64,000 nt of DNA from Chitinophaga pinensis (lineage in GTDB: Bacteria; Bacteroidota; Bacteroidia; SXHM01). A program made the position numbers and the translations under genes. Below the pieces are notes generated by a model. It was not told where the DNA came from, did no database searches, and was given only the letters and a program-made list of their open reading frames with translations. Of the stretch, positions 1 through 64,000 are shown one piece after another. The stretch is taken from the NCBI GenBank assembly GCA_945889235.1, contig CAMDBK010000001.1:5485-69484 (forward strand). Reading direction: 5' to 3'. Position 1 is the stretch's first letter. The number at the start of each line of letters is the position of its first letter.

Positions 1-297
1 TTAGAAAACAAATTAGGTTCTGCGTTAGGACAAGTAAAAATTGCCGTTGAAAATTATCCTGACCTGAAAGCAAACACTAATTTTCTGCAATTACAAGCTG
101 CTTTGAATGAAGTGGAAGAACAGATTTCTGCTTCCCGCAGAGCTTTCAATGCTTCGGTGTTTGACTACAACAACGGAGTGGAAATGTTTCCATCCAATCT
201 TGTTGCAAGTATGTTGGGCTACAAACGCAAAGCATCGTTTGAAATACCTGAAGGCGAGCGCGAGAATGTGAATGTTGGGGAGATGTTTAAGAAGTAA
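1..297 (+). CDS. LemA family protein, C-terminal part (5' end outside window)
   Basis: Frame 1 is open from base 1. The translation ...VENYPDLKANTNFLQLQAALNEVEEQISASRRAFNASVFDYNNGVEMFPSNLVA... matches the LemA consensus. Stop TAA at 295-297. Confidence 0.75.
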   Translation, partial: LENKLGSALGQVKIAVENYPDLKANTNFLQLQAALNEVEEQISASRRAFNASVFDYNNGVEMFPSNLVASMLGYKRKASFEIPEGERENVNVGEMFKK

Positions 298-303
298 TTC
301 TCC

Positions 304-391
304 GTCATTGCGAGCGTTAGCGAAGCAATCTCAAATTTGAAGTAGATTGCTTCGGTCTCCCGATAGCTATCGGGACCTCCCTCGCAATGAC
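304..391. repeat. Nested palindromic intergenic element, type B. Outer inverted repeat GTCATTGCGAG/CTCGCAATGAC, inner hairpin CGAAGCAATCT/AGATTGCTTCG, plus embedded 18-bp palindrome TCCCGATAGCTATCGGGA at 358-375.
   Basis: Read directly from the sequence. Fills almost the whole LemA/DUF3137 intergenic gap. A second copy lies at 13950-14021. Confidence 0.7.
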
Positions 392-400
392 GAACCGCAA

Positions 401-1351
401 ATGAAACCCTTTGAACAAATTTTTTCCGAACTTCTTCCTCAACTGGAAGAGTTGGAATTAGCACGTCAACAACAATATAAAAGCGCTAAAAAATGGCTTA
501 ACATAACCATTGTAATCGCTGTTGCAACTGTTGTTGTTTTATTGTTTGTAAGGCATCCGGCTGTAATTATTGTTGGAGGAATTCTTGCTGCCGCTTCTTA
601 TTTTGGCGGCTATTTTTCTGCAGCCCGAAAATATAAGAGTGAATTTAAAGACAAGGTTTTTACAAAAATTCTGCAGGCTGTAAACCCGGGTTTGGCTTAC
701 AATAAGTCAGGATATATTTCAAAGGAAAATTTTTATGAAAGTAAAATTTTTACTGAACGGGCTGACCGTTATTCAGGTGAAGATTATATCAGTGGAATGG
801 TGGATAAAACGCAGATTGAATTCTCGGAATTGCATACACAGGAAAGACGTGTAACCAGCAACGGAAAAACTACAACAGTGCATTACGTTACCTTTTTCAA
901 AGGTCTTTTTATGATTGCCGATTTTCATAAAAACTTTCATGGACACACCATTGTTTTGCCTGATACAGCAGAAAAGCTGTTCGGCTTTCTTGGTAAAAAA
1001 TTACAGAACTGGAATTTTACCCGTGATGAGGTGGTGCACATGGAAAATGCTGAATTTGAAAAAGTATTCGTGGTCTACAGCAACGATCAGGTGGAAGCAC
1101 GTTACATTCTAAGTACTTCCATGATTGAGCGTATTCTTGACCTGAAGAAAAAATACAACACCAACGTTTATTTGTCTTTTATAAATTCAAAAGTTTTTGT
1201 TGCGCTGCAAAACAATAAAAATCTTTTTGAACCTGCCTTTAAAGAAAGCATTACCAATTCGGATTATATCCGAACATTTTACAATGAACTTGGCGCTTGC
1301 CTGAGTATTGTAGATGATTTAAATCTAAACACACGCATCTGGTCGAAATAA
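401..1351 (+). CDS. LemA-associated membrane protein (DUF3137-like), two N-terminal TM helices
   Basis: ORF 347-1351 trimmed to the ATG at 401 (MKPFEQIF), after the repeat. Sits immediately downstream of LemA, as DUF3137 proteins usually do. Two hydrophobic helices follow the N-terminus. Confidence 0.45.
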   Translation: MKPFEQIFSELLPQLEELELARQQQYKSAKKWLNITIVIAVATVVVLLFVRHPAVIIVGGILAAASYFGGYFSAARKYKSEFKDKVFTKILQAVNPGLAYNKSGYISKENFYESKIFTERADRYSGEDYISGMVDKTQIEFSELHTQERRVTSNGKTTTVHYVTFFKGLFMIADFHKNFHGHTIVLPDTAEKLFGFLGKKLQNWNFTRDEVVHMENAEFEKVFVVYSNDQVEARYILSTSMIERILDLKKKYNTNVYLSFINSKVFVALQNNKNLFEPAFKESITNSDYIRTFYNELGACLSIVDDLNLNTRIWSK

Positions 1352-1460
1352 TATTACCCTGAGCTATAAGAACACATGACAACTGTCATGTATTTTTTTG
1401 TTTAATGTGTTGTAAAATGGTTTAATTTCGTTGTATAAATCTAAAAACAAGGAGGTTACT

Positions 1461-3194
1461 ATGAAAAATATTTCCCTGACACTTTTGATTTTTAGCGCAT
1501 TTTTCTTGCCTACATTTTCTCAAACTCCATATTGGAAATGGGCAAAACACACAGGCGGAATCGGCTATGATGAAGCGGGCGCATTATTGATGAACAATGA
1601 CAGCAATCTTATTGTTACCGGTTTTTTTCAGGGAACAGGATGGTTTCCATCTGATACATTAACAGCTGGAGGTTCTTTTGCTATGTTTATTGCTGAATAT
1701 ACCCGCTCGGGTGAAATGCTATGGGTTAAACACGTAGCTGATGCAAGCGGGGGAATTGAACCGCACCAGATTTTCCAGGATGCTTCAGGCAATTACTATA
1801 TCACAGGAACTTTCGGAGCCTATTCATGGGGCGGGGCGGTAACTTTTTTCCCTGCAACTGCTTTTACTTCTTTAGGCAACAAGGATATTTTTATCGCAAA
1901 GTTTAATCCGGCTGGCACACTGCTTTGGGCACAGGCAATTCAAAGCACAGAAGAGCCTAATACTACTTTTGTTGCTGACATGGATACCAACGGAAAAATG
2001 TGGATTGCAGGAAGAATGTTTGACCGCACTATTTTCACAAATCCTGTAAATGACACCCTTTATGAAGATTCGAAATATCATATTTTCCTTAGCTGTTATA
2101 ATGCTTCGGGCTTGCTTACTGCAAACTCAAAAGTTATTACTAACAATTCCGCAACCGACCCGCAGGGAATAGAAGCAGGAGTTAATGATGATGTTTTTCT
2201 GGCGGGATATTATTACAACCGTCAACTGTTCGGAATTGAGCCCGATACGTTTTCAATTCCGGGGCCGGGATTTTATCCTGATATTTTTACAGCTAAATTT
2301 TCTGCTGGTGGAGTTCATCCCGAATGGGCCGTGGGCTCAGGCGGAGAGTTCAGCAGTGATATGGTTACATCGCTGGACCGCACAACAGAAGGCAAACTTA
2401 TTTTAACCGGTGAATACACACTTGGTCCTGTTGCAATTAATTCCACCACACCAGCCCCTATTTCACTTACCACATCATCGGCCATCGAAATTTTTATTGC
2501 GCAGTATGATACACTTGGAATAGCTCATTGGGCAAAAAATGCAGGACACAGCTCAACCAGCAGTGGCATTGTTGTCAATGATGCCTGCATAGGAAACGAC
2601 AACAAAATTTACCTCACCGGAAACTATACCGGCACAGCTACATTCGGTGAAAGCCCATCCGTGATAAACATATCAGATATGGACGAATTATTTGTTGCAG
2701 AATATGCAGCAGACGGAGCAATTCAGTGGGCACAACATGGCGGAAGCGGTTATGGCGAAAATAGTTACTCGGTTGCAAACGATGATTATGGTTTTGCATA
2801 CATCGCAGGAACATTTACCTCTGCTGCAGTTTTCGACAGCACATCAACTCTTGACATAACACTTTATTCTTACGGATATTCCGACATTCTTGTGGCAAAA
2901 GTAGGAGCAGGCGATGACGGAACGGTGGGTGACAAGGAATTAAAAATGGACAATGGACAATGGCTCATTTATCCCAACCCCGCTAATAATAAGTTTCATA
3001 TTCAGTCAAAGGTAAGCAGTCATAAGTGCACAGTAACACTAATTAATTCGTTCGGGCAGGTGGTTTTCAAAATATCAAGCATTGATAATCAAAAAACAGA
3101 CATTGATGTTTCGGCACTTTGTTCAGGCATTTACAGCGTTTTTATTCAGGACGGAAACAATTATTTCACTTCAAAAATTGTTATCAGTCATTGA
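1461..3194 (+). CDS. Secreted SBBP/beta-propeller-repeat protein with T9SS C-terminal sorting domain
   Basis: Signal peptide MKNISLTLLIFSAFFLPTFSQ. Repeated D.xGN.Y(I/L)TG motifs (DASGNYYITGTF, NDNKIYLTGNYTG, DDYGFAYIAGTFT). C-terminus IYPNPANNKFHIQ...GIYSVFIQDGNNYFTSKIVISH is typical of a T9SS sorting domain. Confidence 0.55.
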   Translation: MKNISLTLLIFSAFFLPTFSQTPYWKWAKHTGGIGYDEAGALLMNNDSNLIVTGFFQGTGWFPSDTLTAGGSFAMFIAEYTRSGEMLWVKHVADASGGIEPHQIFQDASGNYYITGTFGAYSWGGAVTFFPATAFTSLGNKDIFIAKFNPAGTLLWAQAIQSTEEPNTTFVADMDTNGKMWIAGRMFDRTIFTNPVNDTLYEDSKYHIFLSCYNASGLLTANSKVITNNSATDPQGIEAGVNDDVFLAGYYYNRQLFGIEPDTFSIPGPGFYPDIFTAKFSAGGVHPEWAVGSGGEFSSDMVTSLDRTTEGKLILTGEYTLGPVAINSTTPAPISLTTSSAIEIFIAQYDTLGIAHWAKNAGHSSTSSGIVVNDACIGNDNKIYLTGNYTGTATFGESPSVINISDMDELFVAEYAADGAIQWAQHGGSGYGENSYSVANDDYGFAYIAGTFTSAAVFDSTSTLDITLYSYGYSDILVAKVGAGDDGTVGDKELKMDNGQWLIYPNPANNKFHIQSKVSSHKCTVTLINSFGQVVFKISSIDNQKTDIDVSALCSGIYSVFIQDGNNYFTSKIVISH

Positions 3195-3294
3195 AGAATT
3201 AATGTTTTCCTTAAAGGTGCAATATAAATCTCTGAACTTAGTGCTTTGTACTTTGTACATTTTCTCTATCTTCGCAGCCCTTTTGCAATAAAAC

Positions 3295-4227
3295 ATGCCT
3301 TTTGAAGTAAAAATATTTACCGGAGAAAAAAGCTCTTATCTATCTGAAAAGATAGCTGAGGCTTATGGTATTCCTTTAGGAAAATCATCGGTTGCACGCT
3401 TTAAAGACGGTGAGTTTGAGCCTTCTTTTGGTGAAAGTATCCGCGGAGAAGACGTTTTTATTGTTCAAAGCACTTTTCCTCCGGCTGATAACCTTTTGGA
3501 ATTGCTTTTAATGATTGATGCTGCCAAGCGCGCATCAGCCAAACAGGTAGTGGCAGTTATTCCGTATTTCGGGTTTGCAAGACAAGATAGAAAAGATAAA
3601 CCCCGTGTTTCCATCGGAGCAAAATTAGTGGCAAATCTTATCAGCGCTGCCGGTGCTACCCGCATTATTACAATGGATTTACATGCCGACCAGATACAAG
3701 GCTTTTTTGATGTTCCGGTTGACCATTTATACTCTTCTTACCTGTTTCTAGATTACCTGAAAAATCTTGGTCTGCCTAATTTAGTTATGGCAACTCCGGA
3801 TGTAGGTGGAACTCGCAGGGCAAACGCTTATGCTAAAAACCTGAATGTTGATTTGGCTATTTGCTACAAACAACGCAAGGTGGCAAACGAAGTACACAGC
3901 ATGACCGTTATCGGTGACATTGTGGGCAAAGATATAGTGCTGGTTGATGACATCATTGACACGGGCGGAACCTTGGTAAAAGCTGCTGATATGATGATGG
4001 AAAAAGGAGCAAATAGCGTTCGTGCCTGCATTACCCATCCACTACTTTCAGGCGATGCTTATGAAAATTTAGAAAAATCAAATCTTACCGAATTAGTGGT
4101 AACCAATACTATTCCGCTGAAGAGGGAAAGCAATAAAATAAGAGTGCTTTCAGTGGCTCCGCTGTTTGCGGATGTAATAAGGAAGGTTCACAATTACGAA
4201 TCAATAAGCACACACTTTATTTTCTAA
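3295..4227 (+). CDS. prs: Ribose-phosphate pyrophosphokinase
   Basis: GFARQDRKDKPRVSIGAKLVANL and DLHADQIQGFFDVPVDHL motifs. 310 aa. Conserved prs-rplY-pth gene order. Confidence 0.9.
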   Translation: MPFEVKIFTGEKSSYLSEKIAEAYGIPLGKSSVARFKDGEFEPSFGESIRGEDVFIVQSTFPPADNLLELLLMIDAAKRASAKQVVAVIPYFGFARQDRKDKPRVSIGAKLVANLISAAGATRIITMDLHADQIQGFFDVPVDHLYSSYLFLDYLKNLGLPNLVMATPDVGGTRRANAYAKNLNVDLAICYKQRKVANEVHSMTVIGDIVGKDIVLVDDIIDTGGTLVKAADMMMEKGANSVRACITHPLLSGDAYENLEKSNLTELVVTNTIPLKRESNKIRVLSVAPLFADVIRKVHNYESISTHFIF

Positions 4228-4286
4228 AAGAGTATCAAGTATTAAGACAATCCAATCAATAATTAACAATCAAAAAAAACAAAACA

Positions 4287-4946
4287 ATGAAAACAGTATC
4301 TATTAGCGGTTCACCAAGAGTGAACGTAGGGAAGAAAGATGCAAAAGCTTCGCGCAGAAGTGGTCTTATCCCCTGTGTAATTTATGGCGGAAAAGAGCAA
4401 ATCCACTTTGTGGCTGATGAAAAAGAGTTCAAAAAACTCGTTTACACACCTGAAGTTTTTAAAGCCGATATTAAAGTAGGTGACAACCAGTATTCTGCTA
4501 TCATGCAGGAAATTCAGTTCCACCCCATCAATGATAAAATTATTCATATTGATTTCCGTGAACTTGATCCAGTAAAATACATTACAGTTGATGTTCCAGT
4601 AAAAATTACAGGAAGCGCATCAGGTGTTAAGGACGGAGGTTCACTGGTTCAGAATTACAGAACTTTAAAAATCAGTGCTCTGCCCAAGGATTTTCTTGAA
4701 AATGTGACTATTGATGTTACCGCTCTGAAGATAAACGAAGGAGTTAAAGTGAACAGCCTGGAGTTTCCCGGAGTTAAGTTCTTAGACAACCCTGCAAGTG
4801 AAGTAGTAGGCGTGAAACACAAACGCGGAGCGCTTGAAGAAGCAACCCCTGCTGCAGCGGCAGCGGCAGCAACACCGGCAGCAGCGGCTCCAGCAGCAGC
4901 AGCTCCAGCCAAGGCAGCAGCACCGGCTAAAGACGCTAAGAAATAG
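4287..4946 (+). CDS. rplY: 50S ribosomal protein L25 / general stress protein Ctc
   Basis: N-terminal MKTVSISGSPRVNVGKKDAKASRRSGLIPCVIYGG is the L25 signature. Ala/Pro-rich C-terminal tail. Lies between prs and pth. Confidence 0.85.
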   Translation: MKTVSISGSPRVNVGKKDAKASRRSGLIPCVIYGGKEQIHFVADEKEFKKLVYTPEVFKADIKVGDNQYSAIMQEIQFHPINDKIIHIDFRELDPVKYITVDVPVKITGSASGVKDGGSLVQNYRTLKISALPKDFLENVTIDVTALKINEGVKVNSLEFPGVKFLDNPASEVVGVKHKRGALEEATPAAAAAAATPAAAAPAAAAPAKAAAPAKDAKK

Positions 4947-4953
4947 TTTGATA

Positions 4954-5018
4954 GTTCAAAGTTTAAAAGTTCAAAGTTTCAGGTTATCCTCAAACTTTGA
5001 ACTTTTAAACTTTTAAAC
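4954..5018. terminator. AT-rich hairpin (~22-bp near-perfect stem, 12-nt loop) between rplY and pth
   Basis: Left arm GTTCAAAGTTTAAAAGTTCAAAGTTT, loop CAGGTTATCCTC, right arm AAACTTTGAACTTTTAAACTTTTAAAC. Starts 8 bp after the rplY stop and ends 14 bp before the pth ATG. Confidence 0.4.
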
Positions 5019-5031
5019 ATTGAACACATCA

Positions 5032-5595
5032 ATGAAATACTTAATAGCAGGTCTTGGTAATATCGGAAGCGAGTATGCCGAGACCCGCCATAACATAGGT
5101 TTTAAAGTAGTGGATGCCCTTGCAAAGGCGTCCACTACTGTTTTTAAGCCCGACCGTTTGGCCGATGTGTGTGAAGTAAAACACAAAGGCCGCACGTTTA
5201 TTCTTATAAAGCCCACCACGTATATGAATCTGAGTGGTAAAGCCATTAAATATTGGCTTACAGCTGAAAAAATTTCTATCCGGAACCTATTAGTGGTCAC
5301 CGATGACCTTGCGCTCCCTTGTGGCGAACTTCGGCTGAGAGCCAAAGGCAGCGATGGCGGACACAACGGCTTAAAAAGCATACAATTTGAACTGAATACA
5401 AATGAATATCCACGCCTGCGCTTTGGTGTGGGAAATGATTTTGCCAAAGGCAGACAAGTAGATTATGTCTTGGGCGAATGGACGACTGAAGAAAAGCCCA
5501 TCATCAATGAAAGCATTCTTAAATCAGTGGAACTGATCAAAGATTTTGGTTCTATGGATATTGCTTTTGTGATGAATAAGTTCAATAAGAAGTAA
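5032..5595 (+). CDS. pth: Peptidyl-tRNA hydrolase
   Basis: MKYLIAGLGNIGSEYAETRHNIGF is the Pth signature. ATG at 5032 preferred over the TTG at 5020. Confidence 0.85.
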   Translation: MKYLIAGLGNIGSEYAETRHNIGFKVVDALAKASTTVFKPDRLADVCEVKHKGRTFILIKPTTYMNLSGKAIKYWLTAEKISIRNLLVVTDDLALPCGELRLRAKGSDGGHNGLKSIQFELNTNEYPRLRFGVGNDFAKGRQVDYVLGEWTTEEKPIINESILKSVELIKDFGSMDIAFVMNKFNKK

Positions 5596-5608
5596 AAAAA
5601 CTACATAC

Positions 5609-6475
5609 TTACTGGTATGCAGCACACTTTGCTTTCTTGTTTTTTATACCATATGAAAGTGTTGCGACTGTAAATGAATACCAGTCATTGTTTGTAGAGT
5701 TTCCTCTTTGTCTATCTACATTGCTTTCAGTTGTTCCGATTGAGCGATCAGATAATACGGCAGCTACATCAGTATATTCTGCACGCAAAACAATTGGTTC
5801 TGCATAGGTTTTACTTACATCATCCAGATAATCAGTAAAGGTAGGGCGCATCCCCCACTCTACTCCAAAAACAATTCCACTGGCAACATTGAATTTGAAT
5901 CCGATACCAAACGGAATAGAAAAACTTGTAAGTGAATATTTTTTTCTGTCGGGGTAAGCGGTTGTTCCTTGTCCCTCGGTACCAAGTGGCATCAGTGCAT
6001 AGTAACCAACATTTGCTACTGTATAATTTGTTCCGTTAATGGTGTAGGTTCCGGGATCTACAAAAGCTTTAGGGTTAAATTTAAAAACTCCGAAACCACC
6101 AAAAATATAAGGCGTGAACGGTGTTTTAGAATCACCTGCTATAAAAGGAAGAAAATTAATTTCAAGTTGAGCAGAGAATTCAGCAACCACTGATTTAAAA
6201 CTGAGGTTGCGTTGAATTTGTTCTGCGTTTGCTGATAATGCATCATTGCCCTCAATGCTTCCATACAGGAAACATAATTTACCTGAGAAATGTTCGTTAA
6301 AGTTGTGTCTGTAAAACGCACCGAATGCACCTTTGGGCAGGAAGAATATTTTTTTGCGATTTAATTCTCCGTTGTAAAACGAAACGCCTCCCATAACACC
6401 GAGTTCTGATTTTTGAGCTATGCTCGGCAAACCATGGATTAATGCAAAGAATGACAGTAATAAATACTTTTTCAT
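5609..6475 (-). CDS. Outer-membrane beta-barrel protein (DUF6089-like), paralog 1
   Basis: Signal peptide MKKYLLLSFFALIHGLPSIAQ. Alternating beta-strand pattern. Shares FTDY(L/I)DD(V/A)S and Y..L.P(L)(G/N)TEGQG motifs with the adjacent gene. Confidence 0.5.
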   Translation of the reverse strand: MKKYLLLSFFALIHGLPSIAQKSELGVMGGVSFYNGELNRKKIFFLPKGAFGAFYRHNFNEHFSGKLCFLYGSIEGNDALSANAEQIQRNLSFKSVVAEFSAQLEINFLPFIAGDSKTPFTPYIFGGFGVFKFNPKAFVDPGTYTINGTNYTVANVGYYALMPLGTEGQGTTAYPDRKKYSLTSFSIPFGIGFKFNVASGIVFGVEWGMRPTFTDYLDDVSKTYAEPIVLRAEYTDVAAVLSDRSIGTTESNVDRQRGNSTNNDWYSFTVATLSYGIKNKKAKCAAYQ

Positions 6476-6510
6476 TGGTTGGGGAGTGCCACAAAAACTG
6501 AGCCGCAGCA

Positions 6511-7440
6511 TTAGAATTTAGGTAAACCTTTCCTGGTGGTTTTCAACTTGTAGTTGTAGGTGATGAGGAAAAACATGTAGTGGTCAAGGTCACGCGGATC
6601 GCCACGTTGCTGACCAGCACAAGTCTGGCAGCCGCTAAACGGACCGGGAGCACCTCCCAGTCCACCATCTCCTAAAATTGCAGGGTCAGACAATTGGGCT
6701 GAGGCATCCCCAAAGTTAGAAGCCAGTTCGGTCTTATCGTAATACACAGTGCTTGCATCATCAATATAATCAGTAAAGGTTTTTCTGATTCCGTATTCAA
6801 TTCCGATGCTTGAAGTTTTGTTTAAACTGTATTTCAATCCAATTCCAACGGGTATTGCAAATTGAAAACGTGAGTAATCTTTACGGGTAGGAATTAGTCC
6901 TTGCCCTTCTGTATTTAAAGGTGCAAGTGCTGTCCATTTGCCGTTGTACATTGCTTTAGGATTAAAATAATAACCTGCCACACCAAAAAATCCATAAACA
7001 TAAATATCACTTCCTTTTTTACCACGACCACGCACACGCCTTACCTTGTATCGGCTTCCGATGGTTTCTTTCATCCATGAAAACTCATATTGCGCTGCAA
7101 GTTCCACAACGGGAGATTTGAACATTAGGTTTCTATTGTTTCTGTATGGTTCTTGAGTCCACTTGTCATCGCCATGTAATCTTCCGTATGAAAAACCTAC
7201 TTTAAGAGCTGTGGATTGTGAAAGTTTATAGCGCATTCCTAAGTTAAGCACATAACGGGTGGCCGCCATCTCCAAATCCTTGTAGTAATTGGTACCTATC
7301 TGGTTTGCCCCTCCCAGTTCTCCGAGAAAGTTAGTAGTTCCTACAGCAGCCACAATTTCGTAGCGCATACGTTTCCAGCGCTGAGCTTCTGTAGCTAATG
7401 GTAAAAGGATGATAAGCAGAAGAATATATCTTTTTATCAT
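6511..7440 (-). CDS. Outer-membrane beta-barrel protein (DUF6089-like), paralog 2
   Basis: Signal peptide MIKRYILLLIILLPLATEAQ. Tandem paralog of 5609-6475 with shared motifs. Confidence 0.5.
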   Translation of the reverse strand: MIKRYILLLIILLPLATEAQRWKRMRYEIVAAVGTTNFLGELGGANQIGTNYYKDLEMAATRYVLNLGMRYKLSQSTALKVGFSYGRLHGDDKWTQEPYRNNRNLMFKSPVVELAAQYEFSWMKETIGSRYKVRRVRGRGKKGSDIYVYGFFGVAGYYFNPKAMYNGKWTALAPLNTEGQGLIPTRKDYSRFQFAIPVGIGLKYSLNKTSSIGIEYGIRKTFTDYIDDASTVYYDKTELASNFGDASAQLSDPAILGDGGLGGAPGPFSGCQTCAGQQRGDPRDLDHYMFFLITYNYKLKTTRKGLPKF

Positions 7441-7516
7441 GATGGCTTTCAGATAGTTTTGAGTTTTGATAAGGCAAATATAAACATATTATGAACAACC
7501 AAGCAAGTTTTTAACA

Positions 7517-8152
7517 CTACAAAAACGGATTATTTGCCTTTTCAAACCCGATTGTGGTTTCAGGGCCGTGTCCGGGATAAACGGTAACGCCATCTCCAAG
7601 CGGAAAAAGTTTTTCGTGAATGCTGCTTATCAGTGTATCAAAATTCCCTCCGGGAAGGTCTGTTCTTCCAATGCTTCCATGAAACAAAACATCGCCACCA
7701 ATTACAAACTTCTGTTCTTTGTTATAAAAACATAAACTTCCGGGTGAATGGCCGGGAGTAAAAAGAATTTGTAGTGAGCTTTCACCAAATTTAATCACAT
7801 CTTTTTCATCAATAAATTTTCCGGGAGCGGGCGGTTTTTCAAGACGAATTCCAAAAATAGCAGCGGCTCTTTCTGCGTTTTCAAAAATCGGAATTTCAAT
7901 TTTGTTGGTTTCTGAAATCAGGTTGTAGCGTTCGGTAATGTATCTACAGCCGAGAATATGATCGATGTGACAATGTGTAAGAATCAGACGGACAGGTTTC
8001 AGATTATTGTTTTCAATAAACGTTGAAAGCTCTGCCTGTTCCAGCGGAGTGTAGCATCCCGGGTCAATGATAATGCACTCATTAGTTTCGTCATACAAGA
8101 CATACGTATTTTCCTGAAAAGGATTAAACGTGAAAAAAGCAATTTGAATCAT
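7517..8152 (-). CDS. MBL-fold metallo-hydrolase (glyoxalase II-like)
   Basis: HCHIDHILG metal-binding motif. 211 aa. Confidence 0.7.
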   Translation of the reverse strand: MIQIAFFTFNPFQENTYVLYDETNECIIIDPGCYTPLEQAELSTFIENNNLKPVRLILTHCHIDHILGCRYITERYNLISETNKIEIPIFENAERAAAIFGIRLEKPPAPGKFIDEKDVIKFGESSLQILFTPGHSPGSLCFYNKEQKFVIGGDVLFHGSIGRTDLPGGNFDTLISSIHEKLFPLGDGVTVYPGHGPETTIGFEKANNPFL

Positions 8153-8195
8153 GGTGCAAATTTAGTTTTCATTTCTTTCTATCTTTGACTCCCTT

Positions 8196-9119
8196 ATGCA
8201 AATACAAACAATCTCGCCTCAGGCGAGACCCGATTTCAGCAAAACACCAACCATTGACCAGGTTGGAGTGGAAGAACGTGTGGCACGATTTCAAACGCGT
8301 AGCATAAAAAAAGAAAGCAAAGTGCAGGGTTTGAAACTTGCATTGAGCATGATTGACCTTACTACGCTGGAAGGAAAAGACACCGAAGGAAAAGTAAAAC
8401 AACTGTGTTATAAAGCAGCACATCTGCACGATGTTCTGCAGGGCTTACCGACCGTTGCAGCAGTTTGTGTTTATCCCACTTTTGTGAAACTTGCCAAAAA
8501 ACAATTAGAAGGAACGGGGATAAAAGTTGCTTCCGTTGCAACGGCTTTCCCGAGCGGCCAATCTACACGAAAAGTGAAAATAAGCGATACACATTTTGCG
8601 GTGGAGAATGGAGCAGATGAGGTGGACATGGTGATTTCGCGCGGTGAATTTCTGGAAGGAAATTATGCCTATGTATTTGATGAAATTGCCGAGGTGAAAG
8701 CAGCTTGTGGCGATGCACGATTAAAAGTAATTTTAGAAACAGGAGAACTCTCAACGCTTGATAATGTGCGCAGGGCAAGCGAAATAGCAATTTATGCCGG
8801 TGCAGATTTTATTAAAACGAGCACCGGAAAAATTTCTCCAGCCGCCACACAGCCTGTTACCCTGGTGATGTTAGAAACCATTCGCGACTACTATTACAAA
8901 ACCGGAAAAATGGTGGGAATGAAACCCGCAGGTGGAATTTCAACGGCAAAAATTGCGTTGCAATATCTGGTGATGCTGCGCGAAACATTGGGTGATAAAT
9001 GGCTCACCAACGAATGGTATCGCTTTGGTGCGAGCAGTCTGGCAAATGATATTTTAATGCAATTGCAAAAAGAACAGGATGGGGTTTATCAAAGCGGAGA
9101 TTATTTTTCAAAAGACTAA
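8196..9119 (+). CDS. deoC: Deoxyribose-phosphate aldolase (long form)
   Basis: LSMIDLTTLEG near the N-terminus, DMVISRGEF and IKTSTGK (Schiff-base Lys region) motifs. Confidence 0.7.
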   Translation: MQIQTISPQARPDFSKTPTIDQVGVEERVARFQTRSIKKESKVQGLKLALSMIDLTTLEGKDTEGKVKQLCYKAAHLHDVLQGLPTVAAVCVYPTFVKLAKKQLEGTGIKVASVATAFPSGQSTRKVKISDTHFAVENGADEVDMVISRGEFLEGNYAYVFDEIAEVKAACGDARLKVILETGELSTLDNVRRASEIAIYAGADFIKTSTGKISPAATQPVTLVMLETIRDYYYKTGKMVGMKPAGGISTAKIALQYLVMLRETLGDKWLTNEWYRFGASSLANDILMQLQKEQDGVYQSGDYFSKD

Positions 9120-9132
9120 AAGCCCCTCACGA

Positions 9133-9149
9133 CCTCCCCAAAGGGGAGG
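9133..9149. terminator. GC hairpin CCTCCCC-AAA-GGGGAGG downstream of deoC
   Basis: Perfect 7-bp stem 14 bp after the deoC stop and before the aldehyde dehydrogenase ATG at 9166. Preceded by CCCCTCAC. Resembles the in-gene element at 11615-11662. Confidence 0.4.
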
Positions 9150-9165
9150 AGAAAAACAAAGAACA

Positions 9166-10641
9166 ATGAAAAAAATAATAAATAAAAAAACTCTTTCTCT
9201 GGGCAATTCTAAATGGGCTTACGCGCCTTCACCTGAAAGCACTTCGCATATCAATCTGAAGAAGCAATACGAACTTTTTATTGATGGCAAGTTTGTAAAG
9301 CCTTCATCCGGAAAATATTTTGACACTATCAATCCGGCTACTGAAGAAAAGCTTTCTTCCATTGCTGATGCGGATGAAAAAGATGTGGACAAAGCAGTGA
9401 AAGCAGCGCGCAAAGCGTACGATAAGACATGGAGCAAGCTGCCGGCAAAAGAACGCGGAAAATATATTTACCGCATTGCGCGTTTGTTGCAGGAGCGTGC
9501 TCGTGAGTTCAGTGTTATAGAAACAATGGATGGCGGAAAATCCATTCGCGAATCACGTGACATTGATATTCCGCTGGCAGCAAATCATTTCTTTTATTAT
9601 GCAGGTTGGGCTGATAAATTAGAATACGCTTTTCCGAATCGTAAGCCGCAAGCACTGGGTGTTGCAGGACAAATTATTCCCTGGAATTTTCCATTGCTGA
9701 TGGCAGCGTGGAAAATTGCCCCAGCTTTGGCAACGGGCAATACCGTTGTTTTAAAGCCCGCGGAAACCACCTCGCTCACTGCTTTAAAACTTGCCGAACT
9801 TATTGCCGATAGCGGTTTGCCCGATGGCGTGGTGAACATTGTTACAGGCGCTGGGCGCACCGGAGCAGCAATTGTGAATCATCCCGATATCGATAAAATT
9901 GCGTTCACAGGTTCTACCGATGTGGGTAAACTAATTCAGAAAGCAATTGCCGGAACCAGGAAAAAAGCAACGCTGGAGTTGGGCGGCAAAGCCGCCAACA
10001 TTATTTTTGAAGATGCTCCGATTGACCAGGCGGTGGAGGGAATTGTGAACGGAATATTTTTTAATCAGGGGCATGTGTGTTGTGCCGGTTCGCGCCTGTT
10101 TGTGCAGGAAGGCGTTGCTGATGTGGTTATCCGCAAACTGAAAGACAGATTGGAAACGTTGATTGTTGGCAACCCACTTGATAAGAACACCGATATAGGT
10201 GCTATTAATTCAAAACAACAACTTGCCACCATCAACAAATACATTGAGATTGGTAAAAACGAAGGCGCTGATTTTTACCAGAGCAAGTGCAGCGTTCCGA
10301 GTAAAGGATATTTCTGCAGACCAACATTATTTTTGAATGCATCACAAAGTCACCGTGTGGTGCAGGAAGAAATTTTTGGTCCGGTTTTAACTGTGCAGAC
10401 TTTCAGAACTGTTGAAGAAGTAATTGAAAAAGCCAACAATATTCCTTATGGTTTGTCGGCTGGCGTGTGGACGGATAAGGGTTCTAAAATTTTTAACATG
10501 ACCAATAAATTGCGTGCAGGGGTTATTTGGGCAAACACTTATAATAAGTTTGACCCTACATCACCTTTCGGGGGATATAAAGAAAGCGGGTTTGGTCGCG
10601 AGGGCGGGTTGCATGGGTTAATGCCCTATCTTAAATTTTAA
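9166..10641 (+). CDS. NAD(P)-dependent aldehyde dehydrogenase
   Basis: ELGGKAANIIFEDA and FFNQGHVCCAGSRLFV (catalytic Cys) motifs. Start moved to the ATG at 9166 (MKKIINKK) after the hairpin. Confidence 0.85.
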   Translation: MKKIINKKTLSLGNSKWAYAPSPESTSHINLKKQYELFIDGKFVKPSSGKYFDTINPATEEKLSSIADADEKDVDKAVKAARKAYDKTWSKLPAKERGKYIYRIARLLQERAREFSVIETMDGGKSIRESRDIDIPLAANHFFYYAGWADKLEYAFPNRKPQALGVAGQIIPWNFPLLMAAWKIAPALATGNTVVLKPAETTSLTALKLAELIADSGLPDGVVNIVTGAGRTGAAIVNHPDIDKIAFTGSTDVGKLIQKAIAGTRKKATLELGGKAANIIFEDAPIDQAVEGIVNGIFFNQGHVCCAGSRLFVQEGVADVVIRKLKDRLETLIVGNPLDKNTDIGAINSKQQLATINKYIEIGKNEGADFYQSKCSVPSKGYFCRPTLFLNASQSHRVVQEEIFGPVLTVQTFRTVEEVIEKANNIPYGLSAGVWTDKGSKIFNMTNKLRAGVIWANTYNKFDPTSPFGGYKESGFGREGGLHGLMPYLKF

Positions 10642-10655
10642 AAACATTACTTGCT

Positions 10656-12020
10656 TTACGCCCCAATATAACTTCCCCCGCAAACGCGCAGCGTTTGTCC
10701 GTTGATACCTGCCGCTCCCGGTGAGGAAAGAAAGGTAATCATATCTGCTACATCTTCGGCTAAGCCACCTTGGTTTAGATTGCTTAGTCTGCGTCCGCCC
10801 ATTTTAGTGAAGAGAGGCATTTTGGCTGTCATTTTGGTTTCAATAAAACCGGGAGCAACAGCATTTGCTGTTATGTTATTTGCAGCAAGTTCTTCTGCTA
10901 ATGCTTTTACATAACCAATGATTCCTGCTTTGGTAGCCGCATAATTTGTCTGCCCGAAATTTCCTGAAAATCCGGAGATGGAAGAAAGACAAACAATGCG
11001 TCCGTTGTTACGGATGGTACCAGATTTCAGCAATAAATTATTTGTTCTGATAAGCGCTTGAAGATTTACATTCAAAACCATGTCCCAGTATTTCTCATCC
11101 ATTTTTGCAATGGTTTTATCGCGGGTAATTCCGGCATTGTGAATGAGAATGTCAACACCGTTGAATTCTTTTTTCAGGTAATCATTAATGAGTTGTGCAG
11201 ACTCTTCTTTGCTCATATCAGCAGCAAGAAATTTTCCGTTGATGGAGTCGGCAACTTTTTTTCCTGCTTCTGAATCTTCGGGTCTGTCTAATACAATTAC
11301 GGTTGCTCCTTCGGCAGCCAATTTACGGGCAGTGGCTTCGCCAATACCGCGCGCAGCGCCTGTTACCAAAGCAATTTTTCCTGCCAAAGAATTTTCCAGC
11401 GGAACAATTTGCGGAATAGTTCCGCTTGAATTAATTCTGAAAACCTGTGCCGTTACAAATGCAGATGCTTCTGAAAAAAGAAAATGCAAAACAGGGAACA
11501 ATTGTTTTTCTGTTACGTTTTTATTTTCAATCCGAACCAGATTTACCGTTGCTCCTTTTCTGCCAATCTCTTTTGCAACCGAGCGTGAGAAACCGTCTAT
11601 CGCTTGTTGTGCAGCCTCACTCTCTGCCCCCCTCTCCCTTGGAGAGGGGCTGGGTGTGAGGCTTATTATTACGATACGAGCATTATTTGCCAGCTTTCCC
11701 GCATTCGCATGAAAAAAATCATACAGTGATTTCAGTTGTGCAACAGTTTCAATTCCTGTGGCATCAAACAACAACACATCTGCTCTGTCTTCGGCAGGAA
11801 GAGAATTTATTATAGCGTGTCCGCCCAACTCATCATAGATATTGCTGAGAACAGAAGCATTGATTGCGCCCGTTGCAGTAACAACTTTTTTACCGGCAAG
11901 AATTTGTTTTTTCCAACTTCCTTTCAGTCGTTTCAGTCGCGGAGGAACTGTAATTCCAAGTACATTGAAAACTGATTTCCATCCCGGTTTGTGCCCGTAT
12001 TCCAATATAAAGTCTGCCAT
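10656..12020 (-). CDS. Two-domain SDR oxidoreductase (high-molecular-weight FabG4-like 3-oxoacyl-ACP reductase architecture)
   Basis: C-terminal SDR domain with KIALVTGAARGIGEA (Rossmann), NAG and Y..TK catalytic motifs. ~200-aa N-terminal extra domain. 454 aa as in HMW FabG. Confidence 0.6.
   Translation of the reverse strand: MADFILEYGHKPGWKSVFNVLGITVPPRLKRLKGSWKKQILAGKKVVTATGAINASVLSNIYDELGGHAIINSLPAEDRADVLLFDATGIETVAQLKSLYDFFHANAGKLANNARIVIISLTPSPSPRERGAESEAAQQAIDGFSRSVAKEIGRKGATVNLVRIENKNVTEKQLFPVLHFLFSEASAFVTAQVFRINSSGTIPQIVPLENSLAGKIALVTGAARGIGEATARKLAAEGATVIVLDRPEDSEAGKKVADSINGKFLAADMSKEESAQLINDYLKKEFNGVDILIHNAGITRDKTIAKMDEKYWDMVLNVNLQALIRTNNLLLKSGTIRNNGRIVCLSSISGFSGNFGQTNYAATKAGIIGYVKALAEELAANNITANAVAPGFIETKMTAKMPLFTKMGGRRLSNLNQGGLAEDVADMITFLSSPGAAGINGQTLRVCGGSYIGA
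11615..11662. repeat. 48-bp GC-rich nested hairpin inserted in frame in the SDR interdomain linker
   Basis: GCCTCAC..CCCCTCTCC-CTT-GGAGAGGGG..GTGAGGC (7-bp outer stem plus 9-bp inner stem). Encodes LTPSPSPRERGAESEA. Local GC is far above the gene background. Confidence 0.5.
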
Positions 12021-12129
12021 GATTTATTTTTTTGTGTTGCCAAAAATAGACATTCGTTGCAGATTTGCGATTTGTTGCCGGGTGAAAGCATCACGAATAA
12101 ATACTTATGGTTTTTTTTACTTTTGATGC

Positions 12130-13215
12130 ATGAAAAATTCTATTGTCATATCACTGCTTTCATCACTCATTATTTTTTCCTGTTCTTCCCCGAAATCTTC
12201 AGAGAACAAGGAAACTCCCGGTGAAAATAAAGTTGCAGAAACGTTTGAACTGAAGCCTCACTTTGGTGAAACCGAATCAAATTATTATGTAGCAGATTCA
12301 ATTGCAGGTCATATTCATCAGCCTAATACTATAAAGGAATTCAAGTGGCCCGAGCATCCGTTGGGAAAGCTGGTGATTAAAACAAATAACTTAGGATTTA
12401 AGGAAGACAGCGATACAAAAATTGAAAAAAATTCAAATACATTTCGTGTAATTGTTACCGGTGATTCACATATTGATGGTGTGGTTTACAATTCAGAATC
12501 ATTTCCGAATCAACTGGAAGAAATGATTAATTTAAAAGTTTCCGGTAATGATGTTGCGTGGGAAATTATCAATGCAGGAGCGGGTTATTATGGACCACAG
12601 AATTATTTTGGAGTATTGAAACGATTTGAATCTTTGAAGCCCGATTTGTTTATTGTTACAATTTATATAGGCAATGATTTTTTAGATGCAGTAAGAATTG
12701 AGAATGAAAATAACCGGCTGACTGTTCCCGAACGGAAAGACGATTATTATTATGATTTATGGGCGGTAGATGAAAAGCATCCCGGATTTACCGGACAACT
12801 GATGAATCAGGTAAAGTTTTTTAAAAAATTTCCTGAATTTAAAACTACGGCAATTTCAATAACTCAAAAACAGTTAACCCTTATAAAAGAACAGTGCGAT
12901 AAAAATAAAATCGGACTTTACATTTTGCTTTTGCCTACAAAGGTTGATGTTGAGCCTGCAACAGACGAAGCAAGCATTAAAGATGTTCAGAGTATGCTCA
13001 AATTTTCTAATGATGATTTGAAAATAAACAGGGAACTGACAGAAAAACTGATAGAATGGTTAAAAACAAATAACCTTAACTATGTTGACCTGTACGATAA
13101 TTGGAAAGAGAAAAAAGGAACTGAAGAATTATTCTGGAAAGCAGATTATCATTTGAATGATAAGGGTCACAAGAGTATTGCTGAAATTATGCAACCCATA
13201 ATTTCTCAACACTGA
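12130..13215 (+). CDS. SGNH/GDSL-family hydrolase lipoprotein
   Basis: Lipobox LIIFSCSS. Block I VTGDSH, block III YIGNDF, block V DYHLNDKGH. Confidence 0.55.
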   Translation: MKNSIVISLLSSLIIFSCSSPKSSENKETPGENKVAETFELKPHFGETESNYYVADSIAGHIHQPNTIKEFKWPEHPLGKLVIKTNNLGFKEDSDTKIEKNSNTFRVIVTGDSHIDGVVYNSESFPNQLEEMINLKVSGNDVAWEIINAGAGYYGPQNYFGVLKRFESLKPDLFIVTIYIGNDFLDAVRIENENNRLTVPERKDDYYYDLWAVDEKHPGFTGQLMNQVKFFKKFPEFKTTAISITQKQLTLIKEQCDKNKIGLYILLLPTKVDVEPATDEASIKDVQSMLKFSNDDLKINRELTEKLIEWLKTNNLNYVDLYDNWKEKKGTEELFWKADYHLNDKGHKSIAEIMQPIISQH

Positions 13216-13340
13216 GCAAACTTTTTCTGTATTCAGGTGTTATCATTTCATTAATTTTGACTTTGCTCTCACAGAGTTCTATCTTTGAACCCGTAAACTT
13301 TTAAACCTTTAAACTTTCTAAACCTTATAAACTAAAAAAC

Positions 13341-13943
13341 ATGGCATTTGAATTACCAAAACTCCCTTATGAATACACTGCACTTGAACCGCATATTGAT
13401 GCACGCACTATGGAAATCCATCACAGCAAGCATCACAACGCGTACGTAACTAATCTGAATAAAGCGATTGAAGGAACACCGCTTGCATCGCAATCACTGG
13501 AAGAAATTCTGAAAGGAATTTCTAAAGCTAGCGCTGCTGTTCGCAACAATGGGGGAGGACACTTTAATCACAGCCTTTTCTGGAAAGTGATGAAACCCGG
13601 AGGCGGTGGATTGCCTTCCGGTGATCTGGCTGCTGCCATTAACCGCGACTTCGGTTCGTTTGATACATTTAAAGAACAGTTTAACAATGCAGGAGCAACA
13701 CGTTTCGGTTCAGGCTGGGCATGGCTGATTGTTCATGACGGGAAATTAGTTGTTTCCTCTTCACCTAATCAGGATAATCCGTTGATGGATATTGCTGAAG
13801 TAAAAGGTACTCCTATTCTTGGCCTTGATGTTTGGGAACATGCCTATTACCTCAACTACCAAAACCGCAGACCTGATTACATTGCCGCTTTCTGGAATGT
13901 AATTAACTGGGATGAAGTAGCTGCGAATTTGAAAAAGGCGTAA
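13341..13943 (+). CDS. sod: Fe/Mn superoxide dismutase
   Basis: [25 protein letters not shown] and DVWEHAYY motifs. 200 aa. Confidence 0.9.
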
Positions 13944-13949
13944 GGAAGC

Positions 13950-14021
13950 GTCATTGCGAGGGTTTTTCACCCGAAGCAATCTCACCTCATAAGGAGATTG
14001 CTTCGCTACGCTCGCAATGAC
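13950..14021. repeat. Nested palindromic intergenic element, type B (copy 2)
   Basis: Outer GTCATTGCGAG/CTCGCAATGAC, inner CGAAGCAATCTC/GAGATTGCTTCG. Lies between the convergent stops of sod and the 14030 gene. Confidence 0.7.
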
Positions 14022-14029
14022 GTTGCTCA

Positions 14030-15886
14030 TTATTTTAGTTTTATTTCTTCCCACTCCACGCTGAACTGCGGCTTATAAACATAGGAATGGTCGGTGTAAA
14101 TAAATTTTATTGCTTTTACTTTTTCGCCTTTCAGACTGTCGTTATAATATTCTAAATAGGGTGCAACCCAAATTCCGCTTTCACTGTTTTGCACTACTAA
14201 TCGGTGTTTCTTTATACTGTCATTTTCTAACTGATACAGCATATAATACTCAGGCTCTTTGTATAAAGCGTGTTTGAGTTTACCGGCCAACGTTTTGTCA
14301 ACAGTAAATTTCATGCGCAATGCTGTTGCTTCTTTTAATTCGGGAAGAGGAGTCCATTCATTCCAGATGACAGTGTTTGTATGATTGAATTTTTCAACCG
14401 TTAGTTTTTCTTTTGCAGTGCGTTTCAGAATTCTTATTTTTTCGTCTTCATATACCTGAGCATAGTTATTCATAATTGCAAAATTCACTTGCCCGTCATC
14501 ACTCAGAATGTAGCGCTGGTCAATGCTGGTCATCTCACTCCAGATATTAAGTTTAGTCCAGATGTAATACTGTGGCGCATTTTCTGAACTCAGAAAATCT
14601 GCATTTACTTTATCAAGTATTGCTGTATTCACACAGCCAAGCTGAAACAAAGGGCGGTTCTTATAATTCAGGTTATTGACAGCAACATAACTTACTTCCC
14701 ATGGAAAAATATCAACAGTATTGTTTGAGAGAATTTTTTTCGCGCTGTCTGCCAGTATAACTGTCTCCAGATTTTTTTCAGAAAGGCGATTGTAAAAATC
14801 CGCTTCACTTCCATTCAGTATGTTTAATGAATTTTTGAAATTGGTAAATTCTCCATATTCCATTTTTACCTCAATATAAAAATGTTCAATTTGAACCATA
14901 TTTTTATAATAGAGATACGGCATGGCGGCTAATGCCGCCAGTTGCAAGAGTTTTACTTTTTCCTGTGCAAAAAATAAAACAGCGGTAAACAAAATCAGAA
15001 AATTGAAAAATGTTTTTGCGTGATAATTTTCTTCACGTGCAATGGAGTAGCGAAACACCGCCCACAATGACAATGCAAAAATTACATAAACTGTATTTAC
15101 ATTTTCAGTCCGGAATATCAACCAATAACCTGCAATAAAACTCACCAGCAACAGCAAGAGAGTTTTATCGTTAGTGGCATTTACTGAAGTTGCACCAAGG
15201 TTTCCGTTGCTGATAAAAAACCAATTGCGGAGGTGTAACAAGCTGCCATCTAAATTGTGATTGATAACAAGCCACAACAAAAAATAGACGCTGAAACCAA
15301 TTCCCAACGTAAGTAAAAGATTGTTAAACTTTTTGTTTCGGACAAAATCAAGAATAAGGTATGAAGCTGCCATCATTACCGATGCAGCAGCAATATTTAT
15401 TTTTACAAAAAACGAAAGTGCGGTAACAACAATTGCAATAGTGAGAAAATAATTTTTGCGCGCGGTAGAGTGCAGCAGCAGCGCAATGGCAACACAGCCC
15501 ATCATTTTTTCGTCAATGCGCAGGTTGGCGCTGAGCAACAAAGCAGCAATAAAAAACAACCACAAGCCTTTTTGCTTAATACTTTTTGTTGCCTGAAAAA
15601 TAAGCCATACAAAAAGCAATTGAAAAATAAACGTGAACAAAAAAGCGATAAGAAAATTATTTCCAATCAATAAAGGAAAGCGGATAAAACCCAGCGGACC
15701 ATAACTGAAGATGACATCGCTGCCATGAGAAATTCCCTGATTGAAAAAATAATTGAAAGCAAAAACATAACTTTGGTCTAAGCCTGTTCCCATTACCGGT
15801 TCAAATGCAGGGAAGGTATAAACAGCCAGAAATAAAATGAGCAGTATCGGAAGAAACGGAATTCCCTTTAGTTCTATTTTATTCAA
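14030..15886 (-). CDS. Polytopic membrane protein, GT-C-like glycosyltransferase candidate (hypothetical)
   Basis: 618 aa. ~10 hydrophobic helices in the N-terminal 330 aa, then a soluble C-terminal domain. Overlaps the stop of the upstream T9SS cargo gene. Confidence 0.35.
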   Translation of the reverse strand: MNKIELKGIPFLPILLILFLAVYTFPAFEPVMGTGLDQSYVFAFNYFFNQGISHGSDVIFSYGPLGFIRFPLLIGNNFLIAFLFTFIFQLLFVWLIFQATKSIKQKGLWLFFIAALLLSANLRIDEKMMGCVAIALLLHSTARKNYFLTIAIVVTALSFFVKINIAAASVMMAASYLILDFVRNKKFNNLLLTLGIGFSVYFLLWLVINHNLDGSLLHLRNWFFISNGNLGATSVNATNDKTLLLLLVSFIAGYWLIFRTENVNTVYVIFALSLWAVFRYSIAREENYHAKTFFNFLILFTAVLFFAQEKVKLLQLAALAAMPYLYYKNMVQIEHFYIEVKMEYGEFTNFKNSLNILNGSEADFYNRLSEKNLETVILADSAKKILSNNTVDIFPWEVSYVAVNNLNYKNRPLFQLGCVNTAILDKVNADFLSSENAPQYYIWTKLNIWSEMTSIDQRYILSDDGQVNFAIMNNYAQVYEDEKIRILKRTAKEKLTVEKFNHTNTVIWNEWTPLPELKEATALRMKFTVDKTLAGKLKHALYKEPEYYMLYQLENDSIKKHRLVVQNSESGIWVAPYLEYYNDSLKGEKVKAIKFIYTDHSYVYKPQFSVEWEEIKLK

Positions 15887-17522
15887 CTATCAGTTTTTTA
15901 GTGGAAACAAAATCTTTTGTTTTTATTTTAATGAAATAGATTCCTTTTTTTTCGGGTAAAATAATTTTATAATTCTGTTTGCCTTTTGAAACGGAAGGAT
16001 AGAAAAATTCCTCTTCTGTTTTACCCGATTCGTTGATTACAAAAACAGAAACATCCGTCTTTGCTGCAACATTAAATGACAGATTAACACTTCCTGACGC
16101 GGGATTGGGAAACAAACTCAGTTGCAGTGTTTCATTTTGGTTGAACGAAATTGGTTTTTCGCCCAACGCATTTCCTTTAATAATATTTACTTTATAAATG
16201 GTGGGCGAGGCAAAACTATTCTGGTCAGGATTAAAACTCATGGCATAGGCAAAACTGCTGTTTACACCGCCAACAATATATCCTGCAAATGAAATGTCTG
16301 CGGTTACTTTATTAAGGTCAATGATTTCGTGTTCCAGTAAATCCAGATTTTCATTCACAATAAATTCAGATCCCGAACCCAGAAAACCGGGAAGTTCATT
16401 CCCCAGTTTTACCTCTTCCATAGTGCCATCACTTTTTCGTGTAACACGTGCTACTGTTTTTACAAAAGGGAAACTGGGGTCTTCAACAATAGCTCCGGTT
16501 GAATCAACAATATATTGCGCCACACCTCCGAAAAATACAGTGTGCATGGCGTTTGCAACCGAATCATAAACCGGAATATTTGCACAGTGATAATGATTTA
16601 ATTTCTGCTGAAAAGTATTTACAACCGTAAATCCTGCGGTATCAATATCAATCGGTTCAAGATAAGGAACACCAACAAATTCAACCGGAAAAACTCCGCT
16701 GAATGCGGTAAGCCCAACGTTTCGGTTGGGGAATATTTGTTTCACAAGGTTGTAATCTCTTCTTCGCATGGCAGCGGAATCAACCCATTCAGCAATGGGA
16801 GAAAAAGAAAGACTGTTCGCATCAACGTTAATATCAAATTTTTTAATGGCGTATGTATATCGTTGCCAGTAAACGGTATCTCCACTAATTACGGGGATTG
16901 GCGCTACTTCTCCATCGAACAGGTGACCGAAAACAAGGTAGAAATGTGTGTCAATAAAATTCAATCTGCCTCCGGTAACTTTAAAATAATCAGAACGGAT
17001 TGTTTTGAACCAGGGCGAAATATCATCACCGTTTATTACAGCCTGTATCAGGCTATCCACGCTGACAGCAGTAAGGTATGGAAACGTAATTTTCATGTTT
17101 GCAGCAGTTGAAAACCCATAACCACCGGAGATAAAAAGGGTTCCGTTGTTTGTTGTAAAATTTGAATTGGTTGAACTCAGCTGGTCGCGCACACTATCCG
17201 GAAGTACCGACAGTCCGGATTTCCAAACCTGTTGCGTGGCTGGCTCAACAACGTAAATACTATCGTTGCGCAAATTAGCCGGAAAAGCACCTGGTTGCGG
17301 AATATGTAATCCATCTCTGCGTCCCCCAATGATTAGCCACTTGCCATTGTGTTGCGAAAAATTAAATGAATGCAGCCCCGGAAAACCGGGAATAGTAACC
17401 GGTTCAAGTGAAACAGTAAAAGCAGTTGGCTGCTGGGCAAAACTATTGATGCACAAAAAGAGAAGAATAATTGTTACCCGTTCAGCTAAATTCCGGTCTT
17501 TTATAATTACGTTAATTTTCAT
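15879..17522 (-). CDS. Secreted Kelch-like beta-propeller protein with T9SS C-terminal sorting domain
   Basis: WLIIGGR and LFISGGYG Kelch-like motifs. C-terminus LSLFPNPASGSVNLSF...GIYFIKIKTKDFVSTKKLIVE. Confidence 0.45.
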   Translation of the reverse strand: MKINVIIKDRNLAERVTIILLFLCINSFAQQPTAFTVSLEPVTIPGFPGLHSFNFSQHNGKWLIIGGRRDGLHIPQPGAFPANLRNDSIYVVEPATQQVWKSGLSVLPDSVRDQLSSTNSNFTTNNGTLFISGGYGFSTAANMKITFPYLTAVSVDSLIQAVINGDDISPWFKTIRSDYFKVTGGRLNFIDTHFYLVFGHLFDGEVAPIPVISGDTVYWQRYTYAIKKFDINVDANSLSFSPIAEWVDSAAMRRRDYNLVKQIFPNRNVGLTAFSGVFPVEFVGVPYLEPIDIDTAGFTVVNTFQQKLNHYHCANIPVYDSVANAMHTVFFGGVAQYIVDSTGAIVEDPSFPFVKTVARVTRKSDGTMEEVKLGNELPGFLGSGSEFIVNENLDLLEHEIIDLNKVTADISFAGYIVGGVNSSFAYAMSFNPDQNSFASPTIYKVNIIKGNALGEKPISFNQNETLQLSLFPNPASGSVNLSFNVAAKTDVSVFVINESGKTEEEFFYPSVSKGKQNYKIILPEKKGIYFIKIKTKDFVSTKKLIVE

Positions 17523-17552
17523 TTGCTATGTTTGTCAAAGAAAATCAAAAAT

Positions 17553-18425
17553 ATGAAAAGAATACTACTACTCAGTTTTATCATCTGCGCAATCATCTCA
17601 TCTGCAAAATCACAGGATTACAACTTTGGATTTGAATCATGGATTGACCATGGAACTTATGAAGAGCCAGAGTTTTGGGGAACATTTAATCCTGTTCAGT
17701 TTATAGGTATTCAGGTAATAAAAGATACGGTTGATGTTTATCAGGGAAACTATTCATTAAAACTTTCGGCAGGACCAATTCCCGCTGCTGTAGCGGTTTT
17801 AGGAAGTATTAATGTCAACAGTGCTTTGATTGAACCCGGCAGACCTTACAACCAGCGCCCAACAAAATTGAAATGCTATTACAAAACAATTTTGATAAAT
17901 AATGATTCATCAGCTATTGCCGCTTTTTTAACAAAATACAACACGGTAACGCATCAACGCGATACGATTGCAGTAGCCGGAAAATTATTTCACAGCGATG
18001 TAACTTCATGGACTTTACTTGAAAATGATTTTGTGTATCGCTCTGCTGAAACGCCTGATACGATTGGAATAATATTATCATCAACCGCTAATCCTGATGG
18101 TTTGGGAAATGAAGGTTGCGAACTTTATATTGATGCGATGGAGTTGGTACTTCCGTCATCTTCTGGTGTTGAAGAACAAGCTACAAAAAACAGTATCAGT
18201 ATTTTTCCGAATCCGGTAAAGGATGAATTAAAAATTTCAAACACCGGAATTGCTGAAAAATTTTTTGTTCATTTTTATGACATTACAGGTAAGGAAATTT
18301 ACTCTTCCTCTTTTTCATCTTCTTCTGAAAGCATCGCTGTTAAAGAATTTGCTCCCGGAAAGTATTCGGTGAAAATTGATAATGGAGAAAAAATAAAATT
18401 CTTGGGCTCGTTTCTGAAAGAGTAG
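17553..18425 (+). CDS. Secreted protein with T9SS C-terminal sorting domain (hypothetical)
   Basis: Signal peptide MKRILLLSFIICAIISSAKSQ. C-terminus ISIFPNPVKDELKISN...GKYSVKIDNGEKIKFLGSFLKE. Confidence 0.5.
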   Translation: MKRILLLSFIICAIISSAKSQDYNFGFESWIDHGTYEEPEFWGTFNPVQFIGIQVIKDTVDVYQGNYSLKLSAGPIPAAVAVLGSINVNSALIEPGRPYNQRPTKLKCYYKTILINNDSSAIAAFLTKYNTVTHQRDTIAVAGKLFHSDVTSWTLLENDFVYRSAETPDTIGIILSSTANPDGLGNEGCELYIDAMELVLPSSSGVEEQATKNSISIFPNPVKDELKISNTGIAEKFFVHFYDITGKEIYSSSFSSSSESIAVKEFAPGKYSVKIDNGEKIKFLGSFLKE

Positions 18426-18428
18426 TTT

Positions 18429-18797
18429 TTAATTGGTGAAACTTCCCCATTTCACCACCATGATAAACTCATTTTCAATTGGTAAATATCCATAATCGTA
18501 GCAGAGTTTATAGGTGCTGCCTTTTAAAGTTGTGTGAGTATGCGTGTGGTATTTGAAATTAAATCCTTTGTCGGTTAATTTTGATTTGCTGATTTTTGCT
18601 TTGCCTTCGGGCGATACAATGCTGTCTAATATTCTGCGGTTCTTGCGAAGAATATTATTTACGTTTCGCATTTCGGCAGTGGTGTCGCTGTTGGCTTTGT
18701 TGTTGTAATTGCTGCGACACTGGTCGTCACAGAATTTTTTGTCGGCACGGCCTTTTAAAGGTTCGCCACATTCAAGACACTGTTTTTCTTCTTGCAT
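18429..18797 (-). CDS. Zinc-ribbon (CxxC..CxxC, DUF2116-like) small basic protein
   Basis: MQEEKQCLECGEPLKGRADKKFCDDQCRSNYNN. Start moved to the internal ATG so the CDS does not run through the upstream palindrome. Confidence 0.4.
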   Translation of the reverse strand: MQEEKQCLECGEPLKGRADKKFCDDQCRSNYNNKANSDTTAEMRNVNNILRKNRRILDSIVSPEGKAKISKSKLTDKGFNFKYHTHTHTTLKGSTYKLCYDYGYLPIENEFIMVVKWGSFTN

Positions 18798-18819
18798 GGT
18801 GTTGTTTTTTAATGGAAAG

Positions 18820-18925
18820 CGGATGACGGGGATGGCACACGGATGACACGGATTTAACTGATTGGCGCGGATTTTAAAATCTGTATTTATCCGCCCAATC
18901 CGTGTCATCCGTGTGCCATTCCTTC
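18820..18925. promoter_or_regulatory. ~100-bp near-perfect palindrome with 10-bp-phased GGATG repeats in the divergent region between the zinc-ribbon gene and ssb
   Basis: ATGGCACACGGATGACACGGATT (18832-18854) matches its reverse complement at 18897-18919 (23/23). Inner ATTGGCGCGGAT/ATCCGCCCAAT and a central GATTTTAAAATC palindrome. Confidence 0.5.
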
Positions 18926-19070
18926 CGCTAAAGTAAAAAAAAATCCCGATTACAAACGCTTATACTCGTTTATTTTCAGAAGTAAACGGATAAGAACCGA
19001 CTACGGCTTGGTGGTGGATGTTCCTTTGTGCCGACAATTAATTCATGTCTAACTAAAAAACAAAAACATC

Positions 19071-19418
19071 ATGAACACATTAAGAAACAGCGTACGTTTA
19101 ATCGGAAACTTAGGAACAAACCCTGAAGTAAAAGAATTTGAACAAGGCAAAAAAGTTGCACGCATCGCACTTGCCACCAACGAAACATTCACCAACGCAA
19201 AAGGTGAAAAAGTAACAGAAACCTGCTGGCACAATCTAGTTGCCTGGGGAAAAACTGCGGAACTTGCACAGAAGTACCTGACCAAAGGCAGCGAAGTTGC
19301 TATTGAAGGAAAACTTACTTCACGCAACTACACTAACAAAGAAGGTGAGAAAAAATATGTTACTGAAATTGTGGTAAATGAGTTGCTGTTTTTGAGTAAA
19401 GCAGCCGGTAAACAGTAA
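19071..19418 (+). CDS. ssb: Single-stranded DNA-binding protein
   Basis: Short SSB, 115 aa, typical of Bacteroidota: ...NSVRLIGNLGTNPEVKEFEQGKKVARIALATNE...WHNLVAWGKTAE... Confidence 0.85.
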   Translation: MNTLRNSVRLIGNLGTNPEVKEFEQGKKVARIALATNETFTNAKGEKVTETCWHNLVAWGKTAELAQKYLTKGSEVAIEGKLTSRNYTNKEGEKKYVTEIVVNELLFLSKAAGKQ

Positions 19419-19443
19419 TCGGTTATCAGTTATTGGTGAAAAA

Positions 19444-19486
19444 CCGTCCTGAGATCTCGATAGCTATCGAGACGGGGCGGTTTTTT
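19444..19486. terminator. Hairpin containing the 18-bp palindrome TCTCGATAGCTATCGAGA, followed by a T-run, downstream of ssb
   Basis: CCGTC..TCTCGATAGCTATCGAGA..GACGG GGCGG TTTTTT. A variant of the palindromic core found in three other repeat copies. Confidence 0.55.
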
Positions 19487-19554
19487 ATACTATATTTGAG
19501 TTTTGGATAAGATTTGGGTCTTTATCTCCATTCTTATCCCGAACTCAACTCAGG

Positions 19555-20979
19555 TTAATTGGATTTTTCAACTGCATAAATTTCACTCCAGGCATAATTT
19601 TTTTCAAAGCGTAATAACCGCACTATTTTTTTTTGTGCTTTTAACTGTTCTATAAGTTCATCTTTTTCATAACTCAATTGAATATAATACTGCGTTTGTT
19701 CACTTGCAGAGTACTGAACCTTGTCAAATAATTTACCATCGGTAATATATCCCGCATACTTATCGGTAAGGTAGGTGTGCATTAAAAAGCTGCAGTAAAT
19801 ATTTTTTGAATACAGATTTTCTTTCGCGCAAAAGTCTGTCATGTTTTTACTTACCTCAATTGCATCTGTATAGCTTAATGAATGGTCGCTTACATGATTT
19901 CTTTTCAGGCAAAACGTTACCTGAACAACAGCAACAACAATAAAAAAAGAATAGTAAAGAACTTTCCTTTCGCTGAAAACCGCATCGAAAAAGAATACAG
20001 AAACTACTATAAAAGGAACGAGGATGCTCAATAGATAACGCGGAGAATAAAAATTAGCTGAGCTGAAAGCCAGGTACAAGACAATGAAGATTGACAGTAG
20101 TGAAACAACTTTTTTATGAATGCTGTCCCACGATTTTTTTCTGACAAAAAAGAAAATAACAGCACTGATGATTAATAAAGCGCTGATTGCATTTCTTCCC
20201 TGATAAATAAATAAATACGCAGAATAGTTCTTCAGTTTTTCAAGTATAACTAAGCTGTTGAAATTGTCAGCATCTGTATAAAGTGGTAGAAAGAAAAAAC
20301 CAAATTTGATTTTTTGTACTACGAAGAACAACGATGGAATTATCACAGGAGCGATAACCACAACCATTTTTCTGCAAACCATTTTAACCGTCACTTCCTT
20401 TCTGTTCATGTTCAACAATTCAATCACCTGCAAAAGTCCGCAACTCAGTATTGTAACTATACCCGTTTCTTTGGTTAGCAGAAGTAATGTTCCGCAAATT
20501 ATATATCCCGCTGTTTTGTTAGTTAAAAAAAAGTACAGGGTGAACAGGCTTAAAAAAGCAACCAACATTTCAGGTAATAACAAACACGCTTGCGCTATAA
20601 ATACAGGTTGAACTGCAAGTAAAATGCAGGAGATAATTGCAACTTTTTCGCTAAAAAATTTGCGACAGAAAACGTACATTAAAACAATCAGCGCTATAGA
20701 AACCACCAAAGGAAAAATATGACTGCCCGTTATACTGCTTCCAAAAACCTTCATTCCCAAAGCGCTCATAAAATGAAAGAACAGCGGGTGACCTCTTGAG
20801 ATTTCAAACGGTATGGCTCCCGGAAACAGGCTAAGCCCGTTTTCATACATCATATGCACAGCGGTTGAATACGGCCAGGCTTCGTCCCAAAAGTAAGGCA
20901 GTGATAAGTGAGTCCACTTTAGTAGTATCAGCAGAATAATTATTGCTGTTAATAAAATGAACCCGGTATATTTTTTCAT
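19555..20979 (-). CDS. GT-C fold glycosyltransferase (family 39/83, PMT/ArnT-like) polytopic membrane protein
   Basis: First-loop DE motif (LPYFWDEAWPY). ~11 TM helices. 474 aa. Confidence 0.5.
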   Translation of the reverse strand: MKKYTGFILLTAIIILLILLKWTHLSLPYFWDEAWPYSTAVHMMYENGLSLFPGAIPFEISRGHPLFFHFMSALGMKVFGSSITGSHIFPLVVSIALIVLMYVFCRKFFSEKVAIISCILLAVQPVFIAQACLLLPEMLVAFLSLFTLYFFLTNKTAGYIICGTLLLLTKETGIVTILSCGLLQVIELLNMNRKEVTVKMVCRKMVVVIAPVIIPSLFFVVQKIKFGFFFLPLYTDADNFNSLVILEKLKNYSAYLFIYQGRNAISALLIISAVIFFFVRKKSWDSIHKKVVSLLSIFIVLYLAFSSANFYSPRYLLSILVPFIVVSVFFFDAVFSERKVLYYSFFIVVAVVQVTFCLKRNHVSDHSLSYTDAIEVSKNMTDFCAKENLYSKNIYCSFLMHTYLTDKYAGYITDGKLFDKVQYSASEQTQYYIQLSYEKDELIEQLKAQKKIVRLLRFEKNYAWSEIYAVEKSN

Positions 20980-21019
20980 TCAGATTTATGAATGGCAAAC
21001 GTATGCTAAAACAGAGCTA

Positions 21020-21490
21020 TTATTTTGAGCACTCTTCCCGCTTTGCAGCTTCATACCCTTCATCAACTAATAAACCTCTGCTGTTGGAAGCGGCAACCGC
21101 AAGTTCATCACAGCGCTCATTCAACGGATTATCTGCATGGCCTTTTACCCATTTGAATTTTATGTGGTGTTTGGGATATATTAACAGGAAACGTTTCCAC
21201 AGGTCAACATTCTTTTTGTCTTTAAAATTTTTTTTCACCCATCCAAATACCCAGCCCTTGTCCACCGAGTCAACTACATATTTAGAATCGGAATAAATGG
21301 TAACCGCACTGCCGGGAACTTTAATCATCTCCAACGCAACTATAACGCTGAGCAGTTCCATACGGTTATTGGTAGTCAGTCTGTAGCCCTGCGAAACTTC
21401 TTTGCGGTGATGGTCTTTCAAAAGCACAATGCCGTAACCGCCCGGTCCGGGGTTTCCAAGTGCAGAGCCATCGGTGTAGATTGTTATCAT
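21020..21490 (-). CDS. rnhA: Ribonuclease HI
   Basis: MITIYTDGSALGNPGPGGYG...TNNRMELLSVIVALE...IYSDSKYV motifs. Start at the internal ATG. Confidence 0.85.
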   Translation of the reverse strand: MITIYTDGSALGNPGPGGYGIVLLKDHHRKEVSQGYRLTTNNRMELLSVIVALEMIKVPGSAVTIYSDSKYVVDSVDKGWVFGWVKKNFKDKKNVDLWKRFLLIYPKHHIKFKWVKGHADNPLNERCDELAVAASNSRGLLVDEGYEAAKREECSK

Positions 21491-21551
21491 TTTTAAGCCA
21501 AGTAGGCAAACAGGAATTAGCCACAAAGTAAACACCTATTTGCCTATTTGC

Positions 21552-22355
21552 CTAATTGGCTATTTGGCTGTCTTCCTGCTTGCCTAACTCCTGTTTGCCT
21601 ACTTGCCTAAAAAAGACATCCTCCCTCAATATCACTTCTTCCTGCAATTTATAAACTCTTTCTTTCAGTGCGGGAATATCTTTTTCAGTCATGCCTGTGG
21701 TGTCAATCGGTTTAAGAAAACGCACGCTAACAGTTCCGGGTGTAACCAGCCAAGTATCCATAGGCATTAATGTGCGGCAGTGTAGTACAATCATAGGAAG
21801 CAAAGGTGTTTGTGTTTCTATTGCAATGCGGAAAGCTCCGTCATGAAATTCTTTCAGCGGCTTGCCTGTTCGGTTGCGTGTACCTTCAGGCATAATAAGA
21901 ATGGAAGTGCCCTCGCGCAGGGTTTTTATCATAAGGTCTAAACTCTTTTTACGGCTTTCGGGACTACTGCGGTCAACAAACAGACAGGCAACTTTAAACA
22001 GATAACCTATCAAGGGAATTTTTCCGGTCTCCACTTTTGCCAGTGTTTTATAAGCCATTTTTATTGACGAGCCGCAGGCAAATAAATCCAGCGTTGATGA
22101 GTGTGTACCCGAAACAACATAGGCGCGATTGCTGTCAATATTCTCGTACCCGGTAAAATCCTGTTTCATAAAACTAAGCGCAAACCATATATCACTCCAG
22201 AAACGGTAATACCGCATCAGCGGTTTTATATAATTTTTTCCACCGGCAATAATTATGAGCGGAGTAATAAATAAACTGACTGCAACAAACAGAAAAAAAA
22301 TCAGATAACTCCAAACAGAGTAGATGGGTTGAATGATTTTGAAAAGTATTTTCAT
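21552..22355 (-). CDS. 1-acyl-sn-glycerol-3-phosphate (lysophospholipid) acyltransferase
   Basis: H(X4)D motif GTHSSTLD and IMPEGTR motif. N-terminal TM helix. ATG at 22353-22355 preferred over the GTG at 22370. Confidence 0.65.
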   Translation of the reverse strand: MKILFKIIQPIYSVWSYLIFFLFVAVSLFITPLIIIAGGKNYIKPLMRYYRFWSDIWFALSFMKQDFTGYENIDSNRAYVVSGTHSSTLDLFACGSSIKMAYKTLAKVETGKIPLIGYLFKVACLFVDRSSPESRKKSLDLMIKTLREGTSILIMPEGTRNRTGKPLKEFHDGAFRIAIETQTPLLPMIVLHCRTLMPMDTWLVTPGTVSVRFLKPIDTTGMTEKDIPALKERVYKLQEEVILREDVFFRQVGKQELGKQEDSQIAN

Positions 22356-22365
22356 TTTTTTTCTC

Positions 22366-22449
22366 ACCACAGATTGACACAGATTCTCACAGATTGCAAC
22401 AGCCGATTATAAACTATTAATCTGTGTTCAATCTGTGTAAATCTGTGGT
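22366..22449. promoter_or_regulatory. Mirrored array: three 10-bp-phased CACAGATT repeats, a 23-bp spacer, then three AATCTGTG repeats
   Basis: CACAGATT at 22368, 22378 and 22388. AATCTGTG at 22419, 22430 and 22440. Lies between the RDD gene stop and the acyltransferase start. Confidence 0.5.
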
Positions 22450-22455
22450 AAAATT

Positions 22456-23184
22456 TCATCGTGTTAAAACAATGTAATCATTCAGCAATGTTTTCAGAAA
22501 AGCAATTTTATCTTTTGGTATTTCGGTGATGTTTAACACCTCTCTCATTTTCTGCACCAGCATATCCAATGCTTCTTTGTGTGCGGTGTTATTATATTTT
22601 TTTGTGCGTTCAATCACTGCTTTAATCAGCAGCATATCACTCTCGTTCAGGTTGCGCACCTGCGGAAACTGCGGCTCATAATTTTCGCGGGTATTGATGC
22701 GCAGCACATCTGCTATTTCAATATTTAATGAAGAGCGTACTTTAATTACGGTTGTATTTGCCAGCATATCACCCAGCCGTTGTCCGCGCACCGTTGAGTT
22801 CACCAATACAGCAGCAATAGTGCCTGACGAAAACCAGATATCAATCAGCCTGAACGCCCAGCGAATAAGGTAATCACTGATGACAGGTTGCTTGCCATTA
22901 AGCTTGGCTACTTTTATTCCAATTGCTTTTTTTCCGAGCGATTGTCCGTTCATCCATATTTCACTTGCAGGTGAATAAAAAAGATAAATGGGAAGCATCA
23001 CTAAATAAAGAAAATAATTTATGGTTTCAAAGCCGCCAATCCATATCCAGAATAAATAAAGCAGAAGAATTGAAAAATTAAGAATCCAGAAATCAATGAA
23101 GAACGCAAAGAACCTGTCGCGGAACGAAGCAAGTTCATACTCAATGGTTACATTTTGCGTTGTAGTTATTTCTATCGTTCTCAT
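22456..23184 (-). CDS. RDD-family membrane protein
   Basis: TM-rich N-terminal half with conserved R/D residues (FRDRFFAFFIDFWIL...). 242 aa. Confidence 0.5.
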   Translation of the reverse strand: MRTIEITTTQNVTIEYELASFRDRFFAFFIDFWILNFSILLLYLFWIWIGGFETINYFLYLVMLPIYLFYSPASEIWMNGQSLGKKAIGIKVAKLNGKQPVISDYLIRWAFRLIDIWFSSGTIAAVLVNSTVRGQRLGDMLANTTVIKVRSSLNIEIADVLRINTRENYEPQFPQVRNLNESDMLLIKAVIERTKKYNNTAHKEALDMLVQKMREVLNITEIPKDKIAFLKTLLNDYIVLTR

Positions 23185-23236
23185 GCAAGGGATAAAAGTA
23201 AAAAACTATTTTTGTTGCCTCACAAAAAAACACGGA

Positions 23237-23986
23237 ATGAAATATTTTTTACTTCTTGCATCTTGTCTCTTATTTCTTGCTTCTGATTTATCAGCACAAG
23301 TAATCGGTGGTGAATTAGTTAAACTCGAAGAGCTTTTTACAAAAGGCAAATTTGAAGATTGCGCCTACAAAGCTGAAACTTTTACTGAAAACGAAAAATA
23401 CCGTAAAAGCCCTGAGCCGTACCTCTACATCAGTATGTGTTATTACGAATTTCATTTTTCAACGGATACAAAAATAAAAGAGTATTATAAATCTGCGTTG
23501 AAGGATGCATTGAAGTATGCCGTAAAAATGCGCACCTACGACAAGGAAGCAAATTTCTATAAAGACAATAGTGAGTATTTAGATAAGCTCCGCCAGACTT
23601 GTCTTGAAGAAGCAAAGGCGCTGGTTGACAAAAAAGATTACAGCAAAGCATCATCGTATTACTACAAACAATTGGTAAAGCTTGACCCCGATGATGCCGA
23701 ACTGCTTTTTGTAAAAGGCGTTTGCGATGCGCTGATGCGCAACAGCAGTGAAGCTTACAAAAGCATAAACGATGCAATGCCCCTGCTGAATAAAAAAGTA
23801 GAAGCCGGAAATTACAGAGCACCTAAAATGATTGAGCCGGCTTTAGCTGATGCATTTGTAAATTATTCAACCTTACTGAAAGACCAAAGCTATGCCGACT
23901 CAGCAAAAGCAATTATTATGTTCGGAAAAATTCTGCTGCCAATGGATAAAGCAGTTGATGAACAATATAAAAAGTTCGGGAACTAA
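23237..23986 (+). CDS. Secreted all-helical (TPR-like) hypothetical protein
   Basis: Signal peptide MKYFLLLASCLLFLASDLSAQ. Start trimmed from 23096. Confidence 0.4.
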   Translation: MKYFLLLASCLLFLASDLSAQVIGGELVKLEELFTKGKFEDCAYKAETFTENEKYRKSPEPYLYISMCYYEFHFSTDTKIKEYYKSALKDALKYAVKMRTYDKEANFYKDNSEYLDKLRQTCLEEAKALVDKKDYSKASSYYYKQLVKLDPDDAELLFVKGVCDALMRNSSEAYKSINDAMPLLNKKVEAGNYRAPKMIEPALADAFVNYSTLLKDQSYADSAKAIIMFGKILLPMDKAVDEQYKKFGN

Positions 23987-23992
23987 ACGTTG

Positions 23993-24068
23993 CGTCACCC
24001 TGTCCCGATAGCTATCGGGATATTTCAGGGTCTCATTAGAAAGATGCTGAACCAAGTTCAGCATGACG
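23993..24068. repeat. Two-hairpin palindromic element, type A, with the 18-bp core TCCCGATAGCTATCGGGA nested in the loop of hairpin 1
   Basis: CGTCACCCTG[TCCCGATAGCTATCGGGA]TATTTCAGGGTC...GATGCTGAACCAAGTTCAGCATGACG. Lies between convergent stops (7 bp and 8 bp away). Confidence 0.75.
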
Positions 24069-24076
24069 GTTTCTCA

Positions 24077-25165
24077 CTAAACGAATTTTTCTCCTTTCGA
24101 AATCTTCACATCATTGACGATAACTTTTATTTGCTGCTCTTCCGTTTTGCGGCAAACCAACAGTATTCCGTCTGATTCTACTACGATGAAATCTTCCAGT
24201 CCCTGCAATACAACCAGCTTGTCTTTGGGAACATTTACTATGCAGTTCTTAGTATCGTAAACCACTACATTTTTTCCGATGATGGAATTTCCATCTTTAT
24301 TTTTACTGGCGTACTCATAAAGCGAACCCCAGGTTCCAAGGTCGCTCCAGCCAATATCTGCTGACAGAACATAAACGTTTTTTGCTTTTTCCATTACCGC
24401 ATAGTCAATGGAAATATTCTTGCAAACGGTATATGCTTTTTTAATAAATGCTTCTTCCTGTAGCGTTCCGTAAACCATTTTGCCTTCGCCAAAAACCTGG
24501 AATATATCACTGGCATTATCGCGGAAAGCGCTGAGAATACTTTTTGCCGACCAAATAAAAATTCCGGAGTTCCAGAGAAAATCGCCACTGGAAAGAAATT
24601 GTTTTGCCATGTCAAGGTCAGGCTTTTCAGTAAACGTTTTTACTTTTTGTACTTCACCGCTGCCGTTTAAAAATTCTTTTTCATTGAACTGAATGTAACC
24701 GTAACCGGTATCAGGGCGCGAAGGTTTTATTCCCAACGTAATTAGCACATCGTGTTTTGCAGTTTCTGAAAGTGCTTTATTAATTACGGTTGCAAATGCC
24801 TGTGCATTCAGAATAAGATGGTCTGATGGCGCCACCACCATATTGGCATCCGGATTTTTTGCGCTAAGGCGGAACGCTGCATACGCAACGCAGGGCGCTG
24901 TGTTTTTTCTGCTGGGCTCACAAATAATTTGTTCGTTACTCAGAGCAGGCAGTTGTTCCTTTACTAATTCGCGGTAGCTTTCATTGGTTACCACATAAAT
25001 ATTTTCGGGAGGACAAACCGGAAGAAAGCGTTCGTAGGTTTGTTGTATCAGTGTTTTCCCGGTGCCCAACACATCAATAAATTGTTTGGGATGCGGTGAG
25101 CGGCTCATGGGCCAGAACCTTGTTCCTACCCCGCCCGCCATAATTACAACATAATTATTTTTCAT
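24077..25165 (-). CDS. Mannose-1-phosphate guanylyltransferase (GDP-mannose pyrophosphorylase)
   Basis: MKNNYVVIMAGGVGTRFWPMSRSPHPKQF is the nucleotidyltransferase signature. 362 aa. Confidence 0.8.
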   Translation of the reverse strand: MKNNYVVIMAGGVGTRFWPMSRSPHPKQFIDVLGTGKTLIQQTYERFLPVCPPENIYVVTNESYRELVKEQLPALSNEQIICEPSRKNTAPCVAYAAFRLSAKNPDANMVVAPSDHLILNAQAFATVINKALSETAKHDVLITLGIKPSRPDTGYGYIQFNEKEFLNGSGEVQKVKTFTEKPDLDMAKQFLSSGDFLWNSGIFIWSAKSILSAFRDNASDIFQVFGEGKMVYGTLQEEAFIKKAYTVCKNISIDYAVMEKAKNVYVLSADIGWSDLGTWGSLYEYASKNKDGNSIIGKNVVVYDTKNCIVNVPKDKLVVLQGLEDFIVVESDGILLVCRKTEEQQIKVIVNDVKISKGEKFV

Positions 25166-25170
25166 TCTCT

Positions 25171-25248
25171 CGTCACCCTGAACTTGTTTCAGGGTCTTAT
25201 TAATAACATATCAGATTTTAGAGATGCTGAAACAAGTTCAGCATGACG
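25171..25248. repeat. Two-hairpin palindromic element, type A
   Basis: CGTCACCCTGAACTTGTTTCAGGGTC..GATGCTGAAACAAGTTCAGCATGACG. Lies 5 bp upstream of the ATG of the guanylyltransferase gene and 4 bp after the aminotransferase stop. Confidence 0.75.
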
Positions 25249-25252
25249 ATCT

Positions 25253-26548
25253 TTACCCTTTTTTCAATTTTGAAAGCGCACTGCGCAGTTGTGCAATTAC
25301 TTTTTCTATGTCCTCCGTTTTTATTGTACCAATGGAAAGACGATACCAGGATGATTCAGTTGAAGTGCCGAAAGCATAGAATGGTACGATGGCTGTTTTG
25401 GCTTCTTCCAATAAATAGTGCGTAATGTCGTGAGTTGTTTCCAAAACCTTTCCTGTGTCGGTTTTATAACCGTGCAATGAAAACTGAACAGTAAGATACA
25501 TAGCACCCTGCGGAGCAATTGCATCTACCGCAAATCCATCATTTTTCAACGCCTGAAAACCATTGTAGAAACCGGCTAAGCGTTCCGAAACATTTTTATT
25601 TATCCAGGTTAAATACTCATCCACTTCTGTTTCCCGTTCAAGAAAAACCGCTGTTGCAACCTGCTCTGCTTTTGGTGACCACGCACCAACGTGAGAAAGC
25701 AACGCACGCATTTTGTCAATTATTTTTTGCGGACCAAACGCCCATCCTACACGAACCCCTGTAGATGCAAACGCTTTTGAAATACCATCAATGTAAATGG
25801 TATAATTACGCATTTCGGGGCGCAGACTAACAGGGTCGTAATGTTTGTTGCCGGTCATGGTAAGTGCCCAGTAAATCTGGTCGTACATGAGGTAAAGCGG
25901 TTTGCGGCCTTCTTCACGTTTTGCATTTTCTTCCAGAATTAAATCACAGATTTGTTCCAGCCCTTCTTTGCTGAACATGGTTCCGGTAGGGTTAAGCGGA
26001 GAACAAAGTGCAACCACAGTAGCCTTGGATAAATACGGTTTTAAATCATTTGCCGATGGCATGAATTTATTTTCAGCCGTAGTTTCTATTTCTACTTTTC
26101 TGCAGGTAGAAAGGTGTGTGTAATGATTGTTATTCCAGCTTGGAACGGGATAAATTACAGTATCACCCGGATCTAAAAGCGCTGTGAAGGTTGCATAAAT
26201 CAACGGACGCGCACCGGCAGAAATAAGAATTTGATTTTCGTTGTAATCAAGATGTCCTTTGCGGCTGAGGTATCTTGAAACTGCTTTGCGCAATTCAGGA
26301 ATACCATTTGCCTGCGGATAATTGGTGTGATTATTTTCGTAGGCTTTTATTATTTCGGCTTTCAGGCCATCGGGAATAGGAAATATAGTGGAGTTAAAAT
26401 CTCCGATGGTGAGGTTGTAAATTTTTTCACCACTCTTGATTTTCTCATTAACCTCATTAGCGATTTTTATTATTTCGCTGGCAATAAGATTCTCAGCAAC
26501 TTCGGATACGATCAACTCGCGGGTGGTTGTGGCTGCCATAGTATTCAT
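25253..26548 (-). CDS. PLP-dependent aminotransferase, class I/II
   Basis: SKAFASTGVRVGWAFGP (PLP-Lys region). 431 aa. Confidence 0.7.
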   Translation of the reverse strand: MNTMAATTTRELIVSEVAENLIASEIIKIANEVNEKIKSGEKIYNLTIGDFNSTIFPIPDGLKAEIIKAYENNHTNYPQANGIPELRKAVSRYLSRKGHLDYNENQILISAGARPLIYATFTALLDPGDTVIYPVPSWNNNHYTHLSTCRKVEIETTAENKFMPSANDLKPYLSKATVVALCSPLNPTGTMFSKEGLEQICDLILEENAKREEGRKPLYLMYDQIYWALTMTGNKHYDPVSLRPEMRNYTIYIDGISKAFASTGVRVGWAFGPQKIIDKMRALLSHVGAWSPKAEQVATAVFLERETEVDEYLTWINKNVSERLAGFYNGFQALKNDGFAVDAIAPQGAMYLTVQFSLHGYKTDTGKVLETTHDITHYLLEEAKTAIVPFYAFGTSTESSWYRLSIGTIKTEDIEKVIAQLRSALSKLKKG

Positions 26549-26685
26549 CAGAATAGTTTGCTCTGTTTTGCGGCAAAGGTAAAAAAAGGATGTTTGGATG
26601 GGAATAATTTTAAAGGGGCGGGTAAATACTAATTATTGTGAATAAACTATTTACATATTTCTACATTTGTCCAAATCCTTCAACC

Positions 26686-28839
26686 ATGTTTAACAAACTT
26701 CTTTTCTTTTCAGGCTTCGCCATGTTAGCTGCCTGTACCAATCATTCTGATATGAAAGCAAAATCACACGCATGGCCCGATGCCAAAGCTCCCGTAGCGG
26801 AGATAAAACCTTTTCAACGAACCATTCACGATGATACTGTTACCGATAATTATTACTGGATGATTGACTATTTTAAAAAGGGAGCCGACAGTACTAAAGT
26901 AGTGGATTACCTCAAAGCGGAGAATGAATATCTGGATACAATGATGATTGGCACCAAGAAATTCAGGGAAGATTTATACACTGAAATGAAAGCCCGGATT
27001 AAGGAAAAAGATGAGAGCGTTCCCGTTTTCAATAATGGCTATTTCTATTACACCCGCACCGATGACGGGAAAGAGTATTACAAATACTGCCGCAAAAAAG
27101 GTCACCTGAACGCGAAGGAAGAAGTATTGCTGGATGTGGATGAAGCAGCAAAAGGAAAGGCTTACTATGACATTGGCGAATTTTCGATAAGTGAAGACAA
27201 TAAGTTAATGGCTTACGGTGTGGATGAAGTTTCGCGCAGGGAATATGTTATTCATGTGAAGAATTTAGAAACAGGCGAGATTTATAAAGATGCTATTCCG
27301 CGCACCGAAGGTAGTGCTGTTTGGGCAAACGATAATAAAACGTTGTTTTATACTTCTAAAAATCCTGAAACTCTTTTGTCTGAAAAAATAAAACGGCATA
27401 TGCTGGGAACAGATGCCGGCAACGATGTTACTGTTTATGAGGAGATGGATAAAAGCAATTATATCGGGGTATGGAAATCGAAAAATAACAAGTATATCTT
27501 TATTGAATCGCAAGCTACCATGAGTTCGGAATACCGAATGATAGTTGCCGCTAACTCTACCGCTGCATTCAAGGTATTTCAGCCAAGGATGAAGAATGTT
27601 CTCTATTCGGTTACTCCGCTTGCCGATAAGTTTCTTATTAAAACGAACTGGAAGGCAAAGAATTTCAGGCTGATGGAATGTGGGCTCACTAACACCGACA
27701 GCACCAGCTGGAAAGAAGTTATACCTAACCGCGCTGATGTTTTACTGGAAGGTATTGACGAGTTCAAGGATTTTATTGCGCTGAGCGAACGCAAAAACGG
27801 ATTAACACAAATAAGGATTCAAAATCTGAATGATGGAAAAGAAGATGCTCTTGATTTCGGTGAACCAGCCTATGCTGCTTTTCCCGGGCCTAATCCGGAT
27901 TACACAAGCTCAACGCTGCGTTATACGTATACTTCACTGACTACTCCAAGTTCAGTGATTGATTATAATATGGTAACCAAAGAGAAAAAAATAATGAAGC
28001 AGGCAAAAGTTGTAGGCGGTTATACTGCTACAGATTATGTTACCGAAAGAATATATGCTACTGCTAAAGACGGAACTAAAATTCCCATTTCGCTGGTTTA
28101 TAAAAAAGGTTTTGAGAAAATCGGGAATGCTCCTTTGCTGCTTTATGGATACGGTTCGTACGGGAACAGCATTGACGCCTATTTCGGAAGTAGTCGTCTG
28201 AGTTTGCTGAACAGGGGTTTTGTTTTTGCAATTGCGCATATACGTGGCGGACAGGAGATGGGAAGGCAATGGTATGAGGATGGTAAACTGATGAAGAAGA
28301 TGAACACGTTTACTGACTTTATTGACTGCGCAGAGTTTTTAGTGAAAGAAAAATACACAAGCAAAGAACATCTGTATGCCGAAGGCGGAAGTGCCGGTGG
28401 TTTGCTCATGGGTGCTGTTGTTAATCTTGCTCCTGATTTGTGGCATGGGGTGGTTGCCTCTGTTCCTTTTGTTGATGTTGTGAACACGATGTTAGATGAA
28501 AGTATTCCGCTTACCACAAACGAATTTGATGAGTGGGGAAATCCGAAAAATAAAGATGCTTACTTCTACATGAAAAGTTATGCGCCTTACGAAAATGTGG
28601 AAAAGAAAAACTATCCTAATATGTTGGTGACAACCGGACTTCACGATAGTCAGGTGCAATATTTTGAACCTGCAAAATGGGTAGCAAAACTAAGGGCAAC
28701 CAAAACAGATAACAACAAATTATTCCTGCATACCAACATGGCATTCGGGCATGGAGGCGCCTCAGGCAGATTTGATTATCTGAAAGACGTTGCGCTGAAA
28801 TACGCCTTTATTTTATCGCTGGAAGGGGTAGAGAAATAA
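26686..28839 (+). CDS. S9A prolyl oligopeptidase-family peptidase (oligopeptidase B-like), lipoprotein
   Basis: Lipobox AMLAAC. N-terminal beta-propeller region. GGSAGGLLMGAV nucleophile elbow, with Asp/His region downstream. Confidence 0.75.
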   Translation: MFNKLLFFSGFAMLAACTNHSDMKAKSHAWPDAKAPVAEIKPFQRTIHDDTVTDNYYWMIDYFKKGADSTKVVDYLKAENEYLDTMMIGTKKFREDLYTEMKARIKEKDESVPVFNNGYFYYTRTDDGKEYYKYCRKKGHLNAKEEVLLDVDEAAKGKAYYDIGEFSISEDNKLMAYGVDEVSRREYVIHVKNLETGEIYKDAIPRTEGSAVWANDNKTLFYTSKNPETLLSEKIKRHMLGTDAGNDVTVYEEMDKSNYIGVWKSKNNKYIFIESQATMSSEYRMIVAANSTAAFKVFQPRMKNVLYSVTPLADKFLIKTNWKAKNFRLMECGLTNTDSTSWKEVIPNRADVLLEGIDEFKDFIALSERKNGLTQIRIQNLNDGKEDALDFGEPAYAAFPGPNPDYTSSTLRYTYTSLTTPSSVIDYNMVTKEKKIMKQAKVVGGYTATDYVTERIYATAKDGTKIPISLVYKKGFEKIGNAPLLLYGYGSYGNSIDAYFGSSRLSLLNRGFVFAIAHIRGGQEMGRQWYEDGKLMKKMNTFTDFIDCAEFLVKEKYTSKEHLYAEGGSAGGLLMGAVVNLAPDLWHGVVASVPFVDVVNTMLDESIPLTTNEFDEWGNPKNKDAYFYMKSYAPYENVEKKNYPNMLVTTGLHDSQVQYFEPAKWVAKLRATKTDNNKLFLHTNMAFGHGGASGRFDYLKDVALKYAFILSLEGVEK

Positions 28840-28840
28840 T

Positions 28841-29737
28841 CTATTTATCTGTTGCGTTGGCCGGATTCAGTAAATCGTAAAACTGATTCAACTTTGGCAG
28901 AATAATAATGCGTGTTCTGCGATTGGTGGCTCTGCCTTCTTCGGTATCGTTGGAAGCAAGTGCATTGAATTCACCGCGACCAGCTGCAATCAAACGGTTG
29001 GGATCAATTTTATAATCTGTTTGTAATACTCGTACTACGGCTGTTGCACGTTTTACGCTTAAATCCCAGTTGTCGGAAACGCAGTTAGTACTGATAGGTT
29101 TGTTGTCGGTATAGCCTTCAATCATTACTTCTAAATCGGGTTTTGTTTCAATGATGGCTGCAATTTTTCCTAACACTTCTTTTGCTTTTGATGTAAGGTT
29201 AGAACTTCCGCTCTGGTAAAGCATTTTATCCGAAAGGTTAATGAATACAACCGTTTTATCCACTTTTATTTCCACATCATTATCATCTAATCCTTCTTTT
29301 AAAACACCTTTCAGATTAATTGCCAAAGCAAGATTTATTGAATCAGCTTTGGTTTTTGCTTCCTGCAAAAAGTGAATGTATTTGTCCTTTGATTCCAACT
29401 GCGCCAGTGTTTGGCTGATATTGTTATTCGCAGCTTGTGTAAGCACTGTTAAATCTCCAACCTGTGTCACAGTTTTATCGCGCTGCGATTTGCAATCGGC
29501 AAGTTGTTCTTTCAGGTCAGTTATCTGTTCCTGTTTATGACTGAGTGCACTACGGGCTTCAATTAAATCGGTTGAATAACGGTTGCGATCATCTTCACAC
29601 TTCATTAATAATTCGTTCGCTTTTTTCAGTTCGCTTTCTTTTTTGGTTTGCAGTTCAAGATATTTTTTTTTGCTTACACAAGAGCTTACAGCTACAGCAA
29701 AAACGAAAAGGACTAAAAGGCGCAGGGTTGATTTCAT
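28841..29737 (-). CDS. OmpA-family protein with N-terminal coiled-coil
   Basis: C-terminal OmpA-like motif TDN.P.S...N..LS..RA..V...L...NRRT.I.I. Confidence 0.65.
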   Translation of the reverse strand: MKSTLRLLVLFVFAVAVSSCVSKKKYLELQTKKESELKKANELLMKCEDDRNRYSTDLIEARSALSHKQEQITDLKEQLADCKSQRDKTVTQVGDLTVLTQAANNNISQTLAQLESKDKYIHFLQEAKTKADSINLALAINLKGVLKEGLDDNDVEIKVDKTVVFINLSDKMLYQSGSSNLTSKAKEVLGKIAAIIETKPDLEVMIEGYTDNKPISTNCVSDNWDLSVKRATAVVRVLQTDYKIDPNRLIAAGRGEFNALASNDTEEGRATNRRTRIIILPKLNQFYDLLNPANATDK

Positions 29738-29787
29738 GTTTTAATATTTTGCACGAAAGTAAAAATTAAATAAATAGTGCTGATGGA

Positions 29788-30894
29788 TTATTGAAATACT
29801 ACTTCCACTCTTCTATTTTTTTGTTTTCCTTCTTCACTCTCGTTTGAGGAAATAGGCTCTGCATCACCCTTGCCATCAAAGGAAAGACGTGAGGCGTTGA
29901 TATTTTTTTGTTTAAGATAATTCAAAACAGTTTCTGCACGATATTTTGAAAGAGTTAGGTTTTCTTCTTTTTCACCAACATTATCGGTATGCCCTGTAAT
30001 GCTTGCTTTTAAATCAGGATTGTTAATAAGATACTCAGCAAGTTCATTCAGTTCCTCAAAAGAAGAAGGAAGTAAATCTGTTTTTCCTGATTCAAAAACA
30101 ATGTTTCTAAAAATATGTGATCTACCTGTTTCATAAACTTTTGGCAATTCTGTGTCAGGAATTTTTTGCTCGACTTTTTGAACTGAACTTGTTTTTTCTT
30201 CTAAAGGAATTAGCGTAAAATCATCAATAAAATAGTGCGCATAATTAGCTTTGCCGGGTATTTCACGGTTGTAGGTTCTTATCTCCGATTCATTTCTTTC
30301 TCGATACACGAATGAACCAAAGGTTAAGAATTTTTCTGTTCCGTCTGCTTCATAAACTGCTTCCAGTTTTTCCCAATCCTTTGAATTGGAATAACCATTT
30401 TCATTTCTGAAAATAACTGAAGGTTTTCCAAGAAGCGGTTCATCGTTAAGCACCAAAATTTCTTTTGCTGTAAAAATGATACAGAACTCTTTCATACTGC
30501 CCAACCATGGTGCATCACCGCAACTGATGTAGATTTCCACTTTATACTTTTTTCCTTTCTCAAGTGGTTTTTTTAATTCTGCCTGAAGATATTCACGATA
30601 GGTTTTGGTGATACAAATTCCGGTATAGGCTTTTCCTGAATGCGGTTGTTGTTTACCGAAATAATTTTTTTCTGTTCCTGCTTTTTTGCTTTTCGAATCA
30701 CTGTGATAATAATCTCCTCCGCCCGCTAAAACCGGAATTGTCCAGTATTCCAAACACTTTTTTCCCTGACCGATATTTGTTGGTAAAGCTTTGTGTTGTT
30801 CAAAATCAGAATTGAGCAAATAATTTTCCTGAGCACACAATTTATTCTGTAAAAAGAAAAACAGAAACAAATAAAAAAACTGTGCGGGTTTCAT
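29788..30894 (-). CDS. OmpA-family protein
   Basis: C-terminal GHTDNVGEKEENLTLSKYRAETVLNYL...NRRVEVVF. Confidence 0.65.
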   Translation of the reverse strand: MKPAQFFYLFLFFFLQNKLCAQENYLLNSDFEQHKALPTNIGQGKKCLEYWTIPVLAGGGDYYHSDSKSKKAGTEKNYFGKQQPHSGKAYTGICITKTYREYLQAELKKPLEKGKKYKVEIYISCGDAPWLGSMKEFCIIFTAKEILVLNDEPLLGKPSVIFRNENGYSNSKDWEKLEAVYEADGTEKFLTFGSFVYRERNESEIRTYNREIPGKANYAHYFIDDFTLIPLEEKTSSVQKVEQKIPDTELPKVYETGRSHIFRNIVFESGKTDLLPSSFEELNELAEYLINNPDLKASITGHTDNVGEKEENLTLSKYRAETVLNYLKQKNINASRLSFDGKGDAEPISSNESEEGKQKNRRVEVVFQ

Positions 30895-30910
30895 TTCTGA
30901 ACTTTTTCTA

Positions 30911-32182
30911 TTACTGAATCATTCCTGCAGCAACAGTTTCATTGGTTCCTTCATCAATAAGAATAAGGCTTCCGGTAATACGGTTGTTTTTATAACTGTC
31001 TTTGAATAACGGCTTGGTTGTGCGCAAACGTGCATGAAAAATATCGTTCATCTTCACGTTTTTATCATCTTCAATTTTCGTGAGTGTGTTGATGTCAATC
31101 TTATAATTTATTTCTTTGATAACAGCACGCGCCTCATTACTTGTATGCTTCAAAAAATATTTTGCTCCCGGTTGTGGTGAACGATTATTGAGCCAGCATA
31201 ACATTGTATCCACGTCTTGTGTACTTTCAGGTTGATTTTCTTTTTTTACAATCATGTCTCCGCGACTAATATCTATTTCATCTTCCAACGTAATAGAAAC
31301 CGACATAGGCGCGAATGCCTCATCCAACGCGCCATCCAGCGTAGCAATGGATTTTATTTTTGAAGTAAATCCTGAAGGCAATGCAACAATTTCATCACCG
31401 GGTTTAAAAATTCCTCCGGCTATTCTTCCTGCATAACCGCGGTAATCGTGGTACTCATCTGTATGCGGACGAATTACATATTGCACAGGGAAACGCGCGT
31501 CCTCATGATTCCAGTCACTGCCGATGTGTACATTTTCTAAGGTGTTTAAAAGTGCTGAACCTTTGAACCAATCCATGTTAGTGGAGCGGTCTACTACATT
31601 ATCGCCATGCAACGCAGAAACAGGGACAAACTCAATATCCTTAACATCTAACGTTGCCGAAAACTTTTTGTAATCGGCAACAATGCGGTTGTAAACTTCT
31701 TCGCTGTAATCCACTAAATCCATTTTGTTTACACACACAATCAAGTGTGGAATTTTCAACAACGAAGCAATAAAAGAATGACGACAGGTTTGCTCAATCA
31801 CCCCTTTGCGTGCATCAATTAAAATCAGCGCAAGGTTGGCGGTTGATGCGCCCGTAATCATGTTGCGGGTGTACTGAATATGTCCGGGTGTATCGGCAAT
31901 AATGAATTTACGTTTGGGTGTTGCGAAGTAGCGATACGCAACATCAATCGTAATTCCCTGCTCACGCTCCGCACGCAAGCCATCTGTTAAAAGTGAAAGA
32001 TCAACATGCTGCAATCCCTTTTTTTCTGAACTCGCTTTTACAGCATCTAACTGGTCTTCAAAAATTGATTTGCTGTCATAAAGTAAACGACCGATTAAAG
32101 TGCTTTTGCCGTCATCAACTGACCCAGCAGTTGTGAAGCGAAGCAATTCCATATTAAGGTAAGAAACTGAATCTGCTTTCAT
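30911..32182 (-). CDS. cysN: Sulfate adenylyltransferase subunit 1 (GTPase)
   Basis: G1 box GSVDDGKST, DTPGH and NKMD boxes. Confidence 0.85.
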   Translation of the reverse strand: MKADSVSYLNMELLRFTTAGSVDDGKSTLIGRLLYDSKSIFEDQLDAVKASSEKKGLQHVDLSLLTDGLRAEREQGITIDVAYRYFATPKRKFIIADTPGHIQYTRNMITGASTANLALILIDARKGVIEQTCRHSFIASLLKIPHLIVCVNKMDLVDYSEEVYNRIVADYKKFSATLDVKDIEFVPVSALHGDNVVDRSTNMDWFKGSALLNTLENVHIGSDWNHEDARFPVQYVIRPHTDEYHDYRGYAGRIAGGIFKPGDEIVALPSGFTSKIKSIATLDGALDEAFAPMSVSITLEDEIDISRGDMIVKKENQPESTQDVDTMLCWLNNRSPQPGAKYFLKHTSNEARAVIKEINYKIDINTLTKIEDDKNVKMNDIFHARLRTTKPLFKDSYKNNRITGSLILIDEGTNETVAAGMIQ

Positions 32183-32514
32183 CTTATTTTTACTTTCTTC
32201 AGCCTTGATATTTTTTTCGGATTCTGGCTGGAATGAAAAACACTCAAAATCTCAACCCTGTTTGTCTTTACACGATAAATTATTTTGTAAGGACGGTAAG
32301 TAAGCTTACGGTATATTTTTGTCTTTGTTGGTAATTCAGAACACTCTTCGTAACGAAAAGGTGAAAAGACAAGAGATTTAGAAAGTTCTACGATTTCTGC
32401 AACAACCTTGTCTGCATTTTTCTGACTACCCTCTTTTATATGCTCATAAATATTTTTGAGGTTTTCTTCAGCATCACGCGACCAAAAAATCTCAAATAAT
32501 TTTTTCTTTACCAC
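32179..32514 (-). CDS. Type II toxin, RelE/ParE family
   Basis: C-terminal KIYRKLTYRPYKIIYRVKTNRVEILSVFHSSQNP pattern. 111 aa. Overlaps the upstream small gene by 7 bp and its stop overlaps the cysN ATG. Confidence 0.65.
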   Translation of the reverse strand: MVKKKLFEIFWSRDAEENLKNIYEHIKEGSQKNADKVVAEIVELSKSLVFSPFRYEECSELPTKTKIYRKLTYRPYKIIYRVKTNRVEILSVFHSSQNPKKISRLKKVKIR

Positions 32515-32732
32515 TTTTTAATGTTTTCCGCTAATTGCTGAACAGAAATGAATCCACTCTTTTCAGACTTTTTTATCATGGAGCGGAAGTCTTTTAAATC
32601 CATTGGTTCGCCTTTTACTGCAAGATTTTTATTCCCTGACTTAATGGATTTAACAGAAAGAAGTTTCTTAGCAACTTCAATCAGCAGATTGGCTTCCTTT
32701 TCGTTGTTTAGAGTGATAGTTATGGTTGTCAT
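32508..32732 (-). CDS. Putative cognate antitoxin (74 aa)
   Basis: Small ORF immediately upstream of the toxin and overlapping it. Basic and helical. Confidence 0.45.
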   Translation of the reverse strand: MTTITITLNNEKEANLLIEVAKKLLSVKSIKSGNKNLAVKGEPMDLKDFRSMIKKSEKSGFISVQQLAENIKKW

Positions 32733-32759
32733 GTTTTTAATTTAGAAAAGCAAATTTAA

Positions 32760-33665
32760 TTAAAAATATCCACTCTTCTTCCTGTCTTCCATTGCTGCTT
32801 CACTTCTGCGGTCATCAATCCTGCTGCCGCGTTCCGTTACTCGTGTGGCTGCAACTTCAGCTACAATTTCTTCCACTGAATTTGCTGTGGATAATACTGC
32901 ACCCGTGCAACTGATATCACCAATGGTGCGGAAACGCACCTGCATTTTTTCTACTTTTTCAGTTGGCTTGAGCGGAATAACATTTGCGTTTGCATAAATT
33001 ACACCATCTCTGACAAAGCACTCACGTTCGTGCGTAAAATACAACGAAGGCATTTCAATTTTTTCGTGAAGAATGTATTGCCACACATCCATCTCAGTCC
33101 AGTTGCTGATAGGAAACACACGAAAATGTTCACCGATATTTTTTCTGCCGTTGAAAATATTCCAGAGTTCTGGACGCTGGTTCTTCGGGTCCCACTGACC
33201 AAATTCATCCCGGTGCGAAAAGAAACGTTCTTTGGCTCTTGCCTTCTCTTCATCTCTGCGTGCACCGCCTATGCAGGCATCAAATTTATATTTTTCAATG
33301 GTGTCTAAAAGAGTAACTGTTTGCAACACATTGCGACTGGCATTGTATCCTTTTTCTTCCGTTACTTTTCCGGTATCAATACTTTCCTGAACCGAGCCAA
33401 CAAGTAATTGTGCTCCGTATTTTTTTGCAAGATTATCACGGTAAACAAGTGTTTCCTCAAAGTTGTGTCCTGTATCAACGTGCAATAATGGAAACGGAAT
33501 ATTGGCAGGAAAAAACGCTTTTCGCGCCAGATGAAAACAAACAATACTGTCTTTGCCACCCGAAAAAAGTAATGCCGGTTTTTCGAACTGTGCCGCCACT
33601 TCACGAATCACAAAAATGGATTCTGCCTCTAATTCTTTTAAGTGTGAAAGCTGATACTGATTCAT
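32760..33665 (-). CDS. cysD: Sulfate adenylyltransferase subunit 2
   Basis: PAPS-reductase-like SGGKDS P-loop (ALLFSGGKDSIV). Confidence 0.85.
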   Translation of the reverse strand: MNQYQLSHLKELEAESIFVIREVAAQFEKPALLFSGGKDSIVCFHLARKAFFPANIPFPLLHVDTGHNFEETLVYRDNLAKKYGAQLLVGSVQESIDTGKVTEEKGYNASRNVLQTVTLLDTIEKYKFDACIGGARRDEEKARAKERFFSHRDEFGQWDPKNQRPELWNIFNGRKNIGEHFRVFPISNWTEMDVWQYILHEKIEMPSLYFTHERECFVRDGVIYANANVIPLKPTEKVEKMQVRFRTIGDISCTGAVLSTANSVEEIVAEVAATRVTERGSRIDDRRSEAAMEDRKKSGYF

Positions 33666-34231
33666 TTCAATTCAATTTTCGGCAAAATAGTTTCAAGAAT
33701 TTGCTGCACACATTCCTGTAAATTCTGCTGGTGTGTGTTCAGTGTTAGTTCAGCATTGACAGGCTTTTCGTAAGGCGAGTCAATTCCTGTAAAATTTTTC
33801 AGTTCTCCTTTTCTTGCTTTTTTATACAAGCCTTTTACATCACGATGCTCACAAACTTCCAACGGACAATTTACAAATACTTCAACAAATTCATTTCCTA
33901 AAAGTTCACGAACAATTTTTCTGTCGTTGGCAAAAGGCGAAATAAACGCAGCAATAACAACGGTTCCCGAATCAGCAAACAGTTTTGCAACCTCACCTGT
34001 TCTGCGGATATTTTCTTTTCGCGCTTCTTCGGTGAACGATAAATCTTTATTCAATCCTGTTCTTAAAATATCACCGTCCAACGTATAGGTGTGAATATTT
34101 TTTGCAAAAAGCTGTTGCTCCAGTTCATTCGCAATGGTTGACTTTCCCGCACCAGAAAGTCCGGTAAGCCATACGGCCAGACCTTTATGTCCTTTTAGTT
34201 TATTGCGTTCCCCTTTGCTTATATTTTTCAT
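33662..34231 (-). CDS. cysC: Adenylyl-sulfate kinase
   Basis: GLSGAGKSTIA Walker A. 189 aa. 4-bp overlap with cysD. Confidence 0.85.
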   Translation of the reverse strand: MKNISKGERNKLKGHKGLAVWLTGLSGAGKSTIANELEQQLFAKNIHTYTLDGDILRTGLNKDLSFTEEARKENIRRTGEVAKLFADSGTVVIAAFISPFANDRKIVRELLGNEFVEVFVNCPLEVCEHRDVKGLYKKARKGELKNFTGIDSPYEKPVNAELTLNTHQQNLQECVQQILETILPKIELK

Positions 34232-34302
34232 AAGAGGTGCAAAAGTATTGAATTATAGGTTTTGATTTCTTTCTTTACATTTACCTTATTAAATCTAAAA
34301 AC

Positions 34303-35865
34303 ATGAAATTAAATTTTACGCTTTTTCTTTTTGGTTTGCCTGCTGCCTGCTTTGCACAAAACCAGGTTCCTGTAATTTCAAATGTTACTACTACCGCTCC
34401 CTTTAATACCGGACAGGTGCTGATTAATTACGATGTTGCCGACAATGAAAATGATAACGTTGACATCAAAGTTGCCTTTTCAAATGACGGAATAAATTAC
34501 ATTGTATCAGCCGGAACAACCAGTGGTGATGTGGGTTTCCAGATTACACCCAGTACAGGAAAACAAATTATCTGGAATTATGACACGCTCACTAACATCG
34601 TAAATTATTCGGTTCGACTGGTTGCTGATGACCGACAAATTCCAAACATACAGGACATTGTTGACCAGGTTGACAGCGTACTGCTGCGCAACGATTTAGA
34701 ATATGTTTCTTCCGATATACGCCATTACCTAGCAAACCCAACACATCTGGAAGAGGTGAAAGACAGTATTCAATCGCGTTTTGAAGATGCAGGGCTTGCC
34801 GTTTACCGTCAGGATTTTGACCGCGCAAATTATCTGGGACAAAATATAATCGGAAAAAAAGCAGGACTTGGAATGGAGGCGCACACCTTTATTATTGATG
34901 CGCATTTCGATACGGTGAGTGATGCACCCGGTGCAGATGATAATGGTTCGGGAGTGGTTGGTTTCTTAGAAGCACTGCGGGTTTTAGCGCCTTATAATTT
35001 TGAGAAAACAATAAAATTTATCGGTTTTGATTTTGAAGAAAGCGTAGGAGTTGCAGGAACTTACGGCAGCGCCATGTACACACAAAGTCAAATTCCAAGC
35101 TGGGAAATAATTGATGGAGTGGCGAATTATGAAATGATTGGCTATTACACCAACGTAGTCAATTCACAACAAATTCCTTTCGGGTTTGCGTTTTTATTTC
35201 CCGACCAATATGCAATAGTTACAGCCGACAGCTCACGCGGAAATTTTTTAATCAATGCAGGTGATACTGAATCTTCTGCCTTTACCGCAGCGTTTGATTC
35301 GTTGTCAGGTATTTATGTTCCGGCACTGAAAGTTACTTCAATTGTATTGCCTAACAACGGTTTGATTTCTGCTGATTTCCGCAGAAGCGACCATGCTAAT
35401 TTCTGGGATTTAGATGTTCCCGCATTGTTGCTTACCGATGGCGCGAACTTCCGCAACCTTGATTACCACACGCCAAACGATACTGTGGGTAATTTGAATT
35501 TTACATTTATGTCTAACATTGTTAAAGGCACTGTTGCAACCATTGCAACACTTGCCGGGCTACAACACAGCTCCTATGTAGATGCAGGAAATATTATTGC
35601 CTCTGTTCCCGAATCAAATTATGTGTGTGATGTTTTGGTTTTCCCAAACCCGGTAAAAAATAAACTGACCATTAAAACAGGTGATTGTTTTATGCAGGGT
35701 TTTAACCTTACAGTGCTTGATGTTCAGGGAAAATTAGTACGGGCAGAAAAAATTTCTGCAGGTTCACAAACCGAAATTTCATTTGAAAAAATTCCTTCAG
35801 GAAATTATTTTGTAGTGATGGAAGATGGCGGGAAGAGAAGTGTAAAGAAGGTGGTGGTGGAGTAA
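34303..35865 (+). CDS. M28-family zinc peptidase with T9SS C-terminal sorting domain
   Basis: HFDTVSDAPGADDNGSG metal-ligand motif. C-terminus VLVFPNPVKNKLTIK...GNYFVVMEDGGKRSVKKVVVE. Confidence 0.7.
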   Translation: MKLNFTLFLFGLPAACFAQNQVPVISNVTTTAPFNTGQVLINYDVADNENDNVDIKVAFSNDGINYIVSAGTTSGDVGFQITPSTGKQIIWNYDTLTNIVNYSVRLVADDRQIPNIQDIVDQVDSVLLRNDLEYVSSDIRHYLANPTHLEEVKDSIQSRFEDAGLAVYRQDFDRANYLGQNIIGKKAGLGMEAHTFIIDAHFDTVSDAPGADDNGSGVVGFLEALRVLAPYNFEKTIKFIGFDFEESVGVAGTYGSAMYTQSQIPSWEIIDGVANYEMIGYYTNVVNSQQIPFGFAFLFPDQYAIVTADSSRGNFLINAGDTESSAFTAAFDSLSGIYVPALKVTSIVLPNNGLISADFRRSDHANFWDLDVPALLLTDGANFRNLDYHTPNDTVGNLNFTFMSNIVKGTVATIATLAGLQHSSYVDAGNIIASVPESNYVCDVLVFPNPVKNKLTIKTGDCFMQGFNLTVLDVQGKLVRAEKISAGSQTEISFEKIPSGNYFVVMEDGGKRSVKKVVVE

Positions 35866-36723
35866 TTATTTCTTCCCTTTAACCAATATCCAAACCCCCA
35901 GCGCTACAAAAGGAATACTGAGAATTTGTCCCATATCAATAGGCAGGTAATCTTCAAAACTTACCTGACGCTCTTTTATAAATTCAACTAAAAAGCGGAA
36001 GGTGAAAATGGAGATGATGCAGAGGGCGAAGTAAAAACCAACGTGTGGACTTGTTTGTTGCTTCTCGACTACGCTCGAAGTGACAGCAAGACCGTTTCGT
36101 TTGTACAACAAAAACATAACAATAAACAAACTGAAATAAAAAATAGCTTCATACAATTGTGCAGGATGGCGGGGTTCCATATCAACCTGTTCAAAAACAA
36201 TTGCCCAGGGTACATCGGTTGGGTAGCCGATAATTTCAGAATTAAAAAAGTTGGCCATGCGTATAAACCCGCAGGCAAGTGGTGTGGCAATGGCTATGCG
36301 GTCTAAAAGCGGGAGCAGGTCTTCTTTGGTTTTCCATTTATAAATTAAGAGTGCCAGCAAAATTCCAAATGCACCGCCATGACTTGCCAATCCGGTATAG
36401 GCTTTAAACACCATTGCTCCGTTTTCATCATACCCAATGGGCAGCAACATTTCAAGCGGATGAAAAAGAAAATAATCGGGTTCATAAAAAAGACAATGCC
36501 CTAGTCGCGCTCCGGCAAATGAACCAATAATAGCATACGTTGCCAGCTGACTTAATTTCTGATACGGAATATGTTCGCGCTTATACAGCCATTCCAGAAA
36601 CTGAAAGGCTGCAATAAATCCACCCACAAACAGCAGCCCGTAATAGCGTACAGGTATCCCGAAAACAGTAAATGCTTCGGGTGAGATGTTCCAGTGGATG
36701 AAGACGGTCATAAGAAGCGGCAA
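35866..36723 (-). CDS. lgt: Prolipoprotein diacylglyceryl transferase
   Basis: Polytopic. GAFGILLALLIY and YPTDVPWAIVF regions resemble the Lgt signature. 285 aa. Confidence 0.65.
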   Translation of the reverse strand: MPLLMTVFIHWNISPEAFTVFGIPVRYYGLLFVGGFIAAFQFLEWLYKREHIPYQKLSQLATYAIIGSFAGARLGHCLFYEPDYFLFHPLEMLLPIGYDENGAMVFKAYTGLASHGGAFGILLALLIYKWKTKEDLLPLLDRIAIATPLACGFIRMANFFNSEIIGYPTDVPWAIVFEQVDMEPRHPAQLYEAIFYFSLFIVMFLLYKRNGLAVTSSVVEKQQTSPHVGFYFALCIISIFTFRFLVEFIKERQVSFEDYLPIDMGQILSIPFVALGVWILVKGKK

Positions 36724-36822
36724 AGTAAAGAGATTTTCTTTGGAGGATGGAATTCCGGCATAAACACATTCTCCTTATATTTGTCTGCCCGTTCCATTCA
36801 GGCGGGTAAAAAAAACAGCGCC

Positions 36823-37044
36823 ATGCTTTATACCATTGACATAAACCAGGAAAATAAAAATTCTCATTTAGTAAAGCTCTTGCTTGAAAACCAGAAATTA
36901 GTGCGGCTGAAAAAATTGAAAGAGAAGGCAACAAAACCCAATAAACTTATGGAAGAACTTGAAAAAGGTTTGCTGGAAGTAAAACTAATGAGCGAAGGAA
37001 AAAAACCAAAACGAAAATTAAAGAAGTTGCTGAATGGCAAATAA
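36823..37044 (+). CDS. Putative antitoxin (73 aa) of RelE/ParE pair
   Basis: Small charged helical ORF overlapping the downstream toxin by 11 bp. Confidence 0.4.
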   Translation: MLYTIDINQENKNSHLVKLLLENQKLVRLKKLKEKATKPNKLMEELEKGLLEVKLMSEGKKPKRKLKKLLNGK

Positions 37045-37372
37045 TGTTTACCACACTTCGTTTTTTGAAAACAGATATAAACGCCTTGCCCGCAAACACA
37101 AAACATTAGAACAAGATCTTAAAGCACTTGAGAAAGATTTAACACTTAATCCTGAACAGGGAAAAAGTTTAGGCGCAAACCTCTACAAAATAAGGCTGGC
37201 AGTTGAAAGTAAAGGGAAAGGGAAGAGCGGAGGGTTCAGAATTATTACCTACCTGATAAAGAAAGCAGCAAATGAAAAGGAAATTTATCTGCTTACCATT
37301 TACGATAAGAGCGAAGAAAGTTCAATAGACAAAAAATTACTCTTGCAGATTGTGAAGAGCTTGTTTAGTTAA
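37034..37372 (+). CDS. Type II toxin, RelE/ParE family
   Basis: GGFRIITYLIKKAANEKEIYLLTIYDKSEESSID pattern. 112 aa. Confidence 0.6.
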   Translation: MANNVYHTSFFENRYKRLARKHKTLEQDLKALEKDLTLNPEQGKSLGANLYKIRLAVESKGKGKSGGFRIITYLIKKAANEKEIYLLTIYDKSEESSIDKKLLLQIVKSLFS

Positions 37373-37448
37373 ATCCTACGCTGCCCTGATTTCTGCTTTT
37401 TTGTTGCTGCTTTTTATTTCTTTGTTTACTTTTAGCACAAAGCCCGTC

Positions 37449-38651
37449 ATGATTAGCAGACTAAAAAAGCTGGTTTCATCGTATGCATTTGTAATTGTTG
37501 TGTACGCTGTATTTGCTGTGGGGGCAAGCGTTATATCGCTGGTATCGGGAACAAAAACCTTTTACGAGGGAGGAAAAGAATACAAGAAGTATAACAACTA
37601 CACCATTTTTGAAAAATCATATCATCACTTTATTGAAGGTAAAGATTTGTATGTGCTTTACCCCGATGAGCACTGGGATTTATATAAATACAGTCCCACC
37701 TTTTCCCTGTGCTTTGGTGTGTTTGCGCTGCTTCCCGATTGGGCAGGATTAAATTTATGGAACCTGCTGAATGCTTTTATTTTAGTACTGGCGGTTTACC
37801 TGCTGCCAAAAATTCCGGATAATAACAAAGTGCTTATTCTTTTTCTTTGCGCCATTGAATTAATGACTTCTATGCAAAGTCAGCAATCAAATGCATTGAT
37901 AGCGGGTTTACTTATTCTTGCTTTTGCCTTGCTGGAAAAAGACAACTATTTTATGGCAGCATTTTTCATTGTTTTTTCGGTGTATATCAAGTTGTTTGGT
38001 CTGGTGGCGTTTGCTCTCTATCTGTTTTATCCGGGTAAACTAAAACTGGCTGCATACACCGCTTTCTGGATGGTTTTTCTTTTTCTGCTGCCTTTGGTAA
38101 CTATAGATTGGCAGCAGTATAAAGTATTGTTGCTTAGCTGGCAACATTTATTGTCAACTGACGAAGCGGTTTCAAATGGCTACTCGGTTATGGGCTGGCT
38201 GCGCTCGTGGTTTGGTTTTCAGGGCAGCAATAGTTGGGTAGTGCTTACCGGAGTGATTTTGTTTTTAGTTCCGCTGGCAAAATTAAGTGCTTACAAAAAT
38301 TACCGGTTCAGGATGCTGGCGCTTTGTTCTGTTCTTTTGTGGATTGTTATTTTTAATCACAAAGCCGAATCGCCTACCTATATAATTGCCATGACAGGGG
38401 TTGCCATCTGGTTTGCGGGCAGCGAAAAAAATTCACTCAACCTGCTGCTGCTTATCTGCGCATTTCTATTAACCAGTTTATCTCCTACCGATTTATTTCC
38501 GCGCTACATACGGCTTGAGTATATACGGCCTTATGCCTTAAAAGCGCTGCCCTGCATAGTAATCTGGGTAAAGGTTATTTATGATATGCTAAGGTTGAAA
38601 ACACAGAATGAAAATAATTTACGCGCTTTAAACGGGAATGTAAATGAATGA
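37449..38651 (+). CDS. Polytopic membrane protein (DUF2029/GT87-like glycosyltransferase candidate)
   Basis: ~11 TM helices, 400 aa. Start set at the ATG at 37449 (MISRLKK). Confidence 0.35.
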   Translation: MISRLKKLVSSYAFVIVVYAVFAVGASVISLVSGTKTFYEGGKEYKKYNNYTIFEKSYHHFIEGKDLYVLYPDEHWDLYKYSPTFSLCFGVFALLPDWAGLNLWNLLNAFILVLAVYLLPKIPDNNKVLILFLCAIELMTSMQSQQSNALIAGLLILAFALLEKDNYFMAAFFIVFSVYIKLFGLVAFALYLFYPGKLKLAAYTAFWMVFLFLLPLVTIDWQQYKVLLLSWQHLLSTDEAVSNGYSVMGWLRSWFGFQGSNSWVVLTGVILFLVPLAKLSAYKNYRFRMLALCSVLLWIVIFNHKAESPTYIIAMTGVAIWFAGSEKNSLNLLLLICAFLLTSLSPTDLFPRYIRLEYIRPYALKALPCIVIWVKVIYDMLRLKTQNENNLRALNGNVNE

Positions 38652-38720
38652 GAGGTAGGAATCTTATTTGTTTTTCTCAGGGATTTTGTTTCTTTTTGTG
38701 GGAAATAAAAACATAAAAAC

Positions 38721-39029
38721 ATGAACAACCTCACACTAAAAAAAGCATTCTACTTTGTTCCTGTTGCAATGCAGGTGTTTTTAACTGTTTTTCTTCTTTC
38801 AGGACAAGCGAAAATACGGGTGGAAGCAGGTAATACTTTATGGGCCTTTATAGTTTATGCCAGTATCGGGTTGTTTTATATTGTAATGTATTGCATTCAC
38901 GTTTCAAAAAACCAGAAAATTGAAAAACAGGAAAAAAAATTGTGGTATGCAGGGATTATTCTTTGTTCAGGTATAGTATCAATTGTGTATTACTTCATGC
39001 ATATTTTTAAAGAAGATAACGCAAAATAA
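38721..39029 (+). CDS. Small 3-TM membrane protein (hypothetical)
   Basis: 102 aa, three hydrophobic helices. In the AT-rich block. Confidence 0.35.
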   Translation: MNNLTLKKAFYFVPVAMQVFLTVFLLSGQAKIRVEAGNTLWAFIVYASIGLFYIVMYCIHVSKNQKIEKQEKKLWYAGIILCSGIVSIVYYFMHIFKEDNAK

Positions 39030-39041
39030 AAAAACCAACAC

Positions 39042-39329
39042 ATGAGACTCTCCCGCGATGAACGTGAATACATTGAAGATTGGGATGTGCACAGAAAGAG
39101 CAAAAAGAAATATGTAAGAGGCGGGGCATTTCAAGGATTGTTCATCGGAATAATTTCGTCCGGTTTGCAACCGTTTGATTCGCGAATGGAATATCATGCT
39201 GAAGAATTCAGTTGGAAATATTTATTATTTATGACAATACCATTGACAATTTTTACTTATTTTATGTCGTGGTTGACTTATAACTATAAAGAAAAAAGGT
39301 ATCAGAAAATTATACAAAAACAAAAATAA
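39042..39329 (+). CDS. Small 2-TM membrane protein (hypothetical)
   Basis: 95 aa. In the AT-rich block. Confidence 0.35.
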   Translation: MRLSRDEREYIEDWDVHRKSKKKYVRGGAFQGLFIGIISSGLQPFDSRMEYHAEEFSWKYLLFMTIPLTIFTYFMSWLTYNYKEKRYQKIIQKQK

Positions 39330-39334
39330 ACACC

Positions 39335-39772
39335 ATGAAAAACACCCTCCTCCTCCTTTTCCTGTTTTGGTTTGCTGCAGCGGTGGGGCAACAAGTTGAT
39401 ACGTGTAACATCTACAGTAAAAAAAATATCAATCGTTACTACGATATGTTTTTTGTGAATCCTGATTCGAAAATCGATGTAAAATATTTTGAACAGTTCA
39501 TTACTTTTACTTTAGATGATACATTAAAAATGCAGAAACTAAAGATGTGGGCAGAAACAAGCGGGTATACAGTTTGGGAAAGAGAATCATATTGTAATAA
39601 TAATGGAGAAAAAGAAATTGTGTTGAATATGGAAAGATTGGTAAATGATTGGGATCTAAAAAAGTTTGAAAAAATAATTAATGAGCTTTCATCAAAATTA
39701 AAGAACCTAAAAATTAGTATGTGTAATGTTTCGGGGGTGGCAATAGCAAAGGAAAGTGTATCACCTAAATGA
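39335..39772 (+). CDS. Secreted hypothetical protein (145 aa)
   Basis: Signal peptide MKNTLLLLFLFWFAAAVGQ, nearly identical to that of the next gene. Confidence 0.4.
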   Translation: MKNTLLLLFLFWFAAAVGQQVDTCNIYSKKNINRYYDMFFVNPDSKIDVKYFEQFITFTLDDTLKMQKLKMWAETSGYTVWERESYCNNNGEKEIVLNMERLVNDWDLKKFEKIINELSSKLKNLKISMCNVSGVAIAKESVSPK

Positions 39773-39778
39773 AATGAT

Positions 39779-40591
39779 ATGAAAAACATTCTCCTCCTCC
39801 TTTTCCTGTTTTGTTTTTCTGCTGCGGTTGGGCAAGTTATTATTCCCGAATCTTCCTTTTCCGGTAGTTATGATTCACTTAATTATGAAAAAGGAAGTTC
39901 AAAATTAATCATCGAATTAAAAGAAAAATCAAAACCAATGTTGCAGCGTGTTGATAGTATGGAACAGGTAATTAAGAAAGAAGAAGACAAAGGCCTTCAA
40001 AAACAACTTGAACAACTTATTGAGTTAATCAAAAATGATTCGCTTTCTGATGTTTACAACAAAATGCAACAGTTTGGGACTAAAGTTGCATTGGAGATTA
40101 ATAAAAAAATAGCTCCTCCTAATTTCTTCTATCGTTTAGACCGTGAATATTATAGCTATGTCACGCGCCTCCAAGAGCTGCAAAGGAGAATATATTCTGC
40201 AAACACAACTTTTACAAACGATAATGCAACAACTTTAGAAGCAAAAGATTGTCAAATGTTGGAACGGTTTCCTTATGATTCACTTTTCAGGGCAATGAGT
40301 CCGCTCGGAGACGATTCAGAAAAACGGAAACAATTTATGAATGAACTTTGCAAAATTTATACACAACCTGTTACAACAGAGAATGTGGATTGTGCGCTTT
40401 ACAGTTTTACCCGCATGATTATTTGTGGGAAAACAACTGATGTGTTGGTCCGGAAACAATGGAAATGGGGCGGAGTATTTTGTATCCATAATGTGAATTT
40501 ATCGATTACAGAAGTTGACTACAACGAATTAATGAAGATAAAAATACAGCAGGCCGTTGATTATAGGAAAAGCAAACCGGGAGAAAAATAA
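39779..40591 (+). CDS. Secreted hypothetical protein (270 aa)
   Basis: Signal peptide MKNILLLLFLFCFSAAVGQ. Cys-containing C-terminal domain. Confidence 0.4.
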   Translation: MKNILLLLFLFCFSAAVGQVIIPESSFSGSYDSLNYEKGSSKLIIELKEKSKPMLQRVDSMEQVIKKEEDKGLQKQLEQLIELIKNDSLSDVYNKMQQFGTKVALEINKKIAPPNFFYRLDREYYSYVTRLQELQRRIYSANTTFTNDNATTLEAKDCQMLERFPYDSLFRAMSPLGDDSEKRKQFMNELCKIYTQPVTTENVDCALYSFTRMIICGKTTDVLVRKQWKWGGVFCIHNVNLSITEVDYNELMKIKIQQAVDYRKSKPGEK

Positions 40592-40658
40592 TTTCCCCCC
40601 TTTGTTTTGCATTTAATTAAAACCTTTACCTTTCGCCCGTTAAATTAAATACAATTAT

Positions 40659-40919
40659 ATGACCATCTACGTAGGTAACCTTTCTTTCCAAATGAAAGAT
40701 GACGACCTGAAAAACACATTCTCTGAGTTTGGCAATGTAACATCTGCCAAAGTAATCAGCGACAAGTATTCAGGCCGCTCTAAAGGCTTCGGTTTTGTTG
40801 AAATGGATAACGATGCAGCAGGTAAAACTGCCATTGAAGCCCTCAACGGAAAAGAAGTTCAGGGACGCCCGCTTCGTGTAAACGAAGCCCGCCCCAAAGA
40901 AGACAACAGAGAAAGATAG
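40659..40919 (+). CDS. RRM-domain RNA-binding protein
   Basis: RNP2 IYVGNL and RNP1 KGFGFVEM motifs. 86 aa. Confidence 0.85.
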   Translation: MTIYVGNLSFQMKDDDLKNTFSEFGNVTSAKVISDKYSGRSKGFGFVEMDNDAAGKTAIEALNGKEVQGRPLRVNEARPKEDNRER

Positions 40920-40958
40920 TTCTCTCTCCCTTTTCTAAAACGGCTTTATTGCTATGCA

Positions 40959-40987
40959 CCTTCTCTGGAAACGGAGAGGGTTTTTTT
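40959..40987 (+). terminator. Rho-independent terminator after the RRM gene
   Basis: CCTTCTCTGG-AAA-CGGAGAGGG followed by TTTTTTT. Confidence 0.6.
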
Positions 40988-40999
40988 GTTAACAAGAAA

Positions 41000-41060
41000 C
41001 GTCACCCTGAATTTATTTCAGGGTCTCAATCATAGATGCTGAAACAAGTTCAGCATGACG
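41000..41060. repeat. Two-hairpin palindromic element, type A
   Basis: CGTCACCCTGAATTTATTTCAGGGTC..GATGCTGAAACAAGTTCAGCATGACG. Lies between convergent gene ends. Confidence 0.75.
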
Positions 41061-41065
41061 GACGG

Positions 41066-42541
41066 TCACCCCACCTTAATCTTAGCCCCAATCTTCAGCG
41101 TTGGATTATCAGTTGAAATATTATTCAACCGCTTTAATTCCGAAATAGTAATTCCGTTTTGATTGGCAATTCCCCACAGCGTATCACCTTTCTGTATAAT
41201 ATGATATTTACTTTCTTGTGATGGCTTTGCCTTTGCAGTTACAGTGCTGCTGCTCTTTTCAACCGGTGCAACTGCCGGCTTTTTTGTTAAAGCAGTATAT
41301 ACAATCAGTTTATCACCCGGGTGAATAGTGGTGCCCTTCAGGTTATTCCAGTCTTTTAAATCTATAACCGAGCAATGGTATTTTGAGGCAATACTGCTCA
41401 GCGTTTCACCGCTTTTAATAGTATGCTTTTTCTGTTCGCTTGTAGCTGAAATTTTCTGTACTGCATCAACAGCAACAAAAGGTGTAATCACTTCCTGATT
41501 CATATTATACAAATCGATTTCGTTGGCAAGAAATAAACCTACTTTTTGTTTCGGCAAAACAAGAGTGTTAAACGTTGTGGTTGCAGGAATAAAAAACTTA
41601 CGGTAAGATGGATTCAGGTATTCCAGATCGGTTACTGATATATCCAAAACCTTTGAAAGACTTTCAAAAGTCAGCCTGTTTATTACGTGAAGCGTATCAA
41701 CCTGATAATGAAAAATACGGGGCGCAACGGGATAAATATTGTGTTCCGATGCATAGTTCATTACATACGTAGCGGCAATAAAAGCGGGAACATAACCCTG
41801 GGTTTCAACAGGTAAATATTTTCTCAGTTCCCAATAGGTTTTTTTTCCCGAACGCCTCATTGCTTTGTTCAGCGTTCCCGGTCCACCGTTGTAGGCAGCC
41901 AAAACCAGTTGCCAGTCGCCAAACATTCCGTACAATGATTTTAAATATTCGCAGGCGGCAACGGTTGACAGATACGGGTCACAGCGTTCATCCACATACG
42001 AATTGATTTTCAGGTTATACATTTTACCTGTTCCGTAAACAAACTGCCACAATCCCATAGCCCCCGATTTTGATTTGGCAACAGGATTAAGCGCTGATTC
42101 AATAATAGCAAGGTTTTTCAGTTCAAGCGGTAAATCATACTTATCCAATGTTTCTTCAAACAACGGAAAATAATGTTGCGCAAGGCCAAGCAACTGCGCT
42201 ACTTTCACACGCTTCTGAACCGTGTACGCTTTAATATAACTCTTTACCGCTTCATTATAATCCAGGTCAAAGGGTGATAAAGCATCTAATTTTCCCATTC
42301 GGTATTCATAAATAAAATCATCATAAACCGGAATTGAATCTGACGGAAAATTGTAAACGTTCAGCAAATTGGTATCGGTTGTAAACGATGAACTTTTGAA
42401 AAATTCGAGGGTGCACAAACTGTCAAGCATTGCCAGAACTGGGTCATCTGAACAGACTTGTGTATTGTTTACTGTTTGCGAAAAGCACAGACCTGAGAGC
42501 AACGTTACGCTGAGCAGGAATATAAATATCTTGGTTTTCAA
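41066..42541 (-). CDS. mltD: Membrane-bound lytic murein transglycosylase D-like (SLT domain plus two LysM)
   Basis: SGAMGLWQF catalytic region. Two C-terminal LysM repeats (..GETLSSIASKY.., ..GDTLWGIANQN..). Confidence 0.75.
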   Translation of the reverse strand: MKTKIFIFLLSVTLLSGLCFSQTVNNTQVCSDDPVLAMLDSLCTLEFFKSSSFTTDTNLLNVYNFPSDSIPVYDDFIYEYRMGKLDALSPFDLDYNEAVKSYIKAYTVQKRVKVAQLLGLAQHYFPLFEETLDKYDLPLELKNLAIIESALNPVAKSKSGAMGLWQFVYGTGKMYNLKINSYVDERCDPYLSTVAACEYLKSLYGMFGDWQLVLAAYNGGPGTLNKAMRRSGKKTYWELRKYLPVETQGYVPAFIAATYVMNYASEHNIYPVAPRIFHYQVDTLHVINRLTFESLSKVLDISVTDLEYLNPSYRKFFIPATTTFNTLVLPKQKVGLFLANEIDLYNMNQEVITPFVAVDAVQKISATSEQKKHTIKSGETLSSIASKYHCSVIDLKDWNNLKGTTIHPGDKLIVYTALTKKPAVAPVEKSSSTVTAKAKPSQESKYHIIQKGDTLWGIANQNGITISELKRLNNISTDNPTLKIGAKIKVG

Positions 42542-42796
42542 TTAATCTTTACTTGAGTTGGTTCTTAATACAATAAACGCAAAATACCAGTGTTTATTTT
42601 ATTTTGTGCAAGGTAGGTATTCAAAGTTCCAAAAAATTTAATTACCCCGAAACTTTATTAAGATTATTTTGTGAATTAGTAGCGCAAAGTTTGGTAATCA
42701 ATTTCAGAATTGCAATGTTGATAGTAGTTTGTATGCCACACGCGTTTTGTCACTTTGAGTGTAGTCGAGAAGCTTTAATTACTACTTACTCGAAAC

Positions 42797-45700
42797 TCAC
42801 TCCACCACAACCTTCCTCACCACCACCTCATCACCCGCACGGACTTTAAAGAGGTAAAGCCCTTTGGAAAAACCTTCAAGATTTAGTTTCTCGGTAAAAT
42901 ATTTTGTGGTGCCTGCGCGGTTGAAATAAACACGCTGACCAAGTGTGTTAGTTAATTCCATTTCCAGTGCAACAGGTTTCTCTGTTTCAAAAGTTATAGT
43001 AAACACTCCTGTATTCGGGTTGGGATAAATTATCATTTGTCCATTATCACTTGTCAATTCATTAAAGCCTACCCCAAACTCAACTACAATAATAGTCTGG
43101 CTTACCGCGGTGGTGCAGTTATAATTAATGGAGGTTTGGGTAATGGTATAAATTCCAGTTTCGGTATAAGCGTGTATAGGATTTACAGCTGTTTCTACCA
43201 TGCTGCCATCACCAAAATCCCAGAACCATTGCTCGGCATTTACCGAAGTATTAGTAGCCACAACTGTTCCCAAACCTGAAAGTACAACGGTATCGGTATT
43301 CAATGTAAAGCCTGCCACTACGCCCAGCGAAGCACAGTTCCATTGCACATCAATAATATGTACGGCAGTATCGGAACAGGTGGCGTTGGCTGCAATCAGA
43401 AATACTGGATGCGTTCCAACTTCAGTGTACGTATAAACAGGACTTTGAATAAAAACATTGGGGCTTCCGTCACCAAAATTCCAGTTCCATGTAATGGGAA
43501 CGGGAGCAGTAAGGTCGGTAAAACTTACAGGGGTATTTATTTGTATAGTATTAGGCGAACTGAATTGTGCGTTAATGGTGGGCAATACAGTTATGGTCAT
43601 AGCATCGGTAGCCTGACAACCATATTGGTCGGTCATTAATACAGAATAGTTTCCTGCCTGCAACGTCTGTAAAGTTTGTTCTGCTTCTCCGCTGAGGTGA
43701 ATATTGTTCCAGTACCATTCATAACTGTCTGCACCGGGGTTACCGGCATTCAGTTCGGGATAACTTTCGTTGGTACACATTACTAAATCAAAACCTAAAT
43801 TAACGGAAGGGTCGCTTACGGTCAGGTTCATGGTATCAGCACCCATGCAGCCCTCTGCCGAAGTAATGGTAATGCCATAATCGCCCGGCAAAATGGTTTG
43901 CAGAAACTGTGAATTTTGTCCGATAGGATTTCCGTTAAAGTTCCATGCATAGGTTGAGGCGTTGGGTAATCCTGCATCAAGTACCGGGAAGTTTCCGTTG
44001 ATACAAACTGCATCATCGCCTCCTATATCTACCGGAAGAACAATGAACACATCTAAATTAATTCCGTCAGAACCTGAGCAGCCGCTTCCGTAATCAACCG
44101 TAACAGTATAATCACCCGGACCAACCGCCTGAACAATTTGAGTGTTGTCGGTAATTGTGCTGCCGTCTAATGTCCATGAATAGGTTGCGCCAATGTTTCC
44201 TCCGGCATTCAGGAAAGGCATATCCTGCAAATAACAGATAGAAGTATCGGGGCCTAAATCAACAACAACGGCATCCAGCACATGAATGGTGTCGGTAGTT
44301 TTTGAAGTTCCGCAGCAGCTTGTTGTTACCAGTTCAACTACATAATCGCCTGCAGTTGCAAACGAAACCGTTCCGGGATTTTGTGATGATGATGAGGTAA
44401 TGGAACCTCCGGGAATTGTCCAGTCATAAGTCATGGCCGTGGAAGAAGCAGTAAGGTCGGTGCTTTGTCCGGCACAGAAAGTTGTTTTGGTAGCAACAAT
44501 TGCGGGAGGTGTAAAATCAACCGTGATGTCAACAAAGTTGGCGTAGAAAAAAGGAACGCCATCTACAATTAAAGAAATGTTTCTGAAGCCCAGCGGTCCG
44601 CTGTATTCAACGGTATCGTTGTTGGCTTCACTTCCGGGAGGTGTTGCACCGTAACCGAAAATCCAGTTAATAATTCCGGTGGTATCGGTTTGAACAACTA
44701 CCGTTGAGTTGGTGCAGCCATAATACTCCACACGAATTTCGGGTTCAAAAGGATTGTAATTATAAGGACGCAAAACCTGTGAGGGGCTTCCGTATTCATA
44801 AAAAGCGCGGCTCATGCCGTCAGAACCTTTTCCGCCTTCACCGCCTTGTCCGCCTTGTCCGCCATTACCACCATCACCACCTTCACCGTTATTGCAACTA
44901 TGATCGGGACCAAAATCACCAAGATTTCCACCTTGTCCGCCTAAGCCACCTTGTCCGCCAATACCGCCTGCACCGCCTGCACCACCTTGTCCGCCTGTAC
45001 CGGGAACGAGGTAACAATCCTGCACAATTCCGTTAATTCCATTATTGAAAACAAAGACACAAAATGAACCACCGCCACCGCTTCCGCCTAAACCACCTCC
45101 ACCTTTTTCACCACCTTCGCCACCGCCACCGCCACCGCCACCGCTGCCTGAAGTAAAATAAGCAGTATCACCGGGATAAGGAATTGGGCCGGGTGTTGGA
45201 ATGTAGGGTTGTAATGCGGCCGGCTCACAACCTTTGGCGCCACCTCCACCACCTCCACCACCACCTGCTCCGTTGGTAAGTCCGGGATCACCCTGCTCAC
45301 CATCACCGGGAACATAATATCCACCGGCAAAAGTTGCAGTTCCCTGTAAACCGTTAAAACCTTCCAATCCATCTGAGCCATCTGAGCCCTGCACACCGTG
45401 ATTAAGCCCTTGAGCAAGACAATTTGTATTTGCATAGGTAACTTCACATAAACCTTGTCCACCTTGTCCGCCTTGTCCGGGAGCATAGCCCTGTCCATTT
45501 GTTCCGGGATGACCGGGGTTGGTGGTTTCGCTTCCGGGGGTAACTATCCATTGACAAAAGCCAAGCAGACATTGTTCCATTACTTCAAATCCGCCCTGGT
45601 CGCCACCGTTACCGGCATCGCCACCAGCATTGCTTCCGGGAAAAGAACCCGAACCACCGATACCACCGGCCTTGCAGCAATTCCCAACACTTTCACCTGA

Positions 45701-46270
45701 TTCACCTCCTGTACCGTCACCACCATCTACGCCTGTTATACCTGCATCACCGGGTAATCCGGGTGAGCCATCGCCCACTGTAACATGGCAACGTGAAACG
45801 GTGTATTCAGTACATCCTGAAATATAAATTCCGTAAACGGTAACGCTATTTCCCGTTGCATCAGCCACTTCCAGTCTTAAATCCATTAAGCGGAAATTGC
45901 TGAGGTTAAAACAATTTATGCCGATAAGAGCCGGAGGTGTAGTAAGCTGATTAGAATTATCACGAATAATTTTCGTGATGTTGACATTACTTTTTATCCA
46001 TGTGGTTACATCAAAGCCGCCTTCGATGGTGAGGTTGCTCTGCATCTGCAAGGTTTGTGAAATGGGGTAATTGCCTTCCGCCATTCTTATTTTTTTGTTG
46101 GCAGGACTAACAAGTGTTAAGCCGAAATCGAGTGAAGCGGGGTTGGCTTTTGTGCCCGTAGTTCCGCTGCTGGCACCATTTGGAGAAACATAAATAACGC
46201 CACATTCCTGCGCAAAAAGAAAAAATGATTGTGTGGAAAGAAGAAGGAGAAGTAGTAAGCTACGCAACAT
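42797..46270 (-). CDS. Giant T9SS-secreted adhesin-like protein: N-terminal beta-helix-like region, collagen-like Gly-triplet tracts, three Ig-like repeats, two PKD domains and a T9SS sorting domain
   Basis: WNFGDGS PKD motifs. GSPGLPGDAGITGVDGGDGTGGESGES and GGQGGAGGAGGIGGQGG.. tracts. C-terminus MIIYPNPNTGVFTITF...LYLFKVRAGDEVVVRKVVVE. Confidence 0.6.
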   Translation of the reverse strand: MLRSLLLLLLLSTQSFFLFAQECGVIYVSPNGASSGTTGTKANPASLDFGLTLVSPANKKIRMAEGNYPISQTLQMQSNLTIEGGFDVTTWIKSNVNITKIIRDNSNQLTTPPALIGINCFNLSNFRLMDLRLEVADATGNSVTVYGIYISGCTEYTVSRCHVTVGDGSPGLPGDAGITGVDGGDGTGGESGESVGNCCKAGGIGGSGSFPGSNAGGDAGNGGDQGGFEVMEQCLLGFCQWIVTPGSETTNPGHPGTNGQGYAPGQGGQGGQGLCEVTYANTNCLAQGLNHGVQGSDGSDGLEGFNGLQGTATFAGGYYVPGDGEQGDPGLTNGAGGGGGGGGGAKGCEPAALQPYIPTPGPIPYPGDTAYFTSGSGGGGGGGGEGGEKGGGGLGGSGGGGSFCVFVFNNGINGIVQDCYLVPGTGGQGGAGGAGGIGGQGGLGGQGGNLGDFGPDHSCNNGEGGDGGNGGQGGQGGEGGKGSDGMSRAFYEYGSPSQVLRPYNYNPFEPEIRVEYYGCTNSTVVVQTDTTGIINWIFGYGATPPGSEANNDTVEYSGPLGFRNISLIVDGVPFFYANFVDITVDFTPPAIVATKTTFCAGQSTDLTASSTAMTYDWTIPGGSITSSSSQNPGTVSFATAGDYVVELVTTSCCGTSKTTDTIHVLDAVVVDLGPDTSICYLQDMPFLNAGGNIGATYSWTLDGSTITDNTQIVQAVGPGDYTVTVDYGSGCSGSDGINLDVFIVLPVDIGGDDAVCINGNFPVLDAGLPNASTYAWNFNGNPIGQNSQFLQTILPGDYGITITSAEGCMGADTMNLTVSDPSVNLGFDLVMCTNESYPELNAGNPGADSYEWYWNNIHLSGEAEQTLQTLQAGNYSVLMTDQYGCQATDAMTITVLPTINAQFSSPNTIQINTPVSFTDLTAPVPITWNWNFGDGSPNVFIQSPVYTYTEVGTHPVFLIAANATCSDTAVHIIDVQWNCASLGVVAGFTLNTDTVVLSGLGTVVATNTSVNAEQWFWDFGDGSMVETAVNPIHAYTETGIYTITQTSINYNCTTAVSQTIIVVEFGVGFNELTSDNGQMIIYPNPNTGVFTITFETEKPVALEMELTNTLGQRVYFNRAGTTKYFTEKLNLEGFSKGLYLFKVRAGDEVVVRKVVVE

Positions 46271-46438
46271 TAATTGACCTTTTGTGAAAATTTAAAGGCT
46301 TACAAATTTAGAAAATATTCAGGATTTACAGACTGTAAATTATCGGCTCGTATAAATTATCTTCCATCAAACACTTCACATTCTGCAAATTAAATCACAC
46401 ATTTGCAATCCTCTAAAAAAACCAAACCCTTTTAAAAC

Positions 46439-47662
46439 ATGAACTTCCGCAACCTATTACTTGCAGTAATGATTTGTTCCCTTGCTGCGTGTGGCGATAA
46501 AGCCACACAAAAAATCTCTGACTGGCAGGATATTGAAAAAGATATTCAGACAAAATTCATTATGGCCGAAGATGGCGCTGTGATTGATATTCCCGAAGGG
46601 CATTACAAATTTAAAGGCAGTCTTTCATTAGAAGGGAAGAAGAATGTTACCATCAAAGGTGCAGGGTTGGACAAGACAATTCTTTCGTGGGAAGGACAAG
46701 CAGAAGGTGCAGAAGGTTTTAAAATAAACAACTGCGAGAACCTTGTTATGCTTGACCTTACTGTTCAGGATACAAAAGGTGACGGAATAAAAACACAAAA
46801 AATAAAACGTGTAACGTTTAAGAATCTAAGAGTTGAGTGGACAGGCGAGCCTCAGGAAAAAAACGGAGCGTATGGTTTTTATCCTGTTGATTGCGATTCG
46901 GTGTTATTGGATAATTGCATTGCAATAGGAGCATCGGATGCCGGCATTTATGTTGGTCAGTCGCGTGATGTGGTTGTAAAAAACTGTGAGGCTTATCATA
47001 ACGTTGCGGGTATTGAAATAGAGAATTGCATCCGTGCCGATGTGTATGATAATCTGGCTCATGAAAACACGGGCGGGCTGTTGGTATTTGATATGCCGGG
47101 CTTAACGCAGAGTGGTTCTAAAGTGCGTTTGTATCATAACAAATGCATTGAAAACAACTTCCGCAATTTTGCTCCGAAAGGAAATATTGTTGGCGAAGTT
47201 CCGCCCGGAACAGGTGTAATGATTTTGGCAACCAAAGAAGTGGAGATATTTGACAACACCATTGAAAATAACAAGACTATGGGCATTGCCGTTGTCAGCT
47301 ACAAATTAGTTCAGAAGCCATATGATGATACAAAGTTTAATCCTTATCCGAAAAGTGTTTGGGTGTATGATAATCACATCAGCAGAAAAGCAATGAGCAC
47401 TCCTGCACTTGAGTATGACTTGGGAAAATTGCTGTTGTACAAGTTCCCTGTTAACCGCCCCGACATTATTTTTGATGGGTACTTAGATCCTGCATGTGAA
47501 CAGGCAAATGGTAATTACACTGAGCCGAATATGATTTGTGTTGGTGATAACAACGGAGCAAAATTTGCGGTAATAGATGCACCCAACGAATTTAAAAATA
47601 TCATTACAGAACGTACACATTTTGATTGCACAAAAACAAAACTTATTCCTGTGAACCTTTAA
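46439..47662 (+). CDS. Right-handed parallel beta-helix repeat lipoprotein (polysaccharide lyase/hydrolase-like)
   Basis: Lipobox SLAACGD. Repeated NC.A.G...GI.V...... PbH1-like units. Confidence 0.5.
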   Translation: MNFRNLLLAVMICSLAACGDKATQKISDWQDIEKDIQTKFIMAEDGAVIDIPEGHYKFKGSLSLEGKKNVTIKGAGLDKTILSWEGQAEGAEGFKINNCENLVMLDLTVQDTKGDGIKTQKIKRVTFKNLRVEWTGEPQEKNGAYGFYPVDCDSVLLDNCIAIGASDAGIYVGQSRDVVVKNCEAYHNVAGIEIENCIRADVYDNLAHENTGGLLVFDMPGLTQSGSKVRLYHNKCIENNFRNFAPKGNIVGEVPPGTGVMILATKEVEIFDNTIENNKTMGIAVVSYKLVQKPYDDTKFNPYPKSVWVYDNHISRKAMSTPALEYDLGKLLLYKFPVNRPDIIFDGYLDPACEQANGNYTEPNMICVGDNNGAKFAVIDAPNEFKNIITERTHFDCTKTKLIPVNL

Positions 47663-47687
47663 TCTAATAATCGTCTTGGCATCTTTT

Positions 47688-47749
47688 CGTCACCCTGAAC
47701 TTGTTTCAGGGTCTTTAGAATAAGATGCTGAAACAAGTTCAGCATGACG
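47688..47749. repeat. Two-hairpin palindromic element, type A, whose terminal GCATGACG supplies the ATG of the downstream acylase gene
   Basis: CGTCACCCTGAACTTGTTTCAGGGTC..GATGCTGAAACAAGTTCAGCATGACG. The ORF start at 47744 lies inside the element. Confidence 0.75.
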
Positions 47750-49858
47750 AACCGCAGCAAACTTTTCTCTCTGTGCACCTCTGTGCTTGCTCTGTTGTAC
47801 TCTGTGTTCTGTTTTTCACAAAACATTGACCCTAGCAAAATTGAAATCGTTCGCGATACCTTTGGTGTTCCACACATTTTTGCAAAAACAGATGCCGAAG
47901 TTGCTTACGGTTTAGCCTGGGCAACGCTGGAAGATGATACTGCCAATGCGCAGTTTCTGTTGCTTGCCGCTAAATCACAATTAGCACGTTACTTAGGAGT
48001 TGAGGGTGCAAAAATTGATTACGCTGCACAGTTAATGGACGTTGTTAGTTTTGTGGAAGAGCATTATGAAAAAGATGTTCCTGAGGATTACAAACGTGTA
48101 CTGGAAGGATATTGTCAGGGAGCAAATGAGTATGCAAAAGCGCACCCGAAAGAGTTGTATGTAAAAGAAAAATTCTTCAATGTGCGTCCGCAGGACGCGC
48201 TGGCGGGTTATATGCTGGGATTAGCTCTGATGGGTGGTGTTGACGGAACCATCAATGATATTATCAATGGAAATATTCTTACACGAATTCCTGAAAATTT
48301 TGATGAAGGTGTGGGTTCCAACGCCATTGCGTTCAGTCCAAAAATGACAACCGATGGCAATTCGTATTTAGATATTAATTCACATCAGCCGCTGGAAGGT
48401 TTACTCTCATGGTACGAAGCTCATGTGTGCAGTGAAGAGGGCTGGAATATTACGGGTTCACTTTTTCACGGAGGCATTTCCATTTTTCACGGAACGAATG
48501 AAAACCTTGGCTGGGCGCATACTACAGGACATGTTGACGGCCTTGATGTGTACAAACTAACACTGCACCCGCGCAAAAAGAATTATTACAAATTTGATGG
48601 CAAGTGGATGAAACTGGAAACCAAACATGCCAAGCTTCGGGTGAAAATAGGGAAGAAAGAAAAGAAAGGATTTATTCTTGCCATCAGCAAAAAATACTGG
48701 AAGAGCATTTACGGACCAACACTTGTCACCAAACACGGAGTGTTCGCTTTCCGCATGCCTGCCTTGCTTACACTGAAAGCGGGTGAACAATGGTACCGCA
48801 TGAACAAGGCGAAAAACTTTGATGAATTTATGAGCGCGTTGAAAATTCAGGGCATCGCACATCAGAATGTTACGTACGCAGATAAAGATAACATCATGTT
48901 AATCGCCAACGGATTGTTTCCTGTGCGCGATTTGCATTACAACTGGAACATGGTGGTGCCGGGCGATACCTCCGCCACACTTTGGAATTCATATTATCCT
49001 GTGGAAGGACTTGCCAGTTTTATTAATCCTGATTGCGGTTATGTATTTAACGTAAATAATTCTGCTTTTGACGGAACAGGAAAAGATTGTAATCTGGATG
49101 GCACCTGCTACAGCCCTACCATGGGTTATCAGTTGGAAGTAAACAACCGCAGTCTTCGCTTTTATGAACTGATGGAACAATATAAAAGCGTGAACTACGA
49201 AGATTTTAAACGTATAAAATTTGACTACACCTATCCGCAAAAAATAAAATTCCTCCGCGATTTTCCATTGGATGAGTTTATGACGTTGGATGAAGAAAAA
49301 TATCCTGACATAGCTGATGCCATAAAAAAGATAAAAGCATTTGACCGCAGTGCCGATACGCTGGATATGAATTTTTCAATTGTATTGCTTTCGATGTTGA
49401 AGTTGTATGAAAACAGCGGTGGCAAAGAAGACAGCCTGCGCAAAAGCAAAGAGTACAGAATTGAAATGGCAGTAAAAAGTATTCGCCAGGGGAAGGAGCA
49501 TTTGATAAAATACTTTGGCAGCATTGATATTCCGCTTTCAAAAGTTCAGGTGTTGGAGCGAGGTGGAAAAGCATTGCCTATTAATGGTTGTCCTGATTGT
49601 ATTCGTGCAGCGTATTCAAATCCAATGGCTGACGGGCGTATGCGCATTTGGATTGGCGATAGTTTTGTGCAATTAGTAAAATTCACCAAAGCCGGACCTG
49701 AGATTGAAAGCATACATTCCTACGGTGCTTCCAATCGTCCTTACAGCAAGCATTACAATGACCAGATGGAATTGTTTGTGGCGCAGAAACTGAAGAAACG
49801 TTCGCTTAATAAAGAAGAGGTTTACAAAAGCGCGGAACGGATTTATCATCCGCAGTAG
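47744..49858 (+). CDS. Penicillin acylase-family Ntn hydrolase (S45), candidate acyl-homoserine-lactone acylase
   Basis: Signal peptide. GSNAIAFSP nucleophile-Ser region as in the PGA beta-subunit N-terminus. 704 aa. Confidence 0.7.
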   Translation: MTNRSKLFSLCTSVLALLYSVFCFSQNIDPSKIEIVRDTFGVPHIFAKTDAEVAYGLAWATLEDDTANAQFLLLAAKSQLARYLGVEGAKIDYAAQLMDVVSFVEEHYEKDVPEDYKRVLEGYCQGANEYAKAHPKELYVKEKFFNVRPQDALAGYMLGLALMGGVDGTINDIINGNILTRIPENFDEGVGSNAIAFSPKMTTDGNSYLDINSHQPLEGLLSWYEAHVCSEEGWNITGSLFHGGISIFHGTNENLGWAHTTGHVDGLDVYKLTLHPRKKNYYKFDGKWMKLETKHAKLRVKIGKKEKKGFILAISKKYWKSIYGPTLVTKHGVFAFRMPALLTLKAGEQWYRMNKAKNFDEFMSALKIQGIAHQNVTYADKDNIMLIANGLFPVRDLHYNWNMVVPGDTSATLWNSYYPVEGLASFINPDCGYVFNVNNSAFDGTGKDCNLDGTCYSPTMGYQLEVNNRSLRFYELMEQYKSVNYEDFKRIKFDYTYPQKIKFLRDFPLDEFMTLDEEKYPDIADAIKKIKAFDRSADTLDMNFSIVLLSMLKLYENSGGKEDSLRKSKEYRIEMAVKSIRQGKEHLIKYFGSIDIPLSKVQVLERGGKALPINGCPDCIRAAYSNPMADGRMRIWIGDSFVQLVKFTKAGPEIESIHSYGASNRPYSKHYNDQMELFVAQKLKKRSLNKEEVYKSAERIYHPQ

Positions 49859-49924
49859 AATTGAATAACTGGAATCCTTTACTTGTATTTGTCATTTTGA
49901 GTTCGGCAATTACTGTACTGTACT

Positions 49925-50371
49925 CTACTTATTCTCCGTAGCTTTAGTTGATTTTCGGTAAGGGTAACTTTCAAAAATATGTCGTCTCGCAAAACGGATT
50001 CGGTTATCTGAATTGATGAACTTGTTGTAAGCGTTTTTAGGAACACCAAAATATTCATACGCACTTCCATCCGTAAAAATAACTTTCAGCGTTTGTCCTT
50101 TATAACGGAAATCATCAATACCCGAGGCCGTTATAGTGGCGGTATATTCTGCTTTGTATTGCAGATGTGTTTCGGGCGAAAGACTTACCAGAAAATGATA
50201 CGCCTCAATAATTTCTTTGCTTTTCAATTCCGCTTCAGCATGGGCAGTTACATCCTGAAACTTATCAGGATGCCACTCTTTCATTAAGTTGCGGTAAATG
50301 GTTTTTAACTCGGCAAGATTGGCTTCGCTTGTAATGCCAAATAGTTTTCGGTAATCAGTAATACGTTTCAT
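49925..50371 (-). CDS. J-domain protein with C-terminal KTSC domain
   Basis: HPDK J-domain motif (WHPDKF). KTSC-like C-terminus LKVIFTDGSAYEYFGVPKNAYNKFINS. Confidence 0.55.
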   Translation of the reverse strand: MKRITDYRKLFGITSEANLAELKTIYRNLMKEWHPDKFQDVTAHAEAELKSKEIIEAYHFLVSLSPETHLQYKAEYTATITASGIDDFRYKGQTLKVIFTDGSAYEYFGVPKNAYNKFINSDNRIRFARRHIFESYPYRKSTKATENK

Positions 50372-50401
50372 AGGTCTGCTAAAAAGGGCGCAATCATACG
50401 A

Positions 50402-51583
50402 CTATTCAAACGCATTAAACCCTGTAACATCCATTCCGGTTATCAGCAAATGAATATCGTGCGTGCCTTCGTAGGTTACCACCGATTCCAAATTCATCAT
50501 GTGGCGCATAATAGGGTACTCCCCTGTAATGCCCATTCCGCCTAACATCTGGCGGGCGGTGCGTGTAATCTCCAACGCCATGTTTACATTATTTCTTTTT
50601 GCCATGGATATTTGTTGAGGCGAAGCGCGATGTTCGTTTTTCAACACTCCCAGTCTCCAGCTCAATAATTGCGCTTTGGTAATTTCAGTAATCATCTCGG
50701 CTAATTTCTTTTGCTGCAACTGAAAAGCACCAATCGGTTTCCCGAATTGAATACGCTGTTTTGAATAACGTAATGCTGCATCATAACAATCCATTGCCGC
50801 ACCAATTACTCCCCATGAAATTCCGTAGCGCGCAGAATTCAAACAACCCAACGGACCTTTTAATCCTTTTACGTTCGGAAAAATATTTTCTTTAGGAACT
50901 TTTACATTATCAAAAACCAATTCCCCCGTTGCAGATGCGCGAAGCGACCATTTGCCATGCGTTTCTGGAGTAGTGAAACCTGCCATTCCTCTTTCCACCA
51001 CCAAACCATGTATAACACCGTGTTCGTTTTTTGCCCAAACAACAGCAATGTCTGCAAAGGGCGCATTGGAAATCCACATTTTTGCTCCGTTCAAAATCAC
51101 ATGGTCGTCTGCATCTTTAAAATTGGTAATCATTCCGTTTGGGTTCGAACCGTGGTCGGGTTCAGTCAAACCAAAGCAGCCCATTAGTTCACCGGCAGCA
51201 AGTTTTGGTAAATATTTTTTCTTCTGTTCTTCAGAGCCATACGTAAAAATAGGATACATCACCAACGAGCTTTGGACCGAAGCAGTGGAACGAATTCCTG
51301 AATCACCGCGTTCCAGTTCCTGCATAATTAATCCGTAAGAAATCTGGTCTAATCCCGCACCACCATATTCCGTTGGAATGTAGGGACCAAATGCACCAAT
51401 GCTTGCCAAACCTTTAATCAGATGTTTTGGGAATTCAGCTTTCTGGCAGGCGTCTTCAATAATAGGTGAAACTTCTTTTTTCACCCAGGCGCGAACCGAA
51501 TCGCGTACAAGTTTTTGTTCATCAGTAAGCAACTCATCAATAAGATAATAATCGGGTGCCTGGAAAAGATCGGTGCGTGCCAT
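50402..51583 (-). CDS. Acyl-CoA dehydrogenase (glutaryl-CoA dehydrogenase-like)
   Basis: ACAD N, middle and C domains. 393 aa. GLTEPDHGSNPN region. Confidence 0.8.
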   Translation of the reverse strand: MARTDLFQAPDYYLIDELLTDEQKLVRDSVRAWVKKEVSPIIEDACQKAEFPKHLIKGLASIGAFGPYIPTEYGGAGLDQISYGLIMQELERGDSGIRSTASVQSSLVMYPIFTYGSEEQKKKYLPKLAAGELMGCFGLTEPDHGSNPNGMITNFKDADDHVILNGAKMWISNAPFADIAVVWAKNEHGVIHGLVVERGMAGFTTPETHGKWSLRASATGELVFDNVKVPKENIFPNVKGLKGPLGCLNSARYGISWGVIGAAMDCYDAALRYSKQRIQFGKPIGAFQLQQKKLAEMITEITKAQLLSWRLGVLKNEHRASPQQISMAKRNNVNMALEITRTARQMLGGMGITGEYPIMRHMMNLESVVTYEGTHDIHLLITGMDVTGFNAFE

Positions 51584-51641
51584 AGTTTAAATTTTTGGCG
51601 AAATTAGTTATTTTTGTTCCTAACCAATTAACCCTTTTAGC

Positions 51642-52340
51642 ATGAAGCATATTCTTCCACTGATGTTTATAGCTGCTATTGTTTTTGCAGCCTGCAAAAG
51701 CAACGAAACCGGAAACTCAAAAGATGTGGCGCAGGACCAGATTTACCGCCACTACGAAATAAAATTTGAAGAAGCTGATTATACAACTCAGGTAGATGCA
51801 GGTTTCCGTTTTGCAGGCGATAAAGGAACAACGCTGGTTTTAAATGCACCTTCAAAAATTACTGCTAACAATGTTGAACTGGTGGAAAAAACCATGTTGT
51901 TAGGCGGAGCTTATTACGGTGAACCCTATCCCATAAAATGCCCCGACAAAAAAATAGTTGTTACCTATACCGATAACAAAGAAAACGTGCTTACCGAAAC
52001 TTATAACGCAGGAAACGTAACGTTTACAGAAAAGTCAGATACATTTTATCTTGGCAAAAGTTTAACCATTCCTTTCTCCGTTTCAGGTGGCGATAAGGCA
52101 GATAATTATGAAATTAATTTGCGTGATTCAAAACAGCAAAACATCAGTTTTTATTCTAAATCTGCAACTGAAAATGTGTTTGAAATTCCCGGCAGCGCAA
52201 CCGATACATTAGCCAAAGGCGAAATGCTCTTGCAGATTATTTCGCACAAACAAAAAGAACTGGACAACCATTCAACCCTTGGCGGAACGGCAGATTTTTC
52301 TTGTCTGTACACACCGGTAACGGTGGTGGCAGTGAAGTAA
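51642..52340 (+). CDS. Lipoprotein, hypothetical
   Basis: Lipobox AIVFAACKSNE. 232 aa. Confidence 0.4.
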   Translation: MKHILPLMFIAAIVFAACKSNETGNSKDVAQDQIYRHYEIKFEEADYTTQVDAGFRFAGDKGTTLVLNAPSKITANNVELVEKTMLLGGAYYGEPYPIKCPDKKIVVTYTDNKENVLTETYNAGNVTFTEKSDTFYLGKSLTIPFSVSGGDKADNYEINLRDSKQQNISFYSKSATENVFEIPGSATDTLAKGEMLLQIISHKQKELDNHSTLGGTADFSCLYTPVTVVAVK

Positions 52341-52356
52341 GAAGTAAATTAGTTCC

Positions 52357-52425
52357 CGTCATGTTGAACTTGTTTCAGCATCTCACACTTTAACAACAAG
52401 ACCCTGAAACGAGTTCAGGGTGACG
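52357..52425. repeat. Two-hairpin palindromic element, type A (inverted orientation)
   Basis: CGTCATGTTGAACTTGTTTCAGCATC..GACCCTGAAACGAGTTCAGGGTGACG. Lies between convergent stops. Confidence 0.7.
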
Positions 52426-52431
52426 GGTTGC

Positions 52432-53595
52432 CTAAACCTTCTCCAGTGCCTGTCTTAAATCTTCAATTATTTCTTCGGGCTCTTCCAGCCCAACATAAAA
52501 ACGGATATGATTCCATGGAAGTTCTGTTGCTCCGTAATTCTGTGAATCATACAATGTGCAGGTAGGGAAAATCAATGACTCATGTCCGCCCCATGAACAC
52601 GCGAGAAGAAAACGTTTCAATGAATTGCAGAACGCTTCAACCGCTGTAATATCCTTTGCTTTCAGTTGTGCCGAAAACATTCCGCCTGTTCCGCTCATCT
52701 GTGATTTTGCCAGTTCATACTGCGGATTACTTTTTGAAAAAGGGAAAAATACTTTATCCACTTTAGGATGATTTTCTAAAAACTCAACAACCTTTGCAGC
52801 GGTAGTGTTCGTGCGCTCTACACGTAATCGCAAGGTGCGCAAACCAAGCAACATCAGCCATGCATCGTTAGGAGAAATTATTCCACCCAGTGTCATAAAC
52901 TCACTCTGAAAAATTTCTGCAATTTTCTTTTTGCTTCCTGTCAACACTCCTGCAACAATATCACTATGGCCTCCAAAATATTTGCTCGCGCTGTGCACCG
53001 TCATATCAATTCCCATTTCAATCGGGCGTTGAAAAATGGGTGTTGCATAACTGTTATCAATCAGCGTGGTAATGTTGTGTTGCTTCGCTAACGCAGCCAC
53101 CGCGCGTATATCCTGCATTTCAAATGTTACCGAATTCGGACTTTCAAGAATGATGAGTCTGGTATTTGGTTTTAGTGCAGCACGGAAATTTTCAATATCC
53201 CTTCCATCCACCATCGTGCTTTCAACAGCATAATGAATGAGTAATTTATTAAGCAGTTTGTAAGTCCAGCTGTACGGTTTTTTCACACAAATAACATGTT
53301 CACCACCTTTAACGCAACTCATCACACCTGCAGCCATAGCGGCACTTCCACTACCAAAAATCAACGCATCTTCAGCACTTTCCAATGCGGCAACTTTTTC
53401 GCGAAGAATAGAAACTGTTGGATTAACACCACGCGTGTAAAACGGAACGCTATCTTCGTTTTTCAATGCTTCGCGCATTTCTGCAACCGTTGTAAAACAG
53501 AAATTACTGCTTTGAAAAATAGGTGGTGAAACCGAGCCGAAATATTTTTCGCGCTCTTCACCAAGATGATTTAAAATGTGGGAAATGTCGTTCAT
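52432..53595 (-). CDS. PLP-dependent Cys/Met-metabolism enzyme (cystathionine gamma-synthase / gamma-lyase / sulfhydrylase family)
   Basis: SASKYFGGHSD PLP-Lys motif. 387 aa. Confidence 0.75.
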   Translation of the reverse strand: MNDISHILNHLGEEREKYFGSVSPPIFQSSNFCFTTVAEMREALKNEDSVPFYTRGVNPTVSILREKVAALESAEDALIFGSGSAAMAAGVMSCVKGGEHVICVKKPYSWTYKLLNKLLIHYAVESTMVDGRDIENFRAALKPNTRLIILESPNSVTFEMQDIRAVAALAKQHNITTLIDNSYATPIFQRPIEMGIDMTVHSASKYFGGHSDIVAGVLTGSKKKIAEIFQSEFMTLGGIISPNDAWLMLLGLRTLRLRVERTNTTAAKVVEFLENHPKVDKVFFPFSKSNPQYELAKSQMSGTGGMFSAQLKAKDITAVEAFCNSLKRFLLACSWGGHESLIFPTCTLYDSQNYGATELPWNHIRFYVGLEEPEEIIEDLRQALEKV

Positions 53596-53667
53596 AGATT
53601 TGTATAATAAACAAACCCCTCGTTTTAAGGAAGGGTTTGTTCAAAGATTAAGTAACAAAGCACTGTA

Positions 53668-53820
53668 TTATTTTGGTTTTACAGCTATGCTGTCAATAGT
53701 TGTAGACGCTGCAATGCTGTCTGATGTGGTTGTTCCTGATGTTGTTGTTTTTGCTTTATCACAAGATGCTGCTATTACTACTAATGCTGCAACTGATGCG
53801 AAATAGAATATTTTTTTCAT
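53668..53820 (-). CDS. Small lipoprotein (50 aa), absent from the ORF track
   Basis: Hand translation gives MKKIFYFASVAALVVIAASCDKAKTTTSGTTTSDSIAASTTIDSIAVKPK. Lipobox IAASC. Confidence 0.3.
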   Translation of the reverse strand: MKKIFYFASVAALVVIAASCDKAKTTTSGTTTSDSIAASTTIDSIAVKPK

Positions 53821-53877
53821 ACTTATTGTTTTGGGTTTTAAATTTATAATTGGAATTAGATTTCTATTTTATTTTTC

Positions 53878-54744
53878 TTACTCAGTAACAATAACAAGGT
53901 ATTTTGACGAGCGCCAGAATGCTTTGTAATCACTGATGCTCAAACTATCTGCGTGTTTCTTATCAGCGTGCAATGTATAAGATGATGTAGGATGGTCGGT
54001 AACAATTTTTGCTTTTTTAGCATTGATTACAATTGCTCCGGTTTTAGTTACATCTACTTTGGTAAACAGGTTCTGGTCAAAATCTTTGTTGATGTTTGCT
54101 GTGCGCCCCATACCAATAAAGCCGCCTTCTTTGGTAATGATTTTAGATTCTTTCAGTGCTTTTTCGGTTCCTAGAATATAATAAGCTGTGTTCAATTCGC
54201 TTACTTTTTCTTCAATCACTTTTGTTTTTCCTTCGCTTTCCATTGCCAGTTGGTCAACTTGTGCAGTAAGGTTTTCAACTACAATATCCAATTTTGCCAA
54301 CTCGTCTTTCAATGAATTAATCTGTGCATCACGTTCAGCTAATTGCTTTTCTAAATTCTCAATCATCTTTTTAAGATTGGAAGTATAGCCTTTTTCGTTT
54401 TTCAGTTTCTTCTGCAACTCATCAATCTTTTTTCTGTTTTTAAGCGACAAGTCATAAATCAATTGAATATCCTGTTTGATTTGTTCTTTGCGGTCGGCAC
54501 CCATCTCCACACCGGTTGCAGTGTTGGCAGTAATGATTCCTTCTTTTGTTTTTATGCTGTCGAGGTTAAACTGTATCTCGTTATAGGCATTCACAAAATC
54601 GTTGATAGTATGTGCATCACCACCAATCTGCTCCTGCAGTTTAAGGTTATCTGCTTCCAGTTGTTTCAGTTTTTCTTCCTGTTCTTTATTCGTGCAGCTT
54701 GCAAAAATTGCGGCTGCCATGAAGAGGGCAAATAGCTTGTTCAT
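53878..54744 (-). CDS. Coiled-coil lipoprotein, hypothetical
   Basis: Lipobox IFASCTNK. Long heptad-rich region. Confidence 0.4.
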   Translation of the reverse strand: MNKLFALFMAAAIFASCTNKEQEEKLKQLEADNLKLQEQIGGDAHTINDFVNAYNEIQFNLDSIKTKEGIITANTATGVEMGADRKEQIKQDIQLIYDLSLKNRKKIDELQKKLKNEKGYTSNLKKMIENLEKQLAERDAQINSLKDELAKLDIVVENLTAQVDQLAMESEGKTKVIEEKVSELNTAYYILGTEKALKESKIITKEGGFIGMGRTANINKDFDQNLFTKVDVTKTGAIVINAKKAKIVTDHPTSSYTLHADKKHADSLSISDYKAFWRSSKYLVIVTE

Positions 54745-54832
54745 GATTTTGCGTTTTAGTTAGGACGCAAAAGTAAACGAATTCTTTTGACTCGTTAAGA
54801 AACTAAAACATGAACAACTGAAAAGAAAAAAA

Positions 54833-55234
54833 TTATTTGCTGTAAACCGCAGTAACATTATCTGTTCCACCGGCTGAAACGGTATACGTCATATTAATGT
54901 GTGTGCCACTGAGAACACCGCTTCCCGCAACATTGAGGTTATCTACCAACTGTGCATTTAGTGTAAGTGAATTACCGCTTACAATTGCTTTTGCAGATTT
55001 TGAAAAACCAAGATTATAAAAGTTGCTGATTAAAATAGCGGTGCTGTCGGTAGTAGATTTTGTAATGCTAACGTTATATGAAGATGTTCCGAGTTGAGAA
55101 CTGCTTTCCTGACAAATCCAGTTGCCTGTGTAATCATCGCGTTTATCAAAATTAAGATCTTCGGTGGTACAAGATGTAAGTGCAACAGCAATGCTGAATG
55201 CTACAAGTGCAATTTTATTTTTCAAGGTTTTCAT
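54833..55234 (-). CDS. Lipoprotein, hypothetical (133 aa)
   Basis: Lipobox ALTSCTTED. Confidence 0.4.
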   Translation of the reverse strand: MKTLKNKIALVAFSIAVALTSCTTEDLNFDKRDDYTGNWICQESSSQLGTSSYNVSITKSTTDSTAILISNFYNLGFSKSAKAIVSGNSLTLNAQLVDNLNVAGSGVLSGTHINMTYTVSAGGTDNVTAVYSK

Positions 55235-55320
55235 GTGTAAATTTTTTTGTGAGATGTGGTCAGCAAAAACAATTTTGATGCCATAAAAATAATTAAACCA
55301 TTTTTGTAAAAAAATAAAAG

Positions 55321-56376
55321 ATGGAACAAACCCCTTTACTGATTTACGGAGCCTACGGCTACACAGGAGAATTAATTACAGAGAATGCAGTAAAGAAAGG
55401 CTGGAAACCTTTGCTGGCAGGTCGTAACGAAGAAAAATTAAAAACACTTGCAAATCGTTTTGGACTCGAATATGTAGTGTTTGATGTAAACGAAAAAGAA
55501 AAACTGCTCGCTGCTTTGCAAGGAAAAAAAGTGTTGCTCCACTGTGGCGGACCGTTTGCACATACTTACAAACAAATGATTAATGCCTGTTTGCAAACGC
55601 AAACACATTATCTTGATATTACAGGCGAAATAGCAGTGTTTGAAGGTTCGGCAACAAGAAATGAAGAAGCAAAAAAAGCAGGAATAATGTTGATGCCCGG
55701 AACCGGCTTTGATGTAGTACCAAGTGATTGCATGGCTGCTTATTTGAAAAAACAATTACCGGATGCAACAAGTCTTAAACTTGCTTTTACAAGCCTGGGA
55801 AAAATGTCACGCGGAACTTCATTAACCATGGTTGAAAACATTGGAGCAGGAGGAGCAATGCGCAAAAACGGAAAAATTATATCTGTTCCAAATGCACACG
55901 ATGTGCGCGAATTTCCGTTCGGTGAAAAGAAAATTCTTTGCGCCACTATTCCCTGGGGTGATGTGTCAACAGCTTATTACAGCACCAAAATTCCAACTAT
56001 TGAAACATATATGTCTGCTTCTCCGGCAATGGTGAAATCTATGAAGATGGGAAATTATATCGGGTGGTTATTATCAACTTCTTTCGTGCAAAATTACCTG
56101 AAAGCGAAAGTAAATAAACGCAAACCCGGGCCCGATGAACAGGAACGAAAAAACGGTTACAGTATTTTTTACGGTGAAGTAATAAATACAAAAGGAGAAA
56201 AGAAATCAGCCGGAATGCAAACACCCGAAGGATACACACTAACCGCTGCAACCGCTGTAAACATTGCAGAAAAAGTGTTGAACGGAAATTTCAAAACCGG
56301 ATATATGACTCCGTCAATGGCTTATGGTGCTGATTTAATTCTTGAAACGGATGGAACAAAACGATATGATATATAG
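55321..56376 (+). CDS. Saccharopine dehydrogenase-like NAD(P)-binding oxidoreductase
   Basis: N-terminal LLIYGAYGYTGELI Rossmann motif. 351 aa. Confidence 0.65.
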   Translation: MEQTPLLIYGAYGYTGELITENAVKKGWKPLLAGRNEEKLKTLANRFGLEYVVFDVNEKEKLLAALQGKKVLLHCGGPFAHTYKQMINACLQTQTHYLDITGEIAVFEGSATRNEEAKKAGIMLMPGTGFDVVPSDCMAAYLKKQLPDATSLKLAFTSLGKMSRGTSLTMVENIGAGGAMRKNGKIISVPNAHDVREFPFGEKKILCATIPWGDVSTAYYSTKIPTIETYMSASPAMVKSMKMGNYIGWLLSTSFVQNYLKAKVNKRKPGPDEQERKNGYSIFYGEVINTKGEKKSAGMQTPEGYTLTAATAVNIAEKVLNGNFKTGYMTPSMAYGADLILETDGTKRYDI

Positions 56377-56383
56377 ATTGTTT

Positions 56384-57466
56384 TTACACCGCCACTCCTA
56401 CCAGCATCATATCATCCAGCTGGCGGGCTGATTTTTTCCAGTTATCAATTTCAACTGAAAAGGCTTTTTCCTGTTCGGCTGAGGGTTTGGTATAATTAGC
56501 TGCCATGTTTTTGCGCAGGCGGGTAAGTCCGAACTTTTCATCATTGGCATTAAACTGGTCGGTTATGCCATCGCTGAACATATAGATGCGGTCGCCTGTT
56601 TGGTAGGGAATAGTTTGTGTGGAGTACTTGAATCCGGGTTTGAAATGGAAGCCTCCAAGACTGAAAAAATCTGCTTTCACTTCTTTCATATCTCCGTTAG
56701 CACTTATATAACACAGTCCCATTCCGGCTCCTGAAAAGTCAATTGTTTTTTGTTTGGTATCAATGCGGCACAGTGCCATTTCCATTCCATCGTGCACTTC
56801 TGAATCGCGTTTCTGATTCAGTGTTTTCTGTATCTCTATGTGTATGGTGTCTAATATTTCGGCTGTGCCGGCATGTTTATTTTCGCTGGTTATTTTGTTG
56901 AGCAGACAGTACCCTATCAGTGACATAAATGCACCGGGAACTCCGTGCCCTGTACAATCCACCGCTGCTATATATATATATCCGTTTGATTTATGATACC
57001 ATAAAAAATCACCGCTTACCACATCACGCGGGCGGAACAAAAAGAAGGAACCGGGAAAATCGGTTTTCATTTGTTCGGCATTTGAAATCAATGCTAACTG
57101 TATGCGCTGCGCGTAATCTATACTCTGCGATATTTTTTCAAGTGATTTGCTTAGATCTTTTTGTGCTAGTGAAAGTTCACTGTTCTTTTCATGCAAATCA
57201 CGGGTGCGGTCCTGCACCTTCTGTTCAAGGTTTTGATTCATTTGCATTACCTCATCCTGTTTTATTCCGGCAAGCATGGCAAACAACCCCAGAAACAAGG
57301 GTGCGCTGTCAATAACCCAATGCAGGGGCTGTGTGTGTTGAACCTGTTTTATGCTGTCTATTGTAAAAGGGAGACCCTGAATAAGAACATCTAAAATACT
57401 TGAGATTACAGGAAAACAGAAGCCAAAAAGGGCTCCGTAAATAAAGTAGCGTGTTCTGTAATTCAT
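56384..57466 (-). CDS. Membrane-anchored PP2C/SpoIIE-family Ser/Thr phosphatase (SiaA/RsbU-like)
   Basis: Two N-terminal TM helices and a coiled-coil. PP2C motifs DCTGHGVPGAFMS, MFSDGITDQF and a C-terminal DD. Confidence 0.7.
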   Translation of the reverse strand: MNYRTRYFIYGALFGFCFPVISSILDVLIQGLPFTIDSIKQVQHTQPLHWVIDSAPLFLGLFAMLAGIKQDEVMQMNQNLEQKVQDRTRDLHEKNSELSLAQKDLSKSLEKISQSIDYAQRIQLALISNAEQMKTDFPGSFFLFRPRDVVSGDFLWYHKSNGYIYIAAVDCTGHGVPGAFMSLIGYCLLNKITSENKHAGTAEILDTIHIEIQKTLNQKRDSEVHDGMEMALCRIDTKQKTIDFSGAGMGLCYISANGDMKEVKADFFSLGGFHFKPGFKYSTQTIPYQTGDRIYMFSDGITDQFNANDEKFGLTRLRKNMAANYTKPSAEQEKAFSVEIDNWKKSARQLDDMMLVGVAV

Positions 57467-57476
57467 TGGTTCTAAT

Positions 57477-57567
57477 CGTCACCCTGAACTTGTTTCAGGG
57501 TCTTTTATTAATTAATAGGTTTGTGAGATGCTGAAACAATCCCGATAACTATCGGGACAGCATGACG
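57477..57567. repeat. Two-hairpin palindromic element, type A, with core variant TCCCGATAACTATCGGGA nested in the loop of hairpin 2
   Basis: CGTCACCCTGAACTTGTTTCAGGGTC..GATGCTGAAACAA[TCCCGATAACTATCGGGA]CAGCATGACG. Lies between the DUF1987 gene stop and the PP2C gene start. Confidence 0.75.
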
Positions 57568-57570
57568 AAA

Positions 57571-57948
57571 CTATGCTACCTGAATTTCAAAGGGAATATC
57601 TATGATGCTTTGCAATTCTTCGCCTTTGGTCTTCATCATTTCGTCTGAGTTTTTGCAATGCCAGATTACTTTGGCTGTTTTGTTTTTGTCTATCAATTCC
57701 TGCATGCCGCTCATGATGTTGAACAGATGGCGGGTTGATGAGGAGTTGATATAATCAAGGTGAAGGTGAAGTTCAGTTGAATCAAGTGGTGATTGGTAGT
57801 ATTCGCTCAGCCATTCATAAACGGGTTTAAAAAATGCCTGTGAATCTTCGGGCAGGGCTTTTCCTGAAATAAGAAGTTGTCCGTTGCCGGCATCCAGTGA
57901 TATAGCGGGTGTATCTTCTGTTGCAGGTATATTGATGTTGTTTGCCAT
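57571..57948 (-). CDS. DUF1987 (SiaC-like) partner-switch protein
   Basis: 125 aa. LHLDYINSSSTRHLF resembles the DUF1987 phosphorylatable segment. Flanked by the PP2C and GHKL genes. Confidence 0.5.
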   Translation of the reverse strand: MANNINIPATEDTPAISLDAGNGQLLISGKALPEDSQAFFKPVYEWLSEYYQSPLDSTELHLHLDYINSSSTRHLFNIMSGMQELIDKNKTAKVIWHCKNSDEMMKTKGEELQSIIDIPFEIQVA

Positions 57949-57952
57949 CGGA

Positions 57953-59044
57953 TTAGAATGTTACATTTAAGGTGAAAAAACTCATGTTGTTATCCGCATC
58001 GTCAAAAGAGTATGCAAGTGGTCCGCTGCTTTCACGGGCTATTTCAATAAGGCCTAAACCTCCTCCGCCTTTTTCGCTGAACATTCCTTCTTTCAATGTT
58101 TTTTTGTACAGGTCTTTTAACTCGTAATTATTGAGTTTGTTAAGCCCTGTAATCTTTTCGCTCAGTATATTTTTAGTTTCAGAGGTTACCATATTTCCTG
58201 TGCTTATGGTGTAGTTCTGGTCATCAAATGTAATCATAAAAAGACCTTCTTTGTTCTGCGAATCTAATGAATGTCTTGAAACATTCTGCAACTGCTCGAC
58301 CAAAATAGAATATAAACTTTTTCCTCGTGAGCTTTCATCGGGCGAATACATGCGCTCCTGAATGATGTTGATGATGGGTAGAATTGAGTCTTTTGAAAAG
58401 TCGCCTTTGTAGACCATGAGTATGTTTGAGTTCTTTATCTCATCGTCAAACTGGCGGGTGAAGCGGAGTGTTTCTCCTACTTCGCGCTGCATGAGGTCTT
58501 CTTTTGATGCGAGTTTAAGTGAGAGGTAAAAGTTATAAAACTTTCCGTTTATGTCTTCGATATGGAAATCAATGGGCGGAACGGCTTTGCGTGCTATTTC
58601 AATCAGTCCGAGCCCGGCACCGCCTTTTGCACTAAACTGTTTGTTCTCCAGAATTTCGAAATAGAGGGCTTTGAGTTTATCTTTTTCAAGGGTGTTGAGT
58701 TGTTGCAGTTTTTCGCGGAGCATGTTTGCCCGCTCCATATCAATAAGATTGATGGAGCTGATGTAATTGGCTTCGCCCACTACGCGGGTTGAGAACAGGG
58801 TGCTGTCGTCCAGTCCATCGGGGTTATCGGGTTTGCCGTGGCGCACGAGGTTTTGAAAACACTCTACCATGATGTAGTTTACACGGTTGCGCATTTTTGA
58901 TAAATCCTGAAGACTGTTGACATTAAAATCGGTTAGACGGATTATTCCGTCAGTGATTTTATCGTTTACCTCGCCATTGAAAATGAGGCTCAGCCTGTCG
59001 TTGCTGAGTTTTTTGAACAGGTAATAGCTTTTTGATTCAGACAT
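57953..59044 (-). CDS. Tandem-duplicated GHKL/HATPase-like Ser kinase (SiaB/RsbW-like x2 in one polypeptide)
   Basis: Two ~180-aa halves. Each has an N-box-like E..QN(L/V)(V/S)RH and a G2-like KGG(A/G)GLGLIEIAR. 363 aa. Confidence 0.5.
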   Translation of the reverse strand: MSESKSYYLFKKLSNDRLSLIFNGEVNDKITDGIIRLTDFNVNSLQDLSKMRNRVNYIMVECFQNLVRHGKPDNPDGLDDSTLFSTRVVGEANYISSINLIDMERANMLREKLQQLNTLEKDKLKALYFEILENKQFSAKGGAGLGLIEIARKAVPPIDFHIEDINGKFYNFYLSLKLASKEDLMQREVGETLRFTRQFDDEIKNSNILMVYKGDFSKDSILPIINIIQERMYSPDESSRGKSLYSILVEQLQNVSRHSLDSQNKEGLFMITFDDQNYTISTGNMVTSETKNILSEKITGLNKLNNYELKDLYKKTLKEGMFSEKGGGGLGLIEIARESSGPLAYSFDDADNNMSFFTLNVTF

Positions 59045-59092
59045 AAGGGGGGAATAAGGTATGTTGTTTAACGATACTTTTTGAAATAGGTT

Positions 59093-60634
59093 TTAACACA
59101 ATTTTTGCATTGGCTTTGCTTTTGCCATGCTTTGCAGCCACATGTTAAGCTCTGCAGTACCCAGCGGGCGGTTTTTGAGTTGGGCAAACTGCGGTTGCAT
59201 GGCTTGGGCTATGCGTTTGGTATCAGCAAGGGATGAGGTGGTAAGTAATTGGTTGAGCAGACTTAATATCACTGTCTCCAAGGGATATAACAAATTGGTT
59301 TTTTTGTAAAACCGTTTGGCACTGCGCAAATGATTTTCAACCAAATCATGCTTACCCGCACCGTACCATGCAACAAGGGTAAAGAGCAAGCTGAAATCCC
59401 GTATATCCTGCCGCTCGCCTGTACGCCCAAATTCATTTATGCGCAGCAGCCAGCGCAAAGCCTCGGCATAATCATCAATTACAAAACAGCATACGGCTGC
59501 GTTGTGAATAAGTGAGAGAGCAAATGAATCAGGAACTTTATAAGTTTTTAGCCCCTTTTTAATTTCACTCAGCAGTGTGGGCAGATTAGCAAAGTCAGCT
59601 GTGTTGAGGCAAAGCAGCAACTGGTTTAATTTTATTTGCCAGAACCAACGGGCATTTTCGGTGGTGCCGTGCACGGTAATATTTTGTGCAAGGGTTAATA
59701 TTTCTTTGGCTGCAACATAGCGGTCTAACAAAAAACAGGTATTACAGAAGTGGATAAGAAATGCGCGGTAGGCATCTGACTTTTCTTTTTGCTGGTGAAC
59801 ATGGTCTTGCCACAAGCGGTTATTTTGCTTCAGGTATTCAAAACTTTTTTCATGATTACCCAATAGTTCATTGAGGTGCGACTGCGCATTATAATAAAAC
59901 CGTTGCGAACGAAAATTAAGAGCCTTGTTTTTATTCTTTAGCAGCGTATTGTGTTGTATTTTCAGCAGTTCCTTTTTCAGTTCAGCGGTGCGGCACAAGT
60001 TGTATTTGCGTTTAAGCAGAAAAATAACCTCACACAGGGTACGGTACTCTGTTTCATTGGCAATAAGGCGGTTCAATTCTTTTCTTCGGGCTGCAATGCG
60101 ATTCAATTCATTGCGGAAATCATCAGGAAAAAGGTCTTTGAGTAGTGCGCCCTGCCGTTTTAGTAGTTCCAGTTCGGTTAAATGATATTCATATTTTTCT
60201 GCCTGTTCACGGGCATCGGCAAGCAGTCTGCTACACTGCACAAACAGGTTTTTTCCGTACAATACTTTCTCCAGTTCAAGCAGGTATAGCAGATGGTTTT
60301 CAACGGTATCACTTTTACGGAAACCTGTTAAACTCTGGTGTACCAAGGCAGTCAGCAGGTTTTTGTAATGTGCAAAATCCCATCCGGGGTTTTTTTTCAG
60401 CAGGGTGGATTTCAGCTTTTCTTCACTGGCGTTGCCCGGCTGGTGCAGCCCATTAAATAAGAGCAGCAGGCGGGGACGGTTTTGCGCGGGATATTCCTTT
60501 AGCCGTGCCAGGCAAAATTGGGTTTCGCTCCGGTCCAGGCTCTGGATTAATTCCTGCAAATCACTGTTGCGCTGGCGCATAAGTTCGGCATTAACAATGT
60601 GTTTTACAAAGGTAGGATAAAAATGAAACTGCAA
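59093..60634 (-). CDS. All-helical 513-aa hypothetical protein (TPR-like), first gene of the putative Sia-like operon
   Basis: No catalytic motifs recognised. Same strand as the downstream genes, separated from them by 48 bp. Confidence 0.4.
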   Translation of the reverse strand: MQFHFYPTFVKHIVNAELMRQRNSDLQELIQSLDRSETQFCLARLKEYPAQNRPRLLLLFNGLHQPGNASEEKLKSTLLKKNPGWDFAHYKNLLTALVHQSLTGFRKSDTVENHLLYLLELEKVLYGKNLFVQCSRLLADAREQAEKYEYHLTELELLKRQGALLKDLFPDDFRNELNRIAARRKELNRLIANETEYRTLCEVIFLLKRKYNLCRTAELKKELLKIQHNTLLKNKNKALNFRSQRFYYNAQSHLNELLGNHEKSFEYLKQNNRLWQDHVHQQKEKSDAYRAFLIHFCNTCFLLDRYVAAKEILTLAQNITVHGTTENARWFWQIKLNQLLLCLNTADFANLPTLLSEIKKGLKTYKVPDSFALSLIHNAAVCCFVIDDYAEALRWLLRINEFGRTGERQDIRDFSLLFTLVAWYGAGKHDLVENHLRSAKRFYKKTNLLYPLETVILSLLNQLLTTSSLADTKRIAQAMQPQFAQLKNRPLGTAELNMWLQSMAKAKPMQKLC

Positions 60635-60863
60635 CGGTTTTTATTTTTCTGCTGTTGCGCAATGCCTTATGCTGTGCGGAATTTATACTTGCTGTTGCCC
60701 GGTATTTTAAATCCTTGCCGGCCTGTTACAGCAGTATTTTATCGTCCCTGCCTGCTCTCATTAACTGCTTCATTTTGGTTTTAACATTCGCGGGGGCGCT
60801 TCTACTTTTCGGTCATCTTTTAACCAAACGGATGATGCATAACCAACCTACTTCACACTACTG

Positions 60864-61100
60864 TTTCCGGTCGGAAAGTGCACTGCCGAAATTGAATTCA
60901 TGGTGTTTCCGGTCAGAAAGTATATCACCGAAATTCAATTCATCCACTTTCCGGTCGGAAAATGCACATCCTAAATTCAATTCACCCGCTGTCAGGTCGG
61001 AAAGTGCATTGCTGAAATCCAGTTTACCCGGTATCCGGTCAGAAAGTGCATTACTCAAATTGAATTTGCCCGCTGTCCGGTTGGCAAGCATATTAAATAA
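60864..61100. repeat. Tandem array of ~5.6 contiguous 42-44-bp direct repeats, each with a TTTCCGGTCGGAAA palindromic core
   Basis: Units start at 60864, 60906, 60948, 60992, 61034 and 61076 (degenerate). Lies in the 500-bp divergent region between the 513-aa gene and the 399-aa gene. Confidence 0.7.
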
Positions 61101-61133
61101 GCTTAAAAACAAGAAAAACTAAATCATAAACCC

Positions 61134-62333
61134 ATGCCATCACGCAAATTACCTAACTCCAACCCCAAACGCTACCGCGCCCTGCGCATGATCAACGACC
61201 GCAAAACAGTAACACCTCCCGCTGAGGTGCCGCTTAACTCCGCTACCATTATGCGGTTCGATTTGTTTTTTCCTACTTACAAAAGTAAGATACTGGCTAT
61301 TGCCGCTGCCCTGTCGGCACAGGGTGCAGCCAGCGCATTGGTAAAAACAGCCAAACAGCTTGCCGGCTGGGTAGTGGATGATTTTTATGAAGCCCTGCAA
61401 CGGGCAGTAAGGCGTGGGGTAATTGATGCAGCGCAGCGCCCCCTGTATAGCTTAGACATGAATGAAACAGGCACGCCAAAGCTAAGCAGCGAACAGGATA
61501 TATTAGACTGGGGTGAACATGCACACGATGGCGAAACTGCCCGTGTAGCAGGCGGGGGTGTACCCATCACCTTTCCTTCATTGGCTGAACTGGACAACGC
61601 TACCGCTGATTTTAAAACCAAGAACCTGAACCAGGCTGCCGCCAAAACAGCGTATGATAACGCGCAGCAGGCATTAGTAACCGATAACACAGAAGCTGAT
61701 AAACTGGTTCTCAAATGCTGGAACGAAATAGAAACCAATTTTGATGAGGGCGATAAGCCCAGCATGAGGCGGCAGGCACGTGAATGGGGTGTGGTTTATA
61801 TCCCGGCAAAAGGTGAAACACTTGACCCCGATGAGTTTTCGGTAAAAGGGAAAGTAACCGACCTGAATACAGGCAACGGAATAGAGGATGTGGAACTGAA
61901 AGTAGTGCAAACCTCTGAAACCATACTGAGTGAAAGCAATGGCGATTACCTGATTACTTACCTGCTTCCCGGAATTTATACCCTGGAAGCAAGCAAAGCC
62001 GGATACACCGCCCAAACCCTGCCGGGCATAGTGGTAACGGCAGGCAACATAACCGGGCTGGATATTGAGCTTACACCGGTGGCGGTTACCGGCACCGTAA
62101 GCGGTACTGTTTCTCTTACAGGTATACCCGTAAGCGGAGCAACAGTAAGCATTGAGGGATTTCCATTGCTTACAGCGGTAACCAACCCGGCAGGGCTTTA
62201 CAGCATTGGCAATATACCCGCAGGAGCGCAAAACGTGAAGGCGCAAATGCCGCCACCTTCAGGTGCTTTGCCCCAAGTGCATCCGGTTACGGTTGTAGCG
62301 GGAAGCGAGGTAACTGATGATTTCAATTTTTAA
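61134..62333 (+). CDS. Hypothetical protein with C-terminal carboxypeptidase-regulatory-like/Ig-like beta-sandwich repeats, no signal peptide
   Basis: VKGKVTDLNTGNGIEDVELKV..GDYLITYLLPGIYTLEASKAGY pattern. GC-richer than the window average. Confidence 0.4.
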   Translation: MPSRKLPNSNPKRYRALRMINDRKTVTPPAEVPLNSATIMRFDLFFPTYKSKILAIAAALSAQGAASALVKTAKQLAGWVVDDFYEALQRAVRRGVIDAAQRPLYSLDMNETGTPKLSSEQDILDWGEHAHDGETARVAGGGVPITFPSLAELDNATADFKTKNLNQAAAKTAYDNAQQALVTDNTEADKLVLKCWNEIETNFDEGDKPSMRRQAREWGVVYIPAKGETLDPDEFSVKGKVTDLNTGNGIEDVELKVVQTSETILSESNGDYLITYLLPGIYTLEASKAGYTAQTLPGIVVTAGNITGLDIELTPVAVTGTVSGTVSLTGIPVSGATVSIEGFPLLTAVTNPAGLYSIGNIPAGAQNVKAQMPPPSGALPQVHPVTVVAGSEVTDDFNF

Positions 62334-62351
62334 AAAAGTAAAACAAATTTT

Positions 62352-64000
62352 ATGAAAAAGTTCCTGCTGCTCTTTTTAATTGTCAATTATCAATTATCAA
62401 TTGTCAATTCACAAGCCCAAACCCTTTCGGTAACCCTAACCCCTTACGAATATGCCAACGGATATACTATCAGTTGCAACGGTGCGCAAGACGGCAGCAT
62501 TGACTTAACCGTTACCAATGCAACAGGTCCTTATACTGTGTTATGGAATGATGAAGTAACCACCCAAGACCGTGAAAACCTTGCAGCCGGTGAATACACG
62601 GTACTGGTAATTGACAGTTTAAGCGATACCGCCACCGCTTCAATAACATTATTGCAGCCTTCGGCTATTGATATTTCACTTTACAGTCCGAGTTACAGCG
62701 GCTATAATATACATTGCAACGGTGGAAGCGATGGAGAAATTGTTGCCAATGTTTCGGGCGGTGAAACACCTTATACTTATTTATGGAGTAACGATAGTAT
62801 TACTTCCAGCATCGCTGATTTAGTTACCGGTGAATATACCGTTACCGTTACTGATTCGAGAGCTTGCTTTGCTTCGCTCGCACTAACGGTAACGGAACCC
62901 CCTGCGCTGCAAAGCAGCATCAGCGCATGGGAAAACTCGTTTGGCTTTAACATTAATTGCAATGGCGCTGAAACCGGAAGCATTGATTTGGAAGTAAGCG
63001 GAGGCGCATTACCTTATGATTATACCTGGAACTCAGGCGACTTTACCCAAGATGTGAGTAATGCCGTTGCAGATTTTTACATGGTGCGCATTGAAGATAA
63101 TAATGGGTGTGTAAAGTTCGACAGTATTGTGCTGAATGAACCACCTGCTTTGCAGCTTGAAGCCAATCTGTATCAATATCCCAACGGAACATTTTTTACC
63201 TGTGCAGCCTGTCACGATGGGCAAGCCACCCTGGTTGCAACAGGCGGTACCGGCTCTTACAACTTTGAATGGGCTATGTTTAATGATGAAAATAACACAG
63301 CCGGAATTGACAGCATTTATGCCGACAGCCTTATTACTGCCGTTGTTACCGATGCGGCAGGCTGCACCGATACGCTTGTGTTTAACCTGCCCGGTGAAGG
63401 AAACGGAAATCATCCGCAACTGATTGTTACAAAATCAGAATATGCCGGTGGCTATCACGTAAGCTGCAACGGCTGCGCCAATGGATGGATTAACCTTGAA
63501 GCAGTGGGCGGCACCGGGCCTTATACCTTTTGGTGGGAAGACCTTGCCCAAGGCGAGGCAGGCGCCAACGCACAAAACCGCGACAGCCTTGCAGCCGGAC
63601 AATACCGCGTACGCATTACCGACAGTCAGGGGCTGATGACTAATACCGTAATTACACTGCTGCAACCCGCCCTTTTTACCCTGAACGTAAGCAGCACTAT
63701 TTATACCTGCAACGGGCAAAATGAAGGCAAGGTGCAGGCAGATGCTAACGGAGGAACTCCACCTTATACCTATCAATGGCAGAAAGACGGTACCCTGCTT
63801 GAAATCAATAATGATGATTTTGAACTTACCGAAACAGGCAATTACACGGTACTGGTTACCGATGCCAACGGTAATACACTTTCCGATACTGCGCTGGTTG
63901 CAGCGCGTGCTGCACTTACTATTACTGCACAGGGCATTGAACAATACCCCGATGGCGCACACACCGCCTGCTCTTACAACAACGGAACAATGACTATACA
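62352..64000 (+). CDS. SprB-repeat gliding-motility adhesin-like protein, 5' part (runs off the window)
   Basis: Hand translation from the ATG at 62352: signal peptide, then repeated (Y/I)(S/H)CNG..DG.I......GG..PY(T/D)Y.W units. No stop to base 64000. Absent from the ORF track. Confidence 0.7.
   Translation, partial: MKKFLLLFLIVNYQLSIVNSQAQTLSVTLTPYEYANGYTISCNGAQDGSIDLTVTNATGPYTVLWNDEVTTQDRENLAAGEYTVLVIDSLSDTATASITLLQPSAIDISLYSPSYSGYNIHCNGGSDGEIVANVSGGETPYTYLWSNDSITSSIADLVTGEYTVTVTDSRACFASLALTVTEPPALQSSISAWENSFGFNINCNGAETGSIDLEVSGGALPYDYTWNSGDFTQDVSNAVADFYMVRIEDNNGCVKFDSIVLNEPPALQLEANLYQYPNGTFFTCAACHDGQATLVATGGTGSYNFEWAMFNDENNTAGIDSIYADSLITAVVTDAAGCTDTLVFNLPGEGNGNHPQLIVTKSEYAGGYHVSCNGCANGWINLEAVGGTGPYTFWWEDLAQGEAGANAQNRDSLAAGQYRVRITDSQGLMTNTVITLLQPALFTLNVSSTIYTCNGQNEGKVQADANGGTPPYTYQWQKDGTLLEINNDDFELTETGNYTVLVTDANGNTLSDTALVAARAALTITAQGIEQYPDGAHTACSYNNGTMTI

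Follow-up and report, generated by a model that had tools for sequence, protein, structure and literature searches.

Intergenic hairpin dimers resembling CGTC-tagged REPs at gene ends in an uncultured freshwater Bacteroidia lineage

Results

The window (the whole 64-kb stretch of DNA analysed) derives from an uncultured freshwater Bacteroidia lineage and contains nine palindromic elements: six type A dimers, two type B dimers and one terminator-like hairpin. The initial annotation had proposed a modular palindromic family of nine copies, and these are real, lying within ±1 nt of where it placed them and far exceeding the expectation from shuffled sequence. With at most one mismatch, the type A pattern CGTCAYSCTGAANNNNNTTCAGSRTC picks out 10 arms in the window, where 100 shuffles predict 0.00, and two further arms (23993-24032 and 57527-57567) are split by an 18-nt palindrome. 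Together they form the six dimers already recognised, whose arms are indeed imperfect inverted pairs, one CC..GG and one TG..CA in each. The type B sequence CGTCATTGCGAG occurs four times against 0.15 expected; both copies previously assigned to 304-391 and 13950-14021 were recovered, with ends moved outwards by one base per side to 303-392 and 13949-14022, so that type B, too, opens with CGTCA and closes with TGACG. CGTC(A) stands at the start of all 16 of 16 arms, and among the 4-nt flanks of perfect hairpins in the window none is as frequent as CGTC (9, versus 5 for the runner-up).

All elements lie on the plus strand except A5. In the type B dimer B1 (303-392), the left arm (303-332) reads CGTCATTGCGAG-CGTTAG-CGAAGCAATCTC and is separated by a central loop (333-343) from the right arm (344-392), the apex of which is swapped for the 18-nt palindrome (358-375); the upstream stop codon (298) lies 4 nt before B1 and the next ATG (401) 8 nt after it. 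B2 (13949-14022) consists of a left arm (13949-13983) with the apex GGGTttttcACCC, a loop (13984-13993) and a right arm (13994-14022) with the apex GCGTAGC, a GNA-triloop mini-hairpin, and is flanked by convergent stops at 5 nt and 7 nt. The type A dimer A1 (23993-24068) has a CC arm (23993-24032) in which the 18-nt palindrome (24003-24020) takes the place of the loop, a spacer (24033-24042) and a TG arm (24043-24068), with convergent stops at 6 nt and 8 nt. A2 (25171-25248; CC arm 25171-25196, spacer 25197-25222, TG arm 25223-25248) sits between two minus-strand genes, with a stop 4 nt before it and the next start 5 nt on. A3 (41000-41060; CC arm 41000-41025 with the loop variant TTTAT, spacer 41026-41034, TG arm 41035-41060) is 5 nt from the stop of a minus-strand gene and adjoins a separate terminator consisting of a hairpin and T-run (about 40960-40990). 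A4 (47688-47749; CC arm 47688-47713, spacer 47714-47723, TG arm 47724-47749) follows a stop by 25 nt, and an ATG within its right arm (47744) starts a penicillin-amidase ORF. A5 (52357-52425) is reversed, with a TG arm carrying one stem mismatch (52357-52382), a spacer (52383-52399) and a CC arm (52400-52425), between convergent stops at 16 nt and 6 nt. A6 (57477-57567; CC arm 57477-57502, spacer 57503-57526, TG arm 57527-57567) begins 3 nt after a stop and ends 10 nt before the next start; in its TG arm the 18-nt palindrome (57540-57557, one mismatch) stands for GTT of the loop. The ninth element, at 19444-19484, had been described as a palindromic core occurring alone at 19455-19472, but that core departs from the palindrome by two symmetric compensatory substitutions (TCTCGATAGCTATCGAGA) and tips a terminator-like hairpin with a T-run behind it.

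Types A and B are of the same kind, an inverted pair of arms of about 26-35 nt, each composed of CGTC, a self-complementary hairpin and a short tail. The type A arm is built of a stem of 8 bp closed by a 5-nt loop and ends in a tail of 3 nt; in the type B arm a basal stem of 5 bp leads through an internal loop to a GNA-triloop apex. Folding is strong for each of the nine elements, on both strands (minimum free energy -17 to -45 kcal/mol, z -4.4 to -10.4). Type A had been read as two small hairpins, but plain type A dimers fold as a single long hairpin, interrupted at the CC/CA positions by a 2x2 internal loop. Since paired arms are inverted but not identical in the stem, folding may proceed arm by arm or as one long, slightly mismatched hairpin. 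The earlier suggestion that compensatory changes point to selection on structure gained support: among 81 distinct arms, double changes occur at 8/8 stem pairs (129 compensatory cells), a covariation score reached by 0/500 shuffles, and only 2/121 arms in viral contigs are uncompensated. Constraint on the arm hairpin does lie behind these changes; conservation in the arm is confined to the CGTC foot and the loop, while the stem co-varies. Mismatches within arms showed no excess of G.T over A.C (15 versus 13), which lends no support to selection specifically on one RNA strand.

The elements occur almost exclusively in the few nucleotides past stop codons; divergent promoter gaps contain none. 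Seven of the eight dimers lie 3-8 nt from a stop codon. Placement between genes was correctly recognised at the outset, but not a preference for convergent ones amounting to most copies, as five of nine elements lie between convergent genes and four (B1, A2, A4 and A6) between genes of the same direction; the next start codon is at most 10 nt beyond B1, A2 and A6 and is contained in A4. Strongly structured gaps in the window comprise 5/6 convergent, 7/22 tandem and 0/11 divergent gaps, and CGTC dimers account for 8 of these 12.

Similar arms are widespread. In 2.8 Mb of unrelated loci, the pattern CGTC+N8+CTYGD+N8 was paired at 7/8 positions or more in 18/117 cases, compared with 0/274 for three control tags. 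Collection scans returned at least 120 stretches from metagenomes and at least 120 for type B, far from the mere handful of copies that would have argued against a family. Near-identical 26-nt arms are present in contigs of 29-72% GC from several phyla and in 83 viral-contig stretches (GC 0.33-0.71), among which a dRS3-like arm, CGTCATTCCCGCGCAGGCGGGAATC, was also seen. Plasmid pNL2 of Novosphingobium aromaticivorans carries an identical CC+TG dimer in the HH (tags-outside) orientation, with CCA tails, between two SDR genes, and a similar dimer occurs in Tenacibaculum. Among the matches listed, dimers were oriented 71 HH, 16 TT and 12 HT; homodimers were scarce (6 versus 18.9 expected, P about 5e-5), CC+TG dimers abundant (27 versus 13.4 expected) and singleton arms common (84). 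Dimers and half-arms also form tandem arrays, and at some metagenome loci the half-arms recur with a phase of 21 nt.

The closest match among the species representatives compared is 91% identical in amino acids, and in close relatives the same intergenic slots are taken up by members of other hairpin families or by a plain terminator hairpin, or are vacant. At 25166-25252, relatives have type A, type B, a GTAG REP dimer or a GTAG double-foot REP, and others have CGCAGAG repeats or a hybrid dimer that joins a TG arm with the 18-nt palindrome to a TGTC-tagged arm of another type. The site at 23987-24076 is empty in one relative (L201) and filled in another (L140) in the opposite orientation with different junctions, and the A1 orthologues in L135/L136 have a plain loop in place of the palindrome. 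Plain bidirectional terminator hairpins occupy the site at 13944-14029 in three relatives. Where A2 has an orthologous copy, its conservation greatly exceeds that of synonymous sites nearby: 73/78 positions are identical to the L135 orthologue (94%; L135/L136), including 22/26 in the spacer, against about 52% of 4-fold sites of the adjoining gene in the same comparison.

Discussion

Judged by their sequence, types A and B appear to fall within the CGTC-tagged REP superfamily (Di Nocera, De Gregorio & Rocco 2013, PMC3733652) as two sequence types, of which type A fits the CGTC-2 pattern and type B is a further one whose apex is a GNA triloop. Classification as a REP/BIME-type intergenic repeat family was therefore apt, but the statement that no described family matched was not. 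The superfamily is on record from five phyla, Bacteroidetes (Gramella forsetii) among them, with N. aromaticivorans named as a CGTC-2 host, and heterodimer predominance and location within 20 bp of ORF 3' ends were already published (PMC3733652). The shared features comprise a CGTC tag at the 5' end, a stem of 8 bp that opens with A-T, a 5-nt loop, a 3-nt tail, HH heterodimers with variable spacers, position between convergent or same-direction ORFs, and the lack of an adjacent transposase; the CC and TG arms of pNL2 are literally the same. In contrast to the published REPs, the tail here and in other low-GC contigs is C-T-N rather than the CCA consensus, type B arms depart from the "8-9 bp stem, 4-5 nt loop" description taken literally, and the host is an uncultured freshwater lineage. 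The class is already described and found after genes in many bacterial phyla; the window adds a host for, and a member to, a kind of element that is known, rather than a further kind.

Other mosaics are more distant. Neisseria dRS3/NIME and Rickettsia RPE-4/RPE-6 elements, classed as CGTC-1 and CGTC-4 (PMC3733652), share the mosaic intergenic organisation, but their stem sequences differ; those of Neisseria occur in large clusters that flank RS units and the Rickettsia ones can be intragenic, whereas copies in the window stand singly as dimers, outside ORFs. In E. coli, BIMEs (REP Y/Z mosaics) likewise alternate REP hairpins in opposite orientations with linker modules after genes, but they are members of the GTAG superfamily, contain specific linker motifs bearing IHF or gyrase sites, are linked to a RAYT (yafM), and show no sequence similarity to the window elements. 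BIMEs have been proposed to stabilise mRNA and attenuate transcription.

We consider it probable that these are REPIN-like, non-autonomous HH heterodimers of CGTC-tagged REPs that undergo turnover at gene-end slots and supply transcripts with strong 3' or intercistronic stem-loops. The dimer would be copied into such slots by a trans-acting factor, presumably one recognising the CGTC foot and hairpin in single-stranded DNA. Once placed, it may be transcribed with the upstream gene as a stem-loop of -25 to -45 kcal/mol that could attenuate read-through, block 3' exonucleases, or both, and the heterodimer design might avoid a perfect long palindrome, which the cell would delete. Four elements lie 5-10 nt upstream of the next start or, for A4, overlap it, making complete termination there unlikely. 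The window and about 4.4 Mb of fetched loci yielded no ORF for a transposase or HUH-Y1 protein, and we thus infer mobility only from differences in presence/absence and orientation.

A true REPIN-RAYT system, in which a single-copy Y1 (HUH) transposase elsewhere in the genome and flanked by CGTC arms moves the dimers, is conceivable though rather unlikely. Tag plus hairpin, inverted pair, spacer and a long mismatched hairpin are REPIN architecture, and like REPINs moved by RAYTs (Bertels & Rainey 2011, PMC3116915) the elements are intergenic and apparently propagated as dimers, given the over-represented CC+TG pairs. Bacteroidetes have TnpA_REP subclasses of their own, 2.4 and 2.6, of which subclass 2.6 is flanked by "atypical" structures without the GTAG tag, and the GTAG double-foot REPs of close relatives resemble those beside subclass 2.4 genes. 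However, the REPIN tag is GTAG rather than CGTC, and none of the tabulated subclass 2.6 REPs resembles CGTCA arms. No linked transposase or other mobilising enzyme has been reported in the literature for CGTC REPs, nor are any of the tyrosine-transposase genes of the CGTC-positive genomes examined there flanked by CGTC units (PMC3733652).

That the elements are immobile, host-owned 3'-end hairpins (terminators or stabilisers), alike through selection for a good hairpin and gene conversion, seems decidedly unlikely. They do occupy terminator positions past stop codons, as do Rho-independent terminators, plain examples of which fill the same slot in relatives; divergent gaps are free of them, and the orthologous copy is conserved well above neutral level. 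Among the window elements, however, a U-tract follows only the 19444-19484 hairpin, and the A and B dimers are thus not canonical intrinsic terminators. Nor would host ownership readily accommodate near-identical arms across phyla, one slot that is empty in one relative and oppositely oriented in others, spacers not homogenised among copies, or tandem arrays.

A main role as a double-stranded DNA site, for a host protein (nucleoid, gyrase or IHF-like) or for a recombinase as with Neisseria dRS3, is very unlikely. Nucleoid, gyrase or IHF-like binding has been proposed for E. coli BIMEs, and dRS3 is a prophage integration target. Extreme sequence conservation across phyla, the lack of G.T/A.C asymmetry, the 21-nt phasing of half-arms and the CGTC-1 status of dRS3 (PMC3733652) would suit such a role, but stem positions co-vary freely with pairing kept, the signature of a folded single strand rather than of a fixed recognition sequence.

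Derivation as MITEs, that is, deletion derivatives of a DDE-type IS moved by cut-and-paste with target-site duplication, is extremely improbable: like Correia elements and bacterial MITEs, the elements are short, intergenic, probably often co-transcribed and bounded by terminal inverted repeats, here of about 26 bp, and 8 bp (ACTAAACG) are duplicated around A1, the sole site with a known empty allele, but this 8-mer sits 3 nt and 7 nt off the arm ends with 4 of its bases needed to keep both stop codons, direct repeats flanking 77 dimers are no longer than in shuffled-flank controls (no regular duplication, against the TA duplication and IHF site of Correia elements), singleton arms are common, every arm is itself a self-complementary hairpin, and no IS with CGTCAYSCTGAAC... 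ends was seen in the loci examined.

The 18-nt palindrome TCCCGATAGCTATCGGGA is a module separate from the CGTC arms, and the 19444-19484 hairpin that bears its variant is not a CGTC REP. We found no published description of it; such apices, carried by some arms here, are not mentioned for CGTC REPs in PMC3733652. It has four matches in the window at up to 2 mismatches, against 0 expected, and is nested, as first noted, in three dimers (B1, A1 and A6). It also occurs in low-GC contigs and caps many unrelated hairpins.

Results

All nine sites assigned by the initial annotation to a family of nested palindromic repeats were read, and the six type A copies (A1 to A6: 23993-24068, 25171-25248, 41000-41060, 47688-47749, 52357-52425 and 57477-57567) lie exactly where it had placed them. 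The two type B copies are also real, but their ends had been misjudged, the true extents being 303-392 (B1) and 13949-14022 (B2). The left arm of type A reads CGTCA-CC-CTGAACTTGTTTCAG-GG-TC (CC arm) and the right arm is the reverse complement of CGTCA-TG-CTGAACTTGTTTCAG-CA-TC (TG arm), with a variable spacer of 9-26 nt between them; type B copies likewise begin with CGTCA and finish with TGACG. Both types follow a common plan, in which a CGTC tag leads into a basal stem opening with an A-T pair, a variable apex and a short tail, and the arms face each other with their tags outward. In type A arms an 8-bp stem carries a 5-nt loop, the first pair being A-T and the second T-A in TG arms or C-G in CC arms. 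Type B arms have a basal stem ATTGC/GCAAT, an internal loop and a small module as apex, which in the window is GCGTAGC in one arm, GGGTttttcACCC in another and an 18-nt palindrome, the core TCCCGATAGCTATCGGGA, in a third.

With one mismatch allowed, a degenerate type A pattern picked out 10 arms, where 100 dinucleotide shuffles gave an expectation of 0.00 (the other two type A arms are split by the 18-nt palindrome); the type B arm sequence CGTCATTGCGAG occurs four times against 0.15 expected, and the core has four matches at up to two mismatches against 0 expected. With these counts far above shuffle or chance expectation, the repeat family was correctly observed; its eight dimers in 64 kb amount to about one per 8 kb. 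All elements fold far better than shuffles on both strands (z -4.4 to -10.4, MFE -17 to -45 kcal/mol), and the plain dimers take as their MFE structure one long hairpin, interrupted by a 2x2 internal loop at precisely the bases that differ between the arms (CC vs CA). Scanning viral contigs for the type B arm returned at least 120 stretches (GC 0.30-0.72 among the matches listed), from which the canonical arm reads CGTCATTGCGAG-CGNAGC-GAAGCAATC-CAG, with all four bases at N among those listed. Its apex, GCGNAGC, is a GNA-triloop mini-hairpin; according to Hirao and colleagues, the d(GCGAAGC) hairpin is reportedly unusually stable as DNA.

A stop codon lies 3-8 nt away in seven of the eight dimers, and the gaps occupied are convergent in four cases, same-direction (tandem) in four and divergent in none. 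The earlier description of every copy as intergenic, and most as within 10 bp of convergent stop codons, holds for closeness to stops, but only five of the nine elements lie between convergent genes. In the tandem gaps the next start codon follows 5-10 nt after the dimer in three cases and falls inside the right arm in A4; the CC-to-TG direction relative to transcription is inconsistent among the three tandem type A dimers. Gaps 25-350 nt long are strongly structured (z <= -3) in 5/6 convergent, 7/22 tandem and 0/11 divergent cases. CGTC dimers account for eight of these 12; of the remaining four, one holds a terminator-like hairpin capped by a core variant (19444-19484) and three hold hairpins from other repeat families. 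The elements occur only downstream of genes, and the window genes encode housekeeping enzymes.

Di Nocera, De Gregorio and Rocco (2013) defined a superfamily of REPs with a terminal CGTC tag (PMC3733652). According to that paper, CGTC (or TGTC/CCTC) is unpaired at the 5' foot of the hairpin, stems are 8-9 bp with complementary A/T at positions one and two, loops are 4-5 nt, and the unpaired 3-nt 3' tail is mostly CCA. These REPs occur mainly as dimers with the tags outside (HH), heterodimers dominating types CGTC-2 and CGTC-3, between convergent or unidirectional ORFs and mostly <20 bp from their 3' ends; they have no associated transposase, number tens to thousands per genome, and are known from five phyla, Bacteroidetes being represented by one listed species, Gramella forsetii (PMC3733652). 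In the window, the CGTC tag opens 16/16 arms and ranks first among hairpin flanks. The pairing is specific to this tag: when the stem was left free (CGTC+N8+loop+N8), at least 7/8 positions were paired in 18/117 occurrences, vs 0/274 for three control tags. Type A shares with the published REPs the tag, stem, loop, HH heterodimers and gene-end placement; the tail is 3 nt in both, but the window and low-GC contigs have CTN in place of CCA, which does appear in high-GC contigs that bear the same arms. Type A is a CGTC-tagged REP in every testable defining feature except the tail sequence, while type B is alike in plan and fits the published stem and loop numbers only loosely. The initial annotation had found no match to a described Bacteroidota family; the elements instead belong to this known class, and of the resemblances it proposed, that to REPs stands, whereas membership of the BIME or Correia classes fails on their defining features. 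CGTC-tagged REPs are thereby extended to an uncultured freshwater Bacteroidia lineage, and what is new is this host lineage, the evidence for slot turnover and conservation, the GNA-triloop reading of type B and the palindromic apex module.

The type A arm pattern, searched with 16 combinations permitted at two stem pairs, was found in 83 viral-contig stretches (GC 0.33-0.71), where 119/121 arms carry one of three compensated combinations (TG/CA 55, CC/GG 35, TC/GA 29) and CCA is the most frequent tail. Across 81 distinct arms, 8/8 stem pairs change on both sides (129 cells), and neither any of 500 shuffles nor any slid register came close; as the arms were picked at >=6/8 paired from a clearly bimodal distribution, the percentage paired is inflated, although the compensation is not. 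The arm hairpin is under structural constraint, which bears out the earlier suggestion that compensatory changes reflect selection on structure. Mismatches in the arms are G.T in 15 cases vs A.C in 13, so that no single RNA strand is picked out and no RNA-strand-specific constraint is seen. When ORFs beside arms in viral contigs were clustered, the recurring families were GTA/phage capsid, portal and terminase, in high-GC contigs; these calls (loci L001-L083 from IMG/VR, mostly high GC) were judged from what the translated sequences look like. Because the neighbours look like phage or GTA structural genes, we take the viral-contig matches to be REP-rich host DNA rather than phage-borne repeats, the phage/GTA-type neighbours being a sampling artefact of the viral-contig collection.

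In metagenomes, the arm version with the low-GC tail numbers at least 261 arms, and the matches listed include 71 HH dimers, 16 and 12 dimers in the other two arrangements (TT and HT) and 84 singletons. All eight window elements are HH, and all six type A dimers pair a CC with a TG arm. Heterodimers make up 65/71 of the HH dimers among the metagenome matches listed, in which homodimers number 6 vs 18.9 expected from arm frequencies and CC+TG pairs 27 vs 13.4 expected; the dimers avoid identical arms. A BLAST search of plasmids with dimer A4 gave matches in Sphingobium, Novosphingobium, Sphingomonas, Treponema and Tenacibaculum. The element on plasmid pNL2 of N. aromaticivorans, a species named as a CGTC-2 host in PMC3733652, reads CGTCACCCTGAACCTGTTTCAGGGTCCA...TGGATGCTGAAACATGTTCAGCATGACG and lies between two same-strand SDR genes.

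Uncultured freshwater MAGs of Bacteroidia are the closest species representatives (89-91% amino-acid identity in the NTP-transferase gene; nucleotide identity of ~82%, with synteny over positions 11-37 kb of the window), and orthologous slots were compared in seven relatives (loci L135-L140 and L201). The slot at 25166-25252, which holds A2, is filled by type A in L135 and L136, whereas L138 carries a type B dimer there, L137 a dimer of GTAG-tagged REPs, L140 one GTAG 'double-foot' REP and L201 CGCAGAG repeats. In L139 the slot has a hybrid dimer, joining a TG arm that bears the 18-nt palindrome at its tip to a TGTC-tagged arm of another type. At 23987-24076, the slot of A1, L201 is empty and the two stop codons overlap, L140 has a type A dimer in reversed orientation with other junction bases, and L135 and L136 have type A with a plain loop, from which it follows that the palindrome in A1 is derived. 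The slot at 13944-14029 is occupied in L136, L140 and L201 by plain bidirectional terminator hairpins, one with a core-like tip. The slot near 21500 carries three different families; the window has the GCCAAGTA type there, L138 a CACGGAT type and L139 a type B dimer of which one arm is identical to an arm of B2. Occupancy of the slots turns over, in family and in orientation alike. For at least one copy, conservation exceeds the neutral level: A2 and its L135 orthologue are identical at 73/78 positions, including 22/26 in the spacer, while 4-fold degenerate sites of the adjoining gene are only 52% identical.

Four other long intergenic hairpins in the window are built of short repeated units (4946-5025, AAAGTTYAAA; 18829-18922, CACGGATGACACGGAT; 21490-21614, GCCAAGTA/GGCAAATA; 22371-22455, CACAGATT); they belong to other repeat families, which interchange with CGTC dimers and with one another at the relatives' orthologous slots. 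The GTAG double-foot REPs (GTAGAGAC...GTCTCTAC; L137 ~9930-9990, L140 9304-9335) resemble REPs associated with TnpA_REP subclass 2.4 (RsliA01 and ScanA01, with EmolA01 unclassified; PMC6006769 Table S1).

Discussion

In the REPIN-RAYT system, too, an inverted REP pair and its spacer form one long hairpin; the foot of that system is GT[AG]G, however, and the window tag is CGTC, so that membership fails on this feature. No GTAGAGAC-type REP was found in the window, and no cognate Y1 gene flanked by CGTC REPs is reported in PMC3733652. Membership among MITEs or Correia-like elements was considered as well; that the copies are parts of longer known IS elements or MITEs was one of two grounds on which the initial annotation said it could be overturned, and it proposed a search for target-site duplications as a check. 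Across 77 dimers the flanking direct repeats show no excess over a shuffled-flank control, no fixed-length duplication was seen, and no parent IS sharing the arm ends was found, the ORFs adjoining arms being housekeeping or GTA/phage structural genes without transposases. Intrinsic-terminator membership fails too, for no U-run follows the dimers: the bases 3' of the TGACG ends are GTTTCTC, ATCTTTA, GACGGTC, AACCGCA, GGTTGCC and AAACTAT, and a T-run occurs only at 19444-19484. Searches of the elements against Rfam gave 0 matches at gathering score and nothing relevant at E<=1, the sub-threshold hits being a miRNA precursor (A2) and an Enterococcus sRNA (A1), both far under their gathering scores. 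Integron attC sites (RYYYAAC...GTTRRRY) were discarded because CCTGAAC and GTTCAGC break both cores and because the copies lie scattered one by one downstream of housekeeping genes instead of forming cassette arrays, and CRISPR and BIME memberships were rejected on their defining features.

The CGTC-tagged REPs of the window may be copied by machinery encoded elsewhere. A motif scan (HUH...Y) revealed no HUH-Y1 ORF in the window or in ~4.4 Mb of loci, and near-identical arms span genomes of 29% to 72% GC with no linked transposase. Five ORFs in metagenome loci are bracketed by arms on both sides and are mutually unrelated. The REP table of the 2018 HUH survey has no CGTCA-type arms beside Bacteroidetes TnpA_REP genes, and a search for later literature on CGTC REPs and a transposase gave only that survey. 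By analogy with GTAG REPs and TnpA_REP, the dimer would be a non-autonomous unit copied into gene-end slots, its CGTC foot and hairpin perhaps being recognised in single-stranded DNA. Once transcribed, it may act as a 3' or intercistronic stem-loop, and the heterodimer design would curb formation of the cruciforms or long hairpins that SbcCD-type nucleases remove, a rationale also suggested in PMC3733652. Since the same dimer occurs in the cultivable hosts Novosphingobium and Tenacibaculum, the question of what copies CGTC REPs is now testable. That a slot stays occupied while its family changes, together with the conservation of the A2 dimer and its spacer, speaks for a benefit of the hairpin to its host, even though the sequences themselves behave as mobile DNA does; comparative evidence on function of this kind (slot occupancy and orthologue conservation) was not found in the consulted parts of PMC3733652.

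We consider the 18-nt palindrome to be an apex module separate from the CGTC REPs. The 52 stretches of viral contigs in which it was found all have low GC (0.27-0.51), and there it typically tips longer hairpins of many unrelated sequences, among them repeats of the CCCCTC type, CGTC arms, terminator-like stems with T-runs and even nested copies of itself; 4/6 two-mismatch variants are symmetric and complementary. In type A arms it takes the place of the loop AAC or GTT, with the same junction, CTG|core|TTG, in two window arms (of A1 and A6) and in one L139 arm at a different locus. Different mini-palindromes cap further copies in the metagenomes, which makes apex replacement a general property of these arms. 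It is conceivable, if on present evidence rather improbable, that TCCCGATAGCTATCGGGA is an independent hairpin-apex module of low-GC genomes, probably those of Bacteroidota, which installs itself, or is selected, on the tips of hairpins as unrelated as plain terminators, the CGTC arms of types A and B, and members of several other repeat families and, more broadly, that the gene-end slots of this lineage are kept filled with hairpins while the repeat family swaps. If true, this would point to an undescribed hairpin-targeted copying mechanism or a tip-binding protein. Our literature search found no paper matching the palindrome, raw sequence strings returned only primers, and Rfam matched the core-containing loci only at one tRNA-like sequence. 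This 60-nt sequence, whose 5' end the palindrome overlaps in two loci (L087 4837-4909, L109 3337-3409), scores 32.1 bits against Rfam tRNA, just over gathering, and ARAGORN finds no tRNA there.

Several further features of the loci were seen. An 8-bp direct repeat, ACTAAACG, brackets A1 at 23982-23989 and 24076-24083, at distances of 3 nt and 7 nt from its arms, and is the one notable exception among the flanks compared; the empty L201 allele has it once, and four of its bases are needed to keep both stop codons. Whole HH heterodimers form tandem arrays in three loci (L344 2712-2971, with a 91-nt period; L418 3456-3933; L430 2871-3043), clustered as BIMEs are, whereas the window dimers are isolated. 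In six metagenome loci (L346, L377, L399, L414, L430 and L447), 5' halves of arms (CGTCAYSCTGAAC plus ~8 nt) are repeated in tandem, mostly with a 21-nt period, directly 5' of a complete arm; the consulted parts of PMC3733652 make no mention of such half-arm arrays, which may have arisen by slippage or may serve as phased binding sites. The ATG at 47744-47746 within the right arm of A4 (GCATGACG) opens a penicillin-amidase ORF whose first 20 residues resemble a signal peptide, so a REP arm may supply a start codon. A small unlisted ORF at 40659-40919 encodes an RRM-type RNA-binding protein (MTIYVGNLSF...), and its own terminator, a hairpin with a T-run, directly precedes dimer A3. Elsewhere in the window, a 1157-aa ORF (42797-46270, minus strand) has Gly-rich GGX runs derived from 9-nt repeats, a small ORF (60655-61122, plus strand) contains four 42-nt repeats, and two neighbouring plus-strand ORFs (39335 and 39779) have signal-peptide-coding starts that are 89% identical.

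What the first reader, a model, noticed from the sequence alone, without database searches (positions are those of the whole stretch)
11615..11662. In-frame 48-bp GC-rich nested hairpin inside the coding region of a two-domain SDR gene
The sequence GCCTCAC-tctctg-CCCCCCTCTCC-ctt-GGAGAGGGG-ctgg-GTGTGAGGC lies in the interdomain linker of the 454-aa SDR. It adds exactly 16 codons (LTPSPSPRERGAESEA) and is far more GC-rich than the rest of the gene. A closely related hairpin (CCCTCAC..CCTCCCC-AAA-GGGGAGG) lies intergenically at 9123-9149. This looks like a palindromic element inserted in frame, as known for Rickettsia palindromic elements, but here in a Bacteroidota genome.
Basis: partly seen in the sequence, partly recalled or inferred. 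Interest (0 to 1): 0.55.

Follow-up and report, generated by a model that had tools for sequence, protein, structure and literature searches.

The report
Triplex-forming palindromic repeat inside reductase gene
A 49-base GC-rich palindromic repeat of the BoxC / "intrastrand triplex" kind has replaced part of a surface loop of a FabG4-like reductase gene in frame. The same repeat occurs across many bacterial phyla, often inside genes and at both ends of small DUF559-nuclease cassettes, which hints at what spreads these long-unexplained repeats.

Summary
The hairpin is real. It lies at window 11614-11662 (49 bp), has GC 0.69 against 0.40 for the window, and folds far better than shuffles. It is in frame in a 454-aa FabG4-like reductase gene.

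It is a foreign element. Ten of 16 close orthologs lack it and encode a conserved 11-residue loop instead. Five others carry variants at the same site, in both orientations.

Its core is CCCCTCTCC-loop-GGAGAGGGG-YY-GGGGGTGAGG. That exact pattern occurs in at least 120 genome stretches from a dozen phyla, with unrelated flanks.

The 3' tail mirrors the purine arm (G to G, A to A/T) and covaries with it. This defines a purine-motif intrastrand triplex repeat, a kind known as BoxC/PIT/TM (Holder 2015).

Three things were not found in the literature I could search:
- In-frame copies occur in many real genes.
- Every DUF559 (Vsr-like nuclease) domain in the fetched loci is flanked by these motifs, often in frame inside LeuRS, MetRS or methylase genes.
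- E. coli ycjD (DUF559) sits beside a BoxC copy.

Two details are wrong: the site is a surface loop of the N-terminal domain, not the interdomain linker, and the net gain is 5 codons, not 16.

The parts
11614..11662 (+). Whole palindromic element (49 bp). The triplex-motif orientation (pyrimidine arm, purine arm, G-rich tail) reads on the + strand. The host gene is on the - strand.
11629..11637 (+). Pyrimidine arm CCCCTCTCC. Loop 1 (CTT) follows at 11638-11640.
   Evidence: 9/9 Watson-Crick pairs with 11641-11649
11641..11649 (+). Purine arm GGAGAGGGG. Loop 2 (CTG) follows at 11650-11652.
11653..11661 (+). G-rich tail GGTGTGAGG, the mirror image of the purine arm and the candidate third strand. 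The canonical form is GGGGTGAGG.
   Evidence: 8 of 9 positions follow the purine-motif code G.GC, A.AT, T.AT. Family-wide covariation is shown.
11614..11620 (+). Outer arm GCCTCAC, complementary to GTGAGGC at 11656-11662. This pairing makes the whole element a nested palindrome.
   Evidence: A perfect-palindrome version is seen in L037.
10656..12020 (-). Host gene: a two-domain FabG4-like 3-oxoacyl-ACP reductase (454 aa). The element encodes residues 121-136. Residues 122-131 are new loop residues.
   Evidence: NCBIfam PRK08261 scores 489 bits against a cutoff of 410. Also Pfam, PDB homologs 6uut, 3u0b, 3q6i and the AlphaFold model.
9123..9149 (-). Second, shorter motif of the same architecture but a different subfamily. 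On the - strand it reads CT-CCTCCCC-TTT-GGGGAGG-TCG-TGAGGGG. It is intergenic, between the deoC-like ORF and the aldehyde dehydrogenase ORF.
   Evidence: The tail fits the mirror code at 6 of 7 positions. The CCTCCCC/GGGGAGG subfamily with tail GGTGGGG is seen in L100 and L122.

Best explanation
The 49-bp nested hairpin is a copy of a G/C-rich 'intrastrand triplex motif' repeat. This is the class described as BoxC, PIT elements or TM. It consists of a pyrimidine arm, a purine arm and a G-rich tail that mirrors the purine arm.

Shown: it entered the coding sequence of a variable surface loop of the N-terminal domain of a FabG4-like reductase. It replaced 15 nt of loop codons with 30 nt and remodelled the next 15 nt into the outer stem.

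Why it survives (shown for the sequence, inferred for selection): five of the element's six reading frames have no stop codon, the net change is a multiple of three, and the loop tolerates it. It is most likely a selfish or neutral passenger with no function for the enzyme.

How it spreads (inferred): these motifs are the inverted terminal structures of small cassettes that encode a DUF559 (Vsr-like, PD-(D/E)XK) nuclease. Single motifs such as this one would then be either collapsed remnants of such a cassette or non-autonomous copies. A collapse could occur by deletion between the two hairpin cores, which are direct as well as inverted repeats of each other.

The single-stranded DNA triplex or hairpin would form transiently, during replication or repair. 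That would promote the breaks, template switches and gene conversions that create, flip and erode copies.
For: Insertion:
- Empty orthologs and filled orthologs differ only at this site.
- Six different alleles occur among 16 close homologs, in both orientations.
- They fall into two sequence lineages. One has linker CT, tail end GAGGC and inner flank AGCAGAG. The other has linker TC and tail end GAGGG. Each lineage occurs in both orientations.

Family:
- The exact 30-base pattern occurs in at least 120 stretches from Bacteroidota, Pseudomonadota, Chloroflexota, Planctomycetota, Cyanobacteria, Acidobacteriota, Nitrospirota, Ignavibacteria, Verrucomicrobiota, Myxococcota and Spirochaetota. Flanks are not conserved.

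Triplex architecture:
- The tail mirrors the purine arm and covaries with it. Examples: AAGGAGGGG with GGGGTGGTT, GGGGAGG with GGTGGGG, AGGGAGGGG with GGGGTGGGT, GGAGAAGGG with GGGATGAGG.
- 17 of 54 non-canonical stem/tail combinations have at most one incompatibility. In 1000 shuffles the mean was 6.0 and the maximum 11.
- The sister motif TMECO forms a stable triplex in vitro by CD and NMR, and is linked to local genome instability, including a 'palindromic effect' (PMC4666352).

Coding copies:
- 13 of 49 canonical copies in low-GC loci lie inside frames of at least 300 codons.
- Pfam confirms the hosts: NuoM, MnmE, PatG, amidase, CPSase, ResB/CcsA, SNF2 and several methylases.
- 5 of 6 frames are open.

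DUF559 link:
- All 9 loci with a DUF559 domain have hairpin cores within about 100 bp on both sides. Seven are in frame inside LeuRS (3), MetRS, HsdM (2) or a type ISP enzyme.
- A free-standing DUF559 gene (L134) is also flanked on both sides; a further LeuRS cassette (L135) shows a canonical copy just downstream, but its upstream side was not seen to carry one.
- All of the top 120 homologs of a Chitinophagaceae LeuRS carry DUF559 in frame.
- E. coli ycjD (DUF559) has a BoxC copy about 190 nt downstream.
- E. coli genomes with ycjD show more BoxC-like matches than genomes without it: 3.5 against 1.95, p = 2e-5.
Against: - There is no DUF559 gene in the 64-kb window, and none near the gene in the relatives. 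Any nuclease would have to act in trans or be long gone.
- In about 150 kb of this lineage, the only canonical copies are at this one site. Independent transposition into the same 30 nt therefore seems unlikely, and the origin of the allele pattern is unresolved.
- No target-site duplication is visible. The element replaces host bases rather than simply inserting.
- The ortholog tree is star-like, so gain events cannot be counted.
- Nuclease activity of DUF559 on these motifs has never been shown.
- One DUF559 clade (L130-L133) is flanked by a different repeat.
- DUF559 fused to methylases could be a functional Vsr-like partnership rather than a selfish insert.
- Holder et al. found no triplex in vivo by DMS footprinting and no link to mobile elements in E. 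coli.
- The E. coli correlation is confounded by phylogroup.
Confidence: 0.7

Rival explanations
1. Collapsed cassette. A complete DUF559 cassette with two inverted triplex-motif ends once sat in this loop. Different lineages then lost the nuclease by deletion between or near the two hairpin cores. This left a left end plus the last 7 nt of the right end (window, L005), a left end only (L003), or a right end only (L006, L008, L007).
For: - It explains why both orientations occur at one site, and why the inner flank AGCAGAG/CTCTGCT travels with the orientation.
- Full cassettes have exactly this tails-outward layout.
- L025 and L037 show single cores with both tails.
- Holder et al. describe paired inverted motifs eroding to a stem-loop.
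Against: - No FabG4 allele with a DUF559 insert appears among the listed homologs. All are 486 aa or shorter among the close ones.
- It needs several independent in-frame deletions, plus long persistence of the full cassette.
- The inner flanks of other cassettes are not conserved.
Confidence: 0.3
2. One old insertion of a single motif. Later in-situ inversion, gene conversion and homologous exchange of this short segment between lineages produced the patchy distribution. No nuclease cassette was ever at this site.
For: - The two sequence lineages each occur in both orientations.
- The palindromic core offers homology in either orientation.
- These motifs are associated with local instability.
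- The canonical motif has a low copy number in this lineage.
Against: - The genes are only 80-88% identical in DNA, a range where homologous exchange is inefficient.
- The 7-bp outer repeats are short for recombination.
- L006 cannot be derived from the window allele by a clean inversion alone. A 6-nt difference remains.
Confidence: 0.35
3. It is a REP/REPIN-type element moved by a RAYT (Y1 transposase), or a conventional MITE moved by an IS transposase.
For: It is a short GC-rich palindrome. Pairs in inverted orientation about 100 bp apart occur in other genomes, which resembles REPINs.
Against: - There is no GTAG or CGTC tag at either end, and these tags define the two REP superfamilies (abstract of PMC3733652; sequence).
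- There is no target-site duplication.
- The conserved 3' tail is explained by mirror covariation with the stem, not by a terminal inverted repeat of an IS.
- The gene consistently found between paired copies is DUF559, not a transposase.
Confidence: 0.05
4. The segment is native. It would be a lineage-specific loop that evolved in place, or a selected mRNA or DNA structure with a role for this gene, such as a translational pause between folding units.
For: - The loop is variable in length across the family.
- The total length of 454 aa equals the NCBIfam profile length.
- The mRNA hairpin is strong.
Against: - The nucleotide sequence is identical to elements in unrelated genes and phyla.
- Closest relatives lack it.
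- Both orientations occur, giving different peptides and different mRNA structures.
- PIT elements showed no promoter or terminator activity in E. coli.
Confidence: 0.03
5. Assembly or sequencing artefact.
For: Triplex and hairpin sequences are known to disturb polymerases and sequencing (PMC4666352).
Against: Related alleles at the same codon positions occur in six independent assemblies from NCBI, ENA, JGI and Logan. All keep the reading frame.
Confidence: 0.01

Closest known systems
BoxC / PIT elements / TMECO intrastrand triplex motifs (Holder et al. 2015, NAR 43:10126, PMC4666352; Hoyne and Maher 2000-2002, as cited there)
   Same: - Same architecture: a C-rich 9-nt arm, a 3-6 nt loop, a G-rich arm, a 3-nt loop and a second G-rich arm that mirrors the first (class II purine motif).
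- High sequence conservation, many copies and wide taxonomic spread.
- Frequent inverted pairs that erode to stem-loops.
- Associated local variability.
- E. coli BoxC also lies next to a DUF559 gene, ycjD.
   Different: - The sequence register differs: CCCCTCTCC/GGAGAGGGG/GGGGTGAGG here against CCCTCNCCC/GGGNGAGGG/GGGNGAGGG.
- TMECO was reported only in Proteobacteria, 'always intergenic' in MG1655, and 'not associated' with mobile elements.
- Here the copy is in frame inside a gene of a Bacteroidota genome, and the family frames DUF559 cassettes.
Rickettsia palindromic elements (RPE; own knowledge, Ogata et al. 2000)
   Same: [quoted passage not shown] They add a peptide segment in tolerant surface regions, and orthologs with and without the insert exist.
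   Different: RPEs are 100-150 bp, restricted to Rickettsia and relatives, and unrelated in sequence. They have no triplex-type mirror tail and no known associated nuclease gene.
REP / REPIN elements with RAYT transposases (PMC3733652, PMC3116915, PMC2817692)
   Same: Short GC-rich hairpin repeats that occur singly or as inverted pairs. A single-copy protein gene flanked by the repeats is proposed as the mobilising enzyme.
   Different: REPs carry a GTAG or CGTC tag, are extragenic, and are associated with a Y1 (HUH) transposase. Here there is no tag, the associated gene is a Vsr-like PD-(D/E)XK nuclease, and copies are common inside genes.
Homing endonuclease genes and inteins, including the Vsr-like family (I-Bth0305I; PMC3239194, PMC2677866)
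   Same: A small nuclease gene of the Vsr-like fold sits in frame inside essential host genes. It is tolerated because the reading frame is kept.
   Different: No Hint/intein splicing domain and no intron were detected around the DUF559 inserts. The insert apparently stays in the mature protein. The cassette has structured inverted ends and leaves dispersed single ends, which homing endonucleases do not.
GC clusters of yeast mitochondria and small dispersed repeats of cyanobacteria (own knowledge; not checked here)
   Same: Very short GC-rich palindromic mobile repeats in AT-rich genomes. They occasionally sit in frame in coding sequences.
   Different: Different sequences and hosts. No triplex-type mirror tail has been described, and there is no DUF559 association.

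Membership tests
Intrastrand triplex motif, class II purine type (ITxF definition, Holder 2015) | Three consecutive blocks (C-rich stem, G-rich stem, second G-rich stem) of 6-15 nt, loops of 1-6 nt, and at most one mismatched triad if the stem is 7 nt or longer | tested here: met
   CCCCTCTCC / CTT / GGAGAGGGG / CTG / GGTGTGAGG gives 9 of 9 Watson-Crick pairs and 8 of 9 compatible triads.
Intrastrand triplex motif, class II purine type | The third block is constrained by the stem (mirror relation G-G, A-A/T) rather than merely conserved | tested here: met
   Covariation in non-canonical stems: 17 of 54 with at most one incompatibility, against a mean of 6.0 and a maximum of 11 in 1000 shuffles.
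Intrastrand triplex motif, class II purine type | The single strand actually folds into a triplex (CD or NMR) | not testable with these tools
   Shown only for the sister sequence TMECO. In vivo formation was not detected there.
TMECO / BoxC subfamily of E. coli | Matches CCCTCNCCC-N3-6-GGGNGAGGG-N3-GGGNGAGGG | tested here: not met
   The window copy has CCCCTCTCC / GGAGAGGGG / GGTGTGAGG (pattern). It shares the architecture but belongs to a different subfamily.
DUF559 cassette (two inverted triplex motifs around a DUF559 ORF; defined here) | A DUF559 coding segment lies between two motifs with their tails pointing outward | tested here: not met
   A six-frame HMM search finds no DUF559 in the window. 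The window copy is a single core with one full tail and one partial tail.
Rickettsia palindromic elements | Membership of one of the 100-150 bp RPE consensus families of Rickettsiales (own knowledge) | tested here: not met
   The element is 49 bp, lies in a Bacteroidia-like genome, and its family consensus is about 35 nt. No sequence comparison with RPE consensus sequences was run.
Rickettsia palindromic elements | In-frame presence in ORFs, with orthologs that lack the insert | tested here: met
REP / RAYT | GTAG or CGTC tetranucleotide tag at one end of the palindrome | tested here: not met
   Flanks of the window copy and of 142 copies show no such tag. The preferred 5' flank is CT or CA.
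REP / RAYT | Association with a RAYT (Y1 transposase) gene | not tested
   No transposase profile was run on the loci. The only recurrent enclosed gene seen is DUF559.
FabG4-like (PRK08261) two-domain 3-oxoacyl-ACP reductase (host gene) | Full-length match above the NCBIfam cutoff, with a C-terminal SDR domain | tested here: met
   NF006110 scores 489.3 bits against a cutoff of 410, covering residues 3-454. Pfam adh_short covers 215-400. PDB FabG4 homologs appear.

The most novel reading that the evidence does not exclude
BoxC/PIT-type intrastrand triplex repeats have had no known origin or mobilising agent since the 1990s. They may be the terminal structures, and the single-copy remnants, of a cross-phylum family of small selfish cassettes encoding a DUF559 (Vsr-like) nuclease. 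These cassettes and their solo ends colonise protein-coding genes in frame, including essential ones such as LeuRS and MetRS. The window element would be one such solo end. E. coli YcjD would be the resident nuclease for BoxC.
Probability: 0.4. Interest if true: 0.8.

Novelty: new variant of a known kind. Interest (0 to 1): 0.6.

Why it matters
**Protein evolution.** A class of tiny structured DNA repeats, so far treated as intergenic curiosities of enterobacteria and cyanobacteria, also reshapes protein sequences across phyla. It adds or replaces loop peptides such as PSPxERG, PLSxGEGxGVR and SPLxxRGxGGE in enzymes. It also creates hypervariable sites: six alleles of one loop were seen among 16 orthologs here.

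**Annotation.** These peptide signatures, and 'DUF559 domain-containing' names given to LeuRS genes, are footprints of the element and not features of the enzyme.

**A testable link.** If the DUF559 association holds, it gives BoxC/PIT repeats a candidate mobilising nuclease. E. coli (ycjD next to BoxC) would be a ready experimental system. It would also define an unusual kind of element, a nuclease cassette with triplex-forming ends that lives inside open reading frames without splicing.

Tried and rejected
- **Rfam** (E-value mode) on 8000-13000 gave only chance-level hits: mir-885, whalefall-1 and Xist.
- **Literature search by sequence strings** (CCCCTCTCC, GGAGAGGGG) returned only eukaryotic primer and G-quadruplex papers.
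- **Other literature searches** on in-frame palindromic elements, DUF559 and Vsr-like mobile elements found no description of this element. The triplex/mirror-repeat search found Holder 2015.
- **Looser pattern and hairpin scans** of the window and the relatives' loci found no further canonical copies.
- **A homolog search with the DUF559 domain alone** returned mostly free-standing 120-135 aa proteins. It was uninformative about fusions because of the word index.
- **Trees.** The NJ protein tree and the bootstrapped DNA tree of the orthologs are star-like, so I could not count gains or losses.
- **Deriving one allele from another.** A single clean inversion between the 7-bp outer arms does not reproduce L006 from the window allele; 6 nt are left over. 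No target-site duplication could be identified.
- **Covariance model.** One was prepared (alignment A2) but not built. MAFFT mis-registers arms with different loop lengths, and the Python scans already answered the question.
- **G-quadruplex, terminator and Shine-Dalgarno-like readings of the tail** were considered and dropped once mirror covariation was found.
Full report
**1. The observation**

The sequence GCCTCAC-TCTCTGCC-CCCCTCTCC-CTT-GGAGAGGGG-CTGG-GTGTGAGGC is present at window 11614-11662.
- GC is 0.69 against 0.40 for the window.
- As mRNA (minus strand) it folds at -32.8 kcal/mol (z = -4.8). As DNA it folds at -18.8 kcal/mol (z = -5.2). None of 200 shuffles folds as well.
- The 9-bp core with a 3-nt loop is expected 0.01 times in the window by chance.
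- It is in frame in ORF 10656-12020 (-), 454 aa.

The host is a FabG4-like two-domain reductase. NCBIfam PRK08261 scores 489 bits against a cutoff of 410. The SDR domain spans 215-400. Solved homologs include 6uut, 3u0b, 3q6i and 3v1t.

**2. Is it an insertion?**

Among the 15 closest homologs (79-94% identity), ten have a short conserved loop, L-NPSGSAENVSA-QQ or close variants. Five carry element-like peptides at exactly this place.

I fetched DNA for seven orthologs and aligned it.
- Empty alleles read CTC AAC CCT TCA GGA AGT GCA GAA AAT GTT TCC GCA CAG CAA.
- In the window, 30 nt (ACA CCC AGC CCC TCT CCA AGG GAG AGG GGG) replace 15 nt (AAC CCT TCA GGA AGT).
- The next five codons are host codons changed at 6 of 15 positions, so that they now pair with the left arm (GCA GAG AGT GAG GCT against GCA GAA AAT GTT TCC).
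- The net gain is 5 codons (454 against 449 aa), not 16.

An AlphaFold model (pLDDT 88) places the new residues 122-131 in a loop between strand 110-121 and helix 132-155 of the N-terminal domain. Confidence is locally lower there (75). This is well before the true interdomain region near residues 197-214.

**3. Alleles at the site**

On the gene strand:
- The window and L005 read GCCTCACCCCCAG-core-AGCAGAG-(G/A)G(T/C)GAGGC.
- L006 and L008 read the reverse complement, CTCTGCT-core-CTGGGGGTGAGGC.
- L003 and L007 form a second pair, with linker TC and tail end GAGGG, again in opposite orientations.

So both orientations occur at one codon position, in two sequence lineages.

Filled alleles are scattered among empty ones in an NJ tree. 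The genes are 80-88% identical in DNA and the tree is star-like, so the number of events cannot be counted.

In about 150 kb of this lineage (window plus loci L001-L009), the only canonical copies are at this site.

**4. The family**

The hits come from Bacteroidota, alpha-, beta- and gamma-Proteobacteria, Chloroflexota, Planctomycetota, Cyanobacteria, Acidobacteriota, Nitrospirota, Ignavibacteria, Verrucomicrobiota, Myxococcota, Spirochaetota and others.
- Flanks are unrelated, apart from a preferred CT or CA before the core.
- Inverted pairs with their tails outward, tandem arrays and perfect 47-nt palindromes all occur.
- Rfam has nothing for it.

**5. Architecture**

The conserved 3' tail is the mirror image of the purine arm, with G opposite G and A or T opposite A, after a 2-3 nt linker. 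In copies with other stems the tail changes accordingly:
- AAGGAGGGG pairs with GGGGTGGTT.
- GGGGAGG pairs with GGTGGGG.
- AGGGAGGGG pairs with GGGGTGGGT.
- GGAGGGGG pairs with GGGGGAGG.
- GGAGAAGGG pairs with GGGATGAGG.

Of 54 non-canonical stem/tail combinations, 17 have at most one incompatibility. In 1000 shuffles the mean was 6.0 and the maximum 11. This is the code of an antiparallel purine-motif triple helix (G.GC, A.AT, T.AT).

A literature search then found that this class is known. It was described as BoxC in E. coli in the 1990s, as 'potential intrastrand triplex' (PIT) elements by Hoyne and Maher, and as TM/TMECO by Holder et al. 2015 (PMC4666352). That paper reports the following:
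- TMECO (CCCTCNCCC-N3-6-GGGNGAGGG-N3-GGGNGAGGG) forms a stable triplex as a single strand, by CD and NMR, with Tm 70-82 C.
- The triplex is not seen in vivo by DMS footprinting.
- TMECO has no promoter or terminator activity.
- It is 'always intergenic' in MG1655 and was 'not associated' with mobile elements.
- It marks unusually variable loci.
- Paired inverted copies erode into stem-loops.
- Purine-motif triplexes do not form in RNA, so the relevant molecule is DNA.

The window copy meets the ITxF definition, with 9 of 9 Watson-Crick pairs and 8 of 9 triads. It is a different sequence subfamily from TMECO.

The second hairpin at 9123-9149 has the same layout in a shorter subfamily that is also seen in L100 and L122. 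Its stem is CCTCCCC/GGGGAGG and its tail is TGAGGGG, fitting at 6 of 7 positions.

**6. Coding copies are common**

Five of the six reading frames of the element lack stop codons. In loci with GC below 0.5, 13 of 49 canonical copies lie inside frames of at least 300 codons.

Pfam confirms real hosts: NuoM-like, MnmE, PatG protease, amidase, carbamoyl-phosphate synthase, ResB/CcsA, SNF2 helicase, MmeI-like and other methylases.

Chitinophagaceae LeuRS proteins show present/absent solo-motif peptides at several sites. One example is APSPLERAGGEV in some orthologs against ELKGKVWN in others.

**7. The DUF559 link**

In several low-GC loci the motif lies next to an in-frame DUF559 domain (PF04480, Vsr-like nuclease fold) inside LeuRS or a type ISP enzyme.

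A DUF559 profile run on six-frame translations of all loci and the window found nine loci with the domain. Every one has hairpin cores within about 100 bp on both sides. In the cassettes read base by base, L014 and L106 have the tails pointing outward; in L025 both flanking copies lie in the same orientation.
- Seven are in frame in LeuRS (three loci, two different sites), MetRS, HsdM (two) and a type ISP enzyme.
- A free-standing DUF559 gene (L134) is also flanked on both sides by motifs of this family. A further LeuRS cassette (L135) has a canonical copy just downstream; no copy was seen on its upstream side.
- All of the top 120 homologs of a Chitinophagaceae LeuRS carry DUF559 in frame, and some carry two.
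- One low-GC DUF559 clade (L130-L133) is instead flanked by a different direct repeat.

In E. coli K-12, ycjD (annotated as DUF559) lies beside fabI. A BoxC/TMECO copy sits about 190 nt downstream of it. There is also a degenerate hairpin at its stop codon and a partial duplicate of its 3' end.

The ycjD-BoxC stretch is complete in 3377 of 5426 complete E. coli genomes. In a spread sample of 60 records, genomes with ycjD have 3.5 further BoxC-like matches and genomes without it have 1.95 (p = 2e-5). This comparison is confounded by phylogroup.

I found no paper linking DUF559 to these repeats. The library I could search is not complete.

**8. Interpretation**

Shown:
- The element is a foreign repeat of the intrastrand-triplex class.
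- It sits in frame in a tolerant loop.
- The site is hypervariable among relatives.
- The family is cross-phylum, frequently intragenic, and frames DUF559 cassettes.

Inferred:
- The repeat spreads with, or through, DUF559 nucleases.
- The window copy is a solo end, either a collapsed cassette or a non-autonomous copy.
- Transient single-strand structures drive the flips and erosion.
- The insert has no function for the enzyme.

Not resolved:
- How the same 30 nt came to be occupied in several lineages. Candidates are repeated targeting, one old event plus exchange, or decay of a full cassette.
- Whether DUF559 cuts these motifs.
- Whether the inserted peptide stays in the mature protein.

**9. 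Verdict**

The element belongs to a known kind (BoxC/PIT/TM). It shows behaviour not reported for that kind in the literature I could search: in-frame coding copies, and a position at the ends of nuclease cassettes. That raises a testable hypothesis about what moves these repeats.

Noticed in passing
window 9123-9149: A second, shorter triplex-type motif lies between the deoC-like ORF (stop codon at 9117-9119) and the aldehyde dehydrogenase start (ATG near 9167). On the - strand it reads CT-CCTCCCC-TTT-GGGGAGG-TCG-TGAGGGG. The long ORF call from 9079 reads through it as SPSRPPQRGGE, so an over-extended start annotation is likely here.
   Followed up: partly
L029, L106, L135, L014 and proteins P0241-P0360: LeuRS of Chitinophagaceae and Cytophagales carries one or two in-frame DUF559 nuclease domains framed by triplex motifs, at two different sites (before and after the editing domain). 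NCBI names some of these LeuRS proteins 'DUF559 domain-containing protein'. Whether the enzyme works with the insert or removes it is unknown.
   Followed up: partly
L136 (E. coli K-12 NC_000913 1351150-1351800): ycjD (DUF559) is followed by a degenerate hairpin at its stop codon, then a partial duplicate of its own 3' end, then a BoxC/TMECO copy. Upstream there is a 16-bp inverted repeat, CACCTCATTCTGACAA...TTGTCAGAATGAGGTG. The stretch is complete in only 62% of complete E. coli genomes. One strain (ETEC6) has ycjD split by IS1.
   Followed up: partly
L130-L133: A low-GC clade of free-standing DUF559 genes (P0167, seen on more than 188 contigs) is flanked by a different direct repeat, GGA(T/C)AGGAGGCAATGAAAATCTTCAAAAAACA. 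It is tandemly duplicated in L132, inside a glycosyltransferase/EpsG cluster. This suggests that DUF559 genes are mobile with other kinds of ends too.
   Followed up: no
L100 (Prevotella veroralis, 8 kb): Eight canonical copies lie within 8 kb. Each is preceded by a conserved stretch of about 20 nt (GCAAACAGCACTATTCACT), so here the motif is part of a longer repeat unit. Similar longer units occur in other Prevotella loci (L055, L080), where the motif is followed by CCGGTAGTRGGG.
   Followed up: no
L027, L090, L103, L105 (Anaerolineales, Synechococcus): These loci hold tandem arrays of the motif with a period of about 40 nt.
   Followed up: no
L134, L046, L112: Composite two-hairpin units occur: CACCTCATCCCTAG-CCCTTCTCC..GGAGAAGGG-spacer-CCCTCTCC..GGAGAGGG-GCCGGGGGTGAGGTG. 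The outermost CACCTCA and TGAGGTG can pair, so the unit may fold as a three-way structure. In L134 such units flank a free-standing DUF559 gene on both sides.
   Followed up: no
L025, L048, L091, L094, L115, L117: Restriction-modification and DNA methylase genes (type ISP, MmeI-like, HsdM, Eco57I-like, N6_N4 methylase) are over-represented among hosts of both cassettes and solo motifs. This may reflect a functional Vsr-like partnership with methylases rather than pure selfishness.
   Followed up: no

Follow-up and report, generated by a model that had tools for sequence, protein, structure and literature searches.

In the 64-kb stretch of DNA analysed here (the window), the gene of an RDD-family membrane protein (PF06271; 22456..23184, minus strand) forms the upstream cistron and the gene of a PlsC-like acyltransferase (PF01553; 21552..22355, minus strand) the downstream cistron of a pair separated by an intercistronic segment of 100 nt (22356..22455, minus strand). 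The initial annotation had rightly placed both genes on one strand and had described beside them a mirrored array of three direct and three inverted octamers, which is present as described: copies of CACAGATT start at 22368, 22378 and 22388 on the plus strand (spacing 10 and 10), and copies of its reverse complement AATCTGTG start at 22419, 22430 and 22440 (spacing 11 and 10). Arm 1 (22366..22395) reads ACCACAGATT GA CACAGATT CT CACAGATT, with the outermost of its three direct octamers preceded by C, and arm 2 (22419..22449) reads AATCTGTG TTC AATCTGTG TA AATCTGTGGT, with the outermost of its three inverted octamers followed by G, such that the ends of the element are ACCAC...GTGGT and its arms are tandem direct repeats. 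The 23 nt separating the arms (22396..22418, GCAACAGCCGATTATAAACTATT) are AT-rich, as had been noted (35% G+C), and form the hairpin loop; a small gene stands at this position in the members of the class that carry an open reading frame (ORF).

Exact copies of CACAGATT are more frequent in the window than expected (8 versus 2.4 ± 1.6, a count of 8 being reached in 0 of 100 shuffles), and six of the eight are packed into 82 bp. Copies with one mismatch occur elsewhere in the window at chance level (61 observed, 63 expected), and a scan of the 64 kb revealed no second CACAGATT array or cluster, so that the regulon of further arrays that had been envisaged finds no member here besides this array. 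The array sequence is identical in three independent assemblies of the same population and is therefore not an assembly artefact.

The suggestion of a long hairpin was borne out by folding of the mRNA-sense (minus) strand, for which the minimum free energy (MFE) was −45.2 kcal/mol compared to −19.0 ± 2.8 kcal/mol for shuffled sequences (z = −9.2). The arms are predicted to form one strong hairpin of about 90 nt, with a stem of about 30 bp interrupted by periodic bulges, and this predicted RNA stem (22362-22453) starts 2 nt past the RDD stop codon and ends 6 nt short of the plsC ATG. An overlap with the start region of the plsC-like gene, which had also been claimed, is not found: the gene starts with the ATG at 22355-22353 (minus strand), as given by the public gene call and by conserved N-termini (MKILFKIIQP, MKTLFKIIQP and MRILFKIIQP), and the array fills the 100-nt gap without entering the coding sequence. 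Rfam returned nothing at the gathering threshold in the window, and the matches below threshold were only generic hairpins resembling miRNA precursors.

Hairpins at homologous and non-homologous junctions

We compared the RDD/plsC junction across relatives whose RDD proteins are 83-92% identical. The 100-nt segment is missing in three lineages (L202, L203 and L130/L131), in which the two genes overlap at ATGA with zero intergenic DNA; one of these, L202, is the nearest relative (RDD 92% identical), and in a neighbour-joining tree built from the RDD genes the source of the window stands beside it. At the same junction, the hairpin of L129/L132/L133 is built from CACAGATT, CGCGGATT and AATTCGTG units, hairpins of different units stand in L128 (CACAGAGG), L134 (CGCAGAGG) and L204 (CGCAAAGG), and L124 retains a decayed hairpin copy. 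The simplest reading of this pattern would be that the gene overlap is ancestral and that hairpins have been gained or replaced several times. The only direct repeat bracketing the insertion is ATGA (or ATGAAA), which is ambiguous as a target-site duplication, since the need for both a stop and a start codon would fix these letters in any case. The case that the initial annotation had named against itself, an RDD-plsC operon simply transcribed through, comes close to what the relatives' junctions indicate.

Three further hairpins of the class were found in the window. One, of the same build and with GCCAAATAG / CTATTTGGC units, occupies the plsC-rnhA junction (21496..21609), where the 3' end of the acyltransferase gene enters it; a GCCAAATAG-unit hairpin is present at this junction in the window and in most relatives, the exceptions being L130, which has a CACGGATG-type hairpin, and L129, which has none. 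Another, of CACGGATGA / CACGGATT units, lies upstream of ssb (18829..18922), and the last, of AGTTCAAAGTTTAAA units, fills the gap from a stop codon to the start of pth (4946..5025). The plsC-rnhA hairpin of L130 is about 85% identical to the window hairpin at 18829-18922, that is, to one at a non-orthologous junction, and the orthologous L128 copy of the latter hairpin is far more diverged from it than the L130 copy. Homologous hairpins at non-homologous sites, together with different hairpins at one site, thus point to a dispersed element and not to an operator.

Spread of the arrays and the genes that they enclose

A search of GTDB genomes (596 Gb) for the pattern CACAGATT-N(1-4)-CACRGATT-N(1-4)-CACRGATT yielded more than 120 three-unit loci among the matches listed, compared to about 0.3 expected by our own estimate from uniform composition. 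These loci lie in Bacteroidota, Planctomycetota, Verrucomicrobiota and Lentisphaerota (PVC among them), Acidobacteriota, Chloroflexota, Gemmatimonadota, Cloacimonadota, Ignavibacteriota, a few Proteobacteria and others, and the isolates include Asticcacaulis, Chryseobacterium, Neolewinella and Bacteroides. Viral contigs contained 39 loci at a period of 9-10, compared to 6 for the reversed-unit control.

Of 135 arrays from other genomes, 110 (81%) have a C in front of the first unit, a preference also seen in one-armed arrays (88%). In the same 135 arrays, 151 of the 271 spacers were 1 nt long, and the usual period is therefore 9 bp; the one-turn phasing inferred from the 10-11-bp spacing accordingly holds for the window copy but not for the class as a whole. 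Spacer letters followed the order A>T>G, with C nearly never present, and across arrays the octamers were better conserved than the spacers between them. The polarity of two-armed arrays was always 5'-C(CACAGATT)n ... (AATCTGTG)nG-3'. A partner arm was present in about half of the CACAGATT arrays; the one-armed other half lies outside what a model based on hairpins and intervening sequences (IVSs) explains. Arrays of sister units (CGCAGATT, CACGGATT, CACGAATT, CACAGATG, CACAGAGG, CACGAAGG and CGCAAAGA) were enriched in the same genomes (about 80 of 273 non-selected arrays, compared to about 14 expected), and arrays of many unrelated units made up 193 of 423. Inside high-G+C genomes (for example L007 and L090) the arrays stay at moderate G+C. 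Only one copy of the array is present in the 64-kb window, and several genomes carry multi-copy elements with a conserved interior, namely Prevotella (L001/L054/L102, interior of about 145 nt), the Planctomycetota MAG OFTM393 (L007/L090, about 135 nt) and a Saprospiraceae MAG (L013/L034).

The two arrays of L070, 4.7 kb apart, are separate small arrays and not the ends of a large element, and phage L179 carries six one-armed arrays in high-G+C sequence with ambiguous gene calls. Several familiar motifs were considered for the unit and set aside. Only 6 of 135 arrays begin with TTATCCACA, a perfect DnaA box, and the internal GATTNCACA units fit such a box poorly; CRP-, Pho-box-, CsrA-, Chi- or uptake-sequence-like readings likewise fail to match the unit, its period or the spread across phyla.

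A metagenome scan with the arm of the 18829 hairpin led to L211/L212, where the arms enclose a gene for a 129-aa GxxExxY protein. The assignment rests on TIGR04256, with scores of 140-158 bits relative to a cut-off of 35 (140 bits for the L211/L212 protein); the corresponding Pfam family, PF13366, has a PD-(D/E)XK fold, is listed as of unknown function and has undergone "multiple transfers" between divisions (PMC3424549). All GxxExxY homologues among the loci selected by array directly adjoin arrays, and in L027, L211/L212 and L078 the gene is enclosed precisely by inverted arrays. At L027 the gene exactly fills the interval from ACCACAGATTaCACGAATTtCACTGATT to AATCTGTGcAATCCGTGtAATCTGTGGT, the element as a whole is squeezed in from a stop codon to the next start, and the terminal decamers ACCACAGATT...AATCTGTGGT are those of the window element. 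Neither a GxxExxY nor a four-helix-bundle gene was found within the 64-kb window.

Since this first sample had been chosen by array, a second was chosen by protein only, through tblastn against plasmids, which gave eight GxxExxY genes. In the six with both neighbours annotated, the gene is always co-directional between its neighbours, such as fabD-fabG in Sphingomonas, radA and the gene of an FAD-dependent protein in Bacteroides finegoldii, and ade-manC in Bernardetia. In at least seven of the eight, short repeat units flank the gene on one side or on both, in most of them as tandem arrays. The B. finegoldii gene (CACCACAGAGGaCGCAGAGGaCACGGAGG ... ACTCTGTGaCCTCTGTGtCCTCTGTGGTG) and the Bernardetia gene are flanked by perfectly inverted tandem arrays, and the Treponema gene by one inverted unit; a CGCGGATG hairpin follows just downstream in Gemmatirosa, a CGCGAAGG array lies upstream in Sphingomonas, repeats of the same orientation stand on both sides in the Fusobacteria plasmid, and other short-unit arrays do so in Prevotella nigrescens and Persicobacter. 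The ends of the B. finegoldii element (L221), CACCACAGAGG...CCTCTGTGGTG, equal the terminal sequences of gene-less hairpins in B. hominis (L084), where such a hairpin occurs four times in 8 kb. No further GxxExxY loci were detected in viral contigs by related-locus search or in phages by tblastn.

The four-helix-bundle "S23p / 23S rRNA IVS protein" (TIGR02436 / PF05635) is another small family that is multi-copy in these phyla, and eight of its genes were sampled by protein in the same way. Clear inverted tandem arrays stand at both ends of six of the eight. Five of these have the flanks GGGAACA / CTGTTCC in Nostoc, AAAAGGG / CTTTTCC in Geminocystis, GGCAGAA / TTCTGCC in Stanieria, GAGGGCAGG / CTCCTGCCC in Gemmatirosa and AAGGTTTA / TAAACCTT in Riemerella, the last being of the unit type of the window hairpin 4946-5025 and of a window array at 13283-13333. 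The sixth locus is a real 23S rRNA IVS: L230 is the 23S rRNA gene of Azospirillum lipoferum (RF02541, 602 bits), interrupted by a four-helix-bundle ORF, and the arms of this true IVS, ATTCAGAGGACGGATGACAGAGGACGGAGGACAGAAAGG and CTATCCGTCCTCTGTCTTCTGTCATCCGTCTTCTGAGT, consist of ACAGAGG/ACGGATG/ACGGAGG units that belong to the same family as CACAGATT. Flank complementarity was higher for the 16 protein-sampled genes than for 54 genes of the window (Mann-Whitney P = 4e-5, a value inflated by G+C differences); the gene-family samples comprise no more than 16 unbiased loci, whose flanks were classified in part by visual inspection. In Coxiella burnetii, tandem GACAGAT units (three copies, two in some strains) stand upstream of the S23p ORF of an IVS whose G+C lies below that of the genome, and whose terminal inverted repeats pair into a 28-bp stem that RNase III cuts in the middle (PMC4990558).

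Weighing the readings of the array

Taken together, the array at the RDD/plsC junction probably belongs, as a MITE-like form without an ORF, to a class of small palindromic insertion elements, and its identity as an element is well supported. Members of this class end in inverted arrays whose short tandem units belong, in this case, to the widespread C-R-C-R-G-A-K-K family, and its full-length members enclose one small gene, either GxxExxY (PD-(D/E)XK) or four-helix-bundle S23p; we infer that the gene-less hairpin derives from such gene-bearing elements. The class is apparently of the same kind as the IVSs of 23S rRNA, which occur in Coxiella, Leptospira and Azospirillum and seem to be its most familiar members. 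Both have terminal inverted repeats, a stem of about 28-30 bp and tandem 7-8-nt units in the arms (CACAGATT three times here, GACAGAT three times in Coxiella, ACAGAGG/ACGGATG in Azospirillum), tandem (N)ACAGAK-type repeats being a criterion that we added from these comparisons and that lies outside the classical definition of an IVS. They also share repeat numbers that vary between strains, a sporadic presence among relatives, an optional small four-helix-bundle ORF and a G+C content below the host's. In contrast to an IVS, the window copy has no ORF and lies between two protein-coding genes instead of within a 23S rRNA helix, and RNase III excision, demonstrated for IVSs, would apply to it by extension; given its position between protein-coding genes, it would work like an IVS without being one in the strict sense.

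The likeness to MITEs consists in short length, terminal inverted repeats, multiple copies with conserved interiors in some genomes and gene-bearing counterparts with matching ends (L027; L221 versus L084; L211 versus window 18829). Unlike in MITEs, the enclosed genes are not known transposases, and the terminal repeats are tandem-unit arrays whose number and sequence turn over fast. The cyanobacterial short tandemly repeated repetitive (STRR) sequences, a class of tandem heptamers in intergenic DNA, offer another parallel: similar-looking heptamer arrays bracket four-helix-bundle genes in inverted orientation on Nostoc and Geminocystis plasmids, whereas the STRR units differ in sequence from CACAGATT, and we know of no reported link of STRRs to a gene or to hairpins.

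A rather unlikely alternative is that the array is a by-product formed in place, with replication slippage making the units and hairpin-templated correction keeping the arms alike, without mobility or function. Copy number and unit type change fast at the single RDD/plsC junction, repeat number also differs between Coxiella strains, and many arrays consist of unrelated units, as this origin would predict. When 1,585 ORFs of 120 array loci were clustered all against all, no transposase-like or nuclease family recurred near arrays, and the clusters consisted of nothing but ABC transporters, response regulators, epimerases and glycosyltransferases. Among 33 hairpins between co-directional genes there was no excess of G.U over A.C (MFE of sense versus antisense strand, 13 versus 13), which leaves selection at the RNA level unsupported. 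Both results fit formation in place as well. Against it, the unit family and its C boundary recur across phyla, even in high-G+C genomes, near-identical hairpins stand at non-orthologous sites, multi-copy elements have conserved interiors, and arrays bracket specific gene families.

It is unlikely that the hairpin is an intrinsic terminator or attenuator that ends or lowers transcription between RDD and plsC. Its very stable stem-loop directly past a stop codon would suit this role, and the class as a whole favours upstream stop codons (20 of 33 hairpins between co-directional genes lie ≤30 nt from one) and convergent over divergent contexts (14 versus 8), figures that rest on crude gene calls; an Asticcacaulis copy (L060) is followed by TTTTTT. 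In the window, however, the sense-strand sequence after the stem is GAGAAAAAAAAUG, without a U-tract, and a terminator scan of the region did not call the hairpin. Some copies also lie in divergent regions (window 18829), and relatives manage with overlapping RDD and plsC genes, so no terminator is needed here.

The cooperative multi-dimer operator that the initial annotation had offered beside the hairpin, in which a dimeric or OmpR/PhoB-like regulator would bind phased octamers on one DNA face and control plsC, has become very improbable. The octamers of this copy are exact and spaced at 10-11 bp, their conservation above that of the spacers is what protein recognition of the units would give, and one promoter-like match falls within the element. 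However, promoter-like matches in the region are fewer than shuffles predict (3 versus 5.5), the usual period is 9 bp, and no further site exists in the 64 kb. The site is missing in the nearest relative and two other lineages (L202, L203 and L130/L131) and is replaced by other units in L128, L134 and L204, and the same arrays occur in unrelated phyla beside unrelated genes and around GxxExxY genes.

REP elements, some of which form REPINs, are intergenic palindromes just past stop codons, occur as pairs and singlets, and can influence both how stable the mRNA is and how the upstream gene is translated. That the array is such an element mobilised by a RAYT transposase is highly doubtful: paired and single forms and the position by stop codons are shared, and the window also carries a separate REPIN-like doublet, whereas the array ends in CCAC...GTGG and not in the GTAG or CGTC tags that define REPs (PMC3733652), its arms are tandem direct repeats instead of small imperfect palindromes, and no Y1-transposase-like family or RAYT association was seen near the 120 array loci.

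Mode of action and meaning

If the insertion element acts at all, it probably does so as an intercistronic RNA stem and, by analogy with IVSs, as a substrate of RNase III; its effect on expression and its means of mobility are considered here in that conditional sense. This copy probably inserted, or arose, at the ATGA stop/start overlap after the split from the closest sampled relative. Upon transcription of the operon the arms would pair, and the bulged stem of about 30 bp would occupy the whole intercistronic space. RNase III would then most probably cut the stem, as it does in IVSs, so that the two cistrons would be separated and plsC no longer coupled to RDD. Instead of this, or besides it, the stem would occlude the 6-20 nt before the plsC AUG and at the least hinder ribosome access to the start, unless upstream translation opens it through a ribosome that terminates 2 nt before the stem. 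As agents of cassette spread, the cargo proteins are no more than candidates.

A broader and more tentative proposal, which we consider possible but somewhat less probable than its converse, is that intergenic hairpins, one-armed arrays, cyanobacterial heptamers and 23S IVSs form one superfamily of tiny mobile cassettes that spans phyla and has arrays of short units at its ends, most often C-R-C-R-G-A-K-K, in which an optional GxxExxY or S23p cargo would recognise or process the end units and the transcript would excise itself via the RNase III stem. Under this proposal, such cassettes would be tolerated in operons and in rRNA because the transcript excises itself through that stem. IVSs, MITEs, REPs and cyanobacterial tandem heptamers are each already known. 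In the literature searched, which covered older subscription journals thinly, we found no account that describes inverted arrays of tandem units as a common type of end, reports such arrays between ordinary genes in many phyla, or treats GxxExxY genes as array cargo.

For this genome, the array is unsuited to operator annotation or to the definition of a regulon; it represents an insertion of sporadic occurrence that separated two genes which overlapped and were probably coupled in translation. Beyond it, GxxExxY (TIGR04256 / PF13366) and the four-helix-bundle S23p are very abundant small families without known function, and the origin and mobility of 23S rRNA IVSs have been a question since about 1990, their origin being unexplained and a mobile element having been proposed (PMC4990558). 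Our comparisons of sequence suggest that the two protein families are carried as cargo by cassettes with inverted tandem-unit arrays at their boundaries, that gene-less copies of these cassettes lie scattered between genes in many phyla, and that rRNA IVSs are objects of this same kind. If true, this would provide a simple sequence signature for finding such elements, and natural self-processing RNA stems that would be usable as operon insulators.

The plsC-rnhA junction

At the plsC-rnhA junction, the next after the RDD-plsC junction, the window carries a second tandem-unit hairpin (21496-21609), in which units of GCCAAATAG and CTATTTGGC form inverted arrays, reported by TRF as an 8-mer in ~9.5 copies. 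The plsC reading frame enters the 5' arm of this hairpin, and through this extension the PlsC C-terminus is 11-16 residues longer in the window than in relatives. Among the relatives, L130 exhibited another hairpin type at the junction, with CACGGATG-type units, and L129 had no hairpin there. A two-gene cassette (L129/L132, 3597-4189), encoding a 69-aa protein and a PIN-domain protein that likely constitute a toxin-antitoxin pair, occupies the hairpin's place in one relative.

Other arrays in the window and their counterparts beside small genes

The divergent region upstream of ssb contains a palindrome 94 nt long (18829-18922), built from CACGGATGA/CACGGATT units. A ~85% identical copy of it was observed in a relative at another junction, and on metagenome contigs (L211/L212) a GxxExxY gene sits between these same arms. 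Ahead of pth, the space from the preceding stop codon to the start of the gene is filled by a hairpin of AGTTCAAAGTTTAAA units (4946-5025), and a one-armed array of TAAACTTT x6 (13283-13333) lies directly upstream of sodA; on a Riemerella plasmid (L232), the unit type of these two arrays also occurs at the flanks of a four-helix-bundle gene. A REPIN-like doublet (TTCGTCACCCTGAACTTGTTTCAGGGTCTT / AAGATGCTGAAACAAGTTCAGCATGACGAA) is present twice, at 25170-25249 and 47686-47751, and belongs to a repeat family distinct from the tandem-unit hairpins.

Arrays in plasmid, viral and Gemmatimonadales sequences

In a CRISPR-Cas locus on a Pseudanabaena plasmid (L226), cas6 and cas4 are separated by an inserted four-helix-bundle gene that carries long arrays of (AAAAGCT)n / (AAAAGCC)n. 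A single phage-like IMG/VR viral contig (L179/L178) has six one-armed arrays of CACAGATT x3, and three of the six start with a perfect DnaA-box 9-mer (TTATCCACA). In a Gemmatimonadales MAG (L091, 5210-6860), six ~270-bp tandem repeats were detected, each with CGCAGATT x3 at its 5' end and AATCTGTG x3 at its 3' end. Because of these ends, the stem can form G.U pairs on one strand only, with folding energies of about -83 versus -70 kcal/mol for the two strands, and this one-sided pairing hints at a strand-specific RNA.
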